From positions 1,710,001 to 1,742,000 of the forward strand of contig CP060262.1 of the NCBI GenBank assembly GCA_022646745.1: DNA of 32,000 bases, in the 5' to 3' direction. Positions within the stretch are counted from its first letter, which is position 1; each line of letters begins with the position of its first letter. The translations under genes were made by a program, and so were the position numbers. The notes under the pieces are model-generated. The model did not search any database and was not told where the DNA came from. It saw only the letters and a list, made by a program, of their open reading frames with translations. Shown piece after piece: positions 1 to 32,000 of this stretch. Origin of the DNA: Planctomycetales bacterium. Lineage in GTDB: Bacteria > 4484-113 > JAFGCY01.

Positions 1-213
1 GAAGATCCCAAGGCTGTTACTGCGAATAGGAATAGTGTAACCTATCAGTTTAACTCATTAATGTTAAAAACAGAAAATTTAGAACAGATTGATGCAATAC
101 GACTAAATGTGTTGGAAGTTTATCTGATGAATGATGATTTGTTTGAGGAGTTGACAAAATCTTTGCAATTGAGAAAATCTGAACTGAATTCAAAGGAGAC
201 TTCAGTAGAATAA
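1..213 (+). CDS. hypothetical protein, C-terminal fragment (5' end lies outside the window)
   Basis: Frame 1 is open from base 1 to TAA at 211-213 (...NDDLFEELTKSLQLRKSELNSKETSVE*). Codons are A/T-rich, unlike the core genes. No motif recognised. Confidence 0.35.
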   Translation, partial: EDPKAVTANRNSVTYQFNSLMLKTENLEQIDAIRLNVLEVYLMNDDLFEELTKSLQLRKSELNSKETSVE

Positions 214-368
214 AAGCCAATGGATTGTTTTATCTGGAATGTTACCTGAACAATTAATAACGTAAAAGTGACATAAAGAAATTAGGTAATAATTGTACGG
301 TGATGGTAATCACCTGACACTTGCCCCTCCGGCGGGGTTTTCAGTCTAGGCTGTATTCCGCTTCTTTG

Positions 369-590
369 TCACCCCCTTTTTCGTCTCCTTTGGAACCCTT
401 CCGTGAACACCGCGTAGGGTGTCCTGCCGTCCTTGCCTCGGCCCTGTTGAGGGCGCCTGGTGTTGTAGTGCACCAGATAGGCATTCAGTCCTCCTGCATT
501 TCCGCCAAGCTTTCGTAGAACTTCTGGCATACATCTTCCGGAAGTGCTTGGCCATCAAAGAACGATGCAGTCGCTATGGAATTGATCATT
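369..590 (-). pseudogene. frameshifted 3' remnant of a DDE (rve / integrase-core) IS transposase
   Basis: The minus strand reads ...FFDGQALPEDVCQKFYESLAEMQED. After a 1-nt frame slip near 487-489 it continues LNAYLVHYNTRRPQQGRGKDGRTPYAVFTEGFQRRRKRG* (stop 369-371). This matches the conserved C-terminal tail of rve-type transposases (YN..RPHQG...GRTP). No catalytic core or N-terminus is present. Confidence 0.6.
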
Positions 591-627
591 AGAAGCAAAA
601 GACAAGGGCGTATGTCAATGTATAATT

Positions 628-1131
628 TTGAGAATGAGTCAAAGCGAGGAAGAGCTGCGTGACGAATATTGCAAAGCAATTGGCATGCTCGTCGTTGCAT
701 TCAATGATTTGGAAGTGGATTTGAAATGGCAGAGCACCTTCTTGATTCCAGGCGTTGAGCTGAGTGAGGACATAGAGGAGATTAGAATCTTCTCTCGCTT
801 GATGATGGGGCACTTGTCTTTTTCCCAAGTTCTGGAGATGTATAAGACCTTACTCAAGAGGGTGTTCGACCAGACTGAACATAGAGAAATCGCAGCACAC
901 GTTAAGAGCCTAGACGATATTCGTGAGCGTCGAAACTTCTTCGTACATGCGAATTTCGCTGTCAGAAGGATTACAACTGGCCCTCCCGTACTATTGAAGT
1001 ATCAGAGATTCAGGGAGGAGTTTCGCATGGAAGATGTTGACGTAGCTGCGATCTATGACCTGATAGCTGAAATACAGGATGCTGCGAGTGCATGCCAGAC
1101 CTTTTGCGGCAAAGCCATAATGTTGAAATGA
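628..1131 (+). CDS. small protein with an RNxxxH (HEPN-like) motif
   Basis: 167-aa ORF in A/T-rich DNA. It contains DIRERRNFFVHANF, which fits the HEPN Rx4-6H signature in the common RNxxxH form. Its stop (1129-1131) is 1 nt from the convergent ftcD stop. The family assignment is not verified. Confidence 0.5.
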   Translation: MRMSQSEEELRDEYCKAIGMLVVAFNDLEVDLKWQSTFLIPGVELSEDIEEIRIFSRLMMGHLSFSQVLEMYKTLLKRVFDQTEHREIAAHVKSLDDIRERRNFFVHANFAVRRITTGPPVLLKYQRFREEFRMEDVDVAAIYDLIAEIQDAASACQTFCGKAIMLK

Positions 1132-1132
1132 G

Positions 1133-2821
1133 CTACCCCAGACCCTTCTCCATCTGTTCCCTGACCACCCCTGCGATCTGGCGGGACTGCGCCATCGCCG
1201 CATCGGCTTCCTCGCGGACCTTCGCGCGGTATTCGCTCTTCTTCGGCATCGAGTTGGTATTGATCAGCACGTTGTAGTATGCGCCTTCCGCGCAGGCCAG
1301 CGCCATCGCGGCTCCAGTGCCTGCATCCGACAGTGCGTTCTGGTTGCCCTTTTCGGCGACTTCGCGGCAGAGTTCCAGGGTTTCCACGCAGCGCTTCAGC
1401 GTTGCCAGCGGTACTTCGGTCACGCCGACGGTCGCCTGCTTGATCGCGGCTGAGCGCGCCTTCTGCTCCTCGTCAGTGTTCTTCGGCATGCCGAAGGTGT
1501 CCATCAGGATGTTGAATGCCGCGGTGTCATCGTCAATCGCGCGCAGGTATTCATCCTTCAGCTGCTGCGCCCGCGTTGCGATCCGGTTCATGTCCTTCTT
1601 CACCGGCGCATAGCCCGGCTTGCCGACCGTCAGGTTCGGCACCATCGCTGCAAGACCCGCCGCCAATGCGCCGGCCAGGGCGGCCACCGAGCCACCACCG
1701 GGGGCCGGGCTGACAGAGGCCAGCTCCTCCACGAAGTCCGTCACGCTCATCTTTGCCAGCGGCCGCACACTGTCGTCAATCGCATACTCCACGATGCGTT
1801 TCTGCGGATCGAACTCGCCCAGCTCAGTCAGGCCCAGCGTCTGGATGGCAACGCGCACCAGCTCGCGCTCACTCACCCCGGTGCAGACCTTCTTCTGCTT
1901 CCTGAGGAAATGCCGCCCGGCATCCGTCAGCGCGGACAGCGGGATCAGCCCGACCAGCTCACTGCCGGTCACCCTGAGGCCGTACTCCCGCGCCAGCTCG
2001 TCCACCTTGTCAAACACCACATGCAGCGGGCTGGCGTTCAGGTCCGTCACATTCATCGTGATCTGCGCGCACTGGTACTCGTCAATGTACCAGCCCATCG
2101 CCTTCAGGCCCTTGTACAGGCCCGGCGCGTAGACATCGTTTCCATCCGCGTCCTTAACGAACTTCCCGTGCTCATCGCGCGCCTGGCGGCCCTTTTCGCG
2201 GATCGTCCAGGCGATAAGGTTCACGTTGTACAGCGCCTTGGTGTTGAAGTTGATGTTGTAGGCCACGAGGAAGTTGCGCGCGCCCACCGTCACCACTCCC
2301 GTCCTGGCAACGCTGTCACTGAACTCATTCGGGCCGTAGTCCGGCCGCCACTCCTCTGTGCCGAGCTTGCCCTTCAGCGCCTCGTATTCCCCATGCCTCA
2401 CATTGGCGAGGTTCCGCCATTCCGGCTTGCGCGCCGCATGCTCATACAGCCAGACCGGGATGCCAAGCTCGCTGCCAACCCGCTCGCCGAGCCGCTTTGC
2501 CAGCTCGACGCACTCAGCCATTTCCACGCCCTGCACAGGCACGAAGGGGCAGACGTCGGTGGCGCCGTGGCGCGGGTGCTCACCATGCTGGCGGGACATG
2601 TCAATCAGCTGCGCGGCCTTCCGCACCACGCGGAACGCGGCTTCCAGCACAGCCTCCGGCTCGCCGGCGAAGGTGATCACCGTGCGGTTGGTGTCATGCC
2701 CGGGGTCGACGTCAAGCAGCGTGACGCCGTCCACCGCCGCCGCCTCCTGGGCCACAGTGTTGTATACATGGGGGTCGCGCCCGTTCGAGATGTTGGGCAC
2801 GCATTCAACGATCTTCAGCAT
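1133..2821 (-). CDS. ftcD: bifunctional glutamate formimidoyltransferase / formimidoyltetrahydrofolate cyclodeaminase
   Basis: 562 aa. The N-terminus MLKIVECVPNISNGRD...TNRTVITF is typical of the formiminotransferase domain. The alpha-helical C-terminal ~200 aa resembles the cyclodeaminase domain. Strong GC3 bias. Confidence 0.88.
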   Translation of the reverse strand: MLKIVECVPNISNGRDPHVYNTVAQEAAAVDGVTLLDVDPGHDTNRTVITFAGEPEAVLEAAFRVVRKAAQLIDMSRQHGEHPRHGATDVCPFVPVQGVEMAECVELAKRLGERVGSELGIPVWLYEHAARKPEWRNLANVRHGEYEALKGKLGTEEWRPDYGPNEFSDSVARTGVVTVGARNFLVAYNINFNTKALYNVNLIAWTIREKGRQARDEHGKFVKDADGNDVYAPGLYKGLKAMGWYIDEYQCAQITMNVTDLNASPLHVVFDKVDELAREYGLRVTGSELVGLIPLSALTDAGRHFLRKQKKVCTGVSERELVRVAIQTLGLTELGEFDPQKRIVEYAIDDSVRPLAKMSVTDFVEELASVSPAPGGGSVAALAGALAAGLAAMVPNLTVGKPGYAPVKKDMNRIATRAQQLKDEYLRAIDDDTAAFNILMDTFGMPKNTDEEQKARSAAIKQATVGVTEVPLATLKRCVETLELCREVAEKGNQNALSDAGTGAAMALACAEGAYYNVLINTNSMPKKSEYRAKVREEADAAMAQSRQIAGVVREQMEKGLG

Positions 2822-2839
2822 GCGACCATTGTCGCATGC

Positions 2840-3126
2840 TCAGGGATCGGGTACCTGGGACCGGGGACCAGATGAGAGACAGATGTGAGGGACCCGGGAC
2901 CAGCCTGAGGTCAGATTTCACAGTATCGCTACCTTGTTCCTGGGGTCAGGAATCCACCATTTTTCAGTGGCGTGGTTCCTGGGACCGGAGTGGAGTCAAT
3001 GGTATGAGTTTTCGTTCCGGCTCCCTGATTCCTGCTCCCTTCTTCTGGTCCCAGGTCCCGGGTCCCCGGTCCCTGATTCCCGGTCCCTACTTCTGGTCCC
3101 AGGTCCCGGGTCCCCGGTCCCTGATT
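2840..3126. repeat. ORF-less intergenic cassette bounded by GGGACCN-heptamer inverted repeats
   Basis: 2840-2871 pairs with 3093-3124 read backwards at 28 of 32 positions, plus 2 G-T pairs. The left arm is G-rich with a 7-nt period (tcaggga tcgggta cctggga ccgggga). The right arm contains a 48-nt unit x2 (3031-3078 and 3079-3126). The cassette ends 1 nt from the truB stop codon. Confidence 0.85.
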
Positions 3127-4127
3127 TATCCGAGTACTTTCTCCGGGCGCAGCTCGACCAGGCCCTGCGGGGTCACGCCGTGGAACTGCAGCACCGCCAC
3201 GAGCTCACGACCGTCCAGTGCGAACACGGTGTCCCCCTCGCCGTAGCTGCCCGGCGGCAGCGCCTTGCGCGGGCAGCGGATGCCCATTCCGTTGCGCAGC
3301 ATCCCGCACTGCTGGGCGTCCAGCTGCAGGCTGGCCTGGCCATTGGCAATCGCGCCGAGCGGCTCAAGCAGGTCCTCCACAGTCGCGCCTTCCTCCAGCC
3401 GCGCCGCCACATCCTCGAGCCGCATCGCATCATCGAGGCTGAACGGGCCGACGCTTTCGCGGCGCAGCCGACCCATGCAGCCGAGGCTGCCGAGGTCCGC
3501 CGCCACATCGCGAGTCAGCGAGCGGATGTACACCCCGCCACGGCCCAGCACCCGCACGCGCGCGCGTGCCAGCGGGCCGATCTCGTCGATGCGCTCCAGC
3601 AACTGGCTGTCCTCCCAGAGCACATCCTTCGGGTCCAGCCCGCTTTCGAAGTCCAGCAGCTCAGAAGAGATCACCTCTACCTGCTTCGGCTGCACCTCCA
3701 CTTCCTCGCCGGCCAGTGCATAGCGGTACAGTTCGCGCCCGCCGACCTTGGTTAGGCTGAAGGCGGGTGGGATCTGCTGCAGCTCACCGGTGTACTGCGC
3801 CAGCATCGCCGCGAACTGCTCGCGCGTCGGCAGCGGCTGCTCGCTGACGGCGGACAGCTCGCCCGCCAGGTCGTCGGTGGTTGTTGACATGCCGAGGATG
3901 AACTCCCCGGTGTAGCTCTTCTCGAAGCCGGCGAAGTGCTGGAACAGTCGGGTGGCGCGGTTGATCCCGACCACCAGCACGCCGGTCGCCGGCTTGTCCA
4001 GCACGCCTGAGTGCCCCATCTTGCGGATGCGCAGCATGCGCCGCAGCTCGCGGATCACGTCAAAGGAGGTGATCCCGGAGGGTTTGTCAATTGTCAGGAA
4101 GCCGCTCGGGCCGTTGTTGCCACTCAT
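3126..4127 (-). CDS. truB: tRNA pseudouridine(55) synthase
   Basis: 333 aa. GFLTIDKPSGITSFDV and GHSGVLDKPATGVLVV (catalytic Asp motif) are present, with a C-terminal PUA-like extension. Lies downstream of rbfA-nrnA. Confidence 0.92.
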   Translation of the reverse strand: MSGNNGPSGFLTIDKPSGITSFDVIRELRRMLRIRKMGHSGVLDKPATGVLVVGINRATRLFQHFAGFEKSYTGEFILGMSTTTDDLAGELSAVSEQPLPTREQFAAMLAQYTGELQQIPPAFSLTKVGGRELYRYALAGEEVEVQPKQVEVISSELLDFESGLDPKDVLWEDSQLLERIDEIGPLARARVRVLGRGGVYIRSLTRDVAADLGSLGCMGRLRRESVGPFSLDDAMRLEDVAARLEEGATVEDLLEPLGAIANGQASLQLDAQQCGMLRNGMGIRCPRKALPPGSYGEGDTVFALDGRELVAVLQFHGVTPQGLVELRPEKVLG

Positions 4128-4155
4128 CTCTCACCAGCTCGCCAAGGCTGCGGGA

Positions 4156-5217
4156 TCAGTCCCCGCTGCCAAGGCGCAGCTCCTCCATATGCAGTCGCAG
4201 GGTGCTCTCGAGGATCGCCGGGGCCTCGTCAATCCCGGCATGGATGCGGAAGCCGGAGGCCGCGGTATGCCCGCCGCCGCCGAAGCGCCGCGCCACGGCC
4301 CGCACGTCGAAGCCCTCGTTGGAGCGCGCGCTGACCTTCACGTTGCCATCCTCCTCCTCCTTGAGGAAATAGGTGGCGTCGTAGCCGTCCACGGTCTTCA
4401 GGATGTCCGTTGCGCCTTCCGTGTCACTGAGCACGGTGCCCGTCTCGCGGACCATCTCCTGTGTGACGTAGCAGTAGAAGTAGCCCAGCTCGTCATTCGC
4501 GGTCATCGTGTTCAGGATCATCGCCAGGAGCCGCATCTGCCCCGGCGTGCGCGTGTTGTAGACGCGGTTGTATACATCAAAGGGGTCGACCCCGATCTCG
4601 ATCAGCTCGCCGGCGATCACGAAGGTCTCATGCTTCGTGTTGCCATAGCTGAAGCGGCCGGTGTCGGTGATGATCGTGGCGTAGAGGTTGATCGCCATCT
4701 CCAGGCTGACTTCCCAGCCGAGGTGGCCGAAGAAGCGGTAGAACAGCTCGCCGCAGGCCCCGAAGCTCGGGTCGACGAGGTTGATGTCGCCGTAGCACTG
4801 GTTGCCAAGGTGGTGGTCCATGTTGATCATCAGGCAGCCCTCGGCGTGCTGCTTCGTCTCAGGGCCGATCCCGAGTGCGGTCAGCTGCTCGCAGTAGGCC
4901 CGGCCCAGCCGGTCGAAGGCCCCGTTGTCATTCGCCATGATGATGTCGGGCAGCTCACTCGGCAGTTCCGAGACATGTTCGAAGCGGTCGGCGTAGGGCA
5001 GGTCGCGGTACATGCGCGGCATCGGGTCCGGCGTGAACATCCGCACCTGCTTGCCCATGCGGGTCAGCGCCTCATAGACTGCGCTGTTGCAGCCGACGGT
5101 GTCCCCGTCTGGATTCTCATGGCAGAACAGCCAGACGGTGCTGGCCTGCGAAAGCAGGCTGCCGATGCGCTCGAACAGGCCGTCGCGCTGGTCAGCCGTG
5201 ATGTATCCGTCAGCCAC
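4156..5217 (-). CDS. nrnA: DHH/DHHA1 phosphoesterase (oligoribonuclease / pAp phosphatase NrnA-like)
   Basis: 353 aa. Contains the HENPDGDTVG and MDHHLGN (DHH) motifs and the GGGGH motif of DHHA1. Sits in the classic position between rbfA and truB. Confidence 0.82.
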   Translation of the reverse strand: MADGYITADQRDGLFERIGSLLSQASTVWLFCHENPDGDTVGCNSAVYEALTRMGKQVRMFTPDPMPRMYRDLPYADRFEHVSELPSELPDIIMANDNGAFDRLGRAYCEQLTALGIGPETKQHAEGCLMINMDHHLGNQCYGDINLVDPSFGACGELFYRFFGHLGWEVSLEMAINLYATIITDTGRFSYGNTKHETFVIAGELIEIGVDPFDVYNRVYNTRTPGQMRLLAMILNTMTANDELGYFYCYVTQEMVRETGTVLSDTEGATDILKTVDGYDATYFLKEEEDGNVKVSARSNEGFDVRAVARRFGGGGHTAASGFRIHAGIDEAPAILESTLRLHMEELRLGSGD

Positions 5218-5249
5218 GCTGGCGGTGCTGTGATCTGAACTGGAAATGA

Positions 5250-5633
5250 CTATTCCTCCTCGAGGCTCGAGTAGTCGTCGCGGTAGTCCGGGATTTCATT
5301 CAGCAGCTTCTCGACCTCGGCCGCATACTGCAGCGAATGGTCTTCCATGAAGCGCAGGCGCGGCACGATGCGCAGGTCAGTCTCCTCGCGCAGCCGCCCC
5401 CAGATCAGGCCGGAAGCCCGGTTGAGCGCCTCGACGCATTCCTTCGTGCGCTCACCGCCCGCAAGCGTGGAGATGCCGACCTCCGCATGCGCGAGATCGG
5501 GCGAGACGTCCACCTTGGTGATGCTGTAGCCCTCAATGCGGGGGTCCGACAGCTCACCGCTGATGATCTCGCTGATGGTTCGCAGCACGAGGGATTCAAT
5601 CCTCGCCTGGCGCTTGTGTGAAGCTCGTCCCAT
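5250..5633 (-). CDS. rbfA: ribosome-binding factor A
   Basis: 127 aa. RIESLVLRTISEIISGELSDPRI...ITKVDVSPDLAHAEV and LRIVPRLRF are typical of RbfA. Confidence 0.9.
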   Translation of the reverse strand: MGRASHKRQARIESLVLRTISEIISGELSDPRIEGYSITKVDVSPDLAHAEVGISTLAGGERTKECVEALNRASGLIWGRLREETDLRIVPRLRFMEDHSLQYAAEVEKLLNEIPDYRDDYSSLEEE

Positions 5634-5847
5634 AATCTCCTGATCTGCCCGGAATATGCATTATACCCGTCTCACACATAATGATTAACAGGCGCAGTGG
5701 CGCCTGAAACAGCCCGGGGCCGCTCCAATGCTGATTTAACCCGGATATGAAAAATCCCCGCGCCGTGCTGAAACTGACTGGACCCCACAGATGCTCCAAG
5801 AGGCATCAGTGAATCGGCTGAGAAACAAAGTGCGAGAGGTAACAGAG

Positions 5848-6825
5848 ATGCACAAGACATACGGAATAGCAATTGGAGTGCTGGTCCTGCTGCTGGCGGG
5901 CTCCGTGGCATGGGCCCAGGGCGGCCAGGGACGGCAGGGTGGTAACCGGCAGGGAGGCCGTGGACAGGATGGTGAAGGGCGGCAGGGTCGCCTGATGGAC
6001 CACATCGTCTACGGTGAGATCCTGTCGATCAGTGCGGACGAGATCGTGGTCAAGCCGATGATCCCGGAGCAGATGGCGGAGATGGCCCAGGAGCGTGGCC
6101 GCGAGCTGCCTGAGCTTCCCGCCGAAATGGCGGTTGAGATCGGGGCTGACACCAAGTTCATCATCGAGAGCGAGATGGCTTCCAGCTCCGACTTCAAGGC
6201 CGGGGACATCGTGGTCGTGGTGAAGGACAGGGACGGCATCGCCCGCACCGTGTCCGACAAGGACAGTGCCAAGCAGTTCGTCGAGCGCCGCATGGATGAG
6301 CGCGGTGGAGGCGGCGGACGCGGGCAGGGCTTCGGCCAGGGCGGACCGGGCGGTGAAGGCGGGCCGGGAGGCCATGGAGGCCCCGGCGGCCAGGGACCCG
6401 GTGGTGACCGCCGTCCGCCTGCCATGGGAAGCATCACCGCGATCAGCGCCGACAGCATCACCATCAAGCCGGAGATCCCGGAGGAGATGAAGCAGCGCAT
6501 GCAGGAGAACGGCCGCGAGCTGCCGGAACTGCCGGACAGCATCACCTGGGAGATCAGCGCGGAGACCCGCTTCGTCGGCGAGGACGGCCTGGTTGACAGT
6601 AACCCCTTCGCGGTCGGCGACAAGGTGATCGTGCTCGGTCCCCCGGATGCCGGCGGTGCCAAGGCGATCGTGGATGCAGCGCTGGCCCATGAGCGGGTGC
6701 GACAGTACCTCGAGGAGTTCGGTGGCGGCCAGGGCGGCCCCGGTGGACGCGGCGGCGCACAGGGTGGCCAGGGCGGCAAGCGCGGCGGAAAGCGTGGCGG
6801 CCAGGGCGGCCAGCGGAACCAGTAA
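5848..6825 (+). CDS. secreted protein with two ~110-aa internal repeats and GGQG/RGG low-complexity linkers
   Basis: ATG at 5848 is preferred over the track start at 5791. It has a GAGAGG RBS at 5834-5839, and the protein then starts MHKTYGIAIGVLVLLLAGSVAWAQ (signal peptide). The repeats are GEILSISADEIVVKPMIPEQM...RGRELPELP... and GSITAISADSITIKPEIPEEM...NGRELPELP... Confidence 0.75.
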   Translation: MHKTYGIAIGVLVLLLAGSVAWAQGGQGRQGGNRQGGRGQDGEGRQGRLMDHIVYGEILSISADEIVVKPMIPEQMAEMAQERGRELPELPAEMAVEIGADTKFIIESEMASSSDFKAGDIVVVVKDRDGIARTVSDKDSAKQFVERRMDERGGGGGRGQGFGQGGPGGEGGPGGHGGPGGQGPGGDRRPPAMGSITAISADSITIKPEIPEEMKQRMQENGRELPELPDSITWEISAETRFVGEDGLVDSNPFAVGDKVIVLGPPDAGGAKAIVDAALAHERVRQYLEEFGGGQGGPGGRGGAQGGQGGKRGGKRGGQGGQRNQ

Positions 6826-6893
6826 CTACAACCCAGACGATAATCCGGGAAGCGGGAAAGAGGGCTTCCCGGGATATCCATCCCCCACCCATC

Positions 6894-6924
6894 AGGGCGC
6901 ATCGCGAGGTGCGCCCTTTTTGTT
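6894..6924 (+). terminator. rho-independent terminator of the Gly-rich protein gene
   Basis: An 8-bp GC stem (agggcgca / tgcgccct) with an 8-nt loop is followed by tttttgtt. Confidence 0.65.
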
Positions 6925-6925
6925 A

Positions 6926-7136
6926 GGTTGCAGGGTGCAGGGAGCAGGTTGCAGATCCGGGATGAGGTATGCGGGATGTGGGATGTGGGAGCGCGTAGCG
7001 CAGGCATGCGTAAGCCTGACACAGCTGCGCATTTGCGGGAAGCGGAGGGGTGCAACTTGCTTGCACGCAATGCAATGGTAGAACGGAGGTGCGACACTGG
7101 CTGTCGCATCTCCTCATCCCCCATCCCTCATCCCGC
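6926..7136. repeat. ORF-less cassette bounded by GGGATGN-type heptamer arrays
   Basis: Nine in-phase G-rich heptamers span 6926-6988 (ggttgca gggtgca gggagca ggttgca gatccgg gatgagg tatgcgg gatgtgg gatgtgg). C-rich heptamers span 7107-7134. 6971-6990 is complementary to 7117-7136 at 17/20. The interior holds strong hairpins, for example ggaggtgcgaca-ctggc-tgtcgcatctcc at 7085-7113. Confidence 0.8.
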
Positions 7137-7154
7137 TCTGGCCTGAGGCCAGAG

Positions 7155-8519
7155 CTACAGGTCCGCGCTCTCCATGTAACCCGGCACATGGCACAGCCAG
7201 TCCAGCTCATGCGTGATGCGCTCGCGCATGGAGTCGGCGGCGTTCTCCTCACCATGCGTGATGAAGGTGTTCCGCGGGCGTTTCTCGATGCTGCCCAGCC
7301 AGTCCATGATCTCGCGGTAGTCGGCGTGCGCGCTCATGTTTGACAACTGCTCCACCTCGCAGTTGATCGGCACGTCGTCACCGAAGATGCGGATGCGGTC
7401 CATCCCTTCGAGGATCTTGCGGCCGCGGGAGCCCGCCGCCTGGTAGCCGGCGAACAGGATCATGTTCTTCGGGTCAGGTGCGAAGGCCTTGATGTGGTGC
7501 ACCACGCGCCCGCCGGTTGCCATTCCGCTGGCGGAGATGATCACCTTGGCCTGGCGGTTGAGGTTCAGCTCCTTGCTGTCCTCCACGCTGTTGACATAGC
7601 TGACCTTGTCGAACACCTTGCGCAGGTAGTTGCAGTCGATGCGGTGGCTGTCGGAGCAGTCGTCATAGATGTCCGTCGCGTTGACAGCCATCGGCGAGTT
7701 GACGTAGACCGGCACCTGCGGCACGTCCCGGCGTTCCATGATCTCCGAGATGAACAGGATCAGCTGCTGCGTGCGGCCGACTGCGAAGCTCGGGATCACC
7801 ACGGTGCCGCCGCGCTCCAGCGTGCGCTTCAGGCATTTCGCCAGCCCGATGCGCGGGTCGATGTCCTCATGCAGGCGGTCGCCGTAGGTGGACTCGCACA
7901 GCAGGTAGTCCGCTTCGTGGTAGGGCGTGGGCGGCACGAGGATCTCGTCCTTCAGGCGGCCGATGTCGCCGCTGAACAGGATCTTCTTATCGCCCAGCTT
8001 CAGCATCAGGTGCGCCGCGCCGAGGATGTGCCCGGCGGGCAGCCACTGCGCACTGATCCCGTCCGCGATGTCCAGCCAGTCGCCGAAGCGGACCGACTTG
8101 AATAGCCCCAGCGCCTTCTCACCATCCTCCGCGGTGTACAGCGGCTGCGGGTCCTCATGCTTGGAGTAGCCCTTGCGCTTGGCGTACTTCGCATCCTCCT
8201 CCTGCAGGTAGCCGCTGTCCGGCAGCAGGATACGGCACAGCTTCTGCGTGGCCGGGGTGCAGTACACCGTGCCATTGAAGCCGAGCTTCTTCAGGCGCGG
8301 GATGTAGCCCGAGTGGTCGATGTGTGCATGCGTCAGCAGCACAGTGTCGATCTGGGAGGGCTTGATCGGGAAGTCGTCCCAGTTGCGCAGGCGCAGGGGC
8401 TTCAAGCCCTGGAACAGGCCGCAGTCCACGAGGATCTGCTGGCCGGCGTACTCCACGAGGTACTTGGAGCCGGTCACCGTCTGGGCGGCACCGAGGAAGG
8501 TCAGCTTGATGTTGCTCAC
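7155..8519 (-). CDS. MBL-fold beta-CASP ribonuclease (RNase J / CPSF-like)
   Basis: 454 aa with a GTG start. LTFLGAAQTVTGSKYL and LLTHAHIDHSGYIP (the HxHxDH metallo-beta-lactamase motif) are present, with the beta-CASP and C-terminal RNA-specificity region (SAHAD). Confidence 0.85.
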   Translation of the reverse strand: MSNIKLTFLGAAQTVTGSKYLVEYAGQQILVDCGLFQGLKPLRLRNWDDFPIKPSQIDTVLLTHAHIDHSGYIPRLKKLGFNGTVYCTPATQKLCRILLPDSGYLQEEDAKYAKRKGYSKHEDPQPLYTAEDGEKALGLFKSVRFGDWLDIADGISAQWLPAGHILGAAHLMLKLGDKKILFSGDIGRLKDEILVPPTPYHEADYLLCESTYGDRLHEDIDPRIGLAKCLKRTLERGGTVVIPSFAVGRTQQLILFISEIMERRDVPQVPVYVNSPMAVNATDIYDDCSDSHRIDCNYLRKVFDKVSYVNSVEDSKELNLNRQAKVIISASGMATGGRVVHHIKAFAPDPKNMILFAGYQAAGSRGRKILEGMDRIRIFGDDVPINCEVEQLSNMSAHADYREIMDWLGSIEKRPRNTFITHGEENAADSMRERITHELDWLCHVPGYMESADL

Positions 8520-8532
8520 GGTCTAACTATAA

Positions 8533-8881
8533 GGGATGGGGGATGCGGGATGGGGGATGGGGAGGGTGCGTCACGCCACGGCGTGACTTGCGCACAATGG
8601 GATGGGGGATGCGGGATGGGCAGAATGGGATGTGGGATGTGGGATGGGCAGTAGTCAGTGGGCAGGGAGACTTAGCGGCGACATGTTGTCGCCTGATCTT
8701 CCAGGAACCTATCCGCTCAATGCCGTCTGGGAGGCGTAGGGCAAGGCCATCGTGCCTTGCCCAGGATGGCGACAGCCATCCGGTTGGAAAGCACTTGCCA
8801 AAATTGCTGTCGCCTATGCCGACAGGCACAGGCTTGCGATCTTCATCTGCTCATCCCGCATCCCCCATTCCACATCCCTCA
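8533..8881. repeat. cassette bounded by GGGATGN heptamer arrays, with hairpins and a 55-nt conserved element inside
   Basis: G-rich heptamers span 8533-8566 and 8599-8667 (gggatgg gggatgc gggatgg gcagaat gggatgt gggatgt gggatgg gcagtag tcagtgg). C-rich heptamers span 8852-8878. 8533-8559 pairs with 8852-8878 at 23/27 plus 1 wobble. The last heptamer runs directly into the stop codon (tca, 8879-8881) of the PKD gene. Confidence 0.85.
8731..8785 (+). repeat. conserved 55-nt GTAG-headed double-hairpin element (REP-like), copy 1
   Basis: The sequence is gaggcGTAGggcaaggccatcgtgccttgcccaggatggcgacagccatccggtt. It has a 9-bp stem gggcaaggc/gccttgccc and a 7-bp stem ggatggc/gccatcc. It matches the reverse complement of 16742-16796 at 48 of 55 positions. 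Confidence 0.8.
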
Positions 8882-11548
8882 GCTGCTGCGGATCGCCACC
8901 CTGAGCGTGTTCACATCGCTGTCAAAGCGGCTGTAGCAGACGATGCTGTTGCCATTGGCAAAATGTGCGAGGTCCACGAACACATCTGCGCTGCCGGGCG
9001 TGAAGGTATTGGGACTTGCCGAGATGTCCTCAATGGTCCAGCTGCCCTCGTCCTGGATTGCGAAGCGCACGTGCGTGCCGCTGCCGTCGAACTCCGTGTA
9101 GGCGATGCAGGCCGTACCATCCGGCATATAAGCCAGCTGCGAAACCAGCGCGATTTCCTCGCCACTTCCTGTATCGGTGACAATGGTGATGTCCTCGTCG
9201 GCAAGCACTGTGTCATCCTCTGCCAGTTCCGTATAGCGCAGGCCGGTGTCGGTGCCGCTGATGCTCTGGTAGCTCATGCCGGTGTAGCTGCCAGGCAGGA
9301 TGTCAATGCTTCCGAACAGGCCGCTGTCAGCATTGGCAAAGGGATTTGCCCAGTTGCCACCGTCCTCACGCAGGTACAGGCCGCCAGCCAGGCTGGCCTG
9401 CATCTCGCCAGTGGTGTCGTGGTAGCGCATATGCGGGAATGTCAGGCCGGTGCCGAAGCCGTACCAGCGGGTGTAGGTCAGGTTCCCGGGGGTGCTGGCC
9501 GGGTCATACGTCAGGTCGTAATAGTTCAGGTCCTGGGCGTTGAGCGTCGGACTGTTCGAGTTCTCGACGCAGTTGCTGATGCCGAAGTGGGTGTTGACCG
9601 GGTTGTAGTCAATCCCCGTCCAGATCGCGCCGTCTCGCGCCAGCTGGGCCTCGGTCGCAATGTTGCTCAGGTAGAAGTTGTACCAGGTCGGCACTTCATT
9701 CGTGATGTTCAATGCGCTGAAGCCCACAACCGAGTTTTCGGCCGGCACGGCGGCGGCTGGGTCGATGTAGACCAGCGACACGCGTGGCAGGTTCTCCCCG
9801 TCCGCAAAGCCGATATCGGTGAATGCAGGGAAGCCCGGTGGCACGATCGCCCCCAGCAGGTCAGTATTGGTCCAGTTCGCGGGAGCCGCCAGGTCCAGGG
9901 TGCTGTCGCCGATCACGACAAAGGGCTTCAGTACATTCGGATCCAGGTTTGCATAGGCCACCATCGGGTTGCCATTGCTGGCAACGGCCACGCTCGGTGT
10001 CCAGCCACCGTCCGTGCCGGTGATTGTTGACAGGTCCACTTCCGTCCACTGGAAGGTGGGCTCGCCTGTCACCTCAAAGCTGAAGTTCAGTGTGTCATTG
10101 CCAAAGGAGTTGGATGCAGTCACGCTGCATTCGTAGATGCCGGGTGCGCCCAGCGTTTCCAGCGGGTTCTCGTCAGGGCTCGTGGCCGGCGTGGCGGCCG
10201 GGCCGAACTGCCAGTCCCAGGTGTCAACCGTGCCGGTGTAGCTCGGTGTGAAAGTGATTTCCGCCCCACTTGCACCGCTGAGCGGATCAACCGAGATGAT
10301 CACCGGCGCCTCGCCGGACTGCGTGACTTCGAAGCTGAAGTCGAACTGGTCGCTGCCGAACAGGTTCGTGGCGGTCACGCTGCAGTTGTAGGTGCCTGGC
10401 TCGCCCAGTTCCACATCCGGGCTTTCCAGCGTGCTGCTGTCCGGGTTGCCAGCGCCGTTGAATTGCCAGTCCCAGCTGTCAACGGTGCCGCTGAACTCCG
10501 GGATGAAAGTGACAATGCTGCCGCTTTCGCCGGACAGCGGGCTGACCGCCGTCACATCCGGTGCCGCGCCCGTCACCGGGCCGACTTCCAGCGTGAAGTT
10601 GAACACCGCCTCGCCGAAGCGTGACAGCGCCGTCACGCTGGCACTGTAGCTGCCCTCGGCACCGAGCGTGATCTGCGGGCTCTCCTCCGTGCTTGTGTTG
10701 GGGCTGGCGCCACCGCCGAAGTTCCACTCCCAGCTTTCCACCAGGTTGCTCACACTGGCGACGGGCTGGATCTGTGCGCCGGTCTCGCCACTGCTCGGGC
10801 TGACACTGCCCACTTCCGGCGCGCTGCGGTCCACGTCGAAGCCGACGCGGTCCAGCTGGATGCCATTGCCGTCATGCGTCAGCACGAACAGGAACACGTT
10901 GCCAAGCGGGGAAACGTAGTCGGCATAGGCCGTCAGGGTCTTCGTGTAGGTCTCACTCTCGCTGCGGTCGAGGATTTCCCAGCGGCCGCTTGCATAGTTG
11001 GCCAGCCCGACGAGGAAGCCCGGGCTGCCACCGGTGAAGTTCACGTTGCTGGTCTCGATCGTCAGCTTGTTGAAGCCGAGGTCACCGTTGACATCGGGCA
11101 GCATGTAGATCGCCCAGTTGCGCTGGCCGGCCCCGGTGAACATGCTGAGGCTGGTATTGCTGACAACCGCATTGGAGGACTTGTCGAAGGCATCCGCCCC
11201 ATCCTTCCATTCTCGGCCGATCCCGCTGGCACTGCGCGATCCCGAAAGATCCGCTTCCATGCCAGACAGGGAAGGCAGGCCGCTGTCACGTGCGACGAAC
11301 AGGCTGCTGAGTGCCGGGTCGAGTGCATTGGCGGAATCCAGCGGGATGCTCGAGAAAATGGACTGCGAGTCAGTCCGGTCCACGTTGGCTGTTCCCGCAT
11401 CCGTGCCCAGCGCCGGTCTCAGTGACTTCCCGGCCTGTACGGAGCGGTCTCCGACACTGTCCAGCCCGTCACGGGAGTGCTGGCTGCCGGAGCAACCGAT
11501 CAACACCGCTGCAATAAGCAGCATCAGGGCCCAGTTCACAATCCTCAT
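8879..11548 (-). CDS. surface lipoprotein with three PKD-like domains and a C-terminal repeat (propeller-like) region
   Basis: ATG at 11548 with a GGAGA RBS is preferred over the GTG at 11560. The signal peptide and lipobox are MRIVNWALMLLIAAVLIGC. Three ~85-aa repeats carry W(E/D)WxF(G/N)G motifs. The C-terminal blocks (NGNPMVAY..., IACIAYTEFDGSGTHVRFA, NGNSIVCYSRFDSDVNTLRVA) resemble the tail of the 1433-aa protein. Confidence 0.8.
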   Translation of the reverse strand: MRIVNWALMLLIAAVLIGCSGSQHSRDGLDSVGDRSVQAGKSLRPALGTDAGTANVDRTDSQSIFSSIPLDSANALDPALSSLFVARDSGLPSLSGMEADLSGSRSASGIGREWKDGADAFDKSSNAVVSNTSLSMFTGAGQRNWAIYMLPDVNGDLGFNKLTIETSNVNFTGGSPGFLVGLANYASGRWEILDRSESETYTKTLTAYADYVSPLGNVFLFVLTHDGNGIQLDRVGFDVDRSAPEVGSVSPSSGETGAQIQPVASVSNLVESWEWNFGGGASPNTSTEESPQITLGAEGSYSASVTALSRFGEAVFNFTLEVGPVTGAAPDVTAVSPLSGESGSIVTFIPEFSGTVDSWDWQFNGAGNPDSSTLESPDVELGEPGTYNCSVTATNLFGSDQFDFSFEVTQSGEAPVIISVDPLSGASGAEITFTPSYTGTVDTWDWQFGPAATPATSPDENPLETLGAPGIYECSVTASNSFGNDTLNFSFEVTGEPTFQWTEVDLSTITGTDGGWTPSVAVASNGNPMVAYANLDPNVLKPFVVIGDSTLDLAAPANWTNTDLLGAIVPPGFPAFTDIGFADGENLPRVSLVYIDPAAAVPAENSVVGFSALNITNEVPTWYNFYLSNIATEAQLARDGAIWTGIDYNPVNTHFGISNCVENSNSPTLNAQDLNYYDLTYDPASTPGNLTYTRWYGFGTGLTFPHMRYHDTTGEMQASLAGGLYLREDGGNWANPFANADSGLFGSIDILPGSYTGMSYQSISGTDTGLRYTELAEDDTVLADEDITIVTDTGSGEEIALVSQLAYMPDGTACIAYTEFDGSGTHVRFAIQDEGSWTIEDISASPNTFTPGSADVFVDLAHFANGNSIVCYSRFDSDVNTLRVAIRSS

Positions 11549-11600
11549 GCCTGTCTCCACCGGTAGTGAGAGTTCACATGAGTTTAACAGAACTCAATAC

Positions 11601-11635
11601 TCAGGGACCTGGGACCGGGGATCTGGGACCGGGGA
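11601..11635. repeat. left inverted-repeat arm (GGGACCN heptamers) of the four-helix-bundle cassette
   Basis: The arm reads tcaggga cctggga ccgggga tctggga ccgggga. 11601-11630 pairs with 12311-12340 at 26/30 plus 1 G-T. Confidence 0.85.
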
Positions 11636-11714
11636 AAGCCAATGCCTACTGGAGTATCGAGCTGGTTTGGTAATCTGTGCGGTTCTTGCGCTATTTACAA
11701 AAATGAGGAAATAA

Positions 11715-11743
11715 TTGACTTTATTGTAGTTACAGGTTACTAT
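11715..11743 (+). promoter_or_regulatory. sigma70-like promoter for the four-helix-bundle gene
   Basis: TTGACT (11715-11720), a 17-nt spacer, then TACTAT (11738-11743), in an A/T-rich patch. AGGAG lies at 11761-11765. Confidence 0.55.
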
Positions 11744-11772
11744 ACAAATGTACACACTAAAGGAGCGTGCAA

Positions 11773-12150
11773 ATGGATGCAGTTTCTTACAAGGACCTGA
11801 TTGTCTGGCAACTGGCAATGGATTTCGTTGCAGAGATCTACCGGCTCACCGGATCATTCCCGAGGGACGAAATGTACGGGATGACTTCACAGATCCGCAG
11901 GGCAGCGGTTTCCATTCCTGCCAACATCGCGGAAGGCAATGGCAGGGCGAGTCGGCGGGATTATGCCCACTTCGTGTCCATCGCCCTTGCTTCAGCCAGG
12001 GAGATTGAAACCCTGCTACTGATATCCAGGGGGCTCGGATTCATTTCCAGCGGACATGCTGAAGAGTTAGACAGCAAGCTGGATGAAATTGCGAGGATGC
12101 TGTTCAGCATGCACCGTAAACTGGCAACACCGGTAGTTGGCACAAACTGA
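11773..12150 (+). CDS. four-helix-bundle protein (23S rRNA intervening-sequence protein / DGR Avd family)
   Basis: MDAVSYKDLIVWQLAMDFVAEIYRLTGSFPRDEMYGMTSQIRRAAVSIPANIAEGNGR.S.RDY..F..IA.AS..E is the hallmark pattern of this family. ATG at 11773 is 7 nt after the AGGAG; the track start at 11767 is a GTG. Confidence 0.85.
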   Translation: MDAVSYKDLIVWQLAMDFVAEIYRLTGSFPRDEMYGMTSQIRRAAVSIPANIAEGNGRASRRDYAHFVSIALASAREIETLLLISRGLGFISSGHAEELDSKLDEIARMLFSMHRKLATPVVGTN

Positions 12151-12220
12151 TGCAGGAAGCTGGGCCGGATCGGAGTCGGTGACACTGAGCCTTGTTGTCA
12201 GACTCTCGTATGACATCTTG

Positions 12221-12340
12221 CCGGTCCCAGATCCCCGGTCCCTAGTCCCTTCTTCTGGTCCCCGGTCCCTGGTCCCTTCTTCTGGTCCCCGGTCCCTGGT
12301 CCCTTCTTCTGGTCCCCGGTCCCCGGTCCCTGGTCCCTCA
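12221..12340. repeat. right inverted-repeat arm (NGGTCCC heptamers) with a 27-nt unit x3
   Basis: The unit cccttcttctgg... recurs at 12247, 12274 and 12301 (period 27, which is three heptamers plus tcttct). The terminal 30 nt are complementary to 11601-11630. A 9-bp hairpin agtagctcc-gca-ggagctact (12341-12361) follows and overlaps the aminotransferase stop codon. Confidence 0.85.
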
Positions 12341-12356
12341 AGTAGCTCCGCAGGAG

Positions 12357-13538
12357 CTACTTCCCGACGAAGTCCTTCAGCCGGGCCATGCCCTTCTCGA
12401 TGTCCGCGTCAGGTGTTGCCAGCGAGAGGCGGAAGAAGCCCTCGCCGTACCAGCCATAGGCGCGGCCCGGGCCGACCACCAGGCCGGTCTCGTTGAGCAG
12501 GCGGCTGCACCAGTCGAAGCTGTCGGTCTCGCCCTCCGGCAGGCGGCACCACACGAAGATGCTGCCACCGGGGCGGAAGTTGACGATGCCGATCTTGTCC
12601 AGCTCGTCGCAGATCCGGTCGCGGCGCTCGCGGTAGTGGTTGCGGTTTTCCCTGAGGAAGGAATCGCAGCGCTCGTCGTCAAGGATCCGCGAGCAGGCGA
12701 TCTGGATCGCGTTGAATGTGCCGCTGTCCACATTGCTCTTGACGGTGCCGAGGCCCTCGATCAGCAAGGGGTTGCCAACCGCGAAGCCGCAGCGCCAGCC
12801 GGTCATGTTGAAGCTCTTCGAGAAGGAGTGGAACTCGATCACGCAGTCCAGCGCACCGTCGAACTCCAGCAGGCTGGCCGGCGGGTTCTCCTCATCGTAG
12901 AAGATCTCCGTGTAGGCCGCATCGGACACGAGGATGATGTCATGCTTGCGCGCGAACTGCACCACGTCGTTGAGGTACTCGCGCGGCGCCACGCGGCCGG
13001 TCGGGTTGTGCGGGAAATTGAGGTAGCGCACCTTGGCCCGGCTGATCATCTCCTTGGTCAGCTCGTCGCTCATGTTCGGCAGGAAGTCGTTGTCAGGATG
13101 CACCGGCAGGGTGGAGCTGGCACCGCCGAACATGCGGGCCACCGTGCCGAACACCGGGTACAGCGGGTCGGGCTCGATCACATGGTCGCCGGGATTGACG
13201 ATCGCGCGGCAGACGTTTGCCAGCGCTTCCTTGCTGCCGAGTGTGGTCAGCACGTTCTCCATCCCGAGCCCCTTCACCCCGAAGCGGCGCTCCATGTAGC
13301 GCAGGGCTGACTCCAGCAGCTTCGGGTGGCCCTTGTAGCTCGGATAGCGGTGGTTGCCGCTGCGCATCACTTCCTCGGCGAGGAACTCGCGCATCCACTC
13401 GGGCGGGTCGCGGTCGGGGTCGCCAATGCCCATTGACACCGTGTCGATGCCACGTGCGCGGGCCTCGTCACGGGCCTTGTCAATCTGGGCGAACAGGTAG
13501 GGCGGAAGCTTCTTCAGCCGCTCGGCAAGCTGGATCAT
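12357..13538 (-). CDS. class I/II PLP aminotransferase (LL-diaminopimelate aminotransferase-like)
   Basis: 393 aa. Contains LPPYLFAQID...GIGDPD, NHRYPSYKG, NFPHNPTG and SFSKSFNMTGWRCG (PLP lysine motif). Confidence 0.8.
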   Translation of the reverse strand: MIQLAERLKKLPPYLFAQIDKARDEARARGIDTVSMGIGDPDRDPPEWMREFLAEEVMRSGNHRYPSYKGHPKLLESALRYMERRFGVKGLGMENVLTTLGSKEALANVCRAIVNPGDHVIEPDPLYPVFGTVARMFGGASSTLPVHPDNDFLPNMSDELTKEMISRAKVRYLNFPHNPTGRVAPREYLNDVVQFARKHDIILVSDAAYTEIFYDEENPPASLLEFDGALDCVIEFHSFSKSFNMTGWRCGFAVGNPLLIEGLGTVKSNVDSGTFNAIQIACSRILDDERCDSFLRENRNHYRERRDRICDELDKIGIVNFRPGGSIFVWCRLPEGETDSFDWCSRLLNETGLVVGPGRAYGWYGEGFFRLSLATPDADIEKGMARLKDFVGK

Positions 13539-13612
13539 CCGTTATTGCTCCTCATGGAAAGGAGTCAGTATAACACTGCCGGAAATTTCCAGCGTGAGCG
13601 TCCCGAGATCGC

Positions 13613-14830
13613 TCATTCGACGCCGTCGAGCACTTCGCGCAGCTTCAGGCAGCAGTACTCCACGTCGCTGTCCTGCATGTCCGGGTAGATCGGCAGGCTT
13701 ATCACCCGTTCACTGACGGACTGCGCCACCGGGCAGTCAGAAGGCGCGGTGCCGTATTGCTCCCGGTAGAAGCGCGTGCCGGGCAGGGAGATATAGTGCA
13801 CGTAACTTTCCACCATCTCCTCACGCAGGGCGCTGATCACCGTATTGCGGGCCTCGAAGCGGCTCAGTCCCACCCGGCTGCCGGACCAGTCCTCGCTGAG
13901 CCGCACCACCATCAGGTGGTGGGCATGCACGCTGTCCGCACCTGCCTGCGGAATTTCAATCCGCGGATCATCCGCCAGCAGGCTGGCATACAGGGCGGCC
14001 AGTTCCGTGCGGCGGGCATGGTTGGCGTTGAGCTTGGCCAGCTGCACCATGCCCAGTGCCGCCTGGATGTCGAACATGTTGTACTTGAAACCGGCGGCCT
14101 CGATGTCATAGAGCTGGAAGCCCTCGCCGCTGTAGCGCTTCCATGCGTTGCGGCTCATGCCGTGCAGGCCGATCACCCGCGCGCGTTCAAGGTCGGCCTC
14201 GTCGCGGCAGCAGAGCATCCCGCCCTCGGCGGTGATCAGGTTCTTGGTGGCATAGAAGCTGTAGGATGCGAAGCGTGAGCCGCTGGCCACGCCCACCGGC
14301 CGTCCATCCAGCTCCGTTTCCACCGCATGCGCACAGTCCTCGCTTACGAACAGCCCATGCTGGCCGGCGAGCTGCTGCAGCCGCGGTATCTCGCAGGCGA
14401 TCCCGCCATAATGCACCGGCACGATGGCCTTCGTGTTCCCGTTTATCAGGCGCTCCACGCTGGCCGGGTCGATGCACTGGCTGTCCGGCAGCACATCGGC
14501 GAACACGGGAGTCGCGCCACAATGCACCACGGTATTCGCTGTCGCCGCGAAGGTCAGCGCGGGCACGATCACCTCATCCCCGGGGCCGACCCCGCCACAC
14601 AGCAGGGCCAGGTGCAGGGCCGCGGTGCAGGAGTTTAGCCCGAGCGCATGGGGCGCGGCCACACGCGCTGCGAATTCCAGCTCGAACTGTTGCGTGCGCG
14701 GGCCGCGGGTCAGCCAGCCGCTGCGCAGCACCTCCAGCACAGCGGCTTCCTCGGCTGGGCCGAAATCGTGGCTGTGCAGCCTGAGCAGACTGTCCCTGCG
14801 GGGAACTTTCTGGTACATTACAGCGTCCAT
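13613..14830 (-). CDS. DegT/DnrJ/EryC1/StrS-family sugar aminotransferase
   Basis: 405 aa. Contains EEAAVLEVLRSGWLTRGP, NSCTAALHLAL, GDEVIVPALTFAATAN and the YSFYATKNL (PLP Lys) pattern. Confidence 0.85.
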   Translation of the reverse strand: MDAVMYQKVPRRDSLLRLHSHDFGPAEEAAVLEVLRSGWLTRGPRTQQFELEFAARVAAPHALGLNSCTAALHLALLCGGVGPGDEVIVPALTFAATANTVVHCGATPVFADVLPDSQCIDPASVERLINGNTKAIVPVHYGGIACEIPRLQQLAGQHGLFVSEDCAHAVETELDGRPVGVASGSRFASYSFYATKNLITAEGGMLCCRDEADLERARVIGLHGMSRNAWKRYSGEGFQLYDIEAAGFKYNMFDIQAALGMVQLAKLNANHARRTELAALYASLLADDPRIEIPQAGADSVHAHHLMVVRLSEDWSGSRVGLSRFEARNTVISALREEMVESYVHYISLPGTRFYREQYGTAPSDCPVAQSVSERVISLPIYPDMQDSDVEYCCLKLREVLDGVE

Positions 14831-14916
14831 TGCGACATTATCGGCAGCATGGCGATGTTAATATAGCTGCTCGGTAATCCCTTTAATAATCATCTAACAC
14901 CCATCAGGGGAACAAT

Positions 14917-16245
14917 ATGCGTATCTTTTCTATGCTGCTGGCGGCCGTGATCGCGATCTCGGTCCTGCCCGGCATCGCACACGCGGACATCAATGCGGAA
15001 ACGAGGGCCGAGGCCATCGCCCGTATCCAGGAGCGCGATCCCAATTACGGCGGCGGGGCCCACGCCGGCGGCGGCCAGACGGCTGCTTCCATGGGCATGC
15101 ACAGGGGCGACAGTGCCTGGGAGGAGTTCTGGGTACAGGACATCGACTTCCGTCCCTTCATGGGCCGCCTGCGCACGGTGCTGCTCGAGGACCCCGGCAT
15201 GGCGTCCTGCACGGCGAAGGATGACATCATCAGCTTCCTGGACCAGATGTACCTGTTCAACATGGGCACCTCGCATGTGGACATGGCGATCACCGGTGAT
15301 GACATCATGTTCAACTGTGCCCAGACCTGCGAGGGTCTGCCGGCGGACAGTGCCCCGGCCCGCCTCGGCGCGCTGGAGAACCTGCCGCTGCAGAGCTACA
15401 GCCTGGTGGACGACGGTGACTTCATCATGTACATGGGCATCCAGCACATGCCGACGCGCCTGATGATCCAGCTTGATGAGATGCAGCGCCAGGCTGCGAT
15501 GGCGGAGGGCATGGACGGCCCGCTGTCCGAGATCTTCAGCGAGATGGACATGCAGGAGCTGGAGCAGACCATGCAGCTCATGAAGGCGATGCAGATCGAC
15601 AAGATCATCGACAGCACCCTGTCCGGTGAGGTCGGCATCGCGCTGTTCGACATGCCTTCCATCGACATGCTGGTGAACGGCGGCGACGTGCAGCCGACGG
15701 ACTTCGTGGCCGCTGTGGCGATCGGCATCAAGGATGCTGAGTACGTCAGGGAGATGATGGGCACCTACGGCAGCGAAATCGGCCTGACCCCTCGCCCCGA
15801 CAGCGGTGCCAACGGCTGGGACGTGTTCGACGTGCCGATGATGCCGGGCCTCGGCATCGTGATGAACGACAGCATGGTGGTTGCCACCACCAATGCCGAC
15901 TTCGTGCTTGGCAAGCTGATGGACGGCGGCTCGATGAGCGTCGCTCCCTGCCAGGCGCACTTCGCGCTCAACATGGCGGCGCTGAACGGCAAGGTCGTGG
16001 AGCCCGGCATGAAGATGCTGGCCGACGAGATCGCCGATGGCAATGACGAGGTCTACTGGCCGGTGGACAGCATGAAGTACCTGTGGGACGTGCCTGAGCA
16101 GGACGGCCTCGGATACATGACGATGACCGCCTACACCGGCGACGCGATGCGCCACGAAATGCGCATGAAGAAGGCCGTGTTCCAGTACCTGATGTACTAC
16201 ATCAGCACGATGGGCGCCGGCGTGATCCAGACCGAGATGCATTAG
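14917..16245 (+). CDS. secreted methionine-rich protein of unknown function
   Basis: AGGGGAA RBS. Signal peptide MRIFSMLLAAVIAISVLPGIAHA. Strong GC3 bias in this frame. A manual count gives 44 Met in 442 aa. The 511-aa minus-strand ORF over the same DNA is a His-rich shadow (CAT is the antisense of ATG). Confidence 0.8.
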   Translation: MRIFSMLLAAVIAISVLPGIAHADINAETRAEAIARIQERDPNYGGGAHAGGGQTAASMGMHRGDSAWEEFWVQDIDFRPFMGRLRTVLLEDPGMASCTAKDDIISFLDQMYLFNMGTSHVDMAITGDDIMFNCAQTCEGLPADSAPARLGALENLPLQSYSLVDDGDFIMYMGIQHMPTRLMIQLDEMQRQAAMAEGMDGPLSEIFSEMDMQELEQTMQLMKAMQIDKIIDSTLSGEVGIALFDMPSIDMLVNGGDVQPTDFVAAVAIGIKDAEYVREMMGTYGSEIGLTPRPDSGANGWDVFDVPMMPGLGIVMNDSMVVATTNADFVLGKLMDGGSMSVAPCQAHFALNMAALNGKVVEPGMKMLADEIADGNDEVYWPVDSMKYLWDVPEQDGLGYMTMTAYTGDAMRHEMRMKKAVFQYLMYYISTMGAGVIQTEMH

Positions 16246-16399
16246 GAGGCCAAGCTGTAAGCTTGGCAACGGATGCCCGGTTACAAGATGTGCGCCGGAG
16301 CTCAGTCCCGCCGGAGGCCAAGCTGTAAGCTTGGCAATTGCCAGGCAGAACTGCCTGGCCTCCACCAGGGGTGCTGCATCCCGCGAAGCAGGATGCAGC
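16245..16399 (+). repeat. array of perfect hairpin modules in the 3' region of the Met-rich gene
   Basis: A 25-nt module ggaggccaagctgtaagcttggcaa occurs at 16245-16269 and 16313-16337 (stem gccaagct/agcttggc). Further hairpins are ccaggcag-aa-ctgcctgg (16341-16358) and gctgcatcc-(9 nt)-ggatgcagc (16373-16399). Confidence 0.8.
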
Positions 16400-16430
16400 C
16401 GACAGATCTGGCAACATCGATCCAATCAAG

Positions 16431-16460
16431 GGGGAGCCTCCGGGCTCCCCATTTTTGTTT
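16431..16460 (+). terminator. rho-independent terminator
   Basis: ggggagcc-tccg-ggctcccc followed by atttttgttt. Confidence 0.7.
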
Positions 16461-16510
16461 GCAATCGGCGCGGAAACCGACGTTCGCCGGCGCAGCTTCC
16501 CAGCAGCTCC

Positions 16511-16659
16511 GCCAACTGCCTTCTGCCAATAGCCTTCTGCCTTATGTCAACTACCACTGAAGCGGTAGCTCCATTGTGCGACCTGCGTCGCTGCTCCGGT
16601 ATGCTGGCCACTGGCCATTGATAACTGCCAACTGACGACCGACCACTGCCTACCACCCA
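16511..16659. repeat. C-rich heptamer arrays (solo arms) downstream of the RAYT gene
   Basis: The first block reads gccaact gccttct gccaata gccttct gccttat gtcaact accactg (16511-16559). The second reads ctggcca ctggcca ttgataa ctgccaa ctgacga ccgacca ctgccta ccaccca (16604-16659). They are related to the CAGTGGT family at 28668-28775. A 9-nt unit ctattcg.. x3 lies at 16704-16730. Confidence 0.75.
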
Positions 16660-16741
16660 CTTTTGCAGCAGCTTGAAGCAGCCTCTCTGACTTGCTGGTT
16701 CCTCTATTCGCACTATTCGAACTATTCAGACTGCTTCCAGT

Positions 16742-16796
16742 AAACGGATGGCTCAAGCCTTCCTGGGCAAGGCACGGTGGCCGTGCCCTACGCCTC
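16742..16796 (-). repeat. conserved 55-nt REP-like element, copy 2 (inverted relative to copy 1)
   Basis: The reverse complement is gaggcGTAGggcacggccaccgtgccttgcccaggaaggcttgagccatccgttt, matching 8731-8785 at 48/55. It lies 42 nt beyond the RAYT stop codon. Confidence 0.8.
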
Positions 16797-16837
16797 GCCC
16801 GCACCTCCAACTGCGCAGCTTAGCAGCAGCTCCGTTG

Positions 16838-17470
16838 TCAGACTTTCGTCTGAGCTCCGGCTAGCGCTGAAGCGGGTAGCTCCGCAGCACTGCTCCAGCG
16901 CCACTCATGCGCATGCGCGCACAGCCCGGCGCTGACCGGGTTGTTGTGGATGTACTCCACCGCGGCGTCGAAATGCTCCTCATGCTTAATGCGGCTGAGG
17001 AAGCTGCCATCCAGCCAGACCTTGCCGCTGCGTTGCATAAGCTTGTTGATCTGGCCGGCGCTGAAGCCCTTGATCGCCCCGACCAGCCGGCCCAGCGAAT
17101 AACCCCCCAGCGGCTCCATCAGGCAATGCACGTGGTTGGGCATGATCACCCAGGCATGCATCCGGTAGCGCTGCCTGTGGTAATGCAACAGGCTGTCGCG
17201 TACGATGGCAGCCAGCCGCTCCTCACGCAGCCAGCACTGCCCGAGTCCGCGGTCGAGGTCCGGCTCGACACGGTTGAACAACCGGCGACGGTCCTCGGAT
17301 TCGATCCCCTGCTGCAGCTGGTACATCCGCCTCGGCGGTACGGCATCAAACAACTGGAAGGTCACCGCCTGCAGGCCACTGCCCGCCTGCGGTGCCTGCG
17401 GGGCCGCCTGCACCGGCTTCGCCTCCTGCCTTGCCACAGCCTCAGGCTGGGCTGTCTGGATCTCGCTCAT
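16838..17470 (-). CDS. REP-associated tyrosine transposase-like protein (RAYT; IS200/IS605-type Y1 HUH enzyme)
   Basis: 210 aa. Contains the HUH motif in WVIMPNHVHCLMEP, the catalytic Tyr motif in VEYIHNNPVSAGL, and the terminal EWRWSS typical of this family. No second (TnpB) gene and no IS ends are visible. Confidence 0.85.
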   Translation of the reverse strand: MSEIQTAQPEAVARQEAKPVQAAPQAPQAGSGLQAVTFQLFDAVPPRRMYQLQQGIESEDRRRLFNRVEPDLDRGLGQCWLREERLAAIVRDSLLHYHRQRYRMHAWVIMPNHVHCLMEPLGGYSLGRLVGAIKGFSAGQINKLMQRSGKVWLDGSFLSRIKHEEHFDAAVEYIHNNPVSAGLCAHAHEWRWSSAAELPASALAGAQTKV

Positions 17471-17522
17471 TTCCGCATCCTCCTGTTCCTCAGTAGAGCG
17501 CAGTGCTCGTTCACTAGTCAGG

Positions 17523-17550
17523 AGTATAGCATAATAATGACAAAAATCAA
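17523..17550 (-). promoter_or_regulatory. candidate promoter of the RAYT gene
   Basis: The minus strand reads TTGATT (complement of 17545-17550), a 16-nt spacer, then TATACT (complement of 17523-17528), in the A/T-rich divergent region. Confidence 0.45.
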
Positions 17551-17578
17551 CCAGTAATGTTATTATTTGCCTGATTAA

Positions 17579-17607
17579 TTGATTTTACGTGTCAGGAAAG
17601 GTAAAAT
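17579..17607 (+). promoter_or_regulatory. candidate promoter of the 137-aa gene
   Basis: TTGATT (17579-17584), a 17-nt spacer, then TAAAAT (17602-17607). AGGAGG lies at 17621-17626 before the ATG at 17632. Confidence 0.5.
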
Positions 17608-17631
17608 AGCTGACATTACCAGGAGGATCAA

Positions 17632-18045
17632 ATGCCTGAAGTACAGAAACTACTGGATGACCCCGCCGTGCGCGTGCTGCTGTGGTGCCTGCTGGAGGAA
17701 GGAAAGCTTTCCGAAGAGGAGCTGCGCCGTTGCGGGCTCAACAATGTGGAGTCCCGCGCGATCATGCAGGACGGGCAGGGCCGCCTGCGCCACATGAAAC
17801 TGCGCCATGCGACGGCCTCCCGCTTCAACCCGGCCGGGCTGGCCAGCCTGCTGCGCAGCCGCCTGGCAGTGCACCTGGAGGGAACGGAGCGCGCCAGCGA
17901 GCTGGCTTCACTGCTGCGCTGCATGCGCCAGCTGCCGGACTGGATCTTCGTGGAATGGATGAAGGCCGGCGGTGAGGACCTGGACAGGCTCCTGAAGATG
18001 GCCGGCCGGGACGGAAGCGGGGCGGCTGCCGCCGGGGCGGCATGA
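17632..18045 (+). CDS. hypothetical protein, divergent from the RAYT gene
   Basis: 137 aa with a strong RBS, a promoter and GC3 bias. The sequence (MPEVQKLLDDPAVRVLLWCLLEEGKLSEEELRRCGL...) matches no family I recognise. Confidence 0.7.
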   Translation: MPEVQKLLDDPAVRVLLWCLLEEGKLSEEELRRCGLNNVESRAIMQDGQGRLRHMKLRHATASRFNPAGLASLLRSRLAVHLEGTERASELASLLRCMRQLPDWIFVEWMKAGGEDLDRLLKMAGRDGSGAAAAGAA

Positions 18046-18159
18046 GGCCGGGGCGCGTGGCGAATCGCTGCCAGTGGCCGGGGACAGCCGCGCAATCATA
18101 CAAATTGGGGAACGGTGCAGGGCCAGCTGCTGAATGCGGAAACAATTCAGGATGAAGTG

Positions 18160-18333
18160 CAGCGGTGGCGCCTTGTGCCAACTGGGAGAGATTGCCAGAT
18201 CCTTGTGAATCTGACATTCCTAGCAGGATGCGCTTGTCTGAATGTCGCTGTAAGGATTAGGTATTCCGGCGCATTGGTGTGCCAGTGAACTTCGGAAGAT
18301 GCCCTTTCAATTGGCGCAAGGCGCCACCGCTAC
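18160..18333. repeat. 23-nt inverted repeat pair with a ~128-nt spacer
   Basis: gcagcggtggcgccttgtgccaa (18160-18182) versus ttggcgcaaggcgccaccgctac (18311-18333). They are complementary at 21/23. Confidence 0.75.
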
Positions 18334-18370
18334 CCTTTCAAATTCAAGGATTGCGGTTGCGAGCCAACTT

Positions 18371-18564
18371 CAGCGCGAACCGGATGCGCGAATGCGCAAC
18401 CACAGCGCCAGACCTGATTCTGTTTCCATCTCGTGCAAGCACTCGATGGTCTGCAATACAGCTCAAAGCGTAGCTTCTCGCTGATTGCAAGGTGCATCTA
18501 CGTGGGCAGCAATGTTGCTCCAGCGCGACCCGGATGCGCGAATGCGCAGCCGCAGCGCCAGACC
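18371..18564 (+). repeat. 44-nt direct repeat pair (period 150)
   Basis: cagcgcgaaccggatgcgcgaatgcgcaaccacagcgccagacc (18371-18414) and cagcgcgacccggatgcgcgaatgcgcagccgcagcgccagacc (18521-18564) match at 41/44. Each contains a tgcgc-gaat-gcgca hairpin. Confidence 0.8.
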
Positions 18565-18590
18565 GCTGAATCTTCAGATGAAGCGGAAGG

Positions 18591-19121
18591 TTAATTAAAG
18601 AACAGCGCGGCGTCCTGCCAGAGCGTGCCGGTCATGTCCTGCGTGCAGGTTACCTGGTAGGCATTGTCGAGGTCCTGCCAGCTGACGGTCCAGCTGATCG
18701 GGAAGCTCGTGCCCTCCTGGGCGTTGGCCACCGTGGCCTGCGAGAGGCTGTACACGCCGAACAGGCGCACCTCGCGGAAGGCGGCCTCGCGGCTGACGAT
18801 GCGCATATCCAGCGAGCCTGTCAGGCTGACTACGGACTGCTCGCCTTCACCGGCGCCGAAGTCATTCACGATCCCCTCGCTTGAGCTCGTCACCGGGCCG
18901 CTTTCCAGCATCCAGCCGTAGGGGCTCAGGTCGAAGCTGCGGTTGGCGAGGATCTCCGTCGCCACCTGGCGGGCCGCGGCGTCATCGCCATTGGTGCCGC
19001 CGAAGTCGTGCGGGGTGTTGCCGAGGAAGAACTGCGGGCGGTCGAAGCCCGCGCCGCCGCCGCCGCAGCCGCAGAGTGCGGCAAGAGCCAGCAGGGCGAG
19101 GATGCGAGTGATGTTCTGCAT
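18591..19121 (-). CDS. lipoprotein of unknown function
   Basis: 176 aa with signal peptide and lipobox MQNITRILALLALAALCGC. GC3 bias. It lies 47 nt downstream of the preceding lipoprotein gene, so the two are probably an operon. Confidence 0.75.
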   Translation of the reverse strand: MQNITRILALLALAALCGCGGGGAGFDRPQFFLGNTPHDFGGTNGDDAAARQVATEILANRSFDLSPYGWMLESGPVTSSSEGIVNDFGAGEGEQSVVSLTGSLDMRIVSREAAFREVRLFGVYSLSQATVANAQEGTSFPISWTVSWQDLDNAYQVTCTQDMTGTLWQDAALFFN

Positions 19122-19168
19122 GATGTAAGTTTATCAGCGCAGCCGGGCCGCTCGTTAAAACGGGACGG

Positions 19169-19921
19169 CTACTGTCCGAACAGCCTGAGATGCGCCTGGC
19201 GCAGCTGGGTGGCCGTGGCCCGGGCATCCTGGCCGGACAGGATGCTCAGCTCGTAGTAACTGGACACCGCGACAAGCTGCTGGCTGGCCGTGAAGCTGAA
19301 TGGCACGCCGCCGAGCTGGCCTTCGAATTCCCACTGCACATCCAGTGCTGACAGGCTGCGGCCGAGTAGCCAGCGCTCATGCGTCTCCGGATTGTTCTGG
19401 ATCACGGGCTGGCTGCTGCGCAGGCTGACCGCCTGGCGCAGCAGGCTTTCCGCATGGTCCGCCGAGAAGCGGCCGTGCAGGTTGACCACATCCACCTGCT
19501 GCAGGTAGTCCGGCAGATTGGGGTCCGGGCTGTAGTGGATCACATGCTCAAGGCTGCCCATGCCGGACTGCAGCAGGATCTCACCGGGCGGGGAACTCCA
19601 TGAAGCGGGCAGGGGCACTTCGTCGAAGCGCAATTGGATGTCCGCCACACCGCCCTCGAGCTGGCCGTCCGTGAAGGGCAGCAGCAGCCGCCGGCCAATG
19701 AGCTGCTCATCCAGCGCGGCTGCTATCCAGGCATTCTCGATCGGCAGGCCTTCAACCTGCTGCAGGCCGCCGAGCTCGAACCATTCCAGCTCGTCAATAT
19801 ATTTCTGGGGAGTGTTGTCATCAAGTTCGGGTACTGTCGGCGTGCTGCAGGACAGCAGCAGGCAGCCAAACATTATGGCTGCAAGGATCCCCGGCTGTCT
19901 CGCTCCCCGGATCGGCGGCAT
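19169..19921 (-). CDS. lipoprotein of unknown function
   Basis: The track ORF (to 20203) runs antisense through the tRNA and the tandem repeat. The internal ATG at 19921 gives MPPIRGARQPGILAAIMFGCLLLSCS (signal peptide and lipobox) and 250 aa. Confidence 0.7.
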   Translation of the reverse strand: MPPIRGARQPGILAAIMFGCLLLSCSTPTVPELDDNTPQKYIDELEWFELGGLQQVEGLPIENAWIAAALDEQLIGRRLLLPFTDGQLEGGVADIQLRFDEVPLPASWSSPPGEILLQSGMGSLEHVIHYSPDPNLPDYLQQVDVVNLHGRFSADHAESLLRQAVSLRSSQPVIQNNPETHERWLLGRSLSALDVQWEFEGQLGGVPFSFTASQQLVAVSSYYELSILSGQDARATATQLRQAHLRLFGQ

Positions 19922-20028
19922 TACTGCATTGTAACGGAGCAGGAGCCACTGCGTCGGGTACCGGAGCGCGACGATGTGCGGGATACCGGTGCTTCGGCGG
20001 CAGGCATGCCGGGGTATAATCGCCACCC

Positions 20029-20108
20029 GGGCGAGTGGCGGAATTGGCAGACGCGCCAGACTTAGGATCTGGTACTTCGGTGTGGGGGTTCGAGTCCCCC
20101 CTCGCCCA
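20029..20108 (+). tRNA. tRNA-Leu (anticodon UAG), class II with long variable arm
   Basis: Manual fold: acceptor gggcgag/ctcgccc, D arm gcg-gaattggcaga-cgc, anticodon arm ccaga-cTTAGga-tctgg, variable arm tacttcggtgt, T arm ggggg-ttcgagt-ccccc, discriminator A. CCA is not encoded. TATAAT at 20015-20020 lies just upstream. Confidence 0.88.
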
Positions 20109-20118
20109 GATCCTTTTG

Positions 20119-20386
20119 CCGTCTCGTGCGAGCACTCGACGGTCCTAGGGCGCGCAGCCACTTCGGGAGCCTGCTCCCTCAGTGCTGCAGGCACTGATTC
20201 CAATTGAGCACATTGCAGTCTCGTGCGAGCACTCGACGGTCATGGGGCGCGCAGCCACTTCGGGAGCCTGCTCCCTCAGCGCTGCAGGCACTGATTCCAA
20301 TTGAGCACATTGCCGTCTCGTGCGAGCACTCGACGGTCTTGCTTCGCGCAGCCACTTCAGGAGCCTGCTCCCTCAGCGCTGCAGGC
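20119..20386 (+). repeat. 97-bp tandem repeat, 2.8 copies, starting 10 nt after the tRNA
   Basis: Units start at 20119, 20216 and 20313 and are near-identical, differing at about nine positions between the first two copies. Each begins c(c/a)gtctcgtgcgagcactcgacggtc, followed by a 6-7-nt variable patch (ctaggg / atgggg / ttgcttc) and a gggag-cctg-ctccc hairpin. The third copy is truncated at 20386. Confidence 0.9.
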
Positions 20387-20568
20387 GTAGGTGCAAGAAT
20401 CGCCTGCCGCCCCGCGCAAGCGTTCGTCGGCCTCCATCCGCATGCCGGACCGCTATGGGACATCGAACACAGGCTGAATGAGGCAGCGGCGCAGCCTCCA
20501 TTTGCCTGCAACTGAGCTGATGACATGTGCACATGCCATGCCGTGAGGGAGTGATTCATCGCGGAATG

Positions 20569-20598
20569 AAAAGGGAGGGCCCGCAGGCCCCCCCTCCC
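20569..20598 (-). terminator. probable rho-independent terminator of the 1433-aa gene
   Basis: The minus strand reads gggagggggggcc-tgcg-ggccctccc followed by ttttcatt, about 80 nt after the stop codon. The stem has a 4-nt bulge. Confidence 0.5.
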
Positions 20599-20679
20599 TG
20601 TTGTCAGCTTGTTGCGCAGCTTGCGCCGTACCTCGCGGGTCGCCAGCTCATCGAGCCCTTGGGCGAGATGGCAGCTCAA

Positions 20680-23600
20680 TCAGAACACACGGGCCACCTT
20701 CACGCCGCCGTTGAAGTAGACGATGAAGGGGTTGCCACCGACCTCGATGGTGTCGATGTCATTGTCACCGGTGTCCACCAGGTCCGTCGCATCAAAGGCC
20801 GTGCCGGAGGCATCGCTGCCCCAGGCCATCCGCACCTGGTTGGCATTGTTCTCGAAGTAGGCCACGAAGGGCAGGCTGTTGCTCCACAGCAGGCTGCTCA
20901 CCGTGTTGTCGTCATTGGTCGCCACGTTCACCTGGCTGCCCCAGCTGGTGCCGTTCGCATCAGTCGCCCGCTTGTAGACGATGTCGCTGCCGGTGCGGCT
21001 CTCGTAGCTGATCGCCGGGTTGCCATTGATCACCAGCAGTGAGGGGTTGTCATAGCTGTCGTTCACCGATGCGTTGCTGGCGATGGTGACCGTGCTGCCC
21101 CAGCTGGCGCCGTCCACGTCGCTGGCGCGGCGGTACTTCACGCCGGCCGAGCCGTTCCAGTAGAAGAAGGCCACCGCCGGCATGCCGTTCACGACCGCCA
21201 GGCTGGGCACGCCACCGCCGTTGGTGCCGCCGGAGTTGACCGTGCGGACCGTGCCCCAGCTGGAGCCGTCGGCATTGCTGGCGCGCACGTACTTTGTGGC
21301 GTTCGCTGCGTTGTCAATGTAGCAGATCGCCGGGTTGCCGGAGATCACCTCCATCTCGCAGTCGCTGACTGAGCCGGAGTAGACCTCCACCTTGTTGGTC
21401 TCTGTCCAGTTGGCACCGGTGGCGTCATCAGCGCGCAGGTAGTACAGCCCGCCGGAGTTGTTGTTGTAGCAGACCGCCGGGCGGCCATTGGCCTCAACCA
21501 GGTGGGCGTTGCGGCCGACGTCACCCGTGAAGGCGACGGTCACCGGGCTGCCCCAGCTGGTGCCGCTGGTGTTCGTGGCGCGCACGTACTTCAGGTCCTG
21601 GCCGCTGGCATCGTAGTAGATGATCGCCGGGTTGCCGCCGATGATGTCAGCCTTGATGCGGGTGGCCGGGCTGCCGGCGGTGGTGACCGTGATCAGCTCG
21701 GCGATGCGCACCTGGTGCGTGACCTGCGCCGTGTCCTGGTTGTTGTCATTGTCGGTGATGCGCACCCTGAGGATGTAGTCGCCTGTACTGCCGAAGCTCG
21801 TGGTGGCGACCGGATTGGTTCCGTTGTCGGTTTCATAGCTGCCGTTGCCGTCGAGGTCGAACTCGAACTTGGTGATCGAGCCACCCGGGTCGTCCGAGCC
21901 GCTGGCATCCACGGTGACTGTCACGCCGGTGCCTGAGGGGTTGGGGCTCGTCACGATGTCCGCCACCGGCGGGATGTCCGGCAGGATCGCCACCGTGTGG
22001 CTGTCGGTCGCATTCTCGTTGTCAGTCACGACCAGCACCGGGTTGTACTCAGCGAACACGGTGTAGGTGTGCTGCACCGTGGCGTTCGTGAAGCTCGTAG
22101 CGTCGAACAGGCCGTCACCCTCCCAGTCCCAGTCATATCGCACGATCGTGCCGTCCGGGTCTGAGCTGCCCGCCGGGTTGAAGGTGACGGTGAGCGGCAC
22201 GCCGGTGTAGCTCGTGGTGTCCGCCGTGAAGAAGGCGGTCGGGGCCTGGTTGGCACCGCCACCGCTTGTGACTGTGATCACGATGGTATCAGTGTCGCTG
22301 GCACCGTCGTTGTCAGTCACGCTCAGTACCACGTTGTATGTGCCCGGGTTGCTGAAGGTATGCGCCACCGAGGGGTCGGCGCCACTGTCCGTGGTGGTCG
22401 TGTCATCCCAGTCCCAGCTGTAGTTGACGATCACGCCATCCGGGTCGCTGCTGCCGGCGGCGGTGAAGGGCACCGTCAGCGGGGCCGGTCCGCTCAGCAC
22501 GCTGGCATAGATGTCCGCAGTCGGCGGGATGTTGCTCACGTTCGTGACGTTGACCTGGATCGTGTCGGTGTCGGTCGCGCCGTCGTCATCCTGCACGGTC
22601 AGTACCACGTCGTACACTCCGCTGGCGCCGAATAGGTGGCTGATGGTCGGGTCCGCGCCGCTGTCCTCGGCGGCGGTGCCGTCATCCCAGTCCCAGACGT
22701 AGCTGACGATGCTGCCATCGAGGTCGGTGCTGCCGGCTGCGGTGAAGGCCACGGTCAGCGGGGAATCACCGGAGGTCGGCACGGCGAAGATGTCCGCCAC
22801 CGGGACGAGGTTGGCCGGCGGCGCACTGACGACCACGAGGAAGCTGTCGCTGTCAACTCCGCCGTCATTGTCAGTCACGGTGACCGTCGCCGAGTAGCTG
22901 CCGGCGGCGAGGTAGGGATGGAAGGTGGTCGGGTCCGTGCCGGTTGAAATGACCGGGCTGCCGTCGCCGAAGTCCCAGCTGTAGTCCGTGACCACGCCAT
23001 CCGGGTCATTGCTGCCGCTGGCGTCGAGGATCGCGTTGAGCGGCACCACGCCGGTCGGCGGAAGCACCACGAGGTCTGCACTGGGCGGCACGTTCACGCC
23101 GGGCGGCACCACGGTGATGGTGACGGTGTCGGTGTCCTGCTTGCCGCCGTTGTCAATCGCGGTCAGCACCACGTCATACACGCCGGGGTTGTTGAAGGTA
23201 TGCGAGACGCTGGGGTCCTTGCCGCTGCCGAAGGGTACGCCGCCCTCGTCCCAGCTCCAGAAGTATGAGGTGATCTGGCCATCCGGGTCCACGCTGCCGC
23301 CCGCATCGAAGCTGACGGTCAGCGGGGCCGTGCCGCCGCTCGGGCTGGCGATCACGTCCGCCACCGGTGCGATGTTCGCCGGCGGATCAAGCACCGTGAT
23401 CTCGATCGTGTCCTCGGCGCTGTCACCGCTGTTGTCAGTCACGCGTAGCTTCGCGAGGAAGGTGCCGCTGTCGTTGTAGGTGTGCAGCACGGTGCTGTCG
23501 CTGCCGCTGTCCAGGTCGAAGTTGCCGTCGCCGTCGAAGTCCCACTGGAACTTGACCAGCAGGCCGTCCACGTCGTAGCTGCCGCTGCCGATGAAGCCGA

Positions 23601-24981
23601 TGGTCAGCGGGTTGAAGCCGCTCACCGCCGTGGCGGCGATGTCGGCGCTCGGGTCGACATTGCTCACGCTGGCAACGGTGGCCTCGAAGGGGTTGGCCTG
23701 GAAGGTGTCGGTACCGCCGCTGTTGTCAGTCACGCGCACCAGCGGGGCGAAGGTGCCGGCCGTGCCGTACTTGTGGTTGATCAGCGGCTCGAAGCCATAG
23801 GCGTCAAACAGGCCGTCGCCCTCGAAGTCCCATTCGTAGAAGATGATGTTGCCATCCTCATCAGTGCTGGCTGAGGCATCCAGCTCGACGGGCAGCGGGA
23901 TCCCCTGGCCGAGGATGCGCAGGCTGAGCCTGGCCTCCGGCAGGAAGTTGTAGTCCGGCTCACCGGGGCCGACCTCCGGGTCGGTGCCCAGCCCGCCGCC
24001 ATTGATGTTGGAGCGGGTGCCCTCGTTGTCGCCAACGAAGGGGCGCACCCAGTAGAACTCATCCGCCGCCGGGCTGGCAACAACGCTCTGCCAGCTGCGG
24101 CGCTCCAGCATCGCATTGGAGAAGCTGTCACCGAAGCTGAGTTCAGCGATCGGGTCCACCGTGCTGGCCTCGCCGTAGCCGACCGGTACGTCATTGATGT
24201 CGTTGCTGGCGAACACGCGGTAGCCGTCGACATTGTTGCCCCAGTAGCGGCCGATCACGGACAGGTCCGCCAGCCCGATCTCGCCGTCGGAGTTGCCGTC
24301 GATCACGCTCTGCGCGCTTTCGTAGTCAAAGGGGCCACTTTCGCCGAAGTGCAGGCCGAGCGGCACCAGGTCCGCCAGCCCGACCACGCCGTTCTGGTCG
24401 AAGTCGCCCGGGTTGTTGTAGTACCAGGTCAGGGTCGTAGTATCCACATCCCAGAACAGCGGGGACAGTGCCGCGGAATGCACCGGCACGCCGCTCATGC
24501 CACGCGTGGGCAGCATGCCCGTGTTGTCAAACAGGGCGGTGGCCAGCACGGTGCCGGCCTCGACCGACCGCTGGCTGTTGCCAAGCGGCACCCGGCCGTA
24601 GCTCAGGAGGCCCGGGGCCTCAAGCTGCTCGATGCTGATCGCCTCACTGCCGGGGCCAAGCGCTTCAGTGGCGGAGACTCCGAGCGGGCTGTAGCTTGCG
24701 CTGTCGTAATGCAGCTCCATGAGCAGGCTGCCTGCATTCAGCGGACGCGCCGCGCTGATCTCCAGCACGGTCTGGCTGCCTTCAGTGCGGGTGCTAAGGC
24801 TGAGCTCGCTGGCGTCAATTGCCCGCCCGCCTGCGGTTGGGGTGCTGAGCGAGAAGCCACTCGTTGAATGAGCATCCGGGCTTTGTGCTGCCTGGTCCAG
24901 GGGGCTGCCCTGTCCGCCGCAGCCGGCGAGCAGCAGGCTGATCGCAAGGATGGTCAAGCCGGTAAGTGCTATGCGTTGCAT
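20680..24981 (-). CDS. giant surface lipoprotein: dockerin-like module, ~8 PKD domains, C-terminal Asp-box/BNR-like repeat propeller
   Basis: ATG at 24981 with a GGAGAGG RBS gives MQRIALTGLTILAISLLLAGC (lipobox). The dockerin-type duplicated Ca-binding loops are DFDQNGVVGLAD and DGNSDGEIGLAD. Eight W/F-x-(W/F)-D-x-(D/E)-G-D-G style PKD cores are present. About seven C-terminal blocks have the form ...NPAI.Y......KY.RA.D..G.SWG. Confidence 0.85.
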   Translation of the reverse strand: MQRIALTGLTILAISLLLAGCGGQGSPLDQAAQSPDAHSTSGFSLSTPTAGGRAIDASELSLSTRTEGSQTVLEISAARPLNAGSLLMELHYDSASYSPLGVSATEALGPGSEAISIEQLEAPGLLSYGRVPLGNSQRSVEAGTVLATALFDNTGMLPTRGMSGVPVHSAALSPLFWDVDTTTLTWYYNNPGDFDQNGVVGLADLVPLGLHFGESGPFDYESAQSVIDGNSDGEIGLADLSVIGRYWGNNVDGYRVFASNDINDVPVGYGEASTVDPIAELSFGDSFSNAMLERRSWQSVVASPAADEFYWVRPFVGDNEGTRSNINGGGLGTDPEVGPGEPDYNFLPEARLSLRILGQGIPLPVELDASASTDEDGNIIFYEWDFEGDGLFDAYGFEPLINHKYGTAGTFAPLVRVTDNSGGTDTFQANPFEATVASVSNVDPSADIAATAVSGFNPLTIGFIGSGSYDVDGLLVKFQWDFDGDGNFDLDSGSDSTVLHTYNDSGTFLAKLRVTDNSGDSAEDTIEITVLDPPANIAPVADVIASPSGGTAPLTVSFDAGGSVDPDGQITSYFWSWDEGGVPFGSGKDPSVSHTFNNPGVYDVVLTAIDNGGKQDTDTVTITVVPPGVNVPPSADLVVLPPTGVVPLNAILDASGSNDPDGVVTDYSWDFGDGSPVISTGTDPTTFHPYLAAGSYSATVTVTDNDGGVDSDSFLVVVSAPPANLVPVADIFAVPTSGDSPLTVAFTAAGSTDLDGSIVSYVWDWDDGTAAEDSGADPTISHLFGASGVYDVVLTVQDDDGATDTDTIQVNVTNVSNIPPTADIYASVLSGPAPLTVPFTAAGSSDPDGVIVNYSWDWDDTTTTDSGADPSVAHTFSNPGTYNVVLSVTDNDGASDTDTIVITVTSGGGANQAPTAFFTADTTSYTGVPLTVTFNPAGSSDPDGTIVRYDWDWEGDGLFDATSFTNATVQHTYTVFAEYNPVLVVTDNENATDSHTVAILPDIPPVADIVTSPNPSGTGVTVTVDASGSDDPGGSITKFEFDLDGNGSYETDNGTNPVATTSFGSTGDYILRVRITDNDNNQDTAQVTHQVRIAELITVTTAGSPATRIKADIIGGNPAIIYYDASGQDLKYVRATNTSGTSWGSPVTVAFTGDVGRNAHLVEANGRPAVCYNNNSGGLYYLRADDATGANWTETNKVEVYSGSVSDCEMEVISGNPAICYIDNAANATKYVRASNADGSSWGTVRTVNSGGTNGGGVPSLAVVNGMPAVAFFYWNGSAGVKYRRASDVDGASWGSTVTIASNASVNDSYDNPSLLVINGNPAISYESRTGSDIVYKRATDANGTSWGSQVNVATNDDNTVSSLLWSNSLPFVAYFENNANQVRMAWGSDASGTAFDATDLVDTGDNDIDTIEVGGNPFIVYFNGGVKVARVF

Positions 24982-25117
24982 GCAATCCTCTCCAGTAGTC
25001 GTTGTCCTGTATCGACCCGTTAGTAGAGCCATCACCCCTGGGGGGTGGTCCGCCTACATTTTACGTGACTTTAATGGACTGTGTGCGCTAAAGGAGGATT
25101 TCGTCTCAATCAGGGGA

Positions 25118-26083
25118 TCAGCTCATCCAGGGCAGGCGGTCGAGGTCCACATTGCCGCCGGTGAGGATCATGCCGACGCGCTTGCCGGCGATGTCCATCC
25201 GGCCGGACAGCGCGGCCGCCAGCACCGTGGCGGAGGAGGCTTCGATGATCAGGTTCGTGCGCTCCCAGAACAGGCGCATCGCTGCCGTGATCTCATCGTC
25301 GCTGACGCGCTCGACCTGCAGTTCGTAGTCGCGCATGATGCCAAAGGTCAGTTCGCTGATCCAGGCCTTCAGCCCGTCGCAGATGGTGTCTGTGTTGTCA
25401 TTGATCTGCGGGGAGCCGATGCGCAGCGAGCGCCAGGCGTCATCCGTGATCTCGGGCTCGGCTGCGATCACGCGGCAGTCCGGCGCGATGGCCTGTGTGG
25501 TGATGATCGAGCCGCAGACGATCCCGCCGCCACCGACCGGCGTCATCAGGATGTCGAGGCCGGGGCAGTCCTCGTGGAACTCGAGTGCGGCCGTGCCCTG
25601 GCCGGCGATGATGCGCGGGTCGTCAAACGGGTGAACGGAAGCCGCACCGGTGCGCTCGATGATTTCGTTGACAACACGGCGGCGGTCCTCGATGTCAGTG
25701 GTACAGAACACCACCTCCGCGCCGAGTTCGCGCACGGCATCCACCTTGAGCGCGACCGCGTCCTCGGGCATCACGAGCCAGGCCGGGATGCCGCGCATGC
25801 GGGCGGCGCGGGCCACGGCCTGGGCGTGGTTGCCGCTGGAATGGCCGACCACGCCGCGCGCGGCCTCCTCGTCCGTGAGCTGCATGATGGTGTTCAGTGC
25901 ACCGCGGATCTTGAAGGCCCCGATGCGCTGCAGGTTCTCACACTTGAAGAACACGCGCGCGCCGGTGAGCGAGTCCAGGTGTGCGCAGGTATGCACCGGT
26001 GTGCGGTGGATCCAGTCACGGATGCGGGCATGCGCGGCCTGGATGTCGGCAAACACGGGCGGCTGCTTGGGATCGGCGGACAT
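25118..26083 (-). CDS. PLP-dependent threonine/serine dehydratase (serine racemase) family enzyme
   Basis: 321 aa. Contains FFKCENLQRIGAFKIRGA (PLP lysine), SSGNHAQAVA and the GGGG loop. Confidence 0.85.
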   Translation of the reverse strand: MSADPKQPPVFADIQAAHARIRDWIHRTPVHTCAHLDSLTGARVFFKCENLQRIGAFKIRGALNTIMQLTDEEAARGVVGHSSGNHAQAVARAARMRGIPAWLVMPEDAVALKVDAVRELGAEVVFCTTDIEDRRRVVNEIIERTGAASVHPFDDPRIIAGQGTAALEFHEDCPGLDILMTPVGGGGIVCGSIITTQAIAPDCRVIAAEPEITDDAWRSLRIGSPQINDNTDTICDGLKAWISELTFGIMRDYELQVERVSDDEITAAMRLFWERTNLIIEASSATVLAAALSGRMDIAGKRVGMILTGGNVDLDRLPWMS

Positions 26084-26147
26084 AGCAGTTATAGTAGCAA
26101 TGGGACTAGGTTCTCATTTGTGTGAAATTTCTGAGAATGGCTTGACA

Positions 26148-26167
26148 AGAGAGAGAGAGAGAGAGAG
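26148..26167. repeat. (AG)10 dinucleotide microsatellite immediately after a TTGACA box
   Basis: TTGACA at 26142-26147 is followed by agagagagagagagagagag (26148-26167) and then ttaactt. It lies about 40 nt upstream of the Cys-rich gene start. Confidence 0.9.
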
Positions 26168-26206
26168 TTAACTTGAACTCAATTAATTGAATACGAGGTA
26201 ATCTTC

Positions 26207-26662
26207 ATGAAGCTTGTTGCATTTGGATATTCAGTATTGGTTGTCTCTTTGTTCTTAGCATCTACTGAGGCTAAAGCAGAATGTGACTGTCCCGTTGGCA
26301 TCTTTGGAGATTGCGCAAATTATAGCTGTAAGGTTGAGTTTACGGGAAACTCAACAGGTTCCTATCGATTCGTAGGTTCGTATCCGTGTTCCGGAGGAGG
26401 ATCTGCTAACTTTTATGTTTGGGTTGAACAATGTGATGCAGCTTTGAATTATAATTGCAGCGGACCACCTACGAATGAGTGTTGGTATAATCTCGAATGT
26501 ATTAAATGCAGCCGTACAACATGGGAAGATGGTCCACTTGGATGCTCTCCCGCGTATCCGACTGATCCTACTTCCTTCTCGATTCCTAAAATGGGTTGGT
26601 GTTGCGACATTGCTGGACATTGGGCAATACATGCTGGACATTATCATTATTGCGGAAGTTGA
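26207..26662 (+). CDS. small secreted cysteine-rich protein (14 Cys), unknown family
   Basis: GAGGT RBS. Signal peptide MKLVAFGYSVLVVSLFLASTEAKA. The mature ~127 aa has 14 Cys and a His-rich tail HWAIHAGHYHYCGS. Codons are A/T-rich, unlike both neighbouring genes. Confidence 0.7.
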   Translation: MKLVAFGYSVLVVSLFLASTEAKAECDCPVGIFGDCANYSCKVEFTGNSTGSYRFVGSYPCSGGGSANFYVWVEQCDAALNYNCSGPPTNECWYNLECIKCSRTTWEDGPLGCSPAYPTDPTSFSIPKMGWCCDIAGHWAIHAGHYHYCGS

Positions 26663-26734
26663 TAAACCGATTATCCAGAGAATTGTCATTAACAGACCTA
26701 GTACACCTAAGATTCTAACCAATAGGAGAATGAA

Positions 26735-27580
26735 ATGAGTTGCATGAGAACGAAGTCCAGATTTTTCTTGCTCTGTATGATTTTTGTAGTCTTTTATTCG
26801 GGATTTTCCTATGCAGAAGATAAAGGAATGTACCCCATTGAAGTTGAACAAGACTATTATGGTGAATTTGCTATGAGTAAGTGCCCATCCTTGGTATTTA
26901 TTAGCGAAGCACCTCAAGCCTACTTCAAAGTATTCGGAGAGTGGCCTGAGACATTCCAGGCGATCATTGACGAAGGGCTAATACGCGACAACTTAACGAT
27001 TGATGGTGAACATGTTATTTCTCCTGATGACGGAATTCTCGATGGATATTATGATCGTTTATACATCTATCGCGGTCCTCAAACTCCACCACAGATTGCC
27101 ACTATGGGAAGTGTTAAGTTGTCAGAGAACGCACAAGAACATGCAGATTCAACAGGTTTTATCAGTACTCTTCCGGATGGATCAACTGCAATGAGCTTGC
27201 CAAATCTGAAACCTCTTCATGTATATGCGGAACAAAGCAAGAGAAAACTTGAGAGTGACCCGGATCTGAATGCAAATGCAAGTGAGGCAAGGTATGGAGG
27301 CAATCTGGCAGCACATAAACTGATGGCGATTGCTTACATGTGCATGGTGGGTTCTGGTGAATATCATGCTGTGTATGGTACATTCCCTGCCAATGAGGAC
27401 TGGGAGCAGTTTGTGGACACAGGGTTCTGCCCGGTCACGAGTGACATGCTGAATCCGGCAACTGGAATGCCTTTCAACACAGACGGTTCTCCATTCAGCC
27501 TGGATTTCATGCACCTACCGAATGGTAGTTTCACGGTCAGCGTACATGGTGACAACGGAGACTATGTCAAAGCCTGGTAG
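26735..27580 (+). CDS. secreted protein of unknown function (same A/T-rich islet)
   Basis: AGGAG RBS at 26724-26728. The N-terminus has a hydrophobic signal (RFFLLCMIFVVFYSGFSYA). A weak internal duplication is visible around Y..V(F/Y)G.(W/F)P......(I/V)D.G. Confidence 0.7.
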   Translation: MSCMRTKSRFFLLCMIFVVFYSGFSYAEDKGMYPIEVEQDYYGEFAMSKCPSLVFISEAPQAYFKVFGEWPETFQAIIDEGLIRDNLTIDGEHVISPDDGILDGYYDRLYIYRGPQTPPQIATMGSVKLSENAQEHADSTGFISTLPDGSTAMSLPNLKPLHVYAEQSKRKLESDPDLNANASEARYGGNLAAHKLMAIAYMCMVGSGEYHAVYGTFPANEDWEQFVDTGFCPVTSDMLNPATGMPFNTDGSPFSLDFMHLPNGSFTVSVHGDNGDYVKAW

Positions 27581-27598
27581 GCGGGGTAGCAGCCCGGT

Positions 27599-28648
27599 TC
27601 AGTAACCGCGCGTGCAATCCACGATGTTAAGCAGGTCATCCCGGCCGGCGCTCAGGCGCTTGAGGTTCTCGATCACTTCATCCCAGCGCTCAAGGTCGTC
27701 AAAGGGCGAGGCGGCGCGATGCGGGCTGAGCACTACATTGCCAAGTTCGTGGAAGGGGCGGTGCCAGGGGAACATGCGGCCCTGTTCATCAGGTTCAGGG
27801 CGGTAGTCGTACCAGACATCAATCGCGGCCCCGGCGAGGAAGCCGCTTTCAAGCGCTTCGAACAGCGCGTCCTCTTTGACAACACCGCCGCGTGCCACGT
27901 TGACAAGGAAGCTGCCCTGGCCCAGCAGCTCGATCTCGCGCCTGCCGATCAGGCCTTCACTGTCAGGCGTGAAGGGCACGGCGACCACCAGCACATCCAC
28001 CGCCTGCAGGAAGTCGTCAAGCTGCTCTATCGAGTGCAGGCCGTCCAGCGTGGCCGGGCTGTCAGTTGACAGGCTGCCGCTTCTGTTGCAGGCGAGCACC
28101 CGGCAGCCGAAGCCGGAGAGCATCAGGTGCACATTGCGGTTGACATGGCCGTAGCCCAGCAGGCCGATTGTCCTGTGGCTGATCGGTGTGTTGGCAAGGA
28201 ATTCATCCCCCAGCCGCCACTTCCCCGCAAGCATTGCGTTATGGTGCTGCACGGTGCCGCTGAGCATTGCCAATAACAGCGTGACGGTGGTCTGCGCGGT
28301 GAAGGCCGCATTGCCATGCCCGTTGATCAGCACGATGTCCCGCGTCTGCTGGATCTCAGCGAACATGCCGTAGAGGTGCTGCACCCCGGCGCCGGGGTTG
28401 ATCACGGCTTTGAGTTTCGGCGCAGCGTCAATCAGTGAGCGCGTCGGACGCCAGCCGAGCAACACATCGGCATCACCGGCCAGCGGCAGCAGCAGCGATT
28501 CATCCGCTCCGGTCCATTCATGGCCATCGGGAGCGGAGATGAAGTGCACGGGCCAGCCCTTGAGCCCCTTTGTCATGTAGTCCAGCAGCTCGGGGCGCGG
28601 CTGCCAGAGGCAGAGCACATTGATGTCACGATGGCGGGGATCAGGCAT
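27599..28648 (-). CDS. D-isomer-specific 2-hydroxyacid dehydrogenase family, NAD-binding
   Basis: 349 aa. Contains IGLLGYGHVNRNV (Rossmann GxGxxG), LVNVARGGVV, AAIDVW and LSPHRAA (catalytic His). Confidence 0.82.
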   Translation of the reverse strand: MPDPRHRDINVLCLWQPRPELLDYMTKGLKGWPVHFISAPDGHEWTGADESLLLPLAGDADVLLGWRPTRSLIDAAPKLKAVINPGAGVQHLYGMFAEIQQTRDIVLINGHGNAAFTAQTTVTLLLAMLSGTVQHHNAMLAGKWRLGDEFLANTPISHRTIGLLGYGHVNRNVHLMLSGFGCRVLACNRSGSLSTDSPATLDGLHSIEQLDDFLQAVDVLVVAVPFTPDSEGLIGRREIELLGQGSFLVNVARGGVVKEDALFEALESGFLAGAAIDVWYDYRPEPDEQGRMFPWHRPFHELGNVVLSPHRAASPFDDLERWDEVIENLKRLSAGRDDLLNIVDCTRGY

Positions 28649-28667
28649 GGGAGAAGTGTAGGGGAAA

Positions 28668-28775
28668 CCAGTGGTCAGTAGTCAGTGGTCAGAAGTCAGA
28701 TCGCATTCTTCCTGACCACCGACCACTGACCACCGACCACTGACCACCGACCACTGACCACCGACCACGGACCAC
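28668..28775. repeat. hairpin-forming inverted heptamer arrays (CAGTNGT / NNGACCA), right arm 14-nt unit x4
   Basis: The left arm is ccagtgg tcagtag tcagtgg tcagaag tcag (28668-28699). The loop is atcgcattcttc. The right arm is ctgaccaccgacca x4 (28712-28767) plus cggaccac. There are 26/32 Watson-Crick pairs on the plus strand. Four of the six mismatches are A-C, which become G-U on the minus strand. Confidence 0.85.
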
Positions 28776-28921
28776 TATGCTTCAATCGTGCACAAATGGA
28801 CGATCACACGGCCTGCACACGATAAAATCACTTCCGCAGACATACATAGGACCAGCACACAGCAGAATCCCGGCCCGGTCGAGGTCCGACCGCACATCAG
28901 GGGCCGGCAGCAGGAGCGGAT

Positions 28922-30319
28922 ATGACAGCAGCAGACAACCAGGCGGCGGTGGTGGAACGCCTCGCATCTTCCACAGGCGGCAGCCTCAGCCCCGAGCGGC
29001 TTTCCGAGCTGCACACTGAGTTCATGGCGCATCCGACGGCAAGCCTGATGCGGAATGCCGTCACCCAGGTGAGCGTGATGGACATCGCGCAGAACCGCGA
29101 CATCATCACCTCCACGCCGCATACCTTCAGCCACAAGCTGGACGACTGGAAGGTAACCAACCAGCGTGCCAGCGGACGATGCTGGCTGTTCGCCGGCCTG
29201 AACCTGCTGCGCGTCGGCGCGATGCAGGCGATGAACATCAAGGAATTCGAGTTCTCACAGACCTACCTGCACTTCTGGGACAAGTTCGAGCGGGCGAACT
29301 ACTTCCTCGAGGCGATCATCGCCACGGCGGAGCGCGACATTGACGACCGCACCGTGGCCTTCCTCTTGGACAAGCCGCTCGAGGATGGCGGGCAGTGGAA
29401 CATGTTCGTCAACCTCGTGAAGAAGCACGGCCTGGTGCCGCAAAGCGCTATGCCCGAGAGCGAAAGCTCCAGCAACACGCGCTACATGAACGCAATCGTG
29501 ATCTCCAAGCTGCGCGACTTCGCCCAGCAGCTGCGTGATGCCGTTGCCAGCGGCAAGTCCGAGGACGAGGTGCGCAAGCTGAAGGACGGCTTCGTCTCCG
29601 TGGTCTACCGCATGCTGTGCATCCACCTCGGCACACCGCCGCAGAGCTTTGACTGGGAGTGGCGAGACAAGGACAACAAGTTCCACCGCGACGGGAAGCT
29701 GACCCCGCAGCAGTTCGCCGACAAGTACGTCTCGATCAACCTCGATGACTACGTCAGCATCGTGCATGACCCGCGCGAAAGCAGCCCGCAGGGCCGCACC
29801 TACACCGTTGACATGCTTGGCAACGTGGTGGGTGGCGACATCGTGACCTACCTGAATGTTGACATCGAGCTGATGAAGCAGCTCACCATGAAGCAGATCA
29901 CCGACGGCCAGCCGGTCTGGATGGGCTGTGACGTGGGCAAGATGATGGACCGCCGCCGCGGCGTGTGGGACCGCGAGCTGTTCGGCTTCGAGCGGATCTA
30001 CGACACGCCCTTCGCGCAGGACAAGCCGGGCCGCCTGCTGCACCACCAGACCCTGATGACGCACGCGATGCTGTTCACCGGCGTGGACGTGGTTGACAAC
30101 GACCCGCGGCGCTGGCGCGTGGAGAACTCCTGGGGCAGCGAGGGCGGCGAGCAGGGCTTCTACGTGATGAATGACAACTGGTTCGACGAATACATGTTCG
30201 AGATCGCCGTACCAAAGGCGCTGCTGAGTGCTGAGCTGCAGCAGGCGCTGGAGGGCGAGCCGACAGTGCTGCCGGCATGGGACCCGATGGGCGCCCTGGC
30301 CGGGGAGTGCATGGGCTGA
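28922..30319 (+). CDS. pepC: aminopeptidase C / bleomycin hydrolase (C1B cysteine peptidase)
   Basis: 465 aa with an AGGAG RBS. Contains the active-site motif NQRASGRCWLFAGLN and the conserved C-terminal region WRVENSWG. Confidence 0.88.
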   Translation: MTAADNQAAVVERLASSTGGSLSPERLSELHTEFMAHPTASLMRNAVTQVSVMDIAQNRDIITSTPHTFSHKLDDWKVTNQRASGRCWLFAGLNLLRVGAMQAMNIKEFEFSQTYLHFWDKFERANYFLEAIIATAERDIDDRTVAFLLDKPLEDGGQWNMFVNLVKKHGLVPQSAMPESESSSNTRYMNAIVISKLRDFAQQLRDAVASGKSEDEVRKLKDGFVSVVYRMLCIHLGTPPQSFDWEWRDKDNKFHRDGKLTPQQFADKYVSINLDDYVSIVHDPRESSPQGRTYTVDMLGNVVGGDIVTYLNVDIELMKQLTMKQITDGQPVWMGCDVGKMMDRRRGVWDRELFGFERIYDTPFAQDKPGRLLHHQTLMTHAMLFTGVDVVDNDPRRWRVENSWGSEGGEQGFYVMNDNWFDEYMFEIAVPKALLSAELQQALEGEPTVLPAWDPMGALAGECMG

Positions 30320-30326
30320 AATGAGC

Positions 30327-30356
30327 GGGGCCACTGCGGTGGCCCCTTTTCATTTG
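30327..30356 (+). terminator. rho-independent terminator after pepC
   Basis: ggggccac-tgcg-gtggcccc followed by ttttcattt. Confidence 0.65.
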
Positions 30357-30363
30357 GAGAGAG

Positions 30364-31071
30364 ATGAGCGAGGACAACACACAGCAGGAGCAGCCGCAGG
30401 AGCCGAAGCGGGCGAAGTATGCGCCGGACCCGGGCTTCACCGCCGAGCGCGACCGGCGCATGATCGTGCTCAGCTGCGCGGTGCTCGTGGTGATGACGCT
30501 CGTGATCTTCCTGATGGTGCGCCACCGGTACATCCAGCTGAAGGACGTAGCGCCGGTGAACGTGCAGATCTCCATGACGGACAAGCAGGTGATCCGCGAC
30601 GAGGCGAGCGTGGTGGATCCGGCGGCCATCGTGGCCGACCCGGAGGGCAGCCTGGCCGTCTGGACGGAAAGCAGCGGCAGTGTGCTGTTCGTGCATGACA
30701 AGAAGGGAGACCCGATCAACTGGGATGATCCGAATCCCTCGCTTGGGACGGTCTACTGGCTGGACTGCGGCCTGCCGGTGACGGCGGTCAAGCCACAGGC
30801 ACCGGTGACGGGCGTCGGCGGGCGGATCCGCTTCTGGGGCCAGGTGGCGGCGACTTCAACGGACAAGCTTGAGTTCTCCGACAGCGTGGCCAGTGAGGTG
30901 CTGCCGGAATTCGGCATCGAACCCGGCCAGCGCATCGCGATCTTCTTCGCCTCGGAGATCGAGGAAGAGGGGCGCGACACCCCGCTGGGTGAGGAGATTG
31001 ACCCATTGGCGGAAATCAGCGGAGCAGGCTCCGCTGGGCAGGGCAGTGCGGCGGACACCGCAGGAGAGTAG
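30364..31071 (+). CDS. single-pass membrane-anchored protein of unknown function
   Basis: 235 aa. It has a charged N-terminus, one TM helix ([20 protein letters not shown]) and GC3 bias. Its end is 6 nt from the ppa start. Confidence 0.65.
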
Positions 31072-31076
31072 CTTCA

Positions 31077-31625
31077 ATGGCCCATTGCTGGCATGACGTA
31101 CCGATCGGGGACAACGCCCCGCGCGAATTCAACGCCGTGATTGAGATCATGAAGGGCGGCAAGGTTAAGTACGAGCTGGACAAGCCCACCGGGCTGATGC
31201 GGGTGGACCGCGTGCTCTACAGCTCCGTGTTCTACCCGGCCAACTACGGCTTCATCCCGCAGACGCTGGGCGACGACCACGACCCGCTTGACGTGCTGGT
31301 GCTGATGCAGGAGCCGGTGTTCCCGATGAGCATCCTGCGTGCCAAGCCGATCGGGGTGATGATGATGGTTGACCAGGGCGAGAACGACGAGAAGATTATC
31401 TGCGTGCACATGGACGACCCGGAGTACAACGGCTTTGACCACATCAAGGAGATCCCACGCCACCGGCTGTTCGAGCTGAAGGCCTTCTTCGAGGACTACA
31501 AGAAGCTCGAGGAGAAGGATGTGAAGGTGGAGGATTTCCTCGGCCCGCTGGACGCGATCACGGCGATTGAGAAGTCGATGGCCAACTACGTGAGCAAGTT
31601 CGGCGAGAAGGGTGTCGGTGTCTGA
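31077..31625 (+). CDS. ppa: inorganic pyrophosphatase (family I)
   Basis: 182 aa. Contains [37 protein letters not shown] and DEKII motifs. Confidence 0.92.
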
Positions 31626-31750
31626 GAATTCCGGGATTTGTGATTTATCTTTGATTTAACCGGACTTAAAGAACCGATCTTGATTAATAATGGTCTAGTG
31701 TCTTGGTGGGGTCTGCCCCCGGGGCAAGGCACAAAGATCGGGAGTCAGGA

Positions 31751-32000
31751 TTGGCGCAGTTCGTGAATCTCAGTAACAGCATCCTGCTGATGACAATGCT
31801 CATGCTGGCGTTCAGCTGGGCATTGACTTCGATTCGCCGCTCCCTGCCATCCCTCCAGCGTTTCACCGGCATGCTGATGTTCACCGGGATCGCCCTGATC
31901 GCCAGCTTCGTGATCATTCCGCTGCAGGAAGGCGTGATCCTCAACCGCGGCGCTGAGCGCCTGCACTGGGTGGACCCGAGTGCAGCCACCATCGTGATCG
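31751..32000 (+). CDS. membrane protein, N-terminal fragment (runs off the window)
   Basis: The frame is open from 31691 to the window end. TTG at 31751 follows GGGAG (31740-31744). The translation has two hydrophobic helices (ILLMTMLMLAFSWAL and MLMFTGIALIASFVIIPL). The start codon is uncertain. Confidence 0.45.
   Translation, partial: MAQFVNLSNSILLMTMLMLAFSWALTSIRRSLPSLQRFTGMLMFTGIALIASFVIIPLQEGVILNRGAERLHWVDPSAATIVI

Follow-up and report, generated by a model that had tools for sequence, protein, structure and literature searches.

The spacer between truB and ftcD in the window (the whole stretch of 32,000 nucleotides analyzed here) is occupied by a hairpin-forming element of 285 bases (2840-3124) composed of inverted runs of the heptamer GGGACCN. 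It is an unexceptional example of the bacterial intergenic inverted heptamer repeats, a known class, and would most likely act at the RNA level, as a transcribed double-stranded element for processing or stability between the two genes. On balance, we lean toward an ORF-less inverted heptamer-array element that turns over in place and whose transcribed stem would serve RNase III as a substrate and/or hold up exonucleases.

Architecture and surroundings of the element

The outer left arm (2840-2872, TCAGGGATCGGGTACCTGGGACCGGGGACCAGA) is the partner of the outer right arm (3092-3124), which reads (NGGTCCC)x4 and ends in TCCCTGA. Between 2840-2871 and 3093-3124, 28 Watson-Crick pairs and 2 G-T pairs were counted out of 32, and a repeat search extended the inverted repeat to 33 nt (88%). 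Each arm comprises about four tandem GGGACCN units, the two sets being inverted so that the G-rich one comes first (5') on either strand. The entire right side (3017-3126) is built of a higher-order unit of 48 nt, consisting of four heptamers and CT(T/A)CTTCTGG punctuation, in 2.3 copies (93% matches, TRF score 190). An inner left block (2888-2903, AGGGACCCGGGACCAG) pairs with the inner copy of this unit in the right arm (3045-3066) in both the repeat search and the MFE structures, and the unique interior (2904-3013) comprises 110 nt with a GC content of 0.51, compared with 0.62 for the window. All 23 occurrences of the GGGACCNGGGAYC word in the window (0.66 expected) lie within 2850-3121 and 11604-12337.

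The genes on both sides are encoded on the minus strand: truB (3126-4127; Pfam TruB_N, 2.3e-37) is the upstream gene in transcript order and ftcD (1133-2821; Pfam FTCD_N/FTCD/FTCD_C) the downstream one, and hence the right arm of the element is the 5' arm in the transcript. In the truB/ftcD mRNA, this arm (3092-3124) is the G-rich one and begins 1 nt past the truB stop codon, and the gap between the element and the ftcD start codon is 18 nt. The element thus has the features of an inverted pair of G-rich heptameric simple sequence repeats (SSRs): tandem G3 heptamers (GGGACCN x4 per outer arm), convergent and closely spaced arrays (arms 88% complementary), and an intergenic position between co-directional ORFs, no farther than about 50 nt from an ORF end. 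A perfect 10-bp hairpin (AGCAUGCGAC-AAUG-GUCGCAUGCU; 2817-2840, minus strand), which includes the ftcD start codon, adjoins the element without being part of it; this leader is kept in relatives regardless of the spacer content.

The minus strand of 2840-3124 folds at -156 kcal/mol (z -6.1 vs shuffles), and the plus strand folds slightly better than this mRNA strand, at -167.6 kcal/mol (z -6.5 vs shuffles). Each G-rich arm fits the canonical G-quadruplex motif at the level of the sequence motif, and a G-quadruplex formed there could compete with the stem. No credible ORF was found inside the element, the overlapping frames being a 38-aa ORF that continues into ftcD and, antisense to truB/ftcD, long ORFs of the plus strand. 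The arm pairing, the 48-nt unit (given as two copies), the lack of a credible ORF, and the distances to the two co-directional genes had all been described in the earlier note, and they were reproduced here, the Pfam matches confirming both genes.

When the ORF-less interiors were searched for a remnant of a four-helix-bundle (4HB) gene with a profile of 81 homologues (hmmsearch --max, six-frame translations), all scores were negative, and sensitive blastn detected no second copy of the interior 2904-3013 in about 40 kb of the genome or in any fetched locus. Rfam 15 gave no match in 2780-3170 at E <= 1, and tRNA only for the whole window at the gathering threshold. A promoter/terminator scan of 2600-3400 revealed no promoter-like site and, on the mRNA strand, neither a terminator nor a U-tract; the single weak terminator-like site lay on the plus (antisense) strand. 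Because truB and ftcD are co-directional and no promoter- or terminator-like signal lies between them, the element is most likely transcribed within the truB-ftcD RNA. Of the roles previously proposed for the stem, that of a terminator is not supported by the scan, whereas a processing site or an insulator is plausible by analogy with the RNase III hairpins of Coxiella (Warrier et al. 2016, PMC4990558) and Haemophilus (Rapun-Araiz et al. 2025, PMC12721329).

Related elements in the window, in relatives, and around PF05635 genes

The window holds five inverted period-7 elements with four different words, four of the five being ORF-less, and 9 array regions of period 7 were found compared with 0-2 for the other periods (4-12). 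Apart from 2840-3124, the ORF-less ones are located at 6925-7134 (an AGGTTGC array, then GGGATGN ... CATCCCN), at 8533-8878 (word GGGATGG/CATCCCN), and at 28666-28780 (a short hairpin with the word CAGTGGT/GACCACY, which has no GGG tract). The element at 8533-8878 lies 0 nt from the stop codon of a PKD-domain gene and 14 nt before the start of a beta-CASP gene, a layout matching that of 2840-3124; its array abuts the leader motif GCATCCCTTATAGT, which is conserved in the window and in two relatives (L136 and L137), and in three relatives the unit count of this array is about 1, 8, and 12. The approximately 8 kb beyond one side of the window contained one more element, of the word GAATAGT, and no further copy of GGGACCN.

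The fifth element is the cassette at 11601-12340 (plus strand), in which GGGACCN arms surround a PF05635 ORF. Its left arm (11601-11636) is (GGGACCN)x4 ending in GGGGAAAG, followed by an AT-rich, promoter-like stretch; the ORF (11773-12150, plus strand; PF05635/TIGR02436) encodes a 4HB protein; and the right arm (12223-12340) consists of a 27-nt unit x3.7, the copy number of which is polymorphic between metagenomes. A 44-nt match of 91% (3031-3074 vs 12295-12338) includes the CCCTTCTTCTGGTCCC punctuation, so that the likeness to 2840-3124, limited to the arms, exceeds the bare heptamer. The element had been regarded as an ORF-less relative of this cassette, and the common word, the terminal unit, and the lineage-specific arm punctuation bear this out. 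The heptamer word is indeed the same in both, whereas the TCAGGGA tip proposed as a family terminus is a mere unit variant, absent from the wider family. The right tip of the cassette is TCCCTCA, not TCCCTGA. The 11773-12150 protein gave no transposase or nuclease family match and no match to the PADLOC defence-system models, and one and the same genomic context surrounded the identical protein at each of the 10 places listed from 23 contigs. Its 4HB family and Avd, an accessory protein of DGRs that binds nucleic acid, are related.

Synteny of truB and ftcD is kept in relatives, and the content of the spacer differs. GGTTGGA arrays are present in L136 and L137, GGTTTCG arrays in L230, and a mosaic including GGGACCA with GAAGAAGG punctuation in L229. 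In L140, a close relative (82% TruB identity), the spacer measures 59 nt and has no array; 40 nt of unrelated sequence stand in the element's place and there is no clean empty site. As L140 has no element at all, the element is dispensable at this locus. Deep conservation of the spacer, which according to the earlier note would point to a locus-specific regulatory element, was not seen in these relatives, so that the element is not a conserved regulator specific to this locus.

In other genomes, GGGACCN x3 arrays were recovered at at least 119 loci from many phyla, including Xanthomonas, Pseudoxanthomonas, Stenotrophomonas, and Geobacter. The pairs were G-rich-then-C-rich in 55 cases vs 15 in the reverse orientation, with loops mostly of 30-200 nt, and about 50 of the 55 convergent pairs were ORF-less. 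Over 54 pairs, neither a target-site duplication nor a conserved terminal motif was found, 'TCA' preceding 4 of the 108 arm ends. The further copies expected from the earlier reading exist as the same word in many genomes, not as copies of one mobile sequence. At an orthologous locus of Xanthomonadales, (GGGACCN)4 and (NGGTCCC)4 enclose a 4HB gene, which is upstream of a gene with a product starting MPKRTDLK that we take to be carB. The left arm there has the inner end GGGAAA(G), the same as in the cassette at 11601-12340; the 4+4 arrays are strictly kept at four loci of Xanthomonadales, representing at least two genera, and the word flanking the Xanthomonas 4HB gene is GGGACCG.

Inverted repeats (score >=14) were found around 58 of 67 metagenome homologues of PF05635 (87%), compared with 1 of 67 cross-locus controls. 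They were mostly heptamer arrays, of about 4-6 units, with locus-specific, co-varying words and from many phyla. Within 300 nt of a 4HB gene, the density of period-7 arrays was 2.17 per kb, compared with 0.17 per kb farther off, and arrays were present in 62 of 111 gaps adjoining a 4HB gene vs 3 of 23 other gaps (p = 1.7e-4). In 23 of 31 cases (controls, 4.7%), the upstream word was complementary to the downstream one at >=6/7 positions, and the more alike the 4HB proteins, the more alike were their words (r = 0.27 with protein identity, permutation p < 0.0005). Among syntenic orthologues, GGGGACT/AGTCCCC and GGGGAGT/ACTCCCC were observed, with changes matched in both arms, and a third has GGGGATC upstream. 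Such gradual change of the word in all units of both arms at syntenic loci indicates in-place concerted evolution rather than hopping.

The contexts of PF05635 cassettes across taxa include a 23S rRNA gene, the neighborhood of carB, and the interval between cas6 and cas4, and in one 65%-identical pair of 4HB genes, the cassette is in common and the flanks are not. Inverted heptamers of the CAGAGGA type flank a 4HB-bearing 23S rRNA intervening sequence (IVS) of Azospirillum, and 4HB genes on cyanobacterial plasmids are flanked by heptamer arrays, e.g. CAGGTGA/TCACCTG in Anabaena sp. 90. Words around 4HB genes also include AGTACAT, TTAGCTT, GCTGAAA, and CAGTTGC, which have no GGG tract. Mismatches in 59 cassette stems comprised 28 sense-strand G-U and 30 A-C, without an excess of G-U; the stems are accordingly not visibly tuned to one RNA strand. 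The bracketing of most PF05635 genes by inverted heptamer arrays was not found in the searchable literature (subscription-only papers lying outside), where the only link between PF05635/S23p genes and flanking heptamer arrays was a note on the single Coxiella locus. Because PF05635 genes are bracketed at 58/67 vs 1/67, mostly by heptamer arrays, the cassette at 11601-12340 appears to be the 'loaded' form of a generic hairpin cassette. This had been offered earlier as an alternative, and it fits best, since four of the five window elements and about 50 of the 55 GGGACCN pairs are ORF-less.

Origin and role of the element

We presume that the truB-ftcD RNA would fold 2840-3124 into a long, imperfect double-stranded stem, which would most likely be cut by RNase III and/or block exonucleases, so that the stability and expression of the two cistrons would be uncoupled. 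The architecture is the one found around PF05635 genes, both in 23S rRNA IVSs and in the cassette at 11601-12340. Such elements appear to arise and turn over in place, presumably through heptamer slippage, arm-to-arm homogenisation, and occasional exchange between elements of the same word, and transposase-driven MITE transposition is not indicated. Against a role at the RNA level, the complementarity could be accounted for just as well by a DNA-level structure or by a purely mechanistic homogenisation of the arms.

The earlier note had favored a MITE-like element, a non-autonomous derivative of the cassette at 11601-12340; a wider version of this reading includes a transposable element moved along with the cassette. 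The long terminal inverted repeats, the punctuation and terminal unit common to the cassette 8.5 kb away, and the lack of any element at this locus in one relative agree with such an origin; metagenome assemblies break within the arrays, as repeated DNA would, the very different contexts of PF05635 cassettes imply movement over evolutionary time, and the 65%-identical gene pair has only the cassette in common. However, no direct repeat is present in the flanks of 2840-3124 (GTCGCATGC / TTTATCCGAG) or of 11601-12340 (CTCAATAC / AAGTAGCTCC), the putative autonomous partner is a PF05635 protein without a transposase or nuclease family match, the interior 2904-3013 is unique in the DNA compared (about 40 kb of the genome and the fetched loci) and contains no 4HB remnant, and the tip is not conserved across GGGACCN pairs. 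Moreover, the identical 4HB protein has a single context (each of the 10 places listed from 23 contigs), orthologous loci display gradual word drift rather than one sequence present or absent, and the L140 site holds 40 nt of unrelated sequence instead of being cleanly empty, making this origin unlikely. It is likewise doubtful that the element acts as a non-B DNA structure (a G-quadruplex with an i-motif, or a cruciform) affecting replication, transcription, or nucleoid-protein binding. Every G-rich arm does fit G3N3-5G3N3-5G3N3-5G3, 9 of the 12 such motifs in the window lie in heptamer elements, about four units per arm is what a four-tract structure needs, and oligonucleotides of the Xanthomonas and Nostoc repeats form G4 in vitro (Rehm et al. 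2015, PMC4692102); the absence of a wobble strand bias and the G-rich-arm-first order on both strands also fit symmetry at the DNA level. Yet the same architecture occurs with CAGTGGT, AGTACAT, TTAGCTT, GCTGAAA, and CAGTTGC; with so many words devoid of a GGG tract, G4 is not the common denominator, and the property conserved is the complementarity of the two arms.

We also give little credence to a functionless by-product, in which heptamer slippage and template-switch inverted duplication would let arrays accumulate neutrally in permissive spacers. Fast turnover, mosaic spacers, and total absence in one relative would be expected of it, as would the variable copy number of the 27-nt unit between metagenomes and the 8533-8878 array of about 1/8/12 units, which looks as if grown from an existing seed at the GCATCCCTTATAGT leader; no regulatory role was found for the Xanthomonas repeats (PMC4692102). 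What speaks against it is regularity: both arms change in step at orthologous loci, the 4+4 arrays are strict at four loci in at least two genera, the orientation follows a rule (55 vs 15), the placement is consistently against stop codons, in the window and in Xanthomonas (PMC4692102), and 87% of PF05635 genes are bracketed, regularities that would hardly arise unless selection or a dedicated mechanism were at work. A very unlikely explanation is that the pentameric 11773-12150 protein recognises its own word, GGGACCN, with 2840-3124 as a second site of binding, processing, or propagation. In its favor are the word and arm details common to both elements of one genome, the position of nearly all PF05635 genes between arrays with a locus-specific word that co-evolves with the protein, the five chains in each of the solved homologues 2gsc and 2rld (a homopentamer for Xanthomonas S23p, as cited in PMC4990558) beside arrays of about 4-6 units, and the relation of the family to Avd. 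On the other hand, ORF-less arrays far outnumber 4HB genes, the window having a single 4HB gene beside four words; in Xanthomonas, some 186 GGGAATC arrays are reported (PMC4692102), whereas its carB-side 4HB gene is flanked by GGGACCG; the word-protein correlation is accounted for by shared descent at syntenic loci; and Coxiella S23p is probably not translated (PMC4990558).

The preferred reading therefore remains that of a transcribed stem in an element turning over in place. More broadly, heptamer arrays and PF05635 pentamers might constitute one system, in which each protein binds, processes, or helps to generate or spread arrays of its own word, an idea in which we place low confidence. 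If it were true, 23S IVSs, cyanobacterial and Xanthomonas/Geobacter repeats, and ORF-less elements like 2840-3124 would be cis sites or satellites, and the 11773-12150 protein would act on both GGGACCN elements of the window. Taken alone, the truB-ftcD element adds one case to the inverted heptamer repeats of intergenic regions, a class that has been catalogued and never explained. Its value is that of an entry point, as its architecture brackets 87% of the sampled PF05635 genes in many phyla; this bracketing ties together S23p-bearing 23S IVSs, cyanobacterial heptamers, the Xanthomonas 'quadruplex' repeats, and the multicopy heptamers of Geobacter. The Xanthomonas 4HB cassette upstream of the presumed carB provides a cultured proxy, the protein family having a solved structure (2gsc).

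Comparison with known systems

REP/REPIN sequences are short imperfect palindromes with a conserved 5' tetranucleotide and are mobilised by a RAYT transposase. Like these and MITEs, the element is small, ORF-less, intergenic, bounded by inverted repeats, and hairpin-forming, and such elements often lie right after stop codons. It differs from them in lacking a target-site duplication, a cognate transposase (IS-type or RAYT), and a conserved terminal sequence; its arms are tandem arrays, the word varies per element, and the interiors are unrelated. An assignment to REP/REPIN was rejected, as the arms are heptamer arrays with element-specific words and there is no conserved terminal motif.

Heptamer tandem repeats of cyanobacteria are known as STRRs. 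As in the window, they form abundant intergenic arrays with several words per genome, whereas published accounts stress direct arrays and the cyanobacterial words are AT-richer. Examples are the TAACTGA repeats (PMC4679880) and the GGGGA(C/T)T repeats of Nostoc, of which few inverted pairs are reported (PMC4692102).

A close likeness is that to the G-rich heptameric SSRs of Xanthomonas and Geobacter. In Xanthomonas, GGGAATC forms 70-75 convergent pairs per genome, which lie between co-directional ORFs near an ORF end and are transcribed (PMC4692102), and Geobacter metallireducens has 49 copies of GGGACCG x4, the four-heptamer elements Gmet_H4## (Aklujkar et al. 2009, PMC2700814). These SSRs and 2840-3124 have in common GGG-tract heptamers, about four per array, in convergent stem-loop arrays that are intergenic, mostly between co-directional ORFs and near an ORF end, dispersed, and of variable length among relatives; GGGACCG is itself the word of the Geobacter elements. 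Differences from what is described there are the 48-nt higher-order unit, the 110-nt unique interior, and the presence of many different words together within 32 kb; in addition, the host belongs to an uncultured lineage, one relative being labelled 4484-113. The searched passages of PMC4692102 and PMC2700814 contain no link of these repeats to PF05635 genes or rRNA IVSs.

The (ATCTTTC)n hairpin in the 5'-UTR of H. influenzae hmw is cleaved by RNase III, altering the expression of the downstream gene (PMC12721329). There, as at 2840-3124, a heptamer array is an arm of a long hairpin beside a start codon. Both arms of 2840-3124 are arrays of about four units, whereas hmw has one SSR arm of at least 11 units, and unlike the phase-variable hmw locus, the element is identical in the strain contig compared, which is 99.1% identical.

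ORF-less versions of the 23S IVS exist, e.g. in Salmonella. The 23S IVS of Coxiella burnetii contains an S23p ORF and GACAGAT heptamers in variable number, has a terminal stem of 28 bp, and is excised by RNase III (PMC4990558); an IVS with an S23p/PF05635 ORF is cited there for Leptospira. The window elements resemble these IVSs in their terminal inverted repeats and long stem, the loop of which may carry a 4HB ORF, and the Coxiella IVS in particular in its tandem heptamers, the copy number of which differs among strains of the IVS. They differ in lying in intergenic spacers of mRNA rather than in helix 25 or 45 of 23S rRNA, and RNase III excision, demonstrated for the IVS, would be only a presumed counterpart at 2840-3124. 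This element, between two protein-coding genes, has the terminal heptamer stem and lacks the PF05635 ORF in the loop; the cassette at 11601-12340 has both and exactly follows the design of the S23p-bearing 23S IVS.

The truB-ftcD element and its counterparts in the window

The element at 2840-3124 occupies nearly all of the 304-nt spacer between truB (3126-4127, minus strand) and ftcD (1133-2821, minus strand), in a window with a G+C content of 61.7%. The pairing of its arms (2840-2871 and 3093-3124) described in the earlier note was reproduced exactly by recount, with 28 Watson-Crick and 2 G-T pairs in 32 positions; the arms were 33 nt long with 88% identity by repeat search. The right side consists of a 48-nt unit in 2.3 copies, the inner copy of which pairs with the inner left block (2888-2903). 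Folding gave a single long imperfect hairpin on each strand (-156 and -167.6 kcal/mol), with a z of about -6 against dinucleotide shuffles. Against an expectation of 0.66, the window contained 23 occurrences of GGGACCNGGGAYC, all of them in this element or the cassette at 11601-12340. ORF inspection revealed no credible ORF inside the element, and no Rfam match was obtained even at E <= 1. No promoter-like site was found, and the mRNA strand contained no terminator, so that the proposed terminator role was not supported.

A perfect 10-bp hairpin, AGCAUGCGAC-AAUG-GUCGCAUGCU (2817-2840, minus strand), holds the ftcD start codon in its 3' arm; this leader is intact in the related locus L136 and degraded in the relatives L140 and L137. 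No Shine-Dalgarno motif precedes this start codon, nor those of the beta-CASP gene (8519) and the dehydrogenase gene (28648).

Period-7 self-similarity was detected in nine regions of the window, against zero to two for each of the other periods from 4 to 12. These regions make up five intergenic elements, each of paired inverted heptamer arrays with differing words: GGGACCN in 2840-3124; AGGTTGC and then GGGATGN in 6925-7134; GGGATGG in 8533-8878; GGGACCN in 11601-12340, with a PF05635 four-helix-bundle (4HB) ORF at 11773-12150; and CAGTGGT in 28666-28780. The element at 8533-8878 is placed like that at 2840-3124: one end adjoins the upstream gene's stop codon, and the other lies 14 nt short of the following start codon. 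Contigs of this organism from public metagenomes break off within these arrays, a usual outcome for repeated DNA.

A leader motif, GCATCCCTTATAGT, is conserved in the window, L136, and L137, and directly adjoins an array of CATCCCN that lies upstream of the beta-CASP gene (window 8520-8878; L136 1477-1807; L137 1078-1767). The unit number of this array is about 1 in L137, about 8 in L136, and about 12 in the window, which looks like growth in situ from a heptamer that was already there. A further intergenic element with a different word (GAATAGT/ACTATTC) was located about 6 kb past the right end of the window (locus L228, 18931-19286), and, within 20029-20386, a 97-nt unit in 2.8 copies (94% matches) begins 8 nt after a tRNA-Leu gene (20029-20108).

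The likeness between 2840-3124 and the cassette at 11601-12340 was restricted to the arms, where it exceeded the bare heptamer, with a 44-nt match at 91% containing the punctuation CCCTTCTTCTGGTCCC. The shared word and this match support the view of the two as twins. The 110-nt interior of 2840-3124 matched no other sequence compared and held no trace of a 4HB gene, neither element had a target-site duplication, and the cassette protein matched no transposase or defence-system model. Hence, the MITE reading in the earlier note was not supported. Its alternative, in which the cassette is a loaded version of a generic one, was supported.

The cassette ORF belongs to PF05635/TIGR02436, a distant relative of the DGR protein Avd. 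The identical protein had a single genomic context in all 10 places listed, of 23 contigs, and the samples carrying it differed by one 27-nt arm unit. The copy number of this higher-order unit in the right arm (12232-12331; metagenome loci L129 and L131) differs among samples, some of which have 206 nt and others 179 nt between the 4HB stop codon and the aminotransferase gene. Inside the cassette, 11637-11772 has 39% G+C and a near-consensus promoter (TTGACT-17 nt-TACTAT), and the 4HB gene has a strong AAGGAG ribosome-binding site; cassettes elsewhere mostly have too little space between array and start codon for a promoter.

The spacer in relatives and GGGACCN arrays elsewhere

Relatives with TruB at 76-82% identity retained the truB-ftcD synteny, and spacer content was different in each one compared. 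Against 304 nt with inverted GGGACCN arrays in the window, the spacer was 59 nt without arrays in L140; 158 nt in L136 and 186 nt in L137, both with inverted GGTTGGA/TCCAACC arrays around unrelated interiors; and in L229 a 476-nt mosaic of GCAGGGW, GGGACCA with GAAGAAGG punctuation, and CTCCAAC arrays. The L230 contig ends within GGTTTCG arrays. The sole part retained was the ftcD leader, CATGCGACAATGGTCGCATG or variants, and the spacer, which lacks deep conservation, is therefore no conserved locus-specific regulator. It is a site of recurrent heptamer-array elements that are replaced or remodelled. The L140 spacer contains 40 nt of unrelated sequence and no clean empty site, so that a simple insertion or excision history is not readable from it.

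The L229 spacer (1240-1770) also holds two copies of a sequence of about 75 nt, AAGCCGCCGGACATSCCGGGTGGGG...GGCGGGGATG..., which seems to represent a further family of small repeats. Directly 3' of the truB stop codon and ahead of the arrays, a short GC-rich hairpin (e.g. TCTGGCCGGGGGCCAGA) was present in L136 (7003-7019), L137 (7003-7019), L229 (~1265-1280), and L230 (~2604-2620), and absent from the window and L140.

A DNA pattern scan for GGGACCNGGGACCNGGGACC, with one genome per species, yielded at least 119 loci. Among the matches listed were Xanthomonadales, Acidobacteriota, Gemmatimonadota, Geobacter, Planctomycetota, Chloroflexota, and others; 55 pairs had the G-rich array before the C-rich one and 15 the reverse, loops were mostly 30-200 nt, and outer flanks were heterogeneous. 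'TCA' preceded only 4 of 108 arm ends among these matches; therefore, the TCAGGGA end, previously taken as a shared family terminus, is a unit variant (GGGATCA) and not a family signature. A PF05635 protein is encoded in four of the listed loci, whose loops measure 383-479 nt; all four are orthologous Xanthomonadales loci (L067 6380-6900; L044 5170-5700; L088 480-1100; L011 4290-4820). Their gene has an exact (GGGACCN)4 on one side and (NGGTCCC)4 on the other, and the left arm ends GGGAAA(G), like that of the cassette in the window. It lies upstream of a gene with a product starting MPKRTDLK, which we take to be carB, and the gene upstream of it is presumably carA. This locus would offer a tractable experimental model.

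Inverted arrays around PF05635 genes

Five aligned 4HB proteins served as the query for a metagenome search, from which 80 loci were kept. Among the 64 with enough flank, period-7 arrays were found on both sides of the gene in 27 and on one side in 14. Up to 300 nt from the 4HB gene, arrays had a density of 2.17 per kb, vs 0.17 per kb farther out, and they occurred in 62 of 111 gaps beside the gene compared with 3 of 23 other intergenic gaps of the same loci (p = 1.7e-4). With a more sensitive search (net score >=14), an inverted repeat surrounded 58 of 67 4HB genes, against 1 of 67 in a control pairing upstream and downstream flanks from different loci.

The words all differed. In 23 of 31 cases, the word on the upstream side complemented the downstream one at six or more of 7 positions (4.7% in controls); upstream words were G-rich 22 times and C-rich 4 times. 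Protein identity correlated positively with word similarity (r = 0.27, permutation p < 0.0005). The closest proteins came from syntenic loci with words one or two bases apart in all units: one locus has GGGGACT/AGTCCCC in its two arms, another GGGGAGT/ACTCCCC, and a third GGGGATC in the upstream arm. This points to arms that evolved in concert and in situ, with compensatory changes.

Plasmid records supplied further contexts, including a Gemmatirosa example. On Anabaena sp. 90 pANA02, a 4HB gene between cas6 and cas4 is flanked by CAGGTGA/TCACCTG arrays (L222; NC_019429.1 43768-45133). On Azospirillum lipoferum 4B AZO_p2, an unannotated PF05635 ORF within an apparent 23S rRNA gene, as an intervening sequence (IVS), is bracketed by inverted CAGAGGA/CGGAGGA-type heptamers (L226; NC_016586.1 13898-15239). 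In the searchable literature, which covers few subscription journals, we found no published statement that inverted heptamer arrays bracket PF05635 genes in general, and no published link between the Xanthomonas or Geobacter repeats and IVS-type cassettes. The cross-phylum coupling of the array class both to PF05635 genes and to rRNA intervening sequences is of more interest than 2840-3124 alone.

A proposed processed RNA stem and known heptamer arrays

The earlier note had also suggested a processing site or an insulator. The best-supported reading, by analogy, is that 2840-3124 would be transcribed as part of a truB-ftcD RNA and would form a long double-stranded stem, which may be cut by RNase III or act as an exonuclease barrier and thereby separate the fates of the two cistrons, with a possible effect on expression. 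At the level of sequence, the stem potential, placement, and class membership of the element are established, as is compensatory arm evolution in the class. Against an RNA stem count the lack of a sense-strand G-U excess in stems (28 G-U vs 30 A-C mismatches), the slightly better folding of the antisense strand, the relative without the element (L140), and the fact that each G-rich arm is also a G-quadruplex (G4) motif. G4 cannot be what unites the class, since the words of many similarly designed elements lack G-tracts. The G-rich-arm-first rule, on either strand, might keep a C-rich, Rho-attracting stretch from unpaired exposure.

Taken as a whole, the original observation on 2840-3124 was confirmed, and the element belongs to a known, functionally unexplained repeat class. 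According to Rehm et al. (PMC4692102), Xanthomonas genomes each carry about 185 GGGAATC-type heptamer repeats, including 70-75 convergent inverted pairs, which lie for the most part between co-directional ORFs and near an ORF end and are transcribed; the repeats form G4 in vitro and have no known function. Aklujkar et al. (PMC2700814) report GGGACCG x4 in 49 copies in Geobacter metallireducens. In other bacteria, RNase III has been proven experimentally to cleave two heptamer hairpins of similar architecture. The Coxiella 23S IVS bears an S23p (PF05635) ORF, its 28-bp terminal stem is cut by RNase III, and its GACAGAT heptamer number varies among strains (Warrier et al., PMC4990558). In H. influenzae, a transcribed heptamer array forms a hairpin that is cleaved by RNase III, altering downstream gene expression, and changes in repeat number require both RNase III and the hairpin (Rapun-Araiz et al., PMC12721329).

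Follow-up and report, generated by a model that had tools for sequence, protein, structure and literature searches.

Heptamer-armed intergenic cassettes and their association with the four-helix-bundle gene family of 23S rRNA intervening sequences

Anatomy of the cassettes

The window, a 32-kb stretch of a Planctomycetales MAG, contains five intergenic slots in which tandem heptamers form a G-rich arm followed by a complementary C-rich arm. Four of these five cassettes are gene-less, and cassette 4 holds one gene, which encodes a four-helix-bundle (4HB) protein. The features of the locus are:

2840..2875, + strand: cassette 1 G-rich arm, GGGAYC heptamers; tip TCAGGGAT, FTCD start codon 18 nt away
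3017..3126, + strand: cassette 1 C-rich arm, GGTCCCN heptamers with a 48-bp higher-order repeat (x2.3); - strand tip TCAGGGAC, its end 1 nt away from the stop codon of TruB
6893-6920: terminator-like hairpin, directly preceding the G-rich arm of cassette 2
6925..6990, + strand: cassette 2 G-rich arm, AGGGTGC sub-array (6925-6954), then GGGATGN array (6954-6990)
7107..7136, + strand: cassette 2 C-rich arm, CATCCCN; beta-CASP gene stop codon 18 nt away
8530..8651, + strand: cassette 3 G-rich arms, GGGATGN arrays 8533-8566 and 8592-8651 with a hairpin between; tip TAAGGGAT, beta-CASP start codon 10 nt away
8731-8768: REP-like hairpin
8846..8881, + strand: cassette 3 C-rich arm; tip TGAGGGAT on the - strand, inside which sits the TGA stop codon of a PKD-domain gene
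11601..11635, + strand: cassette 4 G-rich arm, GGGACCN x4.6; tip TCAGGGAC
11715..11743, + strand: promoter-like TTGACT-17-TACTAT, in AT-rich spacer DNA of cassette 4
11773..12150, + strand: 4HB protein gene, 125 aa; PF05635 '23S rRNA-intervening sequence protein', TIGR02436; Avd-like
12221..12340, + strand: cassette 4 C-rich arm, 17 GGTCCCN units with a 27-bp higher-order repeat (x3.7); - strand tip TGAGGGAC
16511-16545 and 16596-16659, + strand: two weak, degenerate C-rich period-7 stretches
16761-16796: REP-like hairpin
16838-17470: RAYT gene (REP-associated tyrosine transposase)
28668..28699, + strand: cassette 5 G-richer arm, CAGTNGT x4.4, devoid of G-runs
28712..28776, + strand: cassette 5 C-rich arm, GACCACN x8.9; 12-nt loop between the two arms

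The period-7 arrays that an earlier note had claimed for these slots are borne out: Tandem Repeats Finder called period-7 or period-14 arrays at every one of them, and a sliding scan of the whole window over periods 3-12 found a self-match of at least 0.70 at period 7 in 62 scan positions and at every other period in none. The 'solo arms' proposed at 16511-16659 indeed have no partner, but their period-7 self-match is 0.60-0.61 only, with no Tandem Repeats Finder call, and their membership in the family is doubtful.

The arms of cassette 1 (2840-2875 vs 3041-3076 and 3092-3124) are complementary at 86-88% over 33-36 nt, those of cassette 2 (6958-6990 vs 7112-7136) at 88-90% over 20-24 nt, those of cassette 3 (8532-8564 and 8598-8624 vs 8846-8881) at 82-93% over 27-33 nt, those of cassette 4 (11603-11632 vs 12221-12250 and 12311-12338) at 89-93% over 28-30 nt, and those of cassette 5 (28669-28699 vs 28712-28776) at 84% over 31 nt; the arm comparison gave no complementary partner for the AGGGTGC sub-array of cassette 2. 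The G-rich arm comes first in 5/5 slots, whichever strand is read, in agreement with the claim that the G-rich strand always reads inward. In predicted RNA folds the termini are paired in all five cassettes (z of -5.9, -2.57, -6.66, -2.66 and -7.0 for cassettes 1-5).

The six termini for which an inward T-N-A-G-G-G-A-Y had been named do carry it, whereas the outer ends of slot 6926-7136 have no TNA tip. All nine TNAGGGAY matches in the window lie inside cassettes; it is this localisation that deserves attention, as the total is not above chance (5.4 expected). On GGGACC arrays from other organisms the TNA tip occurs in 5/137, and the TNAGGGAY tip is lineage-specific. Likewise, the G-quadruplex (G4) character ascribed to the arms holds in part: (G3+N1-7)x4 motifs number 12 in the window vs 4.5 in shuffles, nine of them in GGGACC and GGGATG arms, but the description fits two of the three families only, because the CAGTGGT family lacks G-runs, and it is no shared property of the architecture (39/242 census period-7 arrays, 16%).

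The gene of cassette 4

The earlier note had rightly seen that one cassette carries a gene, which it left unidentified; the gene belongs to the 23S rRNA IVS (intervening sequence) four-helix-bundle family. Its protein matches Pfam PF05635 (E 1.5e-39), NCBIfam TIGR02436 (E 3.1e-37) and PDB 2GSC (E 5e-22). The PF05635 family was first found within 23S rRNA intervening sequences and is related to Avd of diversity-generating DGR systems. A polar motif, S-[IV]-P-[AS]-N-I-A-E-G, is strongly conserved, and both solved family members were deposited with five chains and are described as homopentamers (PMC4990558).

The gene lies antisense to both neighbours. Identities to its orthologue at codon positions 1/2/3 (0.82/0.87/0.51) indicate purifying selection. 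The promoter-like site, proposed from consensus match and conservation only, lies between the arms, and its -10 region is conserved in the related species, as is the AAGGAG ribosome-binding site. A message of the gene itself would then include the 3' arm only, which counts against a reading based on paired arms in RNA.

Evolution of the slots

In a related species at ~30-35% neutral divergence (64-71% identity at four-fold degenerate sites of neighbouring genes) the slots are occupied: four of the five, together with the RAYT gene, are syntenic, and the 28668 slot falls outside that species' locus. The syntenic 4HB orthologue has kept GGGACC arms of differing length. Array lengths have turned over extensively between the two species, within each of which the arms are 93-96% complementary.

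Comparison of strains, which the earlier note had suggested, revealed variation in unit number and no insertion polymorphism: the 27-bp unit is missing from the cassette 4 C arm in two strain-level contigs that are otherwise at least 99.9% identical, and presence/absence polymorphism of cassettes was not found among six such contigs. Strain-level contigs frequently end at arrays. No target-site duplications were found at the cassette ends, the TNA at the two ends being inverted and not direct. The higher-order CTTCTTCTGG interruption is common to the arms of cassettes 1 and 4, which are 82-91% identical over 44-93 nt; sequence comparison related the gene-less interiors neither to one another nor to cassette 4, and no 4HB remnants were found in them. 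The suspected mobility of the cassettes has no direct support here: target-site duplications are missing, the slots of the relative are occupied, and the six contigs do not differ in the presence of cassettes. Nothing points to a recent transposition. Arrays also occur outside this region: a paralogue of the cassette, at another place in the genome, has AGAGAGC/GCTCTCT arrays, a fourth word.

Among arm mismatches in 74 cassettes, G-U-compatible ones show no strand excess (79 sense vs 76 antisense), so the sequences bear no mark of selection on one of the two RNA strands. Complementarity maintained in the DNA, through cruciforms or through template switching at quasi-palindromes, fits the data as well as RNA pairing does.

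Occurrence across phyla, viruses and metagenomes

The census comprised 83 4HB loci (1.30 Mb) from many phyla and yielded 174 period-7 arrays, whereas none of the other periods between 4 and 13 gave more than 20. Inverted arms, called when the score exceeded the 99th percentile of cross-locus controls, flank 50/83 4HB genes, with period 7 in 43 and period 8 in six of the 50, and each armed locus uses its own word. In viral contigs of IMG/VR, arms flank 22/38 4HB genes. The arms have a median length of 31 nt, and their median distance to the gene is 41 nt on the upstream and 17.5 nt on the downstream side; in 22/50 cases there is no space for a promoter between arm and gene. Of the armed genes, 44 have more G than C in the upstream arm and four have more C than G. 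The common architecture and orientation rule, which in the window rested on five slots, emerge much stronger from the wider sample, with 42 G-first pairs vs three C-first in the 83 loci and 17 vs two in an independent, pattern-seeded metagenome sample. Gene-less array pairs are common outside this genome as well, so that the heptamer-armed layout, around a 4HB gene or around nothing, is general.

Sequence flanking 4HB genes makes up 6.7% of the total and contains 37% of the arrays, which typically have 4.9-6.3 units with an enriched YAG phase (AG in 29/39, YAG in 26/39). Other arrays within the same 20-kb locus share the word of the 4HB arms in 29/114 cases vs 3% in the null. Cassettes with the same word have more similar proteins (identity 0.53-0.54 vs 0.45; Spearman p 2e-4), and identical words were found in different phyla with proteins 45-70% identical. 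GGGACC arrays in metagenomes are mostly solo (35/59), and a 4HB gene lies near the array in 1/120 metagenome contigs seeded on them.

Relation to known repeat systems

The closest parallel is the 23S rRNA IVS with its S23p ORF in Leptospira and Coxiella burnetii, which has the PF05635 ORF in common with the cassettes and likewise encloses it in terminal inverted repeats forming a long stem (PMC4990558). The Coxiella IVS combines this ORF family with tandem GACAGAT heptamers, a G>C unit containing CAG, directly before the ATG; its unit number varies among strains, and its 28-bp terminal stem is cut in vitro by RNase III (PMC4990558). However, the rRNA-borne elements sit in 23S helix 25 or 45, whereas the cassettes lie between protein-coding genes, and no rRNA was found in the 32-kb window. 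Further differences are that the cassette arms are themselves long tandem arrays, that the gene is under purifying selection with a promoter-like site of its own, and that most cassettes here hold no gene.

Convergent G-rich heptamer repeats are also known from Xanthomonas (GGGAATC) and Nostoc (GGGGAYT) (Rehm et al. 2015, PMC4692102). Like the cassettes, they are tandem GGGNNNN repeats of about four units with a G4 motif; they differ in phylum and words, and here non-G4 words share the architecture. Xanthomonas has 70-75 inverted pairs per genome, always convergent, whose arrays start 0-50 bp from an ORF with possible stop-codon overlap, are conserved in position and variable in length between related species, and coincide with transcript starts and stops more than control repeats do (PMC4692102). 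That study makes no link to the 4HB family, 'S23' and 'four helix' being absent from its text, and our literature search found no paper tying this family to heptamer arms in general. The description of the elements as uncharacterised thus holds only in part, convergent heptamer pairs and the Coxiella stem with its heptamers having been published before.

Other resemblances are looser. STRR of heterocystous cyanobacteria (short tandemly repeated repetitive heptamers) are intergenic and without known function as well, defined in filamentous cyanobacteria via three specific words; to our knowledge their definition does not include a paired, oriented architecture. The cassette 5 word GACCACN/GTGGTCA is one mismatch from TTGGTCA, which we take to be the STRR2 word, yet the parallel drawn in the earlier note is a loose analogy only, the present host being a planctomycete. 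REP/REPIN sequences and RAYT resemble the cassettes as dispersed intergenic inverted hairpin pairs with a single conserved, repeat-flanked gene, but a REP is not a tandem array: it is one imperfect palindrome, ~20-40 nt long, whose GTAG head is conserved; the REP-like hairpins of the window form a separate sequence family, and we know of no catalytic activity of the 4HB protein, in contrast to the RAYT transposase. DGR Avd has a homologous four-helix-bundle fold (PF22296 E 1.6e-4, NF033474 E 1.5e-6, PHROG Avd E 1.3e-11); however, the protein scores 28.5 bits vs the Avd family cut-off of 80, and its gene neighbours a PKD-domain gene and an aminotransferase instead of a reverse transcriptase. 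MITEs are likewise small non-coding units with inverted termini that form families within a genome, whereas the cassettes lack target-site duplications, have unrelated interiors and possess arms of variable-length tandem repeats that are syntenic across species.

Interpretation

With about even confidence, we read these elements as IVS-type cassettes. Their slippage-prone arms would pair in read-through RNA, and RNase III would cut the resulting duplex. Located between genes and not in 23S rRNA, a full cassette would begin with a G-rich array, continue with a short spacer and the Avd-like PF05635 gene, and close with the C-rich array as reverse complement of the first; a gene-less one would comprise both arrays around a short loop. 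This reading is supported by the family match of the gene, by arms that pair in the predicted folds of all five cassettes, by the paralogue and the syntenic orthologue with arms of their own, and by the census. It is also supported by arms that have stayed complementary within each species while the neutral sites of neighbouring genes diverged, by the 27-bp unit polymorphism, and by the Coxiella and Xanthomonas precedents; the cassettes have, moreover, long resided in the same slots. In a transcript reading through from either side the arms would pair as a long duplex, which would tolerate register shifts and the gain or loss of units because the arms are tandem repeats. We infer cleavage of this duplex by RNase III in vivo; it may free the flanking message of the cassette and separate the RNAs of neighbouring genes, as experiments have demonstrated for the rRNA-borne members of the gene family. 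The arrays would change by replication slippage, and complementarity would be kept by selection for pairing or, alternatively, through correction of one arm from the other by template switching. The G-first rule may, as a guess, give the upstream message a 3' end of structured, C-poor RNA, with unpaired C-rich, G-poor RNA exposed only on outward transcripts begun inside the cassette. A rationale related to Rho could not be general if cyanobacteria, which are not known to possess Rho, indeed lack it. Besides the promoter-like site between the arms and the balanced G-U-compatible mismatches, the modest fold z of cassettes 2 and 4 (-2.6) and the solo GGGACC arrays, which fall outside a paired-stem model, count against the duplex with RNase III.

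Other explanations have to be weighed. The 4HB protein could be the dedicated partner of the arrays in a protein-repeat system similar to RAYT/REPIN, a possibility that we regard as unlikely. The putative binding of units, perhaps one per subunit of a pentameric ring, would allow the protein to maintain, spread or regulate its own arms and, across the genome, gene-less pairs that have this word. This hypothesis is supported by the bracketing of ~60% of 4HB genes by arrays in two independent collections, by word sharing within loci, by arrays of about as many units as the solved members have chains, by the polar motif, which suggests a ligand site, and by the Avd homologues, which function in RNA-protein complexes. 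Yet a 4HB gene hardly ever accompanies GGGACC arrays in metagenomes, several word families per genome face only two 4HB genes of this genome among the matches listed here, and the greater protein similarity of same-word cassettes is equally expected from co-inheritance of gene and arms. Alternatively, and somewhat more doubtfully, the arrays may be functionless by-products of slippage, which expands 7-nt units in pre-existing intergenic hairpins, and of template switching, which matches the arms, with 4HB genes merely landing or surviving in such spacers. Unit-number polymorphism in near-identical strains, length turnover between species, mismatches without G-U asymmetry and contig breaks at arrays all agree with this, as does a published proposal, cited in PMC4692102, that 7 nt is prone to slippage. 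A 42-to-3 orientation rule across phyla would, however, not be expected from slippage, and the specific association of arrays with one small gene family, the slots occupied across species and the enriched YAG phase count against this explanation as well.

That the cassettes are mobile and MITE-like, their arms serving a transposase as terminal inverted repeats and their gene-less copies being non-autonomous derivatives, appears very improbable. The CTTCTTCTGG interruption common to cassettes 1 and 4, the TNA tips at six termini and the RAYT gene adjoining the weak arrays could be explained in this way, and identical words in different phyla suggest that cassettes can transfer as units. Against it stand the inverted TNAs without target-site duplication, the unrelated interiors without 4HB remnants, the synteny of slots and RAYT gene at ~30-35% neutral divergence, the constant presence in six strain contigs, the different sequence of the GTAG hairpins and the rarity of the tip on GGGACC arrays elsewhere. 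Least probable, in our view, is regulation by G4 in the G arms (as DNA or RNA) and i-motifs in the C arms, which would modulate transcription or translation of adjacent genes. The motif excess in the window is consistent with it, and similar GGGNATC heptamers give G4 and i-motif in vitro, with four units preferred (PMC4692102); but few census arrays have the motif, the CAGTGGT and AGAGAGC families of the same genome share the architecture without G-runs, and G4 formation would face competition from the complementary arms.

Whatever the 4HB protein may do, its gene family is found with heptamer arms in many phyla, and the so far unexplained abundance of heptamers in bacteria thereby gains a candidate protein partner.

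Inverted heptamer arrays in the window

Tandem heptamers arranged as inverted pairs occupy five intergenic slots of the window (cassettes 1-5), as the earlier note had described, and Tandem Repeats Finder (TRF), a self-match scan and the predicted folds all confirm them. At every slot TRF reports arrays of period 7 or 14, and in a sliding scan of periods 3-12 a self-match of at least 0.70 was reached with period 7 in 62 scan windows and with other periods in none. The consensus heptamers ("words") are GGGACCN, GGGATGN and CAGTNGT, in DNA of 62% G+C. Across the five cassettes the two arrays of a pair (its arms) measure 20-36 nt, with a complementarity of 82-95%.

Arms of the five cassettes: G-rich array, then its reverse complement
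Cassette 1: 2840-2875, G-rich; 3041-3124, reverse complement
Cassette 2: 6958-6990, G-rich; 7112-7136, reverse complement
Cassette 3: 8532-8564 and 8598-8624, G-rich; 8846-8881, reverse complement
Cassette 4: 11603-11632, G-rich; 12221-12338, reverse complement
Cassette 5: 28669-28699, G-rich; 28712-28776, reverse complement

The termini are paired in the predicted RNA folds of all five cassettes (z = -5.9, -2.57, -6.66, -2.66 and -7.0 for cassettes 1-5); in cassette 4, where the termini pair in the MFE fold, 11603-11632 and 12221-12250 are 93% complementary. Cassettes take up their spacers almost wholly: the distance from the outer terminus (tip) to the gene end is 0-40 nt at nine of ten termini, and the tip of cassette 3 includes the PKD-domain gene's stop codon, TGA, at 8879-8881. 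The six termini for which a common T-N-A-G-G-G-A-Y had been listed do read this sequence inward, and all nine matches to the pattern in the 32 kb fall within cassettes. The "solo arms" formerly placed at 16511-16659 are weak: TRF makes no call there, and the self-match at period 7 is 0.60.

BLAST matches among the cassettes are confined to the arms, bar one REP-like hairpin. We rejected the idea that gene-less cassettes are deletion derivatives of cassette 4, because their interiors align to its interior no better than shuffles do; likewise, a six-frame hmmsearch of the gene-less cassettes found no remnants of the four-helix-bundle (4HB) gene that cassette 4 contains (best E 2.9, versus 6e-58 for the positive control). 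A three-frame stop-codon insulator, with one TAG per 7 nt, was also discarded, because TAG occurs in just 14 of 39 consensus units; the GGGACC arrays of the window hold no stop codon outside the tip. An Rfam scan of the whole window at gathering thresholds returned one tRNA (tRNA-Leu) as its sole match, with no 23S rRNA and no known RNA family at the cassettes.

The gene in cassette 4

Cassette 4 alone holds a gene. The ORF at 11773-12150 encodes a 125-aa protein of PF05635, "23S rRNA-intervening sequence protein" (Pfam, E 1.5e-39, 134.9 bits versus a cut-off of 33.8), which also matches TIGR02436, "four helix bundle protein" (E 3.1e-37, 127 bits versus a cut-off of 24). Its nearest relative of known structure is XCC0516 from Xanthomonas campestris (2GSC, E 5e-22), and its likeness to the accessory protein Avd is weak (NF033474, 28.5 bits versus a cut-off of 80). 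The gene is antisense to both of its neighbours, the PKD-domain gene and an aminotransferase gene. A promoter-like TTGACT-17-TACTAT stands ahead of it in an AT-rich spacer, and the -10 region is kept in a related species. PADLOC gave no defence-system match for the 4HB protein or for the REP-associated tyrosine transposase (RAYT) of the window.

Strains, paralogue and related species

Identity to the window is 99.7-100% in metagenome contigs from the same population. Cassette 4 is present in all six strain-level contigs, a small sample, and exactly one 27-bp higher-order unit is missing from its 3' arm in two same-population contigs. Another part of the genome holds a 4HB paralogue (57% identity) with AGAGAGC on its upstream and GCTCTCT on its downstream side, a fourth word; the flanking array begins right at the preceding gene's stop codon.

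The related species (GCA_041395205.1, locus L010) is syntenic from the FTCD gene through the RAYT gene, with neighbouring proteins 66-94% identical and four-fold degenerate sites 64-71% identical. All four slots within its locus are occupied. GGGACC arrays bracket the 4HB gene there too, at other lengths, the FTCD-TruB slot holds a pair of different words containing TAG, again with the G-rich array first, and the beta-CASP-PKD slot retains the tip alone. Inside each of the two species the arms are 93-96% complementary, a higher figure than independent drift of two sequences would leave at such divergence. The slots are thus old, with sequences that turn over and arms whose pairing is maintained.

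Further sequences accompany these arms. A 10-bp hairpin at 12341-12362 lies between the aminotransferase gene, whose stop codon it overlaps, and the tip of cassette 4; it is kept in the related species (L010, about 10806-10826) via two compensatory base-pair changes (CT/AG to AG/CT). L010 also contains a 99-nt module twice, in two different spacers (5270-5368 and 10641-10739, 92% identity), each copy directly inside a GGTCCC arm, so that the cassettes there share some sub-terminal sequence besides the array.

Distribution of arrays and 4HB genes

For a census across phyla, an alignment of 28 family members served as the query and one genome per species was scanned, which gave at least 80 loci from Planctomycetota, Acidobacteriota, Bacteroidota, Patescibacteria, Proteobacteria, Chloroflexota, Verrucomicrobiota, Clostridia and an archaeon; the census sequence, to which the window and two related loci also belong, totals 1.30 Mb. 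It contains 174 period-7 arrays, compared with 0-1 in shuffles and at most 20 for each of the other periods between 4 and 13, and the 6.7% of the sequence that is no more than 500 nt from a 4HB gene holds 37% of the arrays. Among the 83 4HB genes with enough flank, 50 show an inverted match between upstream and downstream sequence above the 99th percentile of cross-locus controls. The period of these arms is 7 in 43 cases and 8 in six, their median length is 31 nt, and the median gap is 41 nt before the gene and 17.5 nt after it; space for a promoter is absent in 22 of the 50 loci. Flanking inverted arms were likewise found at 22 of 38 4HB genes on IMG/VR viral contigs.

The word differs from locus to locus, with AG in 29 of 39 consensus units and YAG in 26 of those 29. 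In the census, CTAGGGG flanks 4HB genes at loci L081, L082 and L022, in a gammaproteobacterium, a Planctomycetaceae MAG and Ramlibacter, and GGCAGTC does so at L070, L085 and L037, in two alphaproteobacteria and an acidobacterium. Arrays are far more numerous than 4HB genes: on metagenome contigs seeded with a GGGACC array, a 4HB gene was nearby in one of 120.

Polarity, tips and G-quadruplex potential

As the arms are inverted repeats, a rule of "G-rich first" (G-rich array 5', its C-rich reverse complement 3') holds identically on both strands. In the window the G-rich strands converge in all five pairs, as had been claimed from the sequence, and the wider samples reinforce this. The upstream arm has more G than C in 44 census cassettes and more C than G in four. 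The 52 non-redundant inverted pairs comprise 32 that enclose a 4HB gene (27 G-first, none C-first, five ambiguous) and 20 without a gene (15 G-first, three C-first, two ambiguous); pooled, 42 are G-first and three C-first (two-sided binomial p ~9e-10). Three gene-less "pairs" have gaps of more than 1 kb and span ordinary genes; with the gap limited to 300 nt or less, the gene-less pairs are 13 G-first, three C-first and one ambiguous. Large pairs had been considered as cargo cassettes (census loci L072 and L042, gaps 1.2-1.5 kb) and were rejected, being same-word arrays in adjacent spacers that flank ordinary genes. On the GGGACC-seeded metagenome contigs the partner array lies downstream (G first) at 17 loci and upstream at two, and 35 of 59 testable arrays are solo. 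In loci of 55% G+C, the inward-reading arms contain 36% G and 15% C.

The polarity is clearly broken by a gene-less C-first pair of Thiohalocapsa (census locus L017, 5927-6104), with a GC skew of -1.0 then +1.0 and a 105-nt gap; the same locus also has a G-first 4HB cassette with the word of its C-first pair.

Two other elements of the proposed common plan are of narrower validity. The T-N-A tip is a feature of this lineage, the related species included; elsewhere T-N-A precedes the first unit in just five of 137 GGGACC arrays from metagenomes, for which boundary extension was crude, and we therefore rejected TNAGGGAY as a universal terminus. G-quadruplex (G4) potential had been counted as part of the plan as well. 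The motif is present in the GGGACC and GGGATG families, yet in only 39 of 242 period-7 arrays overall; two word families of this genome lack it entirely, and CAGTNGT has no G-runs. G4 potential is thus a trait of particular words and not of the architecture, and an explanation of the arrays through G4 formation fails as a general account.

Comparison with known systems

The closest published counterparts of the arrays are the GGGAATC heptamers of Xanthomonas (Rehm et al., PMC4692102): 70-75 inverted pairs per genome, "always" convergent, which begin 0-50 bp from the neighbouring ORF or overlap its stop codon, and which are conserved in position between species and variable in length. These heptamers formed G4 and i-motif structures in vitro, and transcript starts or stops are more frequent at the repeats than at controls; their function was left open, and "S23" and "four helix" are absent from the text of that article. 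The GGGACC and GGGATG families resemble them as tandem GGGNNNN of at least four units with a G4 motif, unlike the CAGTNGT family, and the convergent pairs, the distances of about 50 bp or less to ORF ends (nine of ten termini here) and the possible overlap with a stop codon are common to both systems. The SPADE survey (PMC6344855) names tandem heptamers the most abundant periodic repeat between the genes of many prokaryotes and sees "no clear clue" to what they do. The STRR heptamers differ both in host, a heterocyst-forming cyanobacterium instead of a planctomycete, and in words, ours not being those of STRR1-3.

The gene points to a second relative. In Coxiella (Warrier et al., PMC4990558) the 23S rRNA intervening sequence (IVS) consists of an S23p ORF within a 28-bp terminal stem, which RNase III cuts in vitro, and two or three tandem GACAGAT units, their number strain-dependent, stand ahead of the ATG. 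Cassette 4 likewise has a PF05635/TIGR02436 ORF enclosed by stem-forming terminal inverted repeats; in contrast to the IVS, which is located in helix 25 or 45 of the rRNA, it sits between the PKD-domain and aminotransferase genes. Avd of diversity-generating retroelements is less similar: the protein scores under the Avd cut-off, and its neighbours include no reverse transcriptase. Literature searches that combined PF05635, TIGR02436 or Avd with heptamers or tandem repeats yielded no report of a link beyond the single Coxiella IVS, though a database comment or a further paper may exist. The architecture that the earlier note had recognised is real and general, parts of it had already been published, and the PF05635 identity of the cassette gene, which is the key to the nearest known relatives, had been missed. 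What appears to be new is the tie, across phyla, of PF05635 genes to polar inverted heptamer arrays.

Other features of the window

The RAYT gene (16838-17470, minus strand; NF047646, 86 bits versus a cut-off of 80) is syntenic in the related species with 74% amino acid identity. Just 3' of it, at 16761-16796 (minus strand), is a GTAG-headed hairpin, GTAGGGCAAGGC...GCCTTGCCC, of which a 94%-identical copy lies inside cassette 3 at 8731-8768 (plus strand). BLAST gave these two copies; a fixed-spacing search for REP-like hairpins had no match because the loop lengths differ. Small hairpins of the GCGACA...TGTCGC type inside cassettes 2 and 3 (7085-7113, 8681-8697, 8769-8782 and 8806-8826), with similar ones in L010 spacers, may be a further short palindromic family nested in cassette loops.

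The only gene of the window with GGGATG cassettes on both sides encodes a beta-CASP metallo-beta-lactamase ribonuclease (7155-8519, minus strand); its best NCBIfam match is the Cas14 model of type VII CRISPR, at 374 bits far under the 800-bit cut-off, and it also matches archaeal aCPSF1. At 14890-16425 the longest ORF (511 aa, minus strand) has no Pfam match and is in all probability spurious, since the gene calls of related contigs and 68% amino acid identity in the related species favour a 442-aa ORF at 14917-16245 (plus strand), followed by a terminator-like hairpin at about 16431-16457. Directly downstream of tRNA-Leu (20029-20108), a 97-bp unit with two short hairpins is repeated 2.8 times (94% matches) at 20116-20386 (plus strand), and 26148-26167 is a perfect (AG)10 run.

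Origin and possible mechanism

The best-supported reading is that of IVS-type cassettes living in spacers. It draws on the gene family and the anatomy that both have in common, heptamers beside the ORF included, on the tight bracketing of many ORFs and on the maintained complementarity of the arms. By analogy with the rRNA-borne relatives, the arms of a read-through RNA would pair into a register-tolerant duplex that RNase III may cut. The polarity invites a guess: an upstream message would end in a structured, C-poor 3' end, and unpaired C-rich RNA would be exposed solely on transcripts leaving the cassette. The mismatches between arms gave no signal of strand-specific selection on RNA, with 79 G-U-compatible transitions in the sense and 76 in the antisense direction, and maintenance at the DNA level by template switching is therefore equally possible. 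Neutral slippage might generate such arrays; it leaves unaccounted for both the polarity rule and the tie to one gene family.

The earlier suggestion of mobile elements gained no direct support. The cassettes recall MITEs in their inverted termini, yet the trinucleotides flanking them are inverted (TCA...TGA, TAA...TCA) and not direct, the junctions show no target-site duplication or other direct repeat, interior similarity is not above that of shuffles, and insertion polymorphism was absent from six strain contigs and four related-species slots, a small sample; a MITE interpretation consequently fails. The most interesting alternative is a partnership of protein and repeat, analogous to that of RAYT and REPIN, from which our arrays differ in sequence, the GTAG-headed palindrome beside the RAYT gene being another element. 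The PF05635 protein and the inverted arrays would then form a two-part system across bacteria, some archaea and viral contigs, in which the protein, as a pentamer, would recognise the 7-nt units of the inward strand (often YAG plus 4 nt) and maintain, copy or regulate its own arms and the gene-less pairs. The word of the 4HB arms recurs in 29 of 114 other arrays of the same locus, against 3% expected, cassettes with a common word encode more similar proteins, and identical words in different phyla accompany proteins 45-70% identical, a hint of joint transfer of gene and arms. Co-inheritance of the two explains these relations of word and protein equally well, and we regard the two-part system as rather improbable.

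Significance

The four-helix-bundle "23S rRNA IVS" proteins are a large family for which, to our knowledge, no function is known. Inverted heptamer arrays, with a word of their own at each locus and a near-universal polarity, bracket about 60% of these genes, both in many phyla and on viral contigs. In GC-rich genomes heptamer arrays interrupt assemblies and give rise to spurious ORFs, and their recognition improves annotation. The census joins two puzzles, abundant heptamers and a protein family, each without known function. If the two-part system were true, it would account both for heptamers being the most abundant periodic repeat of prokaryotic intergenic DNA and for the purpose of the "23S rRNA IVS proteins".

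Follow-up and report, generated by a model that had tools for sequence, protein, structure and literature searches.

Palindromic heptamer cassettes on both sides of a beta-CASP RNase gene: probable cargo-less members of an IVS-like family in inter-ORF spacers

In a 32,000-nt stretch of DNA from a Planctomycetales bacterium (contig CP060262.1, positions 1,710,001 to 1,742,000; hereafter the window), a beta-CASP RNase gene lies between two blocks of GGGATGN and NCATCCC heptamers. A preliminary description proposed that these blocks might be linked to the RNase. We asked what the blocks are and whether they belong to this gene. Word counts, Tandem Repeats Finder (TRF), arm pairing and fold prediction gave the following features; those without a strand were assigned none.

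6925-6954: AGGTTGC/AGGGTGC heptamer array, unpaired (TRF, period 7, 4.3 copies), directly 3' of the terminator of the upstream plus-strand gene
6959-6990: left cassette, 5' G-type arm, GGGATGN x4.6 (word count, TRF, arm pairing; TRF word GGGATGT)
6991-7106: left cassette, interior of short perfect hairpins (predicted fold and cross-genome module matches)
7107-7134: left cassette, 3' C-type arm, NCATCCC (word count, TRF, arm pairing; TRF array 7107/7115-7134, CATCCCC)
7135-7155: perfect 9-bp hairpin GCTCTGGCC-TGA-GGCCAGAGC overlapping the beta-CASP stop codon (sequence and predicted fold)
7155-8519, minus strand: beta-CASP/metallo-beta-lactamase RNase-family gene, 454 aa, GTG start (Pfam Beta-Casp 2.3e-35, RMMBL 7e-18)
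8520-8532, minus strand: conserved leader CCCTTATAGTTAGACC-GTG (sequence and relatives)
8533-8648: right cassette, arrays that are G-type on the plus strand, in blocks 8533-8562 (TRF, GGGATGG x4.3) and about 8598-8648 (TRF, period 7, 7.1 copies), with an 8-bp perfect hairpin between them (word count, TRF, arm pairing, fold)
8649-8851: right cassette, interior with several perfect hairpins (sequence and predicted fold)
8852-8878: right cassette, arm that is C-type on the plus strand (word count, TRF, arm pairing; TRF word CATCCCA)

The results agreed with the layout given in the preliminary description. Word count and TRF found the same GGGATGN/NCATCCC word in both blocks (6959-7134 and 8533-8878), tight against the neighbouring gene ends. 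GGGATG occurs 44 times in the window, compared with 26.7 +/- 5.0 in shuffles (44 or more in 0 of 100), and the two blocks account for 19 of the 44. In each block the G-rich 5' arm pairs with the C-rich 3' arm, as had been stated, and these convergent (inverted) pairs are 82-93% complementary: 88% over 24 nt in the left block (6958-6981 with 7112-7135), and 82% over 33 nt (8532-8564 with 8847-8879) and 93% over 27 nt (8598-8624 with 8846-8872) in the right block. The predicted folds contained the described interiors of perfect hairpins, the block RNAs having minimum free energies of -106.2 kcal/mol (left, z -6.1) and -159.3 kcal/mol (right, z -7.4). The GGGATGN arrays match the G3N4 quadruplex pattern, with at least four repeats.

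The described borders were also found. The left block starts directly after a terminator-like hairpin with a T-run (6894-6924). On the minus-strand transcript, the 8533-8648 arrays form a C-type arm directly upstream of the beta-CASP gene, 13 nt from its GTG at 8519, while 8852-8878 reads as a G-type arm that begins one base past the PKD stop (TGA, 8879-8881, followed by GGGATG). The arrays thus abut the PKD stop (0 nt), begin 13 nt away from the beta-CASP start, and are separated from the beta-CASP stop by 21 nt occupied by one hairpin. Upstream of the beta-CASP gene neither a Shine-Dalgarno sequence nor a sigma-70-like site was found, and the two flanking cassettes likewise contained no sigma-70-like site. 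An Rfam scan of the window returned tRNA-Leu only and no rRNA. Parts of the blocks recur elsewhere: the module GGAGGTGCGACA...TGTCGCA of the left cassette (7086-7113) was found again in two related genomes (L004 and L006) and in L169 and L171, and 8731-8785 of the right interior has an inverted copy at 16742-16796 (87%). The preliminary description had not included the second heptamer family at 6925-6954, the hairpin at 7135-7155 or three further cassettes, one of which encloses a gene. An orthologue of the 6925-6954 array lies at 10874-10897 of the related genome L005, where its inverted partner ACCTGCA is retained at 10947-10972.

The further cassettes in the window were as follows.

2840-3126: cassette with a GGGACCN arm (2840-2903), an interior and a GGTCCCN arm (3017-3126); arms 36 nt, 86% complementary
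11603-12338: cargo-bearing cassette with a GGGACCN arm (11603-11635) and a GGTCCCN arm (12221-12338); arms 30 nt, 93% complementary
11773-12150, plus strand: gene for a four-helix-bundle 23S rRNA intervening-sequence protein (IVP), an uncharacterised family, inside the preceding cassette (Pfam 23S_rRNA_IVP 1.6e-39; TIGR02436)
28669-28776: cassette with a CAGTGGT-type arm (28669-28699) and a GACCACY arm (28712-28776) (TRF, arm pairing)

The window therefore holds at least five cassettes of one build, with tandem G-type heptamers 5', a hairpin-rich interior and complementary heptamers 3'; the G-type arm is 5' in all five, and cargo-less cassettes outnumber the IVP cassette four to one. The three beyond the RNase flanks use other words (GGGACCN, CAGTGGT), so that at least four unrelated words (GGGATG, GGGACC, AGGTTGC and CAGTGGT) occur within 32 kb. 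The arm motif TCCCTTCTTCTGGTCCC is present at 3040-3060 and at 12240-12330, with a close variant in L004. In the cargo-bearing cassette, an AT-rich region with a sigma-70-like site (TTGACT-17-TACTAT, 11715-11743) precedes the IVP gene, which has 54% GC against about 64% in the neighbouring genes; the low GC and the sigma-70-like site give this cargo a foreign character.

Arrays had been placed at the exact ends of transcription units. The results supported this for ORF ends, since the arrays lie 0-20 nt from stops or starts in 5/5 window cassettes and in related loci, but not for transcription units. The cassette at 2840-3126 occupies the whole spacer from the TruB stop to the FTCD start, and that at 28669-28776 lies between two divergent gene starts (28649-28921), 20 nt from a minus-strand ATG. 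The placement follows ORF ends: some cassettes separate genes that run in one direction (PKD to beta-CASP, TruB to FTCD), and others lie between convergent genes or divergent starts. A cassette spans the distance from one ORF end to the next and, on either strand, consists of a G/purine-type 5' arm, hairpin modules and a complementary 3' arm.

We then scored 64 IVP genes in 80 metagenomic IVP loci from unrelated metagenomes. Inverted flanking arms were present at 40/64 IVP genes but at only 7/158 of the remaining ORFs there (odds ratio 36, p 3e-20). The arms were mostly of period 7, with a word that varied by locus, and 88 period-7 arrays lay within 300 bp of IVP genes, compared with 46 farther off in four times more sequence. 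The G-type arm was 5' (left arm G>C) in 35 of the 40 arm-flanked loci. The same arrangement was found in 24 of 39 viral-contig IVP loci and in Anabaena sp. 90, Picosynechococcus PCC 7003, Nostoc punctiforme and Nostoc PCC 7120, cyanobacterial plasmids included. A second IVP gene of the source genome has a GAGCAGA x5 array on one side and a TCTGCTN x6.6 array on the other, and these arrays directly adjoin two stop codons. None of the 40 metagenomic IVP loci tested matched an Rfam family. The IVP gene of Azospirillum lipoferum lies within 23S rRNA (Rfam LSU, 1125.7 bits) and thus in a true intervening sequence (IVS), and the arms of this IVS, of which the G-type one is 5', are built of period-7 units (CAGAGGA CGGATGA ...). 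These results show that the complete cassette form carries a small gene, usually for a four-helix-bundle IVP, the protein family of ORF-containing 23S rRNA IVSs, and that at least one true rRNA IVS has arms of the same construction. A six-frame profile search of the RNase-flanking cassettes found no ORF and no IVP remnant, and the idea that cargo-less cassettes are decayed IVP cassettes was left unsupported by it.

Gene order around the beta-CASP gene is conserved in three related genomes (L004-L006), and the leader motif TTATAGT is kept in 4/4 related genomes. In the three relatives, the same two spacers hold GGGTTTC/GAAACCC, AGGTTGC, GGGACC, or hairpins without heptamers. Between L004 and L006 the beta-CASP proteins are 99.1% identical, while IVP proteins at the same site share 51.6% and the arm words differ; their PKD/beta-CASP spacers have unrelated sequence between identical flanks. 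The NFACT/GidA spacer holds four different cassettes in four relatives. Cassettes are thus replaced as units, with unrelated cassettes in orthologous spacers of close relatives and flanks conserved to the base. Contigs from five samples carried identical arrays, with no copy-number polymorphism among these five. Single copies of array words occur near ORF ends in relatives, namely GCATCCC in the beta-CASP leader and TATCTGC at the GidA stop.

We consider it somewhat more probable than the alternatives together, at roughly 0.55, that the RNase-flanking blocks are cargo-less representatives of a genome-wide family of palindromic heptamer cassettes, which in this lineage occupy inter-ORF spacers, resemble IVSs and turn over fast. 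The shared architecture suggests that they are akin to the IVP cassettes. The cassettes would be selfish or near-neutral DNA insertions, which may persist because each sits precisely in the gap from one coding sequence to the next, or else in an rRNA helix that is dispensable. In a read-through transcript the arms would pair into a long duplex open to RNase III cleavage, by analogy with the rRNA IVSs studied experimentally, and the arrays may lengthen and shorten through replication slippage. Mobility machinery, a target-site duplication or an empty-versus-filled pair with a clean junction was not found, and insertion is thus inferred from replacement patterns only.

The idea of the preliminary description, that the cassettes are functionally coupled to the RNase as substrates or as autoregulatory leader and trailer elements, has some points in its favour: one word flanks the gene left and right, 25 nt of the leader array can pair with the 3' array at 92% complementarity, structured spacers flank the gene on both sides in 4/4 related genomes, and neither a Shine-Dalgarno sequence nor a sigma-70-like promoter was found upstream. 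The comparison that had been suggested went against it. We scanned 80 orthologous beta-CASP loci, 77 of them distant, and period-7 arrays adjoined the gene in 0/77 distant loci, arrays being confined to the window's own lineage. In the relatives the words on the two sides differ and are mutually non-complementary, and L004 has no heptamers upstream of the gene. The same architecture also flanks unrelated gene pairs and sets (TruB/FTCD, aminotransferase/PKD, dehydrogenase and peptidase, NFACT/GidA, cas genes). These results largely refute the coupling, which we regard as very improbable. A variant in which the RNase gene is itself the cargo of a C-arm...G-arm unit fared no better: complementarity between leader and 3' flank is absent in L005 and L006, and the polarity around the beta-CASP gene is opposite to that of IVP cargo, and this variant was rejected. 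The RNase gene is part of neither cassette; it belongs to the host and stands as a bystander with an occupied spacer on each side.

A possible but rather unlikely explanation is that the arrays serve the host as regulatory spacers, that they arose on site through slippage from local seed words, and that they have been kept as G-quadruplexes, i-motifs or stem-loops that tune termination, mRNA stability or Shine-Dalgarno-independent translation, with IVP genes merely landing or surviving there. The single word copies at relatives' ORF ends could mean that arrays arise in place and do not arrive with an element, and the conserved occupancy of the same spacers, with variable content, fits a host function as well. 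Before starts the arm is always C-type and after stops always G-type; GGGATGN and GGGACCN arrays match the G3N4 quadruplex pattern, oligonucleotides of Xanthomonas and Nostoc repeats form G-quadruplexes and i-motifs in vitro, the majority of the Xanthomonas repeats are transcribed (PMC4692102), and TAACTGA heptamers of Beggiatoa lie directly upstream of start codons (PMC4679880). However, many arm words (CAGTGGT, GAGCAGA, AGTACCC, AAAAGCT) lack G-runs, and quadruplex formation was therefore rejected as a common principle. The higher-order motif TCCCTTCTTCTGGTCCC is common to distant loci of one genome, which favours copying between loci over independent slippage; arms and cargo are replaced together, and the 36-fold enrichment specific to IVP genes would require an extra assumption. 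Mismatches in the arms showed neither an excess of G.U wobble nor strand asymmetry (28 vs 37; 87 of other kinds). This test for RNA-level selection on the arms was thus negative and offers no positive sign that RNA pairing is under selection. Movement in trans as REP/BIME-like or MITE-like non-autonomous elements, by a RAYT or IS200/IS605-type transposase encoded elsewhere and with the IVP as a passenger, appears improbable. It would suit the intergenic location, the replacement of cassettes as units and the hairpin modules (GGAGGTGCGACA..TGTCGCACCTCC, GAGGCGCGCAA..TTGCGCGCCTC) scattered in mosaics across loci and genomes. REP/BIMEs of enterobacteria are likewise intergenic palindromic mosaics, often between co-transcribed or convergent genes, with strain-variable content. 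A REP unit, however, is a conserved palindrome, about 35 bp long and free of cargo genes, that a RAYT transposase recognises, whereas the cassettes are locus-specific tandem heptamers, some with a cargo gene; the arm word changes at nearly every locus, unlike transposase-recognised termini, and neither REPs nor MITEs have tandem period-7 arms. No transposase lies near the cassettes within the window, no direct duplications were found at the cassette borders, and the cassettes share neither a common terminal sequence nor the target-site duplication expected of a MITE.

The IVS-like cassette reading was also compared with published repeats. G-rich heptamers are known as GGGAATC in Xanthomonas and GGGGA(C/T)T in Nostoc (Rehm et al. 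2015, PLoS One, PMC4692102), STRR heptamers in cyanobacteria, and TAACTGA repeats in Beggiatoaceae, Cyanobacteria and Bacteroidetes (MacGregor 2015, PMC4679880). The closest description is that of Xanthomonas and Nostoc. Their repeats are also intergenic tandem G3N4-type heptamers; GGGAATC is placed against ORF ends, each Xanthomonas genome has 70-75 inverted (convergent) pairs, related species fill the same spacers with repeats that differ in length and sequence, and there is no tie to particular gene functions (PMC4692102). The cassettes here share this placement, pairing, spacer occupancy and lack of a functional tie. In the window, too, the G-rich strand follows a stop codon (coding strand) or precedes a start codon (non-coding strand) at a distance of no more than about 50 bp. 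Each published case has one dominant genome-wide word, whereas several unrelated words per genome occur here, and the arms here enclose hairpin-module interiors and sometimes a gene. Xanthomonas repeat #15 adjoins XCC0516, an IVP-family protein. IVP genes and cargo go unremarked in PMC4692102, and the repeats were generally reported there without association with mobile elements.

As far as the cited account goes, ORF-containing 23S rRNA IVSs of Leptospira and Coxiella burnetii encode S23p/IVP (Ralph & McClelland 1993, cited in Warrier et al. 2016, PMC4990558); in that account such IVSs measure about 430-750 nt, enclose the IVP ORF in a long stem of paired terminal inverted repeats, have GC below the host's as cargo cassettes do, and are distributed sporadically, which suggests horizontal transfer. 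The Coxiella IVS holds the S23p ORF and is cut by RNase III within its terminal stem (PMC4990558). Terminal inverted repeats predicted to form a long enclosing stem are present in the RNase-flanking and sister cassettes, and the Azospirillum IVS has the same period-7 arms with the G-type arm 5'; a PF05635/TIGR02436 protein is encoded in cassette 11603-12338 but not in the RNase-flanking cassettes. The rRNA IVSs lie in a 23S (or 16S) rRNA helix, whereas the window cassettes lie between protein-coding genes and, unlike ORF-containing IVSs, mostly lack an ORF. RNase III excision has been shown for the rRNA elements only (PMC4990558), while the cassettes here offer duplexes of 24-36 bp and their fold energy. 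A full-text search, with subscription journals mostly outside its scope, found no literature linking IVP and heptamers, and the IVP-family papers did not make that link.

Cyanobacterial STRR sequences date from about 1990, and bacterial heptamer repeats have been unexplained for decades. Likewise, IVP/S23p has been a protein of unexplained function since its discovery in rRNA IVSs. At a practical level, the cassettes break metagenome assemblies and put small foreign genes into operons, CRISPR-cas operons included, by which annotation can be misled. Speculatively, and with considerable doubt, IVP and inverted heptamer arrays might be one widespread, undescribed kind of element, with an Avd-like IVP pentamer as a trans-acting factor that recognises the arrays, possibly via a shared A-G-K core, and serves to propagate, protect or process them; STRR, GGGAATC and TAACTGA repeats and rRNA IVSs would then be its cargo-less and cargo-bearing forms. 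The link seen here is that IVP genes are specifically nested in inverted heptamer arrays of fixed polarity, in uncultured lineages, on cyanobacterial plasmids and viral contigs, and in one true rRNA IVS. Two puzzles thereby become one question, namely whether IVP acts on or binds the heptamer arrays and whether RNase III cuts the arms, and both features occur in the cultured organisms Xanthomonas campestris (XCC0516, crystal structure 2GSC) and Nostoc PCC 7120.

We examined the GGGATGN/NCATCCC blocks on either side of a beta-CASP RNase gene, at 6959-7134 (left) and 8533-8878 (right). The results bore out the preliminary description of this region: the sequence is as stated, and period-7 arrays with complementary arms are present in both blocks. 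The genes concerned are:

7155-8519, minus strand: beta-CASP / metallo-beta-lactamase RNase-family ORF, between the two blocks
8879-11560, minus strand: ORF with a PKD domain, the next ORF after the RNase gene

Tandem Repeats Finder detected period-7 arrays at 6959-6990, 7107-7134, 8533-8562, 8598-8648 and 8852-8878. Within each block, complementary C-rich arrays come after the G-rich ones; the arm pairs measure 24 nt (88%), 33 nt (82%) and 27 nt (93%). GGGATG occurred 44 times in the window, compared with 26.7 +/- 5.0 in shuffles, and 19 of the 44 copies fall within 6959-7134 and 8533-8878. The right block begins at the first base past the PKD stop codon and ends 13 nt short of the RNase GTG start; the left block extends from a terminator-like hairpin (6894-6917) to a 9-bp hairpin touching the RNase stop codon. 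The predicted folds of the minus-strand RNA were -159.3 kcal/mol (z -7.4) for the right block and -106.2 kcal/mol (z -6.1) for the left.

The pairing of an RNase with such elements had been considered suggestive. We compared 80 loci encoding relatives of the window RNase. Arrays adjoining the RNase gene were restricted to the window's own lineage and occurred at 0 of 77 more distant orthologue loci. The lineage consists of three MAGs, bearing the labels 'bacterium', 'Planctomycetales' and 'UBP7', whose RNase proteins are 84-88% identical to that of the window. Within the lineage both RNase-flanking spacers were always occupied, with differing contents in the related genomes L004-L006:

L005: GGGATGA/TCATCCC upstream of the RNase gene; AGGTTGC/GCAACCT downstream
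L006: GGGTTTC/GAAACCC upstream; GGGACC arrays downstream
L004: hairpins without heptamers upstream; GGGACC arrays downstream

The beta-CASP proteins of L004 and L006 are 99.1% identical; their PKD/RNase spacers are unrelated, and the sequences flanking them ('...cacagTAG' and 'tcccgcatcccttatagtagagccGTG') are conserved base for base. The absence of arrays from distant orthologues and the variable spacers within the lineage leave an association with the RNase unsupported; in a genome filled with these cassettes, its bracketing is to be expected. All four genomes keep the sequence TTATAGT some 6 nt before the beta-CASP GTG (window 8520-8532 on the minus strand; L004 9985-10000; L005 9490-9505; L006 9985-10000), and everything beyond it in the upstream direction is replaced. 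The motif may serve as the -10 box of a leaderless mRNA or, in a gene lacking a Shine-Dalgarno sequence, as an AU-rich initiation element.

Three more cassettes in the window have the architecture of the RNase-flanking blocks with other words, and one of them encloses a gene for a 23S rRNA intervening-sequence protein (IVP):

2840-3126: GGGACCN...GGTCCCN cassette
11603-12338: GGGACCN...GGTCCCN cassette
11773-12150: IVP gene, 125 aa, inside cassette 11603-12338
28669-28776: CAGTGGT...GACCACY cassette

The gene pairs that flank the window cassettes are co-directional, convergent or divergent (cassette between two starts), and 5/5 cassettes have the G-type arm 5'. Since this arrangement is identical on both strands, a G-type array always follows stop codons and a C-type array always precedes starts. 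The IVP gene has a GC content of 54% (neighbours, about 64%) and a TTGACT-17-TACTAT site 30 nt upstream of its start. Its product matched Pfam 23S_rRNA_IVP (1.6e-39) and TIGR02436 'four helix bundle protein', and the nearest solved structures were 2GSC (XCC0516, Xanthomonas campestris) and 2RLD. A second IVP gene in the same genome is flanked by GAGCAGA x5 and TCTGCTN x6.6 arrays, which directly adjoin the stop codons of a convergent gene pair. No IVP remnant was found in the two RNase-flanking cassettes.

Other repeats were also observed in the window. The spacer 16246-16837 (590 bp) is densely filled with hairpin modules in pairs and with degenerate heptamers of the C type, and 16742-16796 is an inverted copy (87%) of the right-cassette segment 8731-8785. 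A 97-bp unit, with hairpin-forming segments in every copy, is repeated 2.8 times (94% matches) at 20116-20386, beginning 8 nt past tRNA-Leu (20029-20108). Low-GC islands at 1-1000 and 26001-27000 (43% vs about 63%) may be foreign insertions; their ORFs (628-1131, 26207-26662 and 26735-27580) had no Pfam match, and the second island holds an (AG)10 run at 26148-26167. The cassettes break up assemblies: independent metagenome assemblies of the window organism (L001-L003, L084-L087) stop within heptamer arrays, at window 3097, 8553 and 12274.

We then surveyed 80 IVP loci from unrelated metagenomes (L088-L167), scoring inverted repeats between the 300-bp flanks and counting as positive a score above every shuffle. 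Flanking inverted repeats were found for 40/64 IVP genes; among the remaining complete ORFs at these loci the figure was 7/158 (odds ratio 36, p 3e-20). The arms were mostly of period 7, the word differing per locus. The 43 kb lying no more than 300 bp from IVP genes contained 88 period-7 arrays, compared with 46 in the other 174 kb. G exceeded C in the 5' arm at 35 of 40 loci. Phase-aligned in 5'-arm orientation, the heptamers of the 88 arrays showed an A(0.89)-G(0.98)-K core of 4.2 bits, compared with 3.3-3.5 for letter-shuffled heptamers, and this core could be a recognition element. The gap between an IVP gene and the neighbour on either side is about 60-70 bp and is thus filled by the arms; the upstream neighbour was co-oriented at 53/70 loci. 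The inverted-arm arrangement was also found at 24 of 39 viral-contig IVP loci, and a search of 72,556 plasmids yielded IVP genes in 27 records, 24 of them cyanobacterial. Inverted heptamer arrays surround IVP genes between cas6 and cas4 in Anabaena sp. 90 (L172, pANA02) and between cas10 and cmr3 in Picosynechococcus PCC 7003 (L176). Heptamer-armed IVP genes inside CRISPR-cas operons (these two and L175, Pseudanabaena galeata) are co-oriented with the cas genes, a placement that may explain the listing of IVP as cas-associated. In Nostoc punctiforme and Nostoc PCC 7120, arrays adjoin the IVP genes on one side or both.

An IVP match on an Azospirillum lipoferum plasmid sits within a 23S rRNA gene (Rfam LSU 1125.7 bits) and is therefore a true intervening sequence (IVS). 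Its arms consist of period-7 units (CAGAGGA CGGATGA CAGAGGA CGGAGGA and complement), with the G-type arm 5'. Rfam matches were found in 0/40 metagenomic IVP loci. These results indicate that the intergenic cassettes have one architecture in common with the rRNA IVS, the intergenic form apparently being the more frequent.

To follow cassette turnover, we compared sites among related genomes. At the aminotransferase/PKD site, the window and L004 have a GGGACC-armed cassette in common, with IVP proteins 79% identical, and L006, a close relative of L004, has other arms and another IVP (51.6% identical). The L006 arms are GGGTGTAG/CTACMCCC words, not clean heptamers, and its IVP gene (6599-6990, minus strand), with an in-frame TAA at codon 9, is probably a pseudogene. 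The NFACT/GidA site holds four different cassettes in four related genomes:

Cassette 1: IVP gene, GAGCAGA arms
Cassette 2: cargo-less, GGTTGGT array and hairpin modules
Cassette 3: cargo-less, long inverted hairpin modules
Cassette 4 (locus L168, 4640-5330): 94-aa non-IVP ORF between GTCAGTN and ACTGACN arrays

The 94-aa ORF has its own AT-rich upstream region and weak, sub-threshold winged-helix similarity (MarR/TrmB/DUF2250). A higher-order arm motif, TCCCTTCTTCTGGTCCC, and hairpin modules, GGAGGTGCGACA...TGTCGCACCTCC, recur across loci and genomes. Judged from these comparisons, the replaced cassettes and shared motifs and modules indicate that cassettes change as units and that parts are copied between loci. 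In relatives, lone array words occur at the ends of ORFs: the leader of the RNase gene contains GCATCCC, and TATCTGC lies at the GidA stop. Local seeding and array contraction would look alike here. Large arrays in L004 (1243-1923 and 19627-19900) have units of 52 bp and 90 bp composed of the lineage's hairpin modules (GTTGCCGGA..., TGTGCGACA...TGTCGCACCTCC), together with 8-mer arrays (TTGACTCA/GACTCGGC); the lineage also produces tandem repeats of period other than 7.

The cassettes keep one architecture and polarity, nest IVP genes specifically, have their architecture in common with one rRNA IVS, are replaced whole and lie against ORF ends. We propose, with a probability of roughly 0.55, that they are IVS-like insertions. 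They might instead be host regulatory repeats made in place, the main rival, which we consider rather unlikely. Three results weaken the IVS-like reading: no mobility mechanism was found for the cassettes, the two RNase-flanking cassettes contained no IVP remnant, and arm mismatches showed no wobble excess, so that the complementarity looks as if it was made at the DNA level, not selected at the RNA level. As IVS-like insertions, the cassettes would be tolerated because they are located exactly between coding sequences. Upon transcription, the arms would pair as a duplex of 24-36 bp or more, cleavable by RNase III by analogy with the Coxiella IVS, for which such cleavage has been demonstrated (PMC4990558), and array length would change through slippage.

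The closest published description concerns GGGAATC (Xanthomonas) and GGGGA(C/T)T (Nostoc) repeats (Rehm et al. 2015, PMC4692102). These are intergenic and of unknown function, lie up to 50 bp after stops (coding strand) or before starts (non-coding strand), sometimes overlap stop codons, and form 70-75 inverted repeat pairs per Xanthomonas genome; related species have the same spacers occupied, with varying sequence (PMC4692102). Repeat #15 of its supplementary table, between XCC0517 and XCC0516, overlaps the start of XCC0516, entered merely as a conserved hypothetical gene (PMC4692102). XCC0516 is the IVP-family protein of crystal structure 2GSC. TAACTGA heptamers directly upstream of start codons (MacGregor 2015, PMC4679880) correspond, in the terms used here, to a C-type arm. 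A survey of CPR rRNA insertions still termed IVP functionally uncharacterised (PMC11270868). Full-text searches, incomplete in coverage and thus giving absence of evidence only, found no literature linking IVP genes with heptamer arrays; papers naming the family mention it without this link. The cassette family is distinguished by its many words per genome, its hairpin-module interiors and its gene cargo, and it links heptamer repeats with IVP and with the rRNA IVS.

Follow-up and report, generated by a model that had tools for sequence, protein, structure and literature searches.

A four-helix-bundle gene between inverted heptamer arrays: a probable free-standing relative of rRNA intervening sequences and a likely widespread class of cassette

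Introduction

The origin of rRNA intervening sequences (IVSs), both those that bear an open reading frame (ORF) and those that do not, has been an open question since about 1990. An ORF-bearing IVS in the 23S rRNA of Leptospira was reportedly described by Ralph and McClelland in 1993. The ORFs belong to PF05635/TIGR02436 (hereafter the IVP family), which is among the larger uncharacterised bacterial families and was called functionally uncharacterised in a 2024 preprint. In Coxiella, the IVS of helix 45 has two to three tandem GACAGAT heptamers, their number varying with the strain, ahead of the S23p ORF, and its ends form a 28-bp terminal stem within which RNase III cuts have been mapped (PMC4990558).

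A separate literature concerns short tandem repeats with a period of seven. Heptanucleotide repeats are over-represented between genes in several bacteria, for instance as GGGAATC (Xanthomonas) or GGGGAYT (Nostoc; Rehm 2015, PMC4692102), and in Xanthomonas they form 70-75 convergent "inverted pairs" per genome (PMC4692102). TAACTGA heptamer repeats have been described (MacGregor 2015, PMC4679880), and the cyanobacterial STRR are likewise intergenic heptanucleotide repeats. These sequences have been treated as simple sequence repeats or as G-quadruplex motifs (PMC4692102, PMC4679880), and we found no mention of IVP genes or rRNA IVSs in the two papers. The excess of heptanucleotide repeats and of inverted pairs in Xanthomonas, cyanobacteria and others has so far been unexplained.

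Here we describe an intergenic IVP gene that lies between inverted heptamer arrays, and compare it with IVP loci across prokaryotes. In the searchable literature we found no paper that links the PF05635 family, inverted heptamer arrays and the inverted pairs; the association of the family with heptamer arrays, and its link to the inverted pairs, appear not to have been described previously.

Results

Anatomy of the cassette

We analyzed a stretch of 32,000 nucleotides from a Planctomycetales genome (the window) and find an IVP gene within a 736-bp cassette at 11603-12338. From left to right, the cassette consists of GGGACCN heptamers in tandem, an AT-rich spacer bearing a sigma-70-like promoter motif and a ribosome binding site (RBS), a 125-aa ORF, and an inverted, longer array of GGTCCCN heptamers. 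Its parts, and a hairpin just outside it, are:

11603..11635, + strand: left arm, with its G-rich strand reading 5' to 3' into the cassette (repeat and alignment analysis)
11636..11772, + strand: AT-rich 5' spacer (about 41% GC versus 62% for the window)
11773..12150, + strand: 23S_rRNA_IVP / four-helix-bundle gene, 125 aa (PF05635/TIGR02436 profiles; an NCBI entry from a Planctomycetales MAG, named "four helix bundle protein", is identical)
12151..12220, + strand: 3' spacer, from the stop codon to the right arm
12221..12338, + strand: right arm, an inverted counterpart of the left arm with about 17 GGTCCCN heptamers
12340..12362, - strand: boundary-marker hairpin over the aminotransferase stop codon, outside the cassette; kept in the related genome GCA_041395205.1 (L011) with two compensatory pair changes

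The left arm comprises 4.6 heptamers (AGGGACC TGGGACC GGGGATC TGGGACC GGGGA). TRF reports it as GGGACCG x4.6 at 11604-11635 and the right array as GGTCCCT x17 at 12223-12338, in agreement with the 7-nt period that a preliminary description of this DNA had given for both arms. That description had also read the right arm as expanded by a 27-nt unit, and TRF finds this super-unit, TCCCCGGTCCCTGGTCCCTTCTTCTGG, 3.7 times at 12232-12331 with 97% matches. The pairing of 11601-11630 with 12311-12340 that it proposed holds on exact coordinates at 26 of 30 positions, with an inverted repeat of 28 nt (11603-11630 with 12311-12338) that is 89% complementary. The left arm finds its strongest match at the inner end of the right array (12221-12250; 93% over 30 nt), and the arms are asymmetric in length, 33 nt on the left versus 118 nt on the right. 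In the predicted minimum-free-energy fold the cassette termini pair into one long stem whichever strand is folded. Allowing at most one mismatch, GGGACCNGGGACC has 22 matches in the window versus 0.37 +/- 0.61 in shuffled sequence. All of these matches are confined to two intergenic places, the cassette and a hairpin at 2843-3126, and in both the left-hand matches lie on the + strand and the right-hand ones on the - strand.

Between the arms we located each of the expression signals named previously: a promoter-like TTGACT-17-TACTAT at 11715-11743 (two sites in the search versus 0.4 expected) and the RBS AAGGAG at 11760-11765, 7 nt upstream of the ATG at 11773 that opens the 125-aa ORF. Based on this consensus match, the IVP gene would be transcribed from its own promoter. 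Because the predicted promoter is interior to the left arm, the gene's own transcript would hold the right arm only. The neighbors are of the two kinds already suggested and are both on the - strand, a PKD-type surface-protein gene upstream (start at about 11548) and an Aminotran_1_2 aminotransferase gene downstream (stop codon 12357-12359). The cassette is not within an rRNA gene, and an Rfam search of the window gives no rRNA; in the same search no Rfam family covers the heptamer arrays. PADLOC gave no match to defence-system models.

The window holds four further inverted heptamer hairpins, all without an ORF:

2843..3126, no strand assigned: sibling hairpin with GGGACCN / GGTCCCN arms and a loop of about 150 nt (TRF and alignment)
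6925..7134, no strand assigned: hairpin AGGKTGC/GGGATGN ... CATCCCN (TRF)
8533..8878, no strand assigned: hairpin GGGATGN ... CATCCCN, whose loop (about 200 nt) contains a REP-like hairpin (TRF)
28669..28775, no strand assigned: hairpin AGTGGTC ... GACCACT, with a 12-nt loop (TRF; fold z-score -4.8)

These hairpins are absent from the preliminary description. The left arm is G-rich in all four, and in an inverted repeat with a G-rich left arm the G-rich arm comes 5' on both strands. The hairpin at 2843-3126 and the cassette have the irregular unit CCCTTCTTCTGGTCCC in common. A six-frame HMM search of the four hairpins found no IVP remnant at E<1. The window has at least three heptamer types; the IVP genes known from the genome number two.

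The IVP protein

The window ORF matches PF05635 (E=1.5e-39, 134.9 bits; cut-off 33.8), TIGR02436 (E=3e-37, 127.1 bits; cut-off 24) and NF008911 (142.2 bits; cut-off 137). It matches the models for Avd, the accessory protein of diversity-generating retroelements (DGRs), below their cut-offs (NF033474, 28.5 bits versus 80; PF22296, 22.5 bits versus 40). The earlier assignment to an Avd / 23S-IVS family therefore stands as a bona fide PF05635/TIGR02436 match, and its "Avd" half was overstated given these sub-threshold scores and a lack of reverse transcriptase genes within 10 kb (see below). The motif QxxRxxxSxxxNxAEG is present in the window protein; in a 36-sequence alignment that includes it, residues Q40, R43, S47, N51, A53, E54, G55 and R58 are invariant. 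The solved relative is XCC0516 (2gsc; E=5e-22 over residues 8-110), and by homology to it the window protein is predicted to be a four-helix bundle that assembles as a pentameric toroid.

How similar two IVP proteins are says little about how similar their heptamers are (rho -0.13). For instance, IVP proteins that are 78% identical carry different heptamers, and those with a common heptamer can be only 43-67% identical. Both observations disfavor a sequence-specific reading of the heptamers by the protein, and with it the earlier suggestion that the protein binds the heptamer arms. Among 50,697 GenBank phage records we found no homolog of the window protein, and IMG/VR holds just 64 IVP loci among 2.9 million contigs; phages are thus no obvious vector.

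The cassette in the same species and in a related genome

The cassette is present on ten metagenome contigs from the same species, which are alike except in the number of 27-nt units; two of them have one unit fewer. The array thus slips in natural populations. GCA_041395205.1, the sole related genome found, is fully syntenic, and an orthologous cassette occupies the same slot. The outer junctions and the GGGACCN heptamer are kept there, the left arm is expanded to 145 nt (a 35-nt unit x4), and the right arm is interrupted by a nested repeat of about 160 nt. The sequence flanking the cassette is a possible 3-bp TCA/TCA in the window and TCA/TGA in the related genome. The genes called in the 10 kb on either side of the orthologue in GCA_041395205.1 include no member of an RVT family.

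Between the two genomes the neighboring proteins are 94% and 88% identical and the IVP proteins 79%. The dN/dS of the IVP gene is 0.095, and its dS is 1.59 compared to 0.38 for the aminotransferase gene. Together these values indicate that the IVP protein is under purifying selection and that the cassette is evolving fast; alternatively, the high dS could reflect weak codon bias in the gene or replacement of the cassette. A scan of metagenomes with the aminotransferase for an empty site returned only two loci, 66% identical and non-syntenic. Elsewhere in the genome that contains the window, a second IVP gene (P0021; 57% identical to the first) is bracketed by inverted AGCAGAG / CTCTGCT arrays.

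Heptamer arrays at IVP loci across prokaryotes

We surveyed 80 genomic IVP loci from at least 12 phyla, covering Planctomycetota, Acidobacteriota, Bacteroidota, Patescibacteria, Pseudomonadota, Bacillota, Chloroflexota, Verrucomicrobiota, Desulfobacterota, Nitrospirota, SAR324 and one Methanobacteriota MAG. Period-7 arrays occur at 1.11 per kb within 400 nt of an IVP gene versus 0.098 per kb elsewhere, an 11-fold enrichment, and at 8.5 versus 1.5 per kb when only ORF-free DNA is counted. Periods 4-6 and 8-12 are not enriched near the IVP genes of these 80 loci. An array is present at 43 of the 80 loci and arrays flank both sides at 22, the downstream unit usually being the reverse complement of the upstream one. 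When repeats of any period are considered, the inverted repeats at the flanks of 53 of 81 genes (65%) exceed the 99th percentile of mismatched-locus controls, compared to 6% for a direct-orientation control; about one third of the sampled IVP genes are without a significant flanking repeat. Both P0021 and 65% of the sampled homologs are thus flanked by inverted repeats, mostly heptamer arrays, in favor of the link between gene and arms that had been proposed for this locus. The enrichment was replicated in 64 loci of the IMG/VR viral collection, with 1.27 versus 0.19 period-7 arrays per kb and inverted repeats at 35 of 56.

The heptamers vary by locus but keep a register, A/G-G-K-K-K-H-Y (4.5 bits versus 3.6 +/- 0.14 when shuffled), and a polarity, with G exceeding C in 34 and C exceeding G in 2. 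AG at the start and CT at the end are frequent among the listed elements, most of which measure about 420-650 nt. The left array lies 0-30 nt from the ATG in many elements; in others, such as the window cassette, an AT-rich spacer of 100-140 nt intervenes. With period-7 arrays on both sides, a downstream array that is the reverse complement of the upstream one, and the G-rich arm 5', the window cassette fits this class. Across 35 elements there was no consistent target-site duplication, and no recombinase was found with the cassettes. The arms carry no sense-strand RNA wobble signature (72 G:T versus 72 A:C mismatches), and their complementarity could therefore be kept at the DNA level alone. 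Inverted heptamer hairpins also occur in 9% of the other ORF-free regions at IVP-bearing loci.

IVP genes on plasmids are found mostly on cyanobacterial megaplasmids (Nostoc, Calothrix, Anabaena), where they have heptamer arms. The two Nostoc 7120 copies belong to an IS-associated duplication, which says nothing about how cassettes move. On an Azospirillum plasmid, an IVP ORF lies within an LSU rRNA gene (Rfam RF02541, 2540 bits), and this IVS has the arms CAGAGGA/CGGATGA versus TCCGTCC/TCTGTCT.

Three states of one site in Lysobacterales

A further locus is the junction between accB and accC. In X. campestris and X. citri, the XCC0516-type gene lies exactly between the accB stop codon and the accC start codon, with GGGAATC GGGAGTG GAGAATC GGGAATC as its left flank and CCCATTC CCCATTC TCGACTC CCTATTC CC|ATG as its right flank. 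Across the group, the junction is found in the following forms:

Occupied by a cassette: X. campestris, X. citri, X. sacchari and Pseudoxanthomonas beigongshangi
ORF-less hairpin of 129 nt, (GGGACTC)x4, loop, (GAGTCCC)x4: X. translucens
Decayed version of the X. translucens hairpin: X. albilineans
Empty, 9-10 nt between the genes: Stenotrophomonas and Pseudoxanthomonas sp. GM95

In X. sacchari and P. beigongshangi, the IVP start codon is within the left array. The X. translucens hairpin folds into a 28-bp stem with no mismatch (-92 kcal/mol, z = -8.9). In alignments, the ORF-less versions and the occupied cassette have matching ends, and these alleles show that a single element exists both as an IVP cassette and as an ORF-less heptamer hairpin. 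The preliminary description had proposed looking for empty and occupied sites; three states exist at accB-accC for a homologous cassette, and the window slot itself is occupied in the one related genome.

Discussion

We propose that 11603-12338 of the window is a free-standing, self-promoted selfish cassette of the IVS type whose arms form an RNase III-type stem, a reading to which we give a probability of roughly 60%. The best reading is that it is the same type of element as the ORF-bearing 23S rRNA intervening sequences, here residing in an intergenic spacer. The relationship to IVSs that had been suggested for this locus is upheld by the anatomy shared with the Azospirillum and Coxiella IVSs. 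We also think it probable that such cassettes, with an IVP gene bracketed by inverted heptamer arrays in the register AG-NNNNN and the G-rich arm 5', constitute a widespread and largely undescribed class. The layout of arms, gene and polarity is conserved and arm copy number is unstable; the arms stay complementary while their sequence turns over; and hosts tolerate the insertion in spacers, within an essential operon and inside rRNA.

A scenario that would account for these observations runs as follows. The arms would belong to the element and remain complementary, with sequence and copy number drifting by replication slippage. Transcripts that cross the element in either direction would fold the arms into a stem of at least 30 bp, of the kind that RNase III cuts in rRNA IVSs, and the insertion would be removed or insulated at the RNA level. 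Such removal or insulation would make the insertion tolerable in rRNA, within operons such as accB-accC, and in spacers. By analogy with the Coxiella IVS, RNase III may likewise cleave the stem of the window cassette and insulate its neighbors. Loss of the ORF would leave ORF-less heptamer hairpins, such as the four in the window, and we infer that these are deletion derivatives, the direction of change being from ORF-bearing to ORF-less. Precise excision by replication slippage is promoted by long inverted repeats, as in Tn5 and Tn10. Lastly, nucleic acid is the most likely substrate of the IVP protein, whose action would keep the cassette in place or help it spread without any reading of the heptamers. 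Several results weigh against this reading: G:T and A:C mismatches are equally frequent in the arms; the predicted promoter would leave the right arm alone in the gene's own transcript; neither a recombinase nor a consistent target-site duplication was found, and no movement was seen at the window slot; the four ORF-less hairpins yielded no IVP remnant; and about one third of the sampled IVP genes have no significant repeat at their flanks.

One may instead suppose that the hairpin came first. Inverted heptamer arrays would then be an intergenic feature that the host generates through slippage, starting as palindromes of simple repeats and acting as insulators or terminators, IVP genes would land or persist in their loops, and the arms would be the target rather than part of the element. 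Several observations suit this order of events: ORF-less hairpins outnumber occupied ones 4:1 in the window; hairpins are common at IVP-bearing loci, reaching other ORF-free regions at the frequency given above, with many short-spaced pairs; heptamer sequence is nearly uncoupled from IVP phylogeny; one slot common to the window and the related genome carries different heptamers in each; and Xanthomonas has its many published inverted pairs (PMC4692102). However, rRNA IVSs have heptamer arms of their own rather than rRNA sequence, and from Pseudoxanthomonas to Xanthomonas the arms and ORF are co-inherited, with the start codon within the left array. In addition, the truly empty accB-accC sites have no hairpin in their 9-10 nt, and the ORF-less versions line up with the occupied cassette at both ends, 5' and 3'. 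We regard a hairpin-first origin as unlikely. A MITE-like, non-autonomous transposon would explain the small size, the terminal inverted repeats and the ORF-less copies with related arms in the window, the heptamer repeats being mobilized in trans by a host transposase, for instance an IS200-like Y1 enzyme (RAYT-like), and the IVP gene being a passenger. A Y1_Tnp gene is indeed present at 16838-17470, 5 kb from the cassette, as well as in the related genome, where it adjoins long heptamer arrays, and the TCA/TCA flank in the window could be a 3-bp duplication. Yet this flank is TCA/TGA in the related genome and the 35 elements have no consistent duplication, the arrays beside the Y1 gene are direct and not inverted, and a cargo that is always of the same gene family across phyla is unexpected for a passenger. 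Arm sequences also vary among the copies in one genome, which a single transposase could not all recognize. Mobilization of this kind seems to us quite improbable.

Two further explanations center on the protein. If it bound its own heptamer arrays sequence-specifically, as an autoregulator or a partition-like factor, ORF-less arrays would be its regulon. The predicted pentameric toroid with an invariant motif, the periodic sites adjoining the gene, and a correlation between protein and heptamer identity that is weak but non-zero are in keeping with such a role. Against it stand the different heptamers of proteins at 78% identity, the common heptamer at 43-67%, and the mismatch between three or more heptamer types in the window and two IVP genes in the genome, and we give this role little chance. 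The gene could also be an orphan avd, the accessory gene of a DGR, as its remote homology to Avd models might suggest. This identity is effectively refuted by scores far under both curated cut-offs, by the absence of a called reverse transcriptase within 10 kb at the syntenic locus of GCA_041395205.1, and by the absence of a match in the 50,697 phage records.

If our preferred reading of an IVS-type cassette is right, three loose ends would be one object: the PF05635/TIGR02436 family, the origin of rRNA IVSs, and the excess of intergenic heptanucleotides. For annotation, heptamer arrays beside IVP genes, and IVP genes in cas operons or rRNA, would be taken as insertions and not as functional partners. 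The accB-IVP-accC locus of Xanthomonas, where one cassette within an essential operon brings together a protein of solved structure and the GGGAATC repeats already published, offers a testable system. A bolder proposal, which we hold to be speculative and rather unlikely, makes IVP cassettes a class of mobile element found throughout prokaryotes and the source of the over-represented intergenic heptamer hairpins, with the Avd-like IVP pentamer driving their spread or the synthesis of repeats in the heptamer register. If this were true, the pentamer might work with a host polymerase or reverse transcriptase, and cassettes would have a mobility mechanism of a new kind, one that needs no conventional recombinase; rRNA intervening sequences would have their origin here as well.

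Comparison with known systems

The window cassette resembles MITEs and REP/BIME elements in being small, intergenic and bounded by inverted repeats, with ORF-less copies dispersed in the genome. It differs from them in that its arms are tandem heptamer arrays whose sequence differs from copy to copy, and in having neither a detected target-site duplication nor a known cognate transposase. With the Avd of DGRs its protein has in common a predicted four-helix-bundle fold, a predicted pentamer and a remote sequence similarity; unlike Avd, the protein scores below the Avd cut-offs, no reverse transcriptase gene is nearby, and the element is not phage-borne.

The rRNA IVSs are closer. Like them, the cassette has a PF05635-family ORF, long-stem terminal inverted repeats and a size of about 430-750 nt, and like the Coxiella IVS it has tandem heptamers of variable copy number adjoining the ORF. 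The layout is identical in the Azospirillum LSU rRNA IVS, judged from its sequence, and in the Coxiella IVS, judged from its description. The window cassette differs from rRNA IVSs in lying outside an rRNA gene and in its much longer, asymmetric arms. It also has a strong RBS and a promoter-like site of its own; the Coxiella ORF, by contrast, is believed not to be translated.

Finally, the arms share with the published heptanucleotide repeats a period of 7, an intergenic location, G-richness and an arrangement in convergent inverted pairs with the G-rich strand pointing inward, and in both cases position is kept and length is variable among relatives. In Xanthomonas the two coincide, the IVP gene being flanked by exactly the published GGGAATC repeats.

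Divergence of the IVP gene and turnover of heptamer arms

The IVP gene of the window, which encodes a 125-aa four-helix-bundle protein, was compared with its ortholog in L011, the syntenic locus of the related genome GCA_041395205.1. Between the two genomes (window 11773-12147 versus L011 10001-10375), the IVP gene has a dS of 1.59, 4-fold that of the adjacent aminotransferase gene (0.38), and despite this difference both genes lie in one shared syntenic block. The two genes also differ in GC3 (0.61 for the IVP gene versus 0.91 for the aminotransferase gene). Two hairpins were followed across the genomes:

Window 12340-12362; L011 about 10803-10826: hairpin over the aminotransferase stop codon
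Window 2843-3126; L011 1053-1427: hairpin in the FTCD/TruB intergenic slot

The first of these serves as a marker of the cassette's outer boundary. The two genomes differ in 2 of its pairs, each time by a compensatory change (AGCTCC/GGAGCT versus AGAGCC/GGCTCT). Given that it lacks a U-tract, it is probably a terminator or a stabiliser. In the FTCD/TruB slot, the hairpin is kept and its arm sequence has turned over: the window hairpin is made of GGGACCN, and the L011 hairpin consists of other heptamers (GAGGGTG TAGGAGC TGGGATA ...) grouped into a 36-nt unit.

In some IVP cassettes, the arms and the coding sequence overlap (L175 2484-2560; L176 1985-2060; L100 about 1440-1880). In X. sacchari and Pseudoxanthomonas, the N-terminal codons of the IVP ORF (MENRES...) are supplied by GGGAATC heptamers, and the IVP stop codon of Nostoc punctiforme lies within the right array.

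Other repeats and small elements

Tandem repeats of other kinds were found in both genomes:

Window 20029-20386; L011 20056-20334: tandem repeat region beside a tRNA gene (window 20029-20108)
L011 15090-15217: 8-nt array, CCGAGTCA x16, within 14837-15492

The window repeat, a 97-nt unit x2.8 with 94% matches, begins 8 nt past the tRNA gene, and the 71-nt repeat of L011 (x3.9) is related to it. Because the copies are near-identical, we rejected a CRISPR array in favor of a tandem repeat. The 8-nt array of L011 sits amid blocks of a hairpin-rich 52-nt repeat; together they occupy the spacer downstream of a 442-aa gene, and the counterpart of this spacer in the window (16245-16460) holds fragments only. 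At the X. campestris IVP locus (L103 4858-5327), a 97-nt tandem repeat x4.9 with 90% matches lies downstream of accC.

Both genomes also keep a Y1 gene, which in the window is adjoined by a REP-like hairpin:

Window 16838-17470 (-); L011 18406-19481: IS200-like Y1 transposase-domain gene (PF01797, 31-36 bits, cut-off 23)
Window 16742-16796 (adjoining the Y1 gene) and 8731-8785: REP-like hairpin, GGCAAGGCACGGTGGCCGTGCC...

The second REP-like copy is inverted, 87% identical, and located in the loop of an ORF-less heptamer hairpin (8533-8878). In L011, one flank of the Y1 gene has about 240 nt of CGCATCA/CGCTTCA heptamer arrays that share one orientation. Lastly, two L011 segments of about 100 nt (5266-5368 and 10638-10739) are 91%-identical copies of a dispersed repeat that terminates in GTCCCTG heptamers. 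One of the copies sits within the right arm of the cassette that holds the IVP ortholog, which suggests that more small elements ride on heptamer arrays.

Follow-up and report, generated by a model that had tools for sequence, protein, structure and literature searches.

A low-GC islet with two genes for predicted exported proteins in a variable slot between conserved core genes of an uncultured UBP7-lineage bacterium

In the window, i.e., the whole 32,000-nt stretch of DNA that was analyzed, an AT-rich islet lies between a dehydratase gene and a dehydrogenase gene and carries two co-directional genes, here termed A and B, whose products are predicted to be exported (Table 1). The host is an uncultured bacterium of the UBP7 lineage, a candidate phylum with no cultured members, from wastewater or activated sludge. 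The dehydratase of the left flank matches Pfam PALP at 1.7e-74 and the BhcB-like NCBIfam model at 1e-121, the latter under its curated cutoff, and the dehydrogenase of the right flank matches Pfam 2-Hacid_dh_C at 9e-39. Regarding the islet genes, RBS-like GAGG (A) and AGGAG (B) sites are found 8-12 nt 5' of the ATGs; the ribosome binding sites and signal peptides reported for both genes by the sequence-only reading are thus present, the leaders being Sec-type as judged by eye. As the A-B spacer lacks a terminator-like hairpin, with 0 terminator-like sites in 25900-27800, A and B are likely co-transcribed, going by their layout. Promoter-like matches in the islet occur at chance level only, and the 32-kb window holds no further copy of A or B.

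Table 1. Positions of the islet features and flanking genes, counted from the first letter of the window
Feature	Position	Strand	Remarks
Left flank, PLP-dependent dehydratase (PALP; BhcB/threo-3-hydroxyaspartate ammonia-lyase-like)	25118..26083	-	core gene, GC3 0.89
Islet leader, AT-rich, GC 0.37-0.38	26084..26206	+	GAGG ahead of A's ATG
(AG)10 microsatellite in islet leader	26148-26167		
AT-rich palindrome in islet leader	26168-26201		
Gene A, predicted exported mini-protein, 151 aa	26207..26662	+	leader Sec-type by eye
A-B spacer, 72 nt	26663..26734	+	AGGAG 8 nt ahead of B's ATG
Gene B, predicted exported protein, 281 aa	26735..27580	+	leader Sec-type by eye
Spacer from B stop to convergent dehydrogenase stop, 18 nt	27581-27598		
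Right flank, D-isomer-specific 2-hydroxyacid dehydrogenase	27599..28648	-	core gene, GC3 0.79, convergent with B

Measured in steps of 300 nt, GC content drops from 0.69-0.70 to 0.38-0.45 across 26084-27400, and the islet as a whole has a GC of 0.44 vs 0.62 for the whole window. The left edge is very sharp, with values in 60-nt bins of 0.70 at 26024-26083 and 0.38 at 26084-26143, and coincides with the start codon of the dehydratase gene, exactly where an abrupt switch in composition and codon usage had been claimed. The right edge is gradual, GC rising from 0.45 to 0.58 along the final ~300 nt of B and reaching 0.63 from 27599. GC3 amounts to 0.31 in A and 0.42 in B vs 0.79-0.93 in 15 of the 16 neighboring ORFs measured, the one outside this range being 14890-16425 (GC3 0.59), which is probably a wrong-frame call. 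These contrasts uphold the description of the region as compositionally isolated, and the atypical base composition and codon usage by which genomic islands are recognized can be found here. GC3 is below that of the neighbors in every islet allele examined; no other allele is as AT-rich as that of the window, the orthologous B genes of the closest relatives having a GC3 of 0.61-0.63. Assembly did not create the junctions: independent metagenome contigs with 100% identity to the window (L004 to 25927-27665 and L003 to 26147-28958) run across both edges. Altogether, eight metagenome contigs are essentially the same as the window, seven at 100% and L008 at 99.8%, and the divergent-looking PALP end in L006 is merely an unaligned 46-nt contig end. 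Phase variation via the (AG)10 tract was rejected, since it is equally long in all eight contigs.

The predicted mature part of the A product has 127 aa, a pI of 4.7 and 14 Cys, and follows a signal peptide placed by eye (MKLVAFGYSVLVVSLFLASTEAKA, with E as the next residue). Counting bears out both the 14 Cys in ~127 mature residues and the His-rich tail described earlier, the C-terminus being HWAIHAGHYHYC with 4 His. Only three relatives of A are detectable. All 14 Cys positions are kept in L001A, which is 44% identical to A, and 13 of the 14 in L014A/P0155/P0156. The even number of Cys in a protein that is predicted to be exported suggests 7 disulfides, and the fold is probably beta-rich; an AF2 model built on a 3-sequence alignment is unusable (pLDDT 34.5). 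No A relative conserves the His-rich tail (L001A, P0155, and P0156 lack it), which weakens the metal-binding option put forward in the sequence-only reading. Searches with A against Pfam, NCBIfam, PADLOC, PHROGs, and PDB sequences gave nothing significant.

The B product has a mature part of ~254 aa with a pI of 4.4, behind a leader (...FFLLCMIFVVFYSGFSYA, then E) that by eye has Sec-type n, h, and c regions ending in SYA before the E. Among the 81 B members that were aligned, the majority share a hydrophobic N-terminal stretch followed by an A-x-A-like site. B is built of two lobes with a repeated helix-GxWP-helix motif and conserved acidic loops (DPDDG...D and NPxTGxPFxxDGS); the internal duplication, noted earlier as weak, is real at the profile level, the N half aligning with the C half over 31 columns (hhalign probability 97%, E 6e-11). 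The family comprises 163 clusters at E<=1e-3 among 1.84 billion representatives. Considering its AF2 model (pLDDT 90.7, pTM 0.86), B as predicted is a real, well-folded acidic protein, for which Foldseek finds no neighbor in PDB (best E 0.15) or BFVD (best E 0.3), with TM <0.2. None of the 81 B members matches Pfam or NCBIfam, and nothing significant was obtained for B with PADLOC, PHROGs, or PDB sequences; that neither family is recognized therefore holds for A and B alike in Pfam, NCBIfam, PHROGs, and PADLOC, and no toxin, immunity, adhesin, or defence family matches either of them. A homolog of B is likewise absent from phage, plasmid, and viral collections, so that an origin of B from a phage, plasmid, or viral contig found no support. 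Most of the distant B members are on ~1-kb contigs or come without DNA sequence, and a metagenome scan with a close B alignment returned L016-like loci only.

The repeated motif of B (helix, Y-x-x-x-G-x-W/Y-P, short helix, N/D-P-x-T/W-G loop) presumably resembles the region after the N-terminal helix in GspG-type pseudopilins. Unlike B, whose leader is of the Sec type, T2SS pseudopilins and type IV pilins have a class III leader (G at the cut, then F/M-x-x-x-E) and a retained helix. Comparison with PDB pilins is non-significant (E ~0.7), the best pseudopilin in Foldseek is XcpG (E 4.7, TM 0.16-0.27), and isolated B halves match neither N_methyl nor T2SSG of Pfam, even at E<=10. Membership of B among pilins or pseudopilins was rejected on the lack of a class III leader and of a Pfam or significant structural match.

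The same slot can be found in three related contigs, L001, L011, and L012. In these and in the window (4/4 syntenic loci), a PALP gene on the minus strand is followed by B on the plus strand and by a 2-Hacid_dh gene on the minus strand, with A upstream of B in two of the four (window and L001). The junction is occupied in all four related genomes found, i.e., there is no empty site among them, and B is in each case lower in GC than the flanks. Orthologs in the three relatives are 71-90% identical for the dehydratase and 75-93% for the dehydrogenase; B alleles of different types are 53-59% identical, and the flanks reach 90-93%; with proteins this far apart, the synonymous sites of the different alleles are probably saturated. 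Between the window and L001, the most distant of the four, identity is 44% for A and 59% for B. The four genomes fall into different groups depending on whether dehydratase, B, or dehydrogenase is compared: by PALP, the window goes with L012 (90%) and L001 with L011 (86%), by the dehydrogenase the window goes with L011 (93%), and by B, L011 goes with L012 (94%), so that the locus, as its alignments read, is a recombination mosaic. This mosaic is drawn from three MAG or metagenome contigs and the window, where strain-mixed assemblies could exaggerate it, and identities of 72-94% are not what strain-switching by an assembler yields.

Consequences follow for the age of the slot. As the A+B form is present in the most distant relative at 44%/59%, the slot predates the divergence of these lineages, and from the pattern of alleles the place between dehydratase and dehydrogenase appears old and swapped by recombination. 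The single recent insertion envisaged before does not stand up to a junction filled by B in 4/4 genomes; at most, the window allele may have replaced an older one, with a lower-GC pool as donor. The lack of an integrase, a tRNA, or flanking direct repeats, also remarked on then, was confirmed: no integrase and no meaningful direct repeats are found at the islet, and the closest tRNA gene, for Leu (20029-20108), is at a distance of 6 kb. The classical hallmarks of islands (tRNA-adjacent insertion, integrase, direct repeats) are thus missing, and only Y1 transposase genes past the dehydrogenase in relatives (L001, L011, and L012) could be found.

Of 11 independent loci with a B-family gene, 6 have a mini-protein gene (138-151 aa, 14-17 Cys) immediately 5' of it, and A and B co-diverge across pairs. 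The six include an A+B+B arrangement in L014/L016, at a locus other than that of the window, and three tandem mini-protein/B pairs in L015, a MAG labelled Planctomycetales. Mature mini-proteins of both sequence types have 14 Cys; homology between A and those of L015 found no support (hhalign probability 0.7%), and they are treated as analogous or possibly very distant relatives. Upstream of the distant B member P0010, there is also a gene of 145 aa. B occurs at a second variable locus, in the order ABC2_membrane_6, variable gene, B, and Mn-Zn ABC operon, where the position upstream of B can be taken by A or by a 400-aa AT-rich ORF or be empty. Orphan B genes occur in L002 and L011-L013. The idea of a two-gene module is upheld: the pair recurs at the same locus in L001 and elsewhere in L014/L016 and L015. 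B stands without A at about half of the loci and hence does not need A. The neighborhoods are rich in secreted proteins, with PKD giant proteins near the islet in the window and near L016 and CAP-domain proteins near L015.

Among known systems, the islet can be set beside the replacement flexible genomic islands (Lopez-Perez, Martin-Cuadrado & Rodriguez-Valera, 2014; PMC4033161). In both, every relative has the region at one and the same place, bordered by conserved core genes, and the alleles or gene content differ strongly although the kind of product stays the same (here B at 53-59%, A in 2/4). Further shared traits are phylogenetic discordance at the borders implying homologous recombination (here across four genomes, as MAG contigs), and a GC below that of the core, together with exported or exposed products, export of A and B being predicted from leaders of Sec type seen by eye. 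In contrast, those islands are multi-gene regions of tens of kb (~10-100 kb) vs 1.5 kb and 1-2 genes in the islet, they carry glycosyltransferase, O-chain, and flagellin-glycosylation genes rather than unannotated proteins, and they were compared between strains of one species instead of genus- or family-level relatives.

With regards to gene A, the small secreted cysteine-rich proteins (SSCPs) of fungi and oomycetes can also be considered. These are effectors with fast-evolving sequences. By analogy, not homology, A would resemble them in its ~110-130 mature residues, in many conserved Cys amid fast-evolving sequence, in an orphan-like distribution, and in being encoded in a genome compartment that evolves fast and is compositionally distinct, but its host is a bacterium of an uncultured free-living activated-sludge lineage with no known host association.

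Several readings of the islet have to be weighed. That a foreign two-gene module was recently acquired horizontally and its GC is still unameliorated would fit the GC3 of 0.31/0.42 vs ~0.85, the very sharp left edge, the AT-richness of the window allele relative to the B genes of its closest relatives (GC3 0.61-0.63), and the Y1 transposase genes next to the dehydrogenase of the three relatives; this is nevertheless improbable given a B gene in the same junction of 4/4 genomes with A+B shared by the most distant one, the lack of tRNA, integrase, and direct repeat, the lack of phage or plasmid copies, and the lack of a donor-like close copy in 5.8 billion proteins outside the same population. 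That A is a bacteriocin-like or polymorphic toxin exported via Sec and B its immunity protein in the periplasm, loci with B only and extra B genes then being orphan immunity, seems unlikely, albeit less so. As in toxin or bacteriocin-immunity cassettes, a small and a larger gene are adjacent and co-directional with tight spacing and toxin-first order, their composition is atypical (GC below that of the genome), and they co-diverge rapidly; diverged pairs in tandem (L015), an extra B (L014), and orphan downstream genes (L002, L011-L013) can be found, the cassette is hypervariable and exchanged by recombination, and both proteins are predicted to be bound for the same compartment. Yet A and B have no recognizable toxin, immunity, or trafficking domain, they have plain Sec leaders with no linked T5, T6, or T7 system, ABC exporter, or other secretion system, and charge complementarity was rejected, as both are acidic. 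Moreover, the downstream gene B is larger, more conserved, and more widespread than A, and a family of 163 clusters with a conserved signature is unusual for immunity proteins.

A structural or adhesive role at the surface, with B as a matrix, holdfast, or appendage subunit and A as its disulfide-rich tip or accessory, both varying as targets of phages or grazers, is rather improbable too. It would agree with acidic, aromatic-rich products predicted to be exported in secreted-protein-rich neighborhoods, and with exposed structures being typical of replacement islands (PMC4033161), but no lipobox, sortase motif, or PEP-CTERM was seen in a by-eye look at the sequences, no assembly machinery is nearby, adhesin-typical repeats are lacking, and neither Pfam nor Foldseek yields a pilin or pseudopilin signal for B. 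Metal binding or storage, by a Cys/His-rich A resembling metallothionein or Csp and a B tied to metal uptake, is very improbable: 14 Cys and the HWAIHAGHYHYC tail of the window's A speak for it, as do the B paralogs of L002, L013, and L026 that adjoin a ZnuA/ABC-3/DtxR Mn-Zn uptake operon, but that operon is convergent with B and missing at the window's locus, and the tail is unique to the window allele (missing in L001A, P0155, and P0156). In addition, A has no conserved metal-ligand motif and matches no Pfam family at E<=1, be it metallothionein, Csp, or any other, and an even, strictly conserved set of Cys in a protein thought to be exported and probably beta-rich would favor disulfides over thiolate clusters.

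On balance, it is somewhat probable that the islet represents an old and hypervariable slot for accessory genes, subject to flank-mediated recombinational exchange, in which A and B form a fast-evolving extracytoplasmic interaction pair. The most likely reading of the pair is a fast-diversifying extracytoplasmic interaction cassette of an effector/partner-like kind. According to this account of an exchangeable slot, the site would always hold a B-family gene, sometimes with a 14-Cys A gene upstream, and homologous recombination through the conserved flanks would diversify and exchange its content as in a miniature "replacement" flexible genomic islet, a fresh mobile-element insertion not being involved. 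A and B would be co-transcribed and exported to the periplasm or the cell exterior, where they may act jointly, B as the conserved binding, carrier, or neutralising component that is able to stand alone and A as a disulfide-knotted ligand or effector that varies. Other organisms (competitors, phages, or grazers) could then exert a diversifying pressure that leads to allele turnover, tandem arrays, and orphan B genes, and the low GC might be kept by circulation of the cassette in a shared accessory pool and/or by escape from the force that enriches core genes in GC. It can also be proposed, as a doubtful possibility, that A and B represent an undescribed class of Sec-exported, recombination-shuffled two-component cassettes in UBP7 and Planctomycetota-like bacteria, pairing a 7-disulfide mini-protein of at least two sequence types, as effector or ligand, with a cognate two-lobed binder or neutraliser that has no solved fold relative, serving antagonism or recognition between organisms and remaining AT-rich via a shared pool.

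The locus provides a compact and concrete hypervariable islet in a candidate phylum without cultured members. A and B are two unannotated families, predicted to be exported, that are candidates for a new secreted interaction system, and B in particular is a family of 163 clusters with a confident predicted fold and no solved or viral structural neighbor. As the source community, the Shatin activated sludge, was sampled monthly over nine years (PMC8495973), allele turnover at the islet locus could be tracked in existing data, which comprise 97 monthly metagenomes. If the effector/partner-like reading is not true, A and B would be an ordinary lineage-specific hypothetical gene pair in a flexible islet; if it is true, polymorphic secreted cassettes would reach to plain Sec-exported, disulfide-knotted proteins of PVC-like bacteria.

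Sliding windows place GC at 0.67-0.70 in the flanking genes and at 0.38-0.45 over about 26084-27400. Binned at 60 nt, GC changes at once on the left, from 0.70 (26024-26083) to 0.38 (26084-26143), exactly at the dehydratase start codon. On the right the change is gradual, GC rising from 0.45 to 0.58 within the last 300 nt of the downstream gene, B, and standing at 0.63 from 27599. The compositional islet described in the sequence-only reading is confirmed. GC3 is 0.31 in the upstream gene, A, and 0.42 in B, against 0.79-0.93 in all but one of the 16 neighboring ORFs measured. The outlier, the minus-strand ORF 14890-16425 (GC1 0.87, GC3 0.59), was probably called in the wrong frame, and the overlapping plus-strand ORF 14917-16245 is suggested as the real gene. 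As previously noted, neither flanking direct repeats nor an integrase can be found at the islet, and the nearest tRNA is 6 kb away. An assembly artifact is excluded for the junctions, since two independent 100%-identical metagenome contigs (L003 and L004) cross both edges; several metagenome assemblies hold identical islet copies. The leader that precedes A contains a perfect (AG)10 microsatellite (26148-26167); its length is invariant across all eight metagenome contigs, which gives no hint of slipped-strand phase variation. The short-read contigs matching 25927-28958 of the window (L003-L010) repeatedly break near the islet (starts 25927/25928, end 27665), and the majority of distant B-family members are also found on contigs of about 1 kb. 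It is suggested that low-GC islets of this type fragment assemblies, and they may be under-represented in MAGs.

The start codons of the two co-directional genes are preceded by GAGG (A) and AGGAG (B), and both products have, as judged by eye, a Sec-like N-terminus (...LFLASTEAKA/ECDCP in A, ...VVFYSGFSYA/EDKG in B), in agreement with the first reading. The genes, separated by a 72-nt spacer without a terminator-like site, would be co-transcribed and their products both exported. Across all pairs the proteins are acidic (pI 4.1-5.4 for A, 4.2-4.8 for B).

Coordinates of the islet genes, their flanks and other features (window positions unless a contig is named)
Feature	Position	Strand	Remarks
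A	26207-26662	+	151-aa ORF
B	26735-27580	+	281-aa ORF
Left flank, PLP-dependent dehydratase, BhcB/threo-3-hydroxyaspartate ammonia-lyase-like		-	PALP 1.7e-74
Right flank, D-2-hydroxyacid dehydrogenase		-	2-Hacid_dh_C, 9e-39
REP-like element	28669-28775		intergenic, dehydrogenase/C1 peptidase gene
Y1_Tnp (IS200-like) transposase, 210 aa	16838-17470	-	Pfam 6e-9
167-aa ORF in AT-rich patch	628-1131	+	without obvious signal peptide
Two large secreted/lipoprotein-like PKD-domain proteins	20680-25035 and 8879-11560	-	
400-aa ORF	L013 4525-5727; L026 3672-4874		directly upstream of B paralog

The order PALP (-)/islet (+)/dehydrogenase (-) is common to four related genomes, i.e., the window and the syntenic loci L001, L011, and L012. 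In L001, an uncalled 147-aa ORF (7619-8062) shares 44% identity with A, and its 14 Cys all align with those of A; the next gene is a B homolog, 59% identical to that of the window, the flanks being 71% and 75-76% identical. L011 and L012 harbor B without A, with a PALP-B gap of about 100-150 nt. Islet alleles are always lower in GC than their flanks (B GC3 0.42-0.63 vs. 0.77-0.91). The composition had been read as a sign of recent acquisition, which is not supported for a locus arranged alike in four related genomes: conservation at this position with the same composition is found largely for B and by half for A, and recent horizontal transfer of the islet is improbable.

By pairwise identity, no two of the three adjacent genes group the four genomes alike. 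For PALP, the window groups with L012 (90%) and L001 with L011 (86%), with 71-73% between groups; for the dehydrogenase, the window groups with L011 (93%; L012 86%, L001 75%); for B, L011 groups with L012 (94%), the window and L001 alleles reaching no more than 53-59% identity with any other; B alleles thus diverge far more than the flanks. One B allele is moreover common to two genomes (L011 and L012) with PALP only 72% identical. These sequence comparisons, for which MAG or metagenome contigs supply three of the four genomes, make the locus a recombination mosaic. In "replacement" flexible genomic islands, exchange takes place by homologous recombination across the conserved borders, and the cargo usually codes for exposed structures (PMC4033161); the islet displays the same pattern, here at a miniature scale. 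It is quite probably an old slot, hypervariable and with contents that recombination exchanges.

Regarding the low GC, B GC3 spreads from 0.42 (window) to 0.80 (second B of L014), all alleles being GC-poor relative to their neighbors. The cassettes may derive from a circulating pool of lower GC, with amelioration advanced to varying degrees, or fast-evolving accessory genes may escape a GC-enriching force acting on core genes. Another AT-rich patch is found at 1-1131 (GC 0.31-0.47), and because of such patches, e.g., that of the 167-aa ORF, low-GC accessory patches appear as a genome-wide habit, not a unique event.

No B homologs were found in phage, plasmid and viral-contig collections. Just past the dehydrogenase, Y1 (IS200/RAYT-like) transposase genes are present in L001, L011, and L012 where the window has a REP-like hairpin repeat, in which (CAGTGGTCAGNAGT)x2.2 at 28669-28699 faces (CTGACCACCGACCA)x4.6, a tandem in inverted orientation, at 28712-28775; when single-stranded, the element folds back on itself as an extended hairpin (-23.6 kcal/mol, z = -3.75). 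The Y1_Tnp of the window is 37% identical to the transposase beside the L001 islet locus and adjoins a short low-GC patch (17400-17600). The 1451-aa PKD protein of the window has eight PKD_4 repeats; a PKD giant akin to it is the neighbor of the L011 dehydratase gene, and near the A-B-B locus of L016 there are PKD proteins as well. The listed minus-strand ORF 19169-20203 is probably over-extended or spurious, since it overlaps a tRNA-Leu (20029-20108, +) and has no Pfam match.

By HMM census of all fetched loci and ORF inspection, B is immediately preceded by a Cys-rich ORF (138-151 aa, 14-17 Cys) in the window, L001, and L014/L016, and L015 has three tandem Cys-rich ORF/B pairs. B is alone in L002, L011, L012, and L013/L026, an extra tandem B is present in L014, and a 145-aa gene overlaps the start of the distant member P0010. 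The partners co-diverge, both between the window and L001 (A 44%, B 61%) and within L015 (A 35-44%, B 44-50%). The two-gene module first proposed is hence retained as a recurrent but optional pairing. The L015 mini-proteins have no detectable homology to A (hhalign probability 0.7%); they are alike in size, position, 14-15 mature Cys, and ...C-x5/6-C-x2-C core spacing. Interspersed among the L015 pairs are two GC-rich paralogs (1318-2625 and 4093-5292) encoding CAP/SCP/PR-1 domain proteins (PF00188, ~1e-20), the region being a secreted-protein cluster. A second B locus is variable too: its order is ABC2_membrane_6, a variable gene, and B, and a ZnuA/ABC-3 Mn-Zn operon converges on it. The variable position is occupied by A in L014/L016, is empty in L002, and in L013/L026 carries an AT-rich membrane/coiled-coil ORF (GC 0.37, GC3 0.34) with N-terminal transmembrane segments, a K/E-rich coiled-coil, and a C-terminal domain.

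Of 1.84 billion representatives searched, 163 clusters belong to the B family at E<=1e-3 and 106 at E<=1e-10; their length is almost always 240-290 aa, and the majority match in two stretches. It is real but unannotated: named members carry "hypothetical protein" only, and 81 members gave no Pfam or NCBIfam match. The signature of the family reads YYxVxGxWPxxWxxVxxxGLxQxxL...IDPDDGxLDFxGDxxY in the N half and YxxxxGxxPxsWxEFxxSGxxPxxxxSxNPxTGxPFxGDGSxxD in the C half. The internal duplication, initially described as weak, is confirmed by hhalign of the N half against the C half, with 97% probability and E 6e-11 over 31 columns. The AlphaFold model of B, from an 81-sequence alignment, is confident (pLDDT 90.7, pTM 0.86); Foldseek found no neighbors in PDB (best E 0.15, TM <0.2) or BFVD (best E 0.3). 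The repeat is reminiscent of the post-helix region of GspG-type pseudopilins; B as a pseudopilin was rejected, its leader being Sec-type and not prepilin, with no Pfam signal on isolated halves (E<=10) and no structural match.

Mature A is predicted to have 127 residues with 14 Cys and a tail HWAIHAGHYHYC, as the sequence-only reading had it. A single-sequence search of 5.8 billion proteins returned only A itself, and a profile search added P0155 (a protein of L014/L016) and P0156; judged by these searches, A is nearly an orphan. Like B in Pfam and NCBIfam, A is without a match in Pfam, NCBIfam, PADLOC, PHROGs, or PDB, in line with neither family having been recognized at first. Its AF2 model, from three input sequences, is meaningless (pLDDT 34.5).

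In the mechanism proposed, A would fold with about seven disulfides and be a variable ligand or effector working with B as the core component, the diversity of the islet being driven by interactions with other organisms. It builds on the leaders, the co-directional genes, and the conserved even-numbered Cys of A, together with the modeled fold of B (two lobes, a motif present in duplicate, acidic loops that are conserved). Adjacency, co-divergence, tandem arrays, orphan B, low GC, and hypervariability and mosaicism at a fixed locus are also counted. This effector/partner role is tentative, and the composite of an old hypervariable slot with an exported A/B interaction pair is slightly favored. 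A strict toxin/immunity pair, which overlaps with the proposed mechanism, is unlikely; a structural or adhesive surface component is rather improbable. The His-rich tail is absent from all A relatives; metal binding is very improbable.

The closest genomes found are the UBP7-labelled MAGs HKST-UBA01 and HKST-UBA03; the HKST source is a nine-year saline activated sludge series from the Shatin plant in Hong Kong, which yielded three UBP7 MAGs (PMC8495973). Secreted hypotheticals restricted to one lineage are commonplace in AT-rich islets, but this case is made a tractable candidate for follow-up by the recurrent pairing with a 14-Cys mini-protein, a B fold without neighbor in the libraries searched (PDB, BFVD), and a source community covered by nine years of metagenomes. 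The islet is best classed as a miniature replacement-type flexible islet encoding two unannotated, putatively exported protein families.
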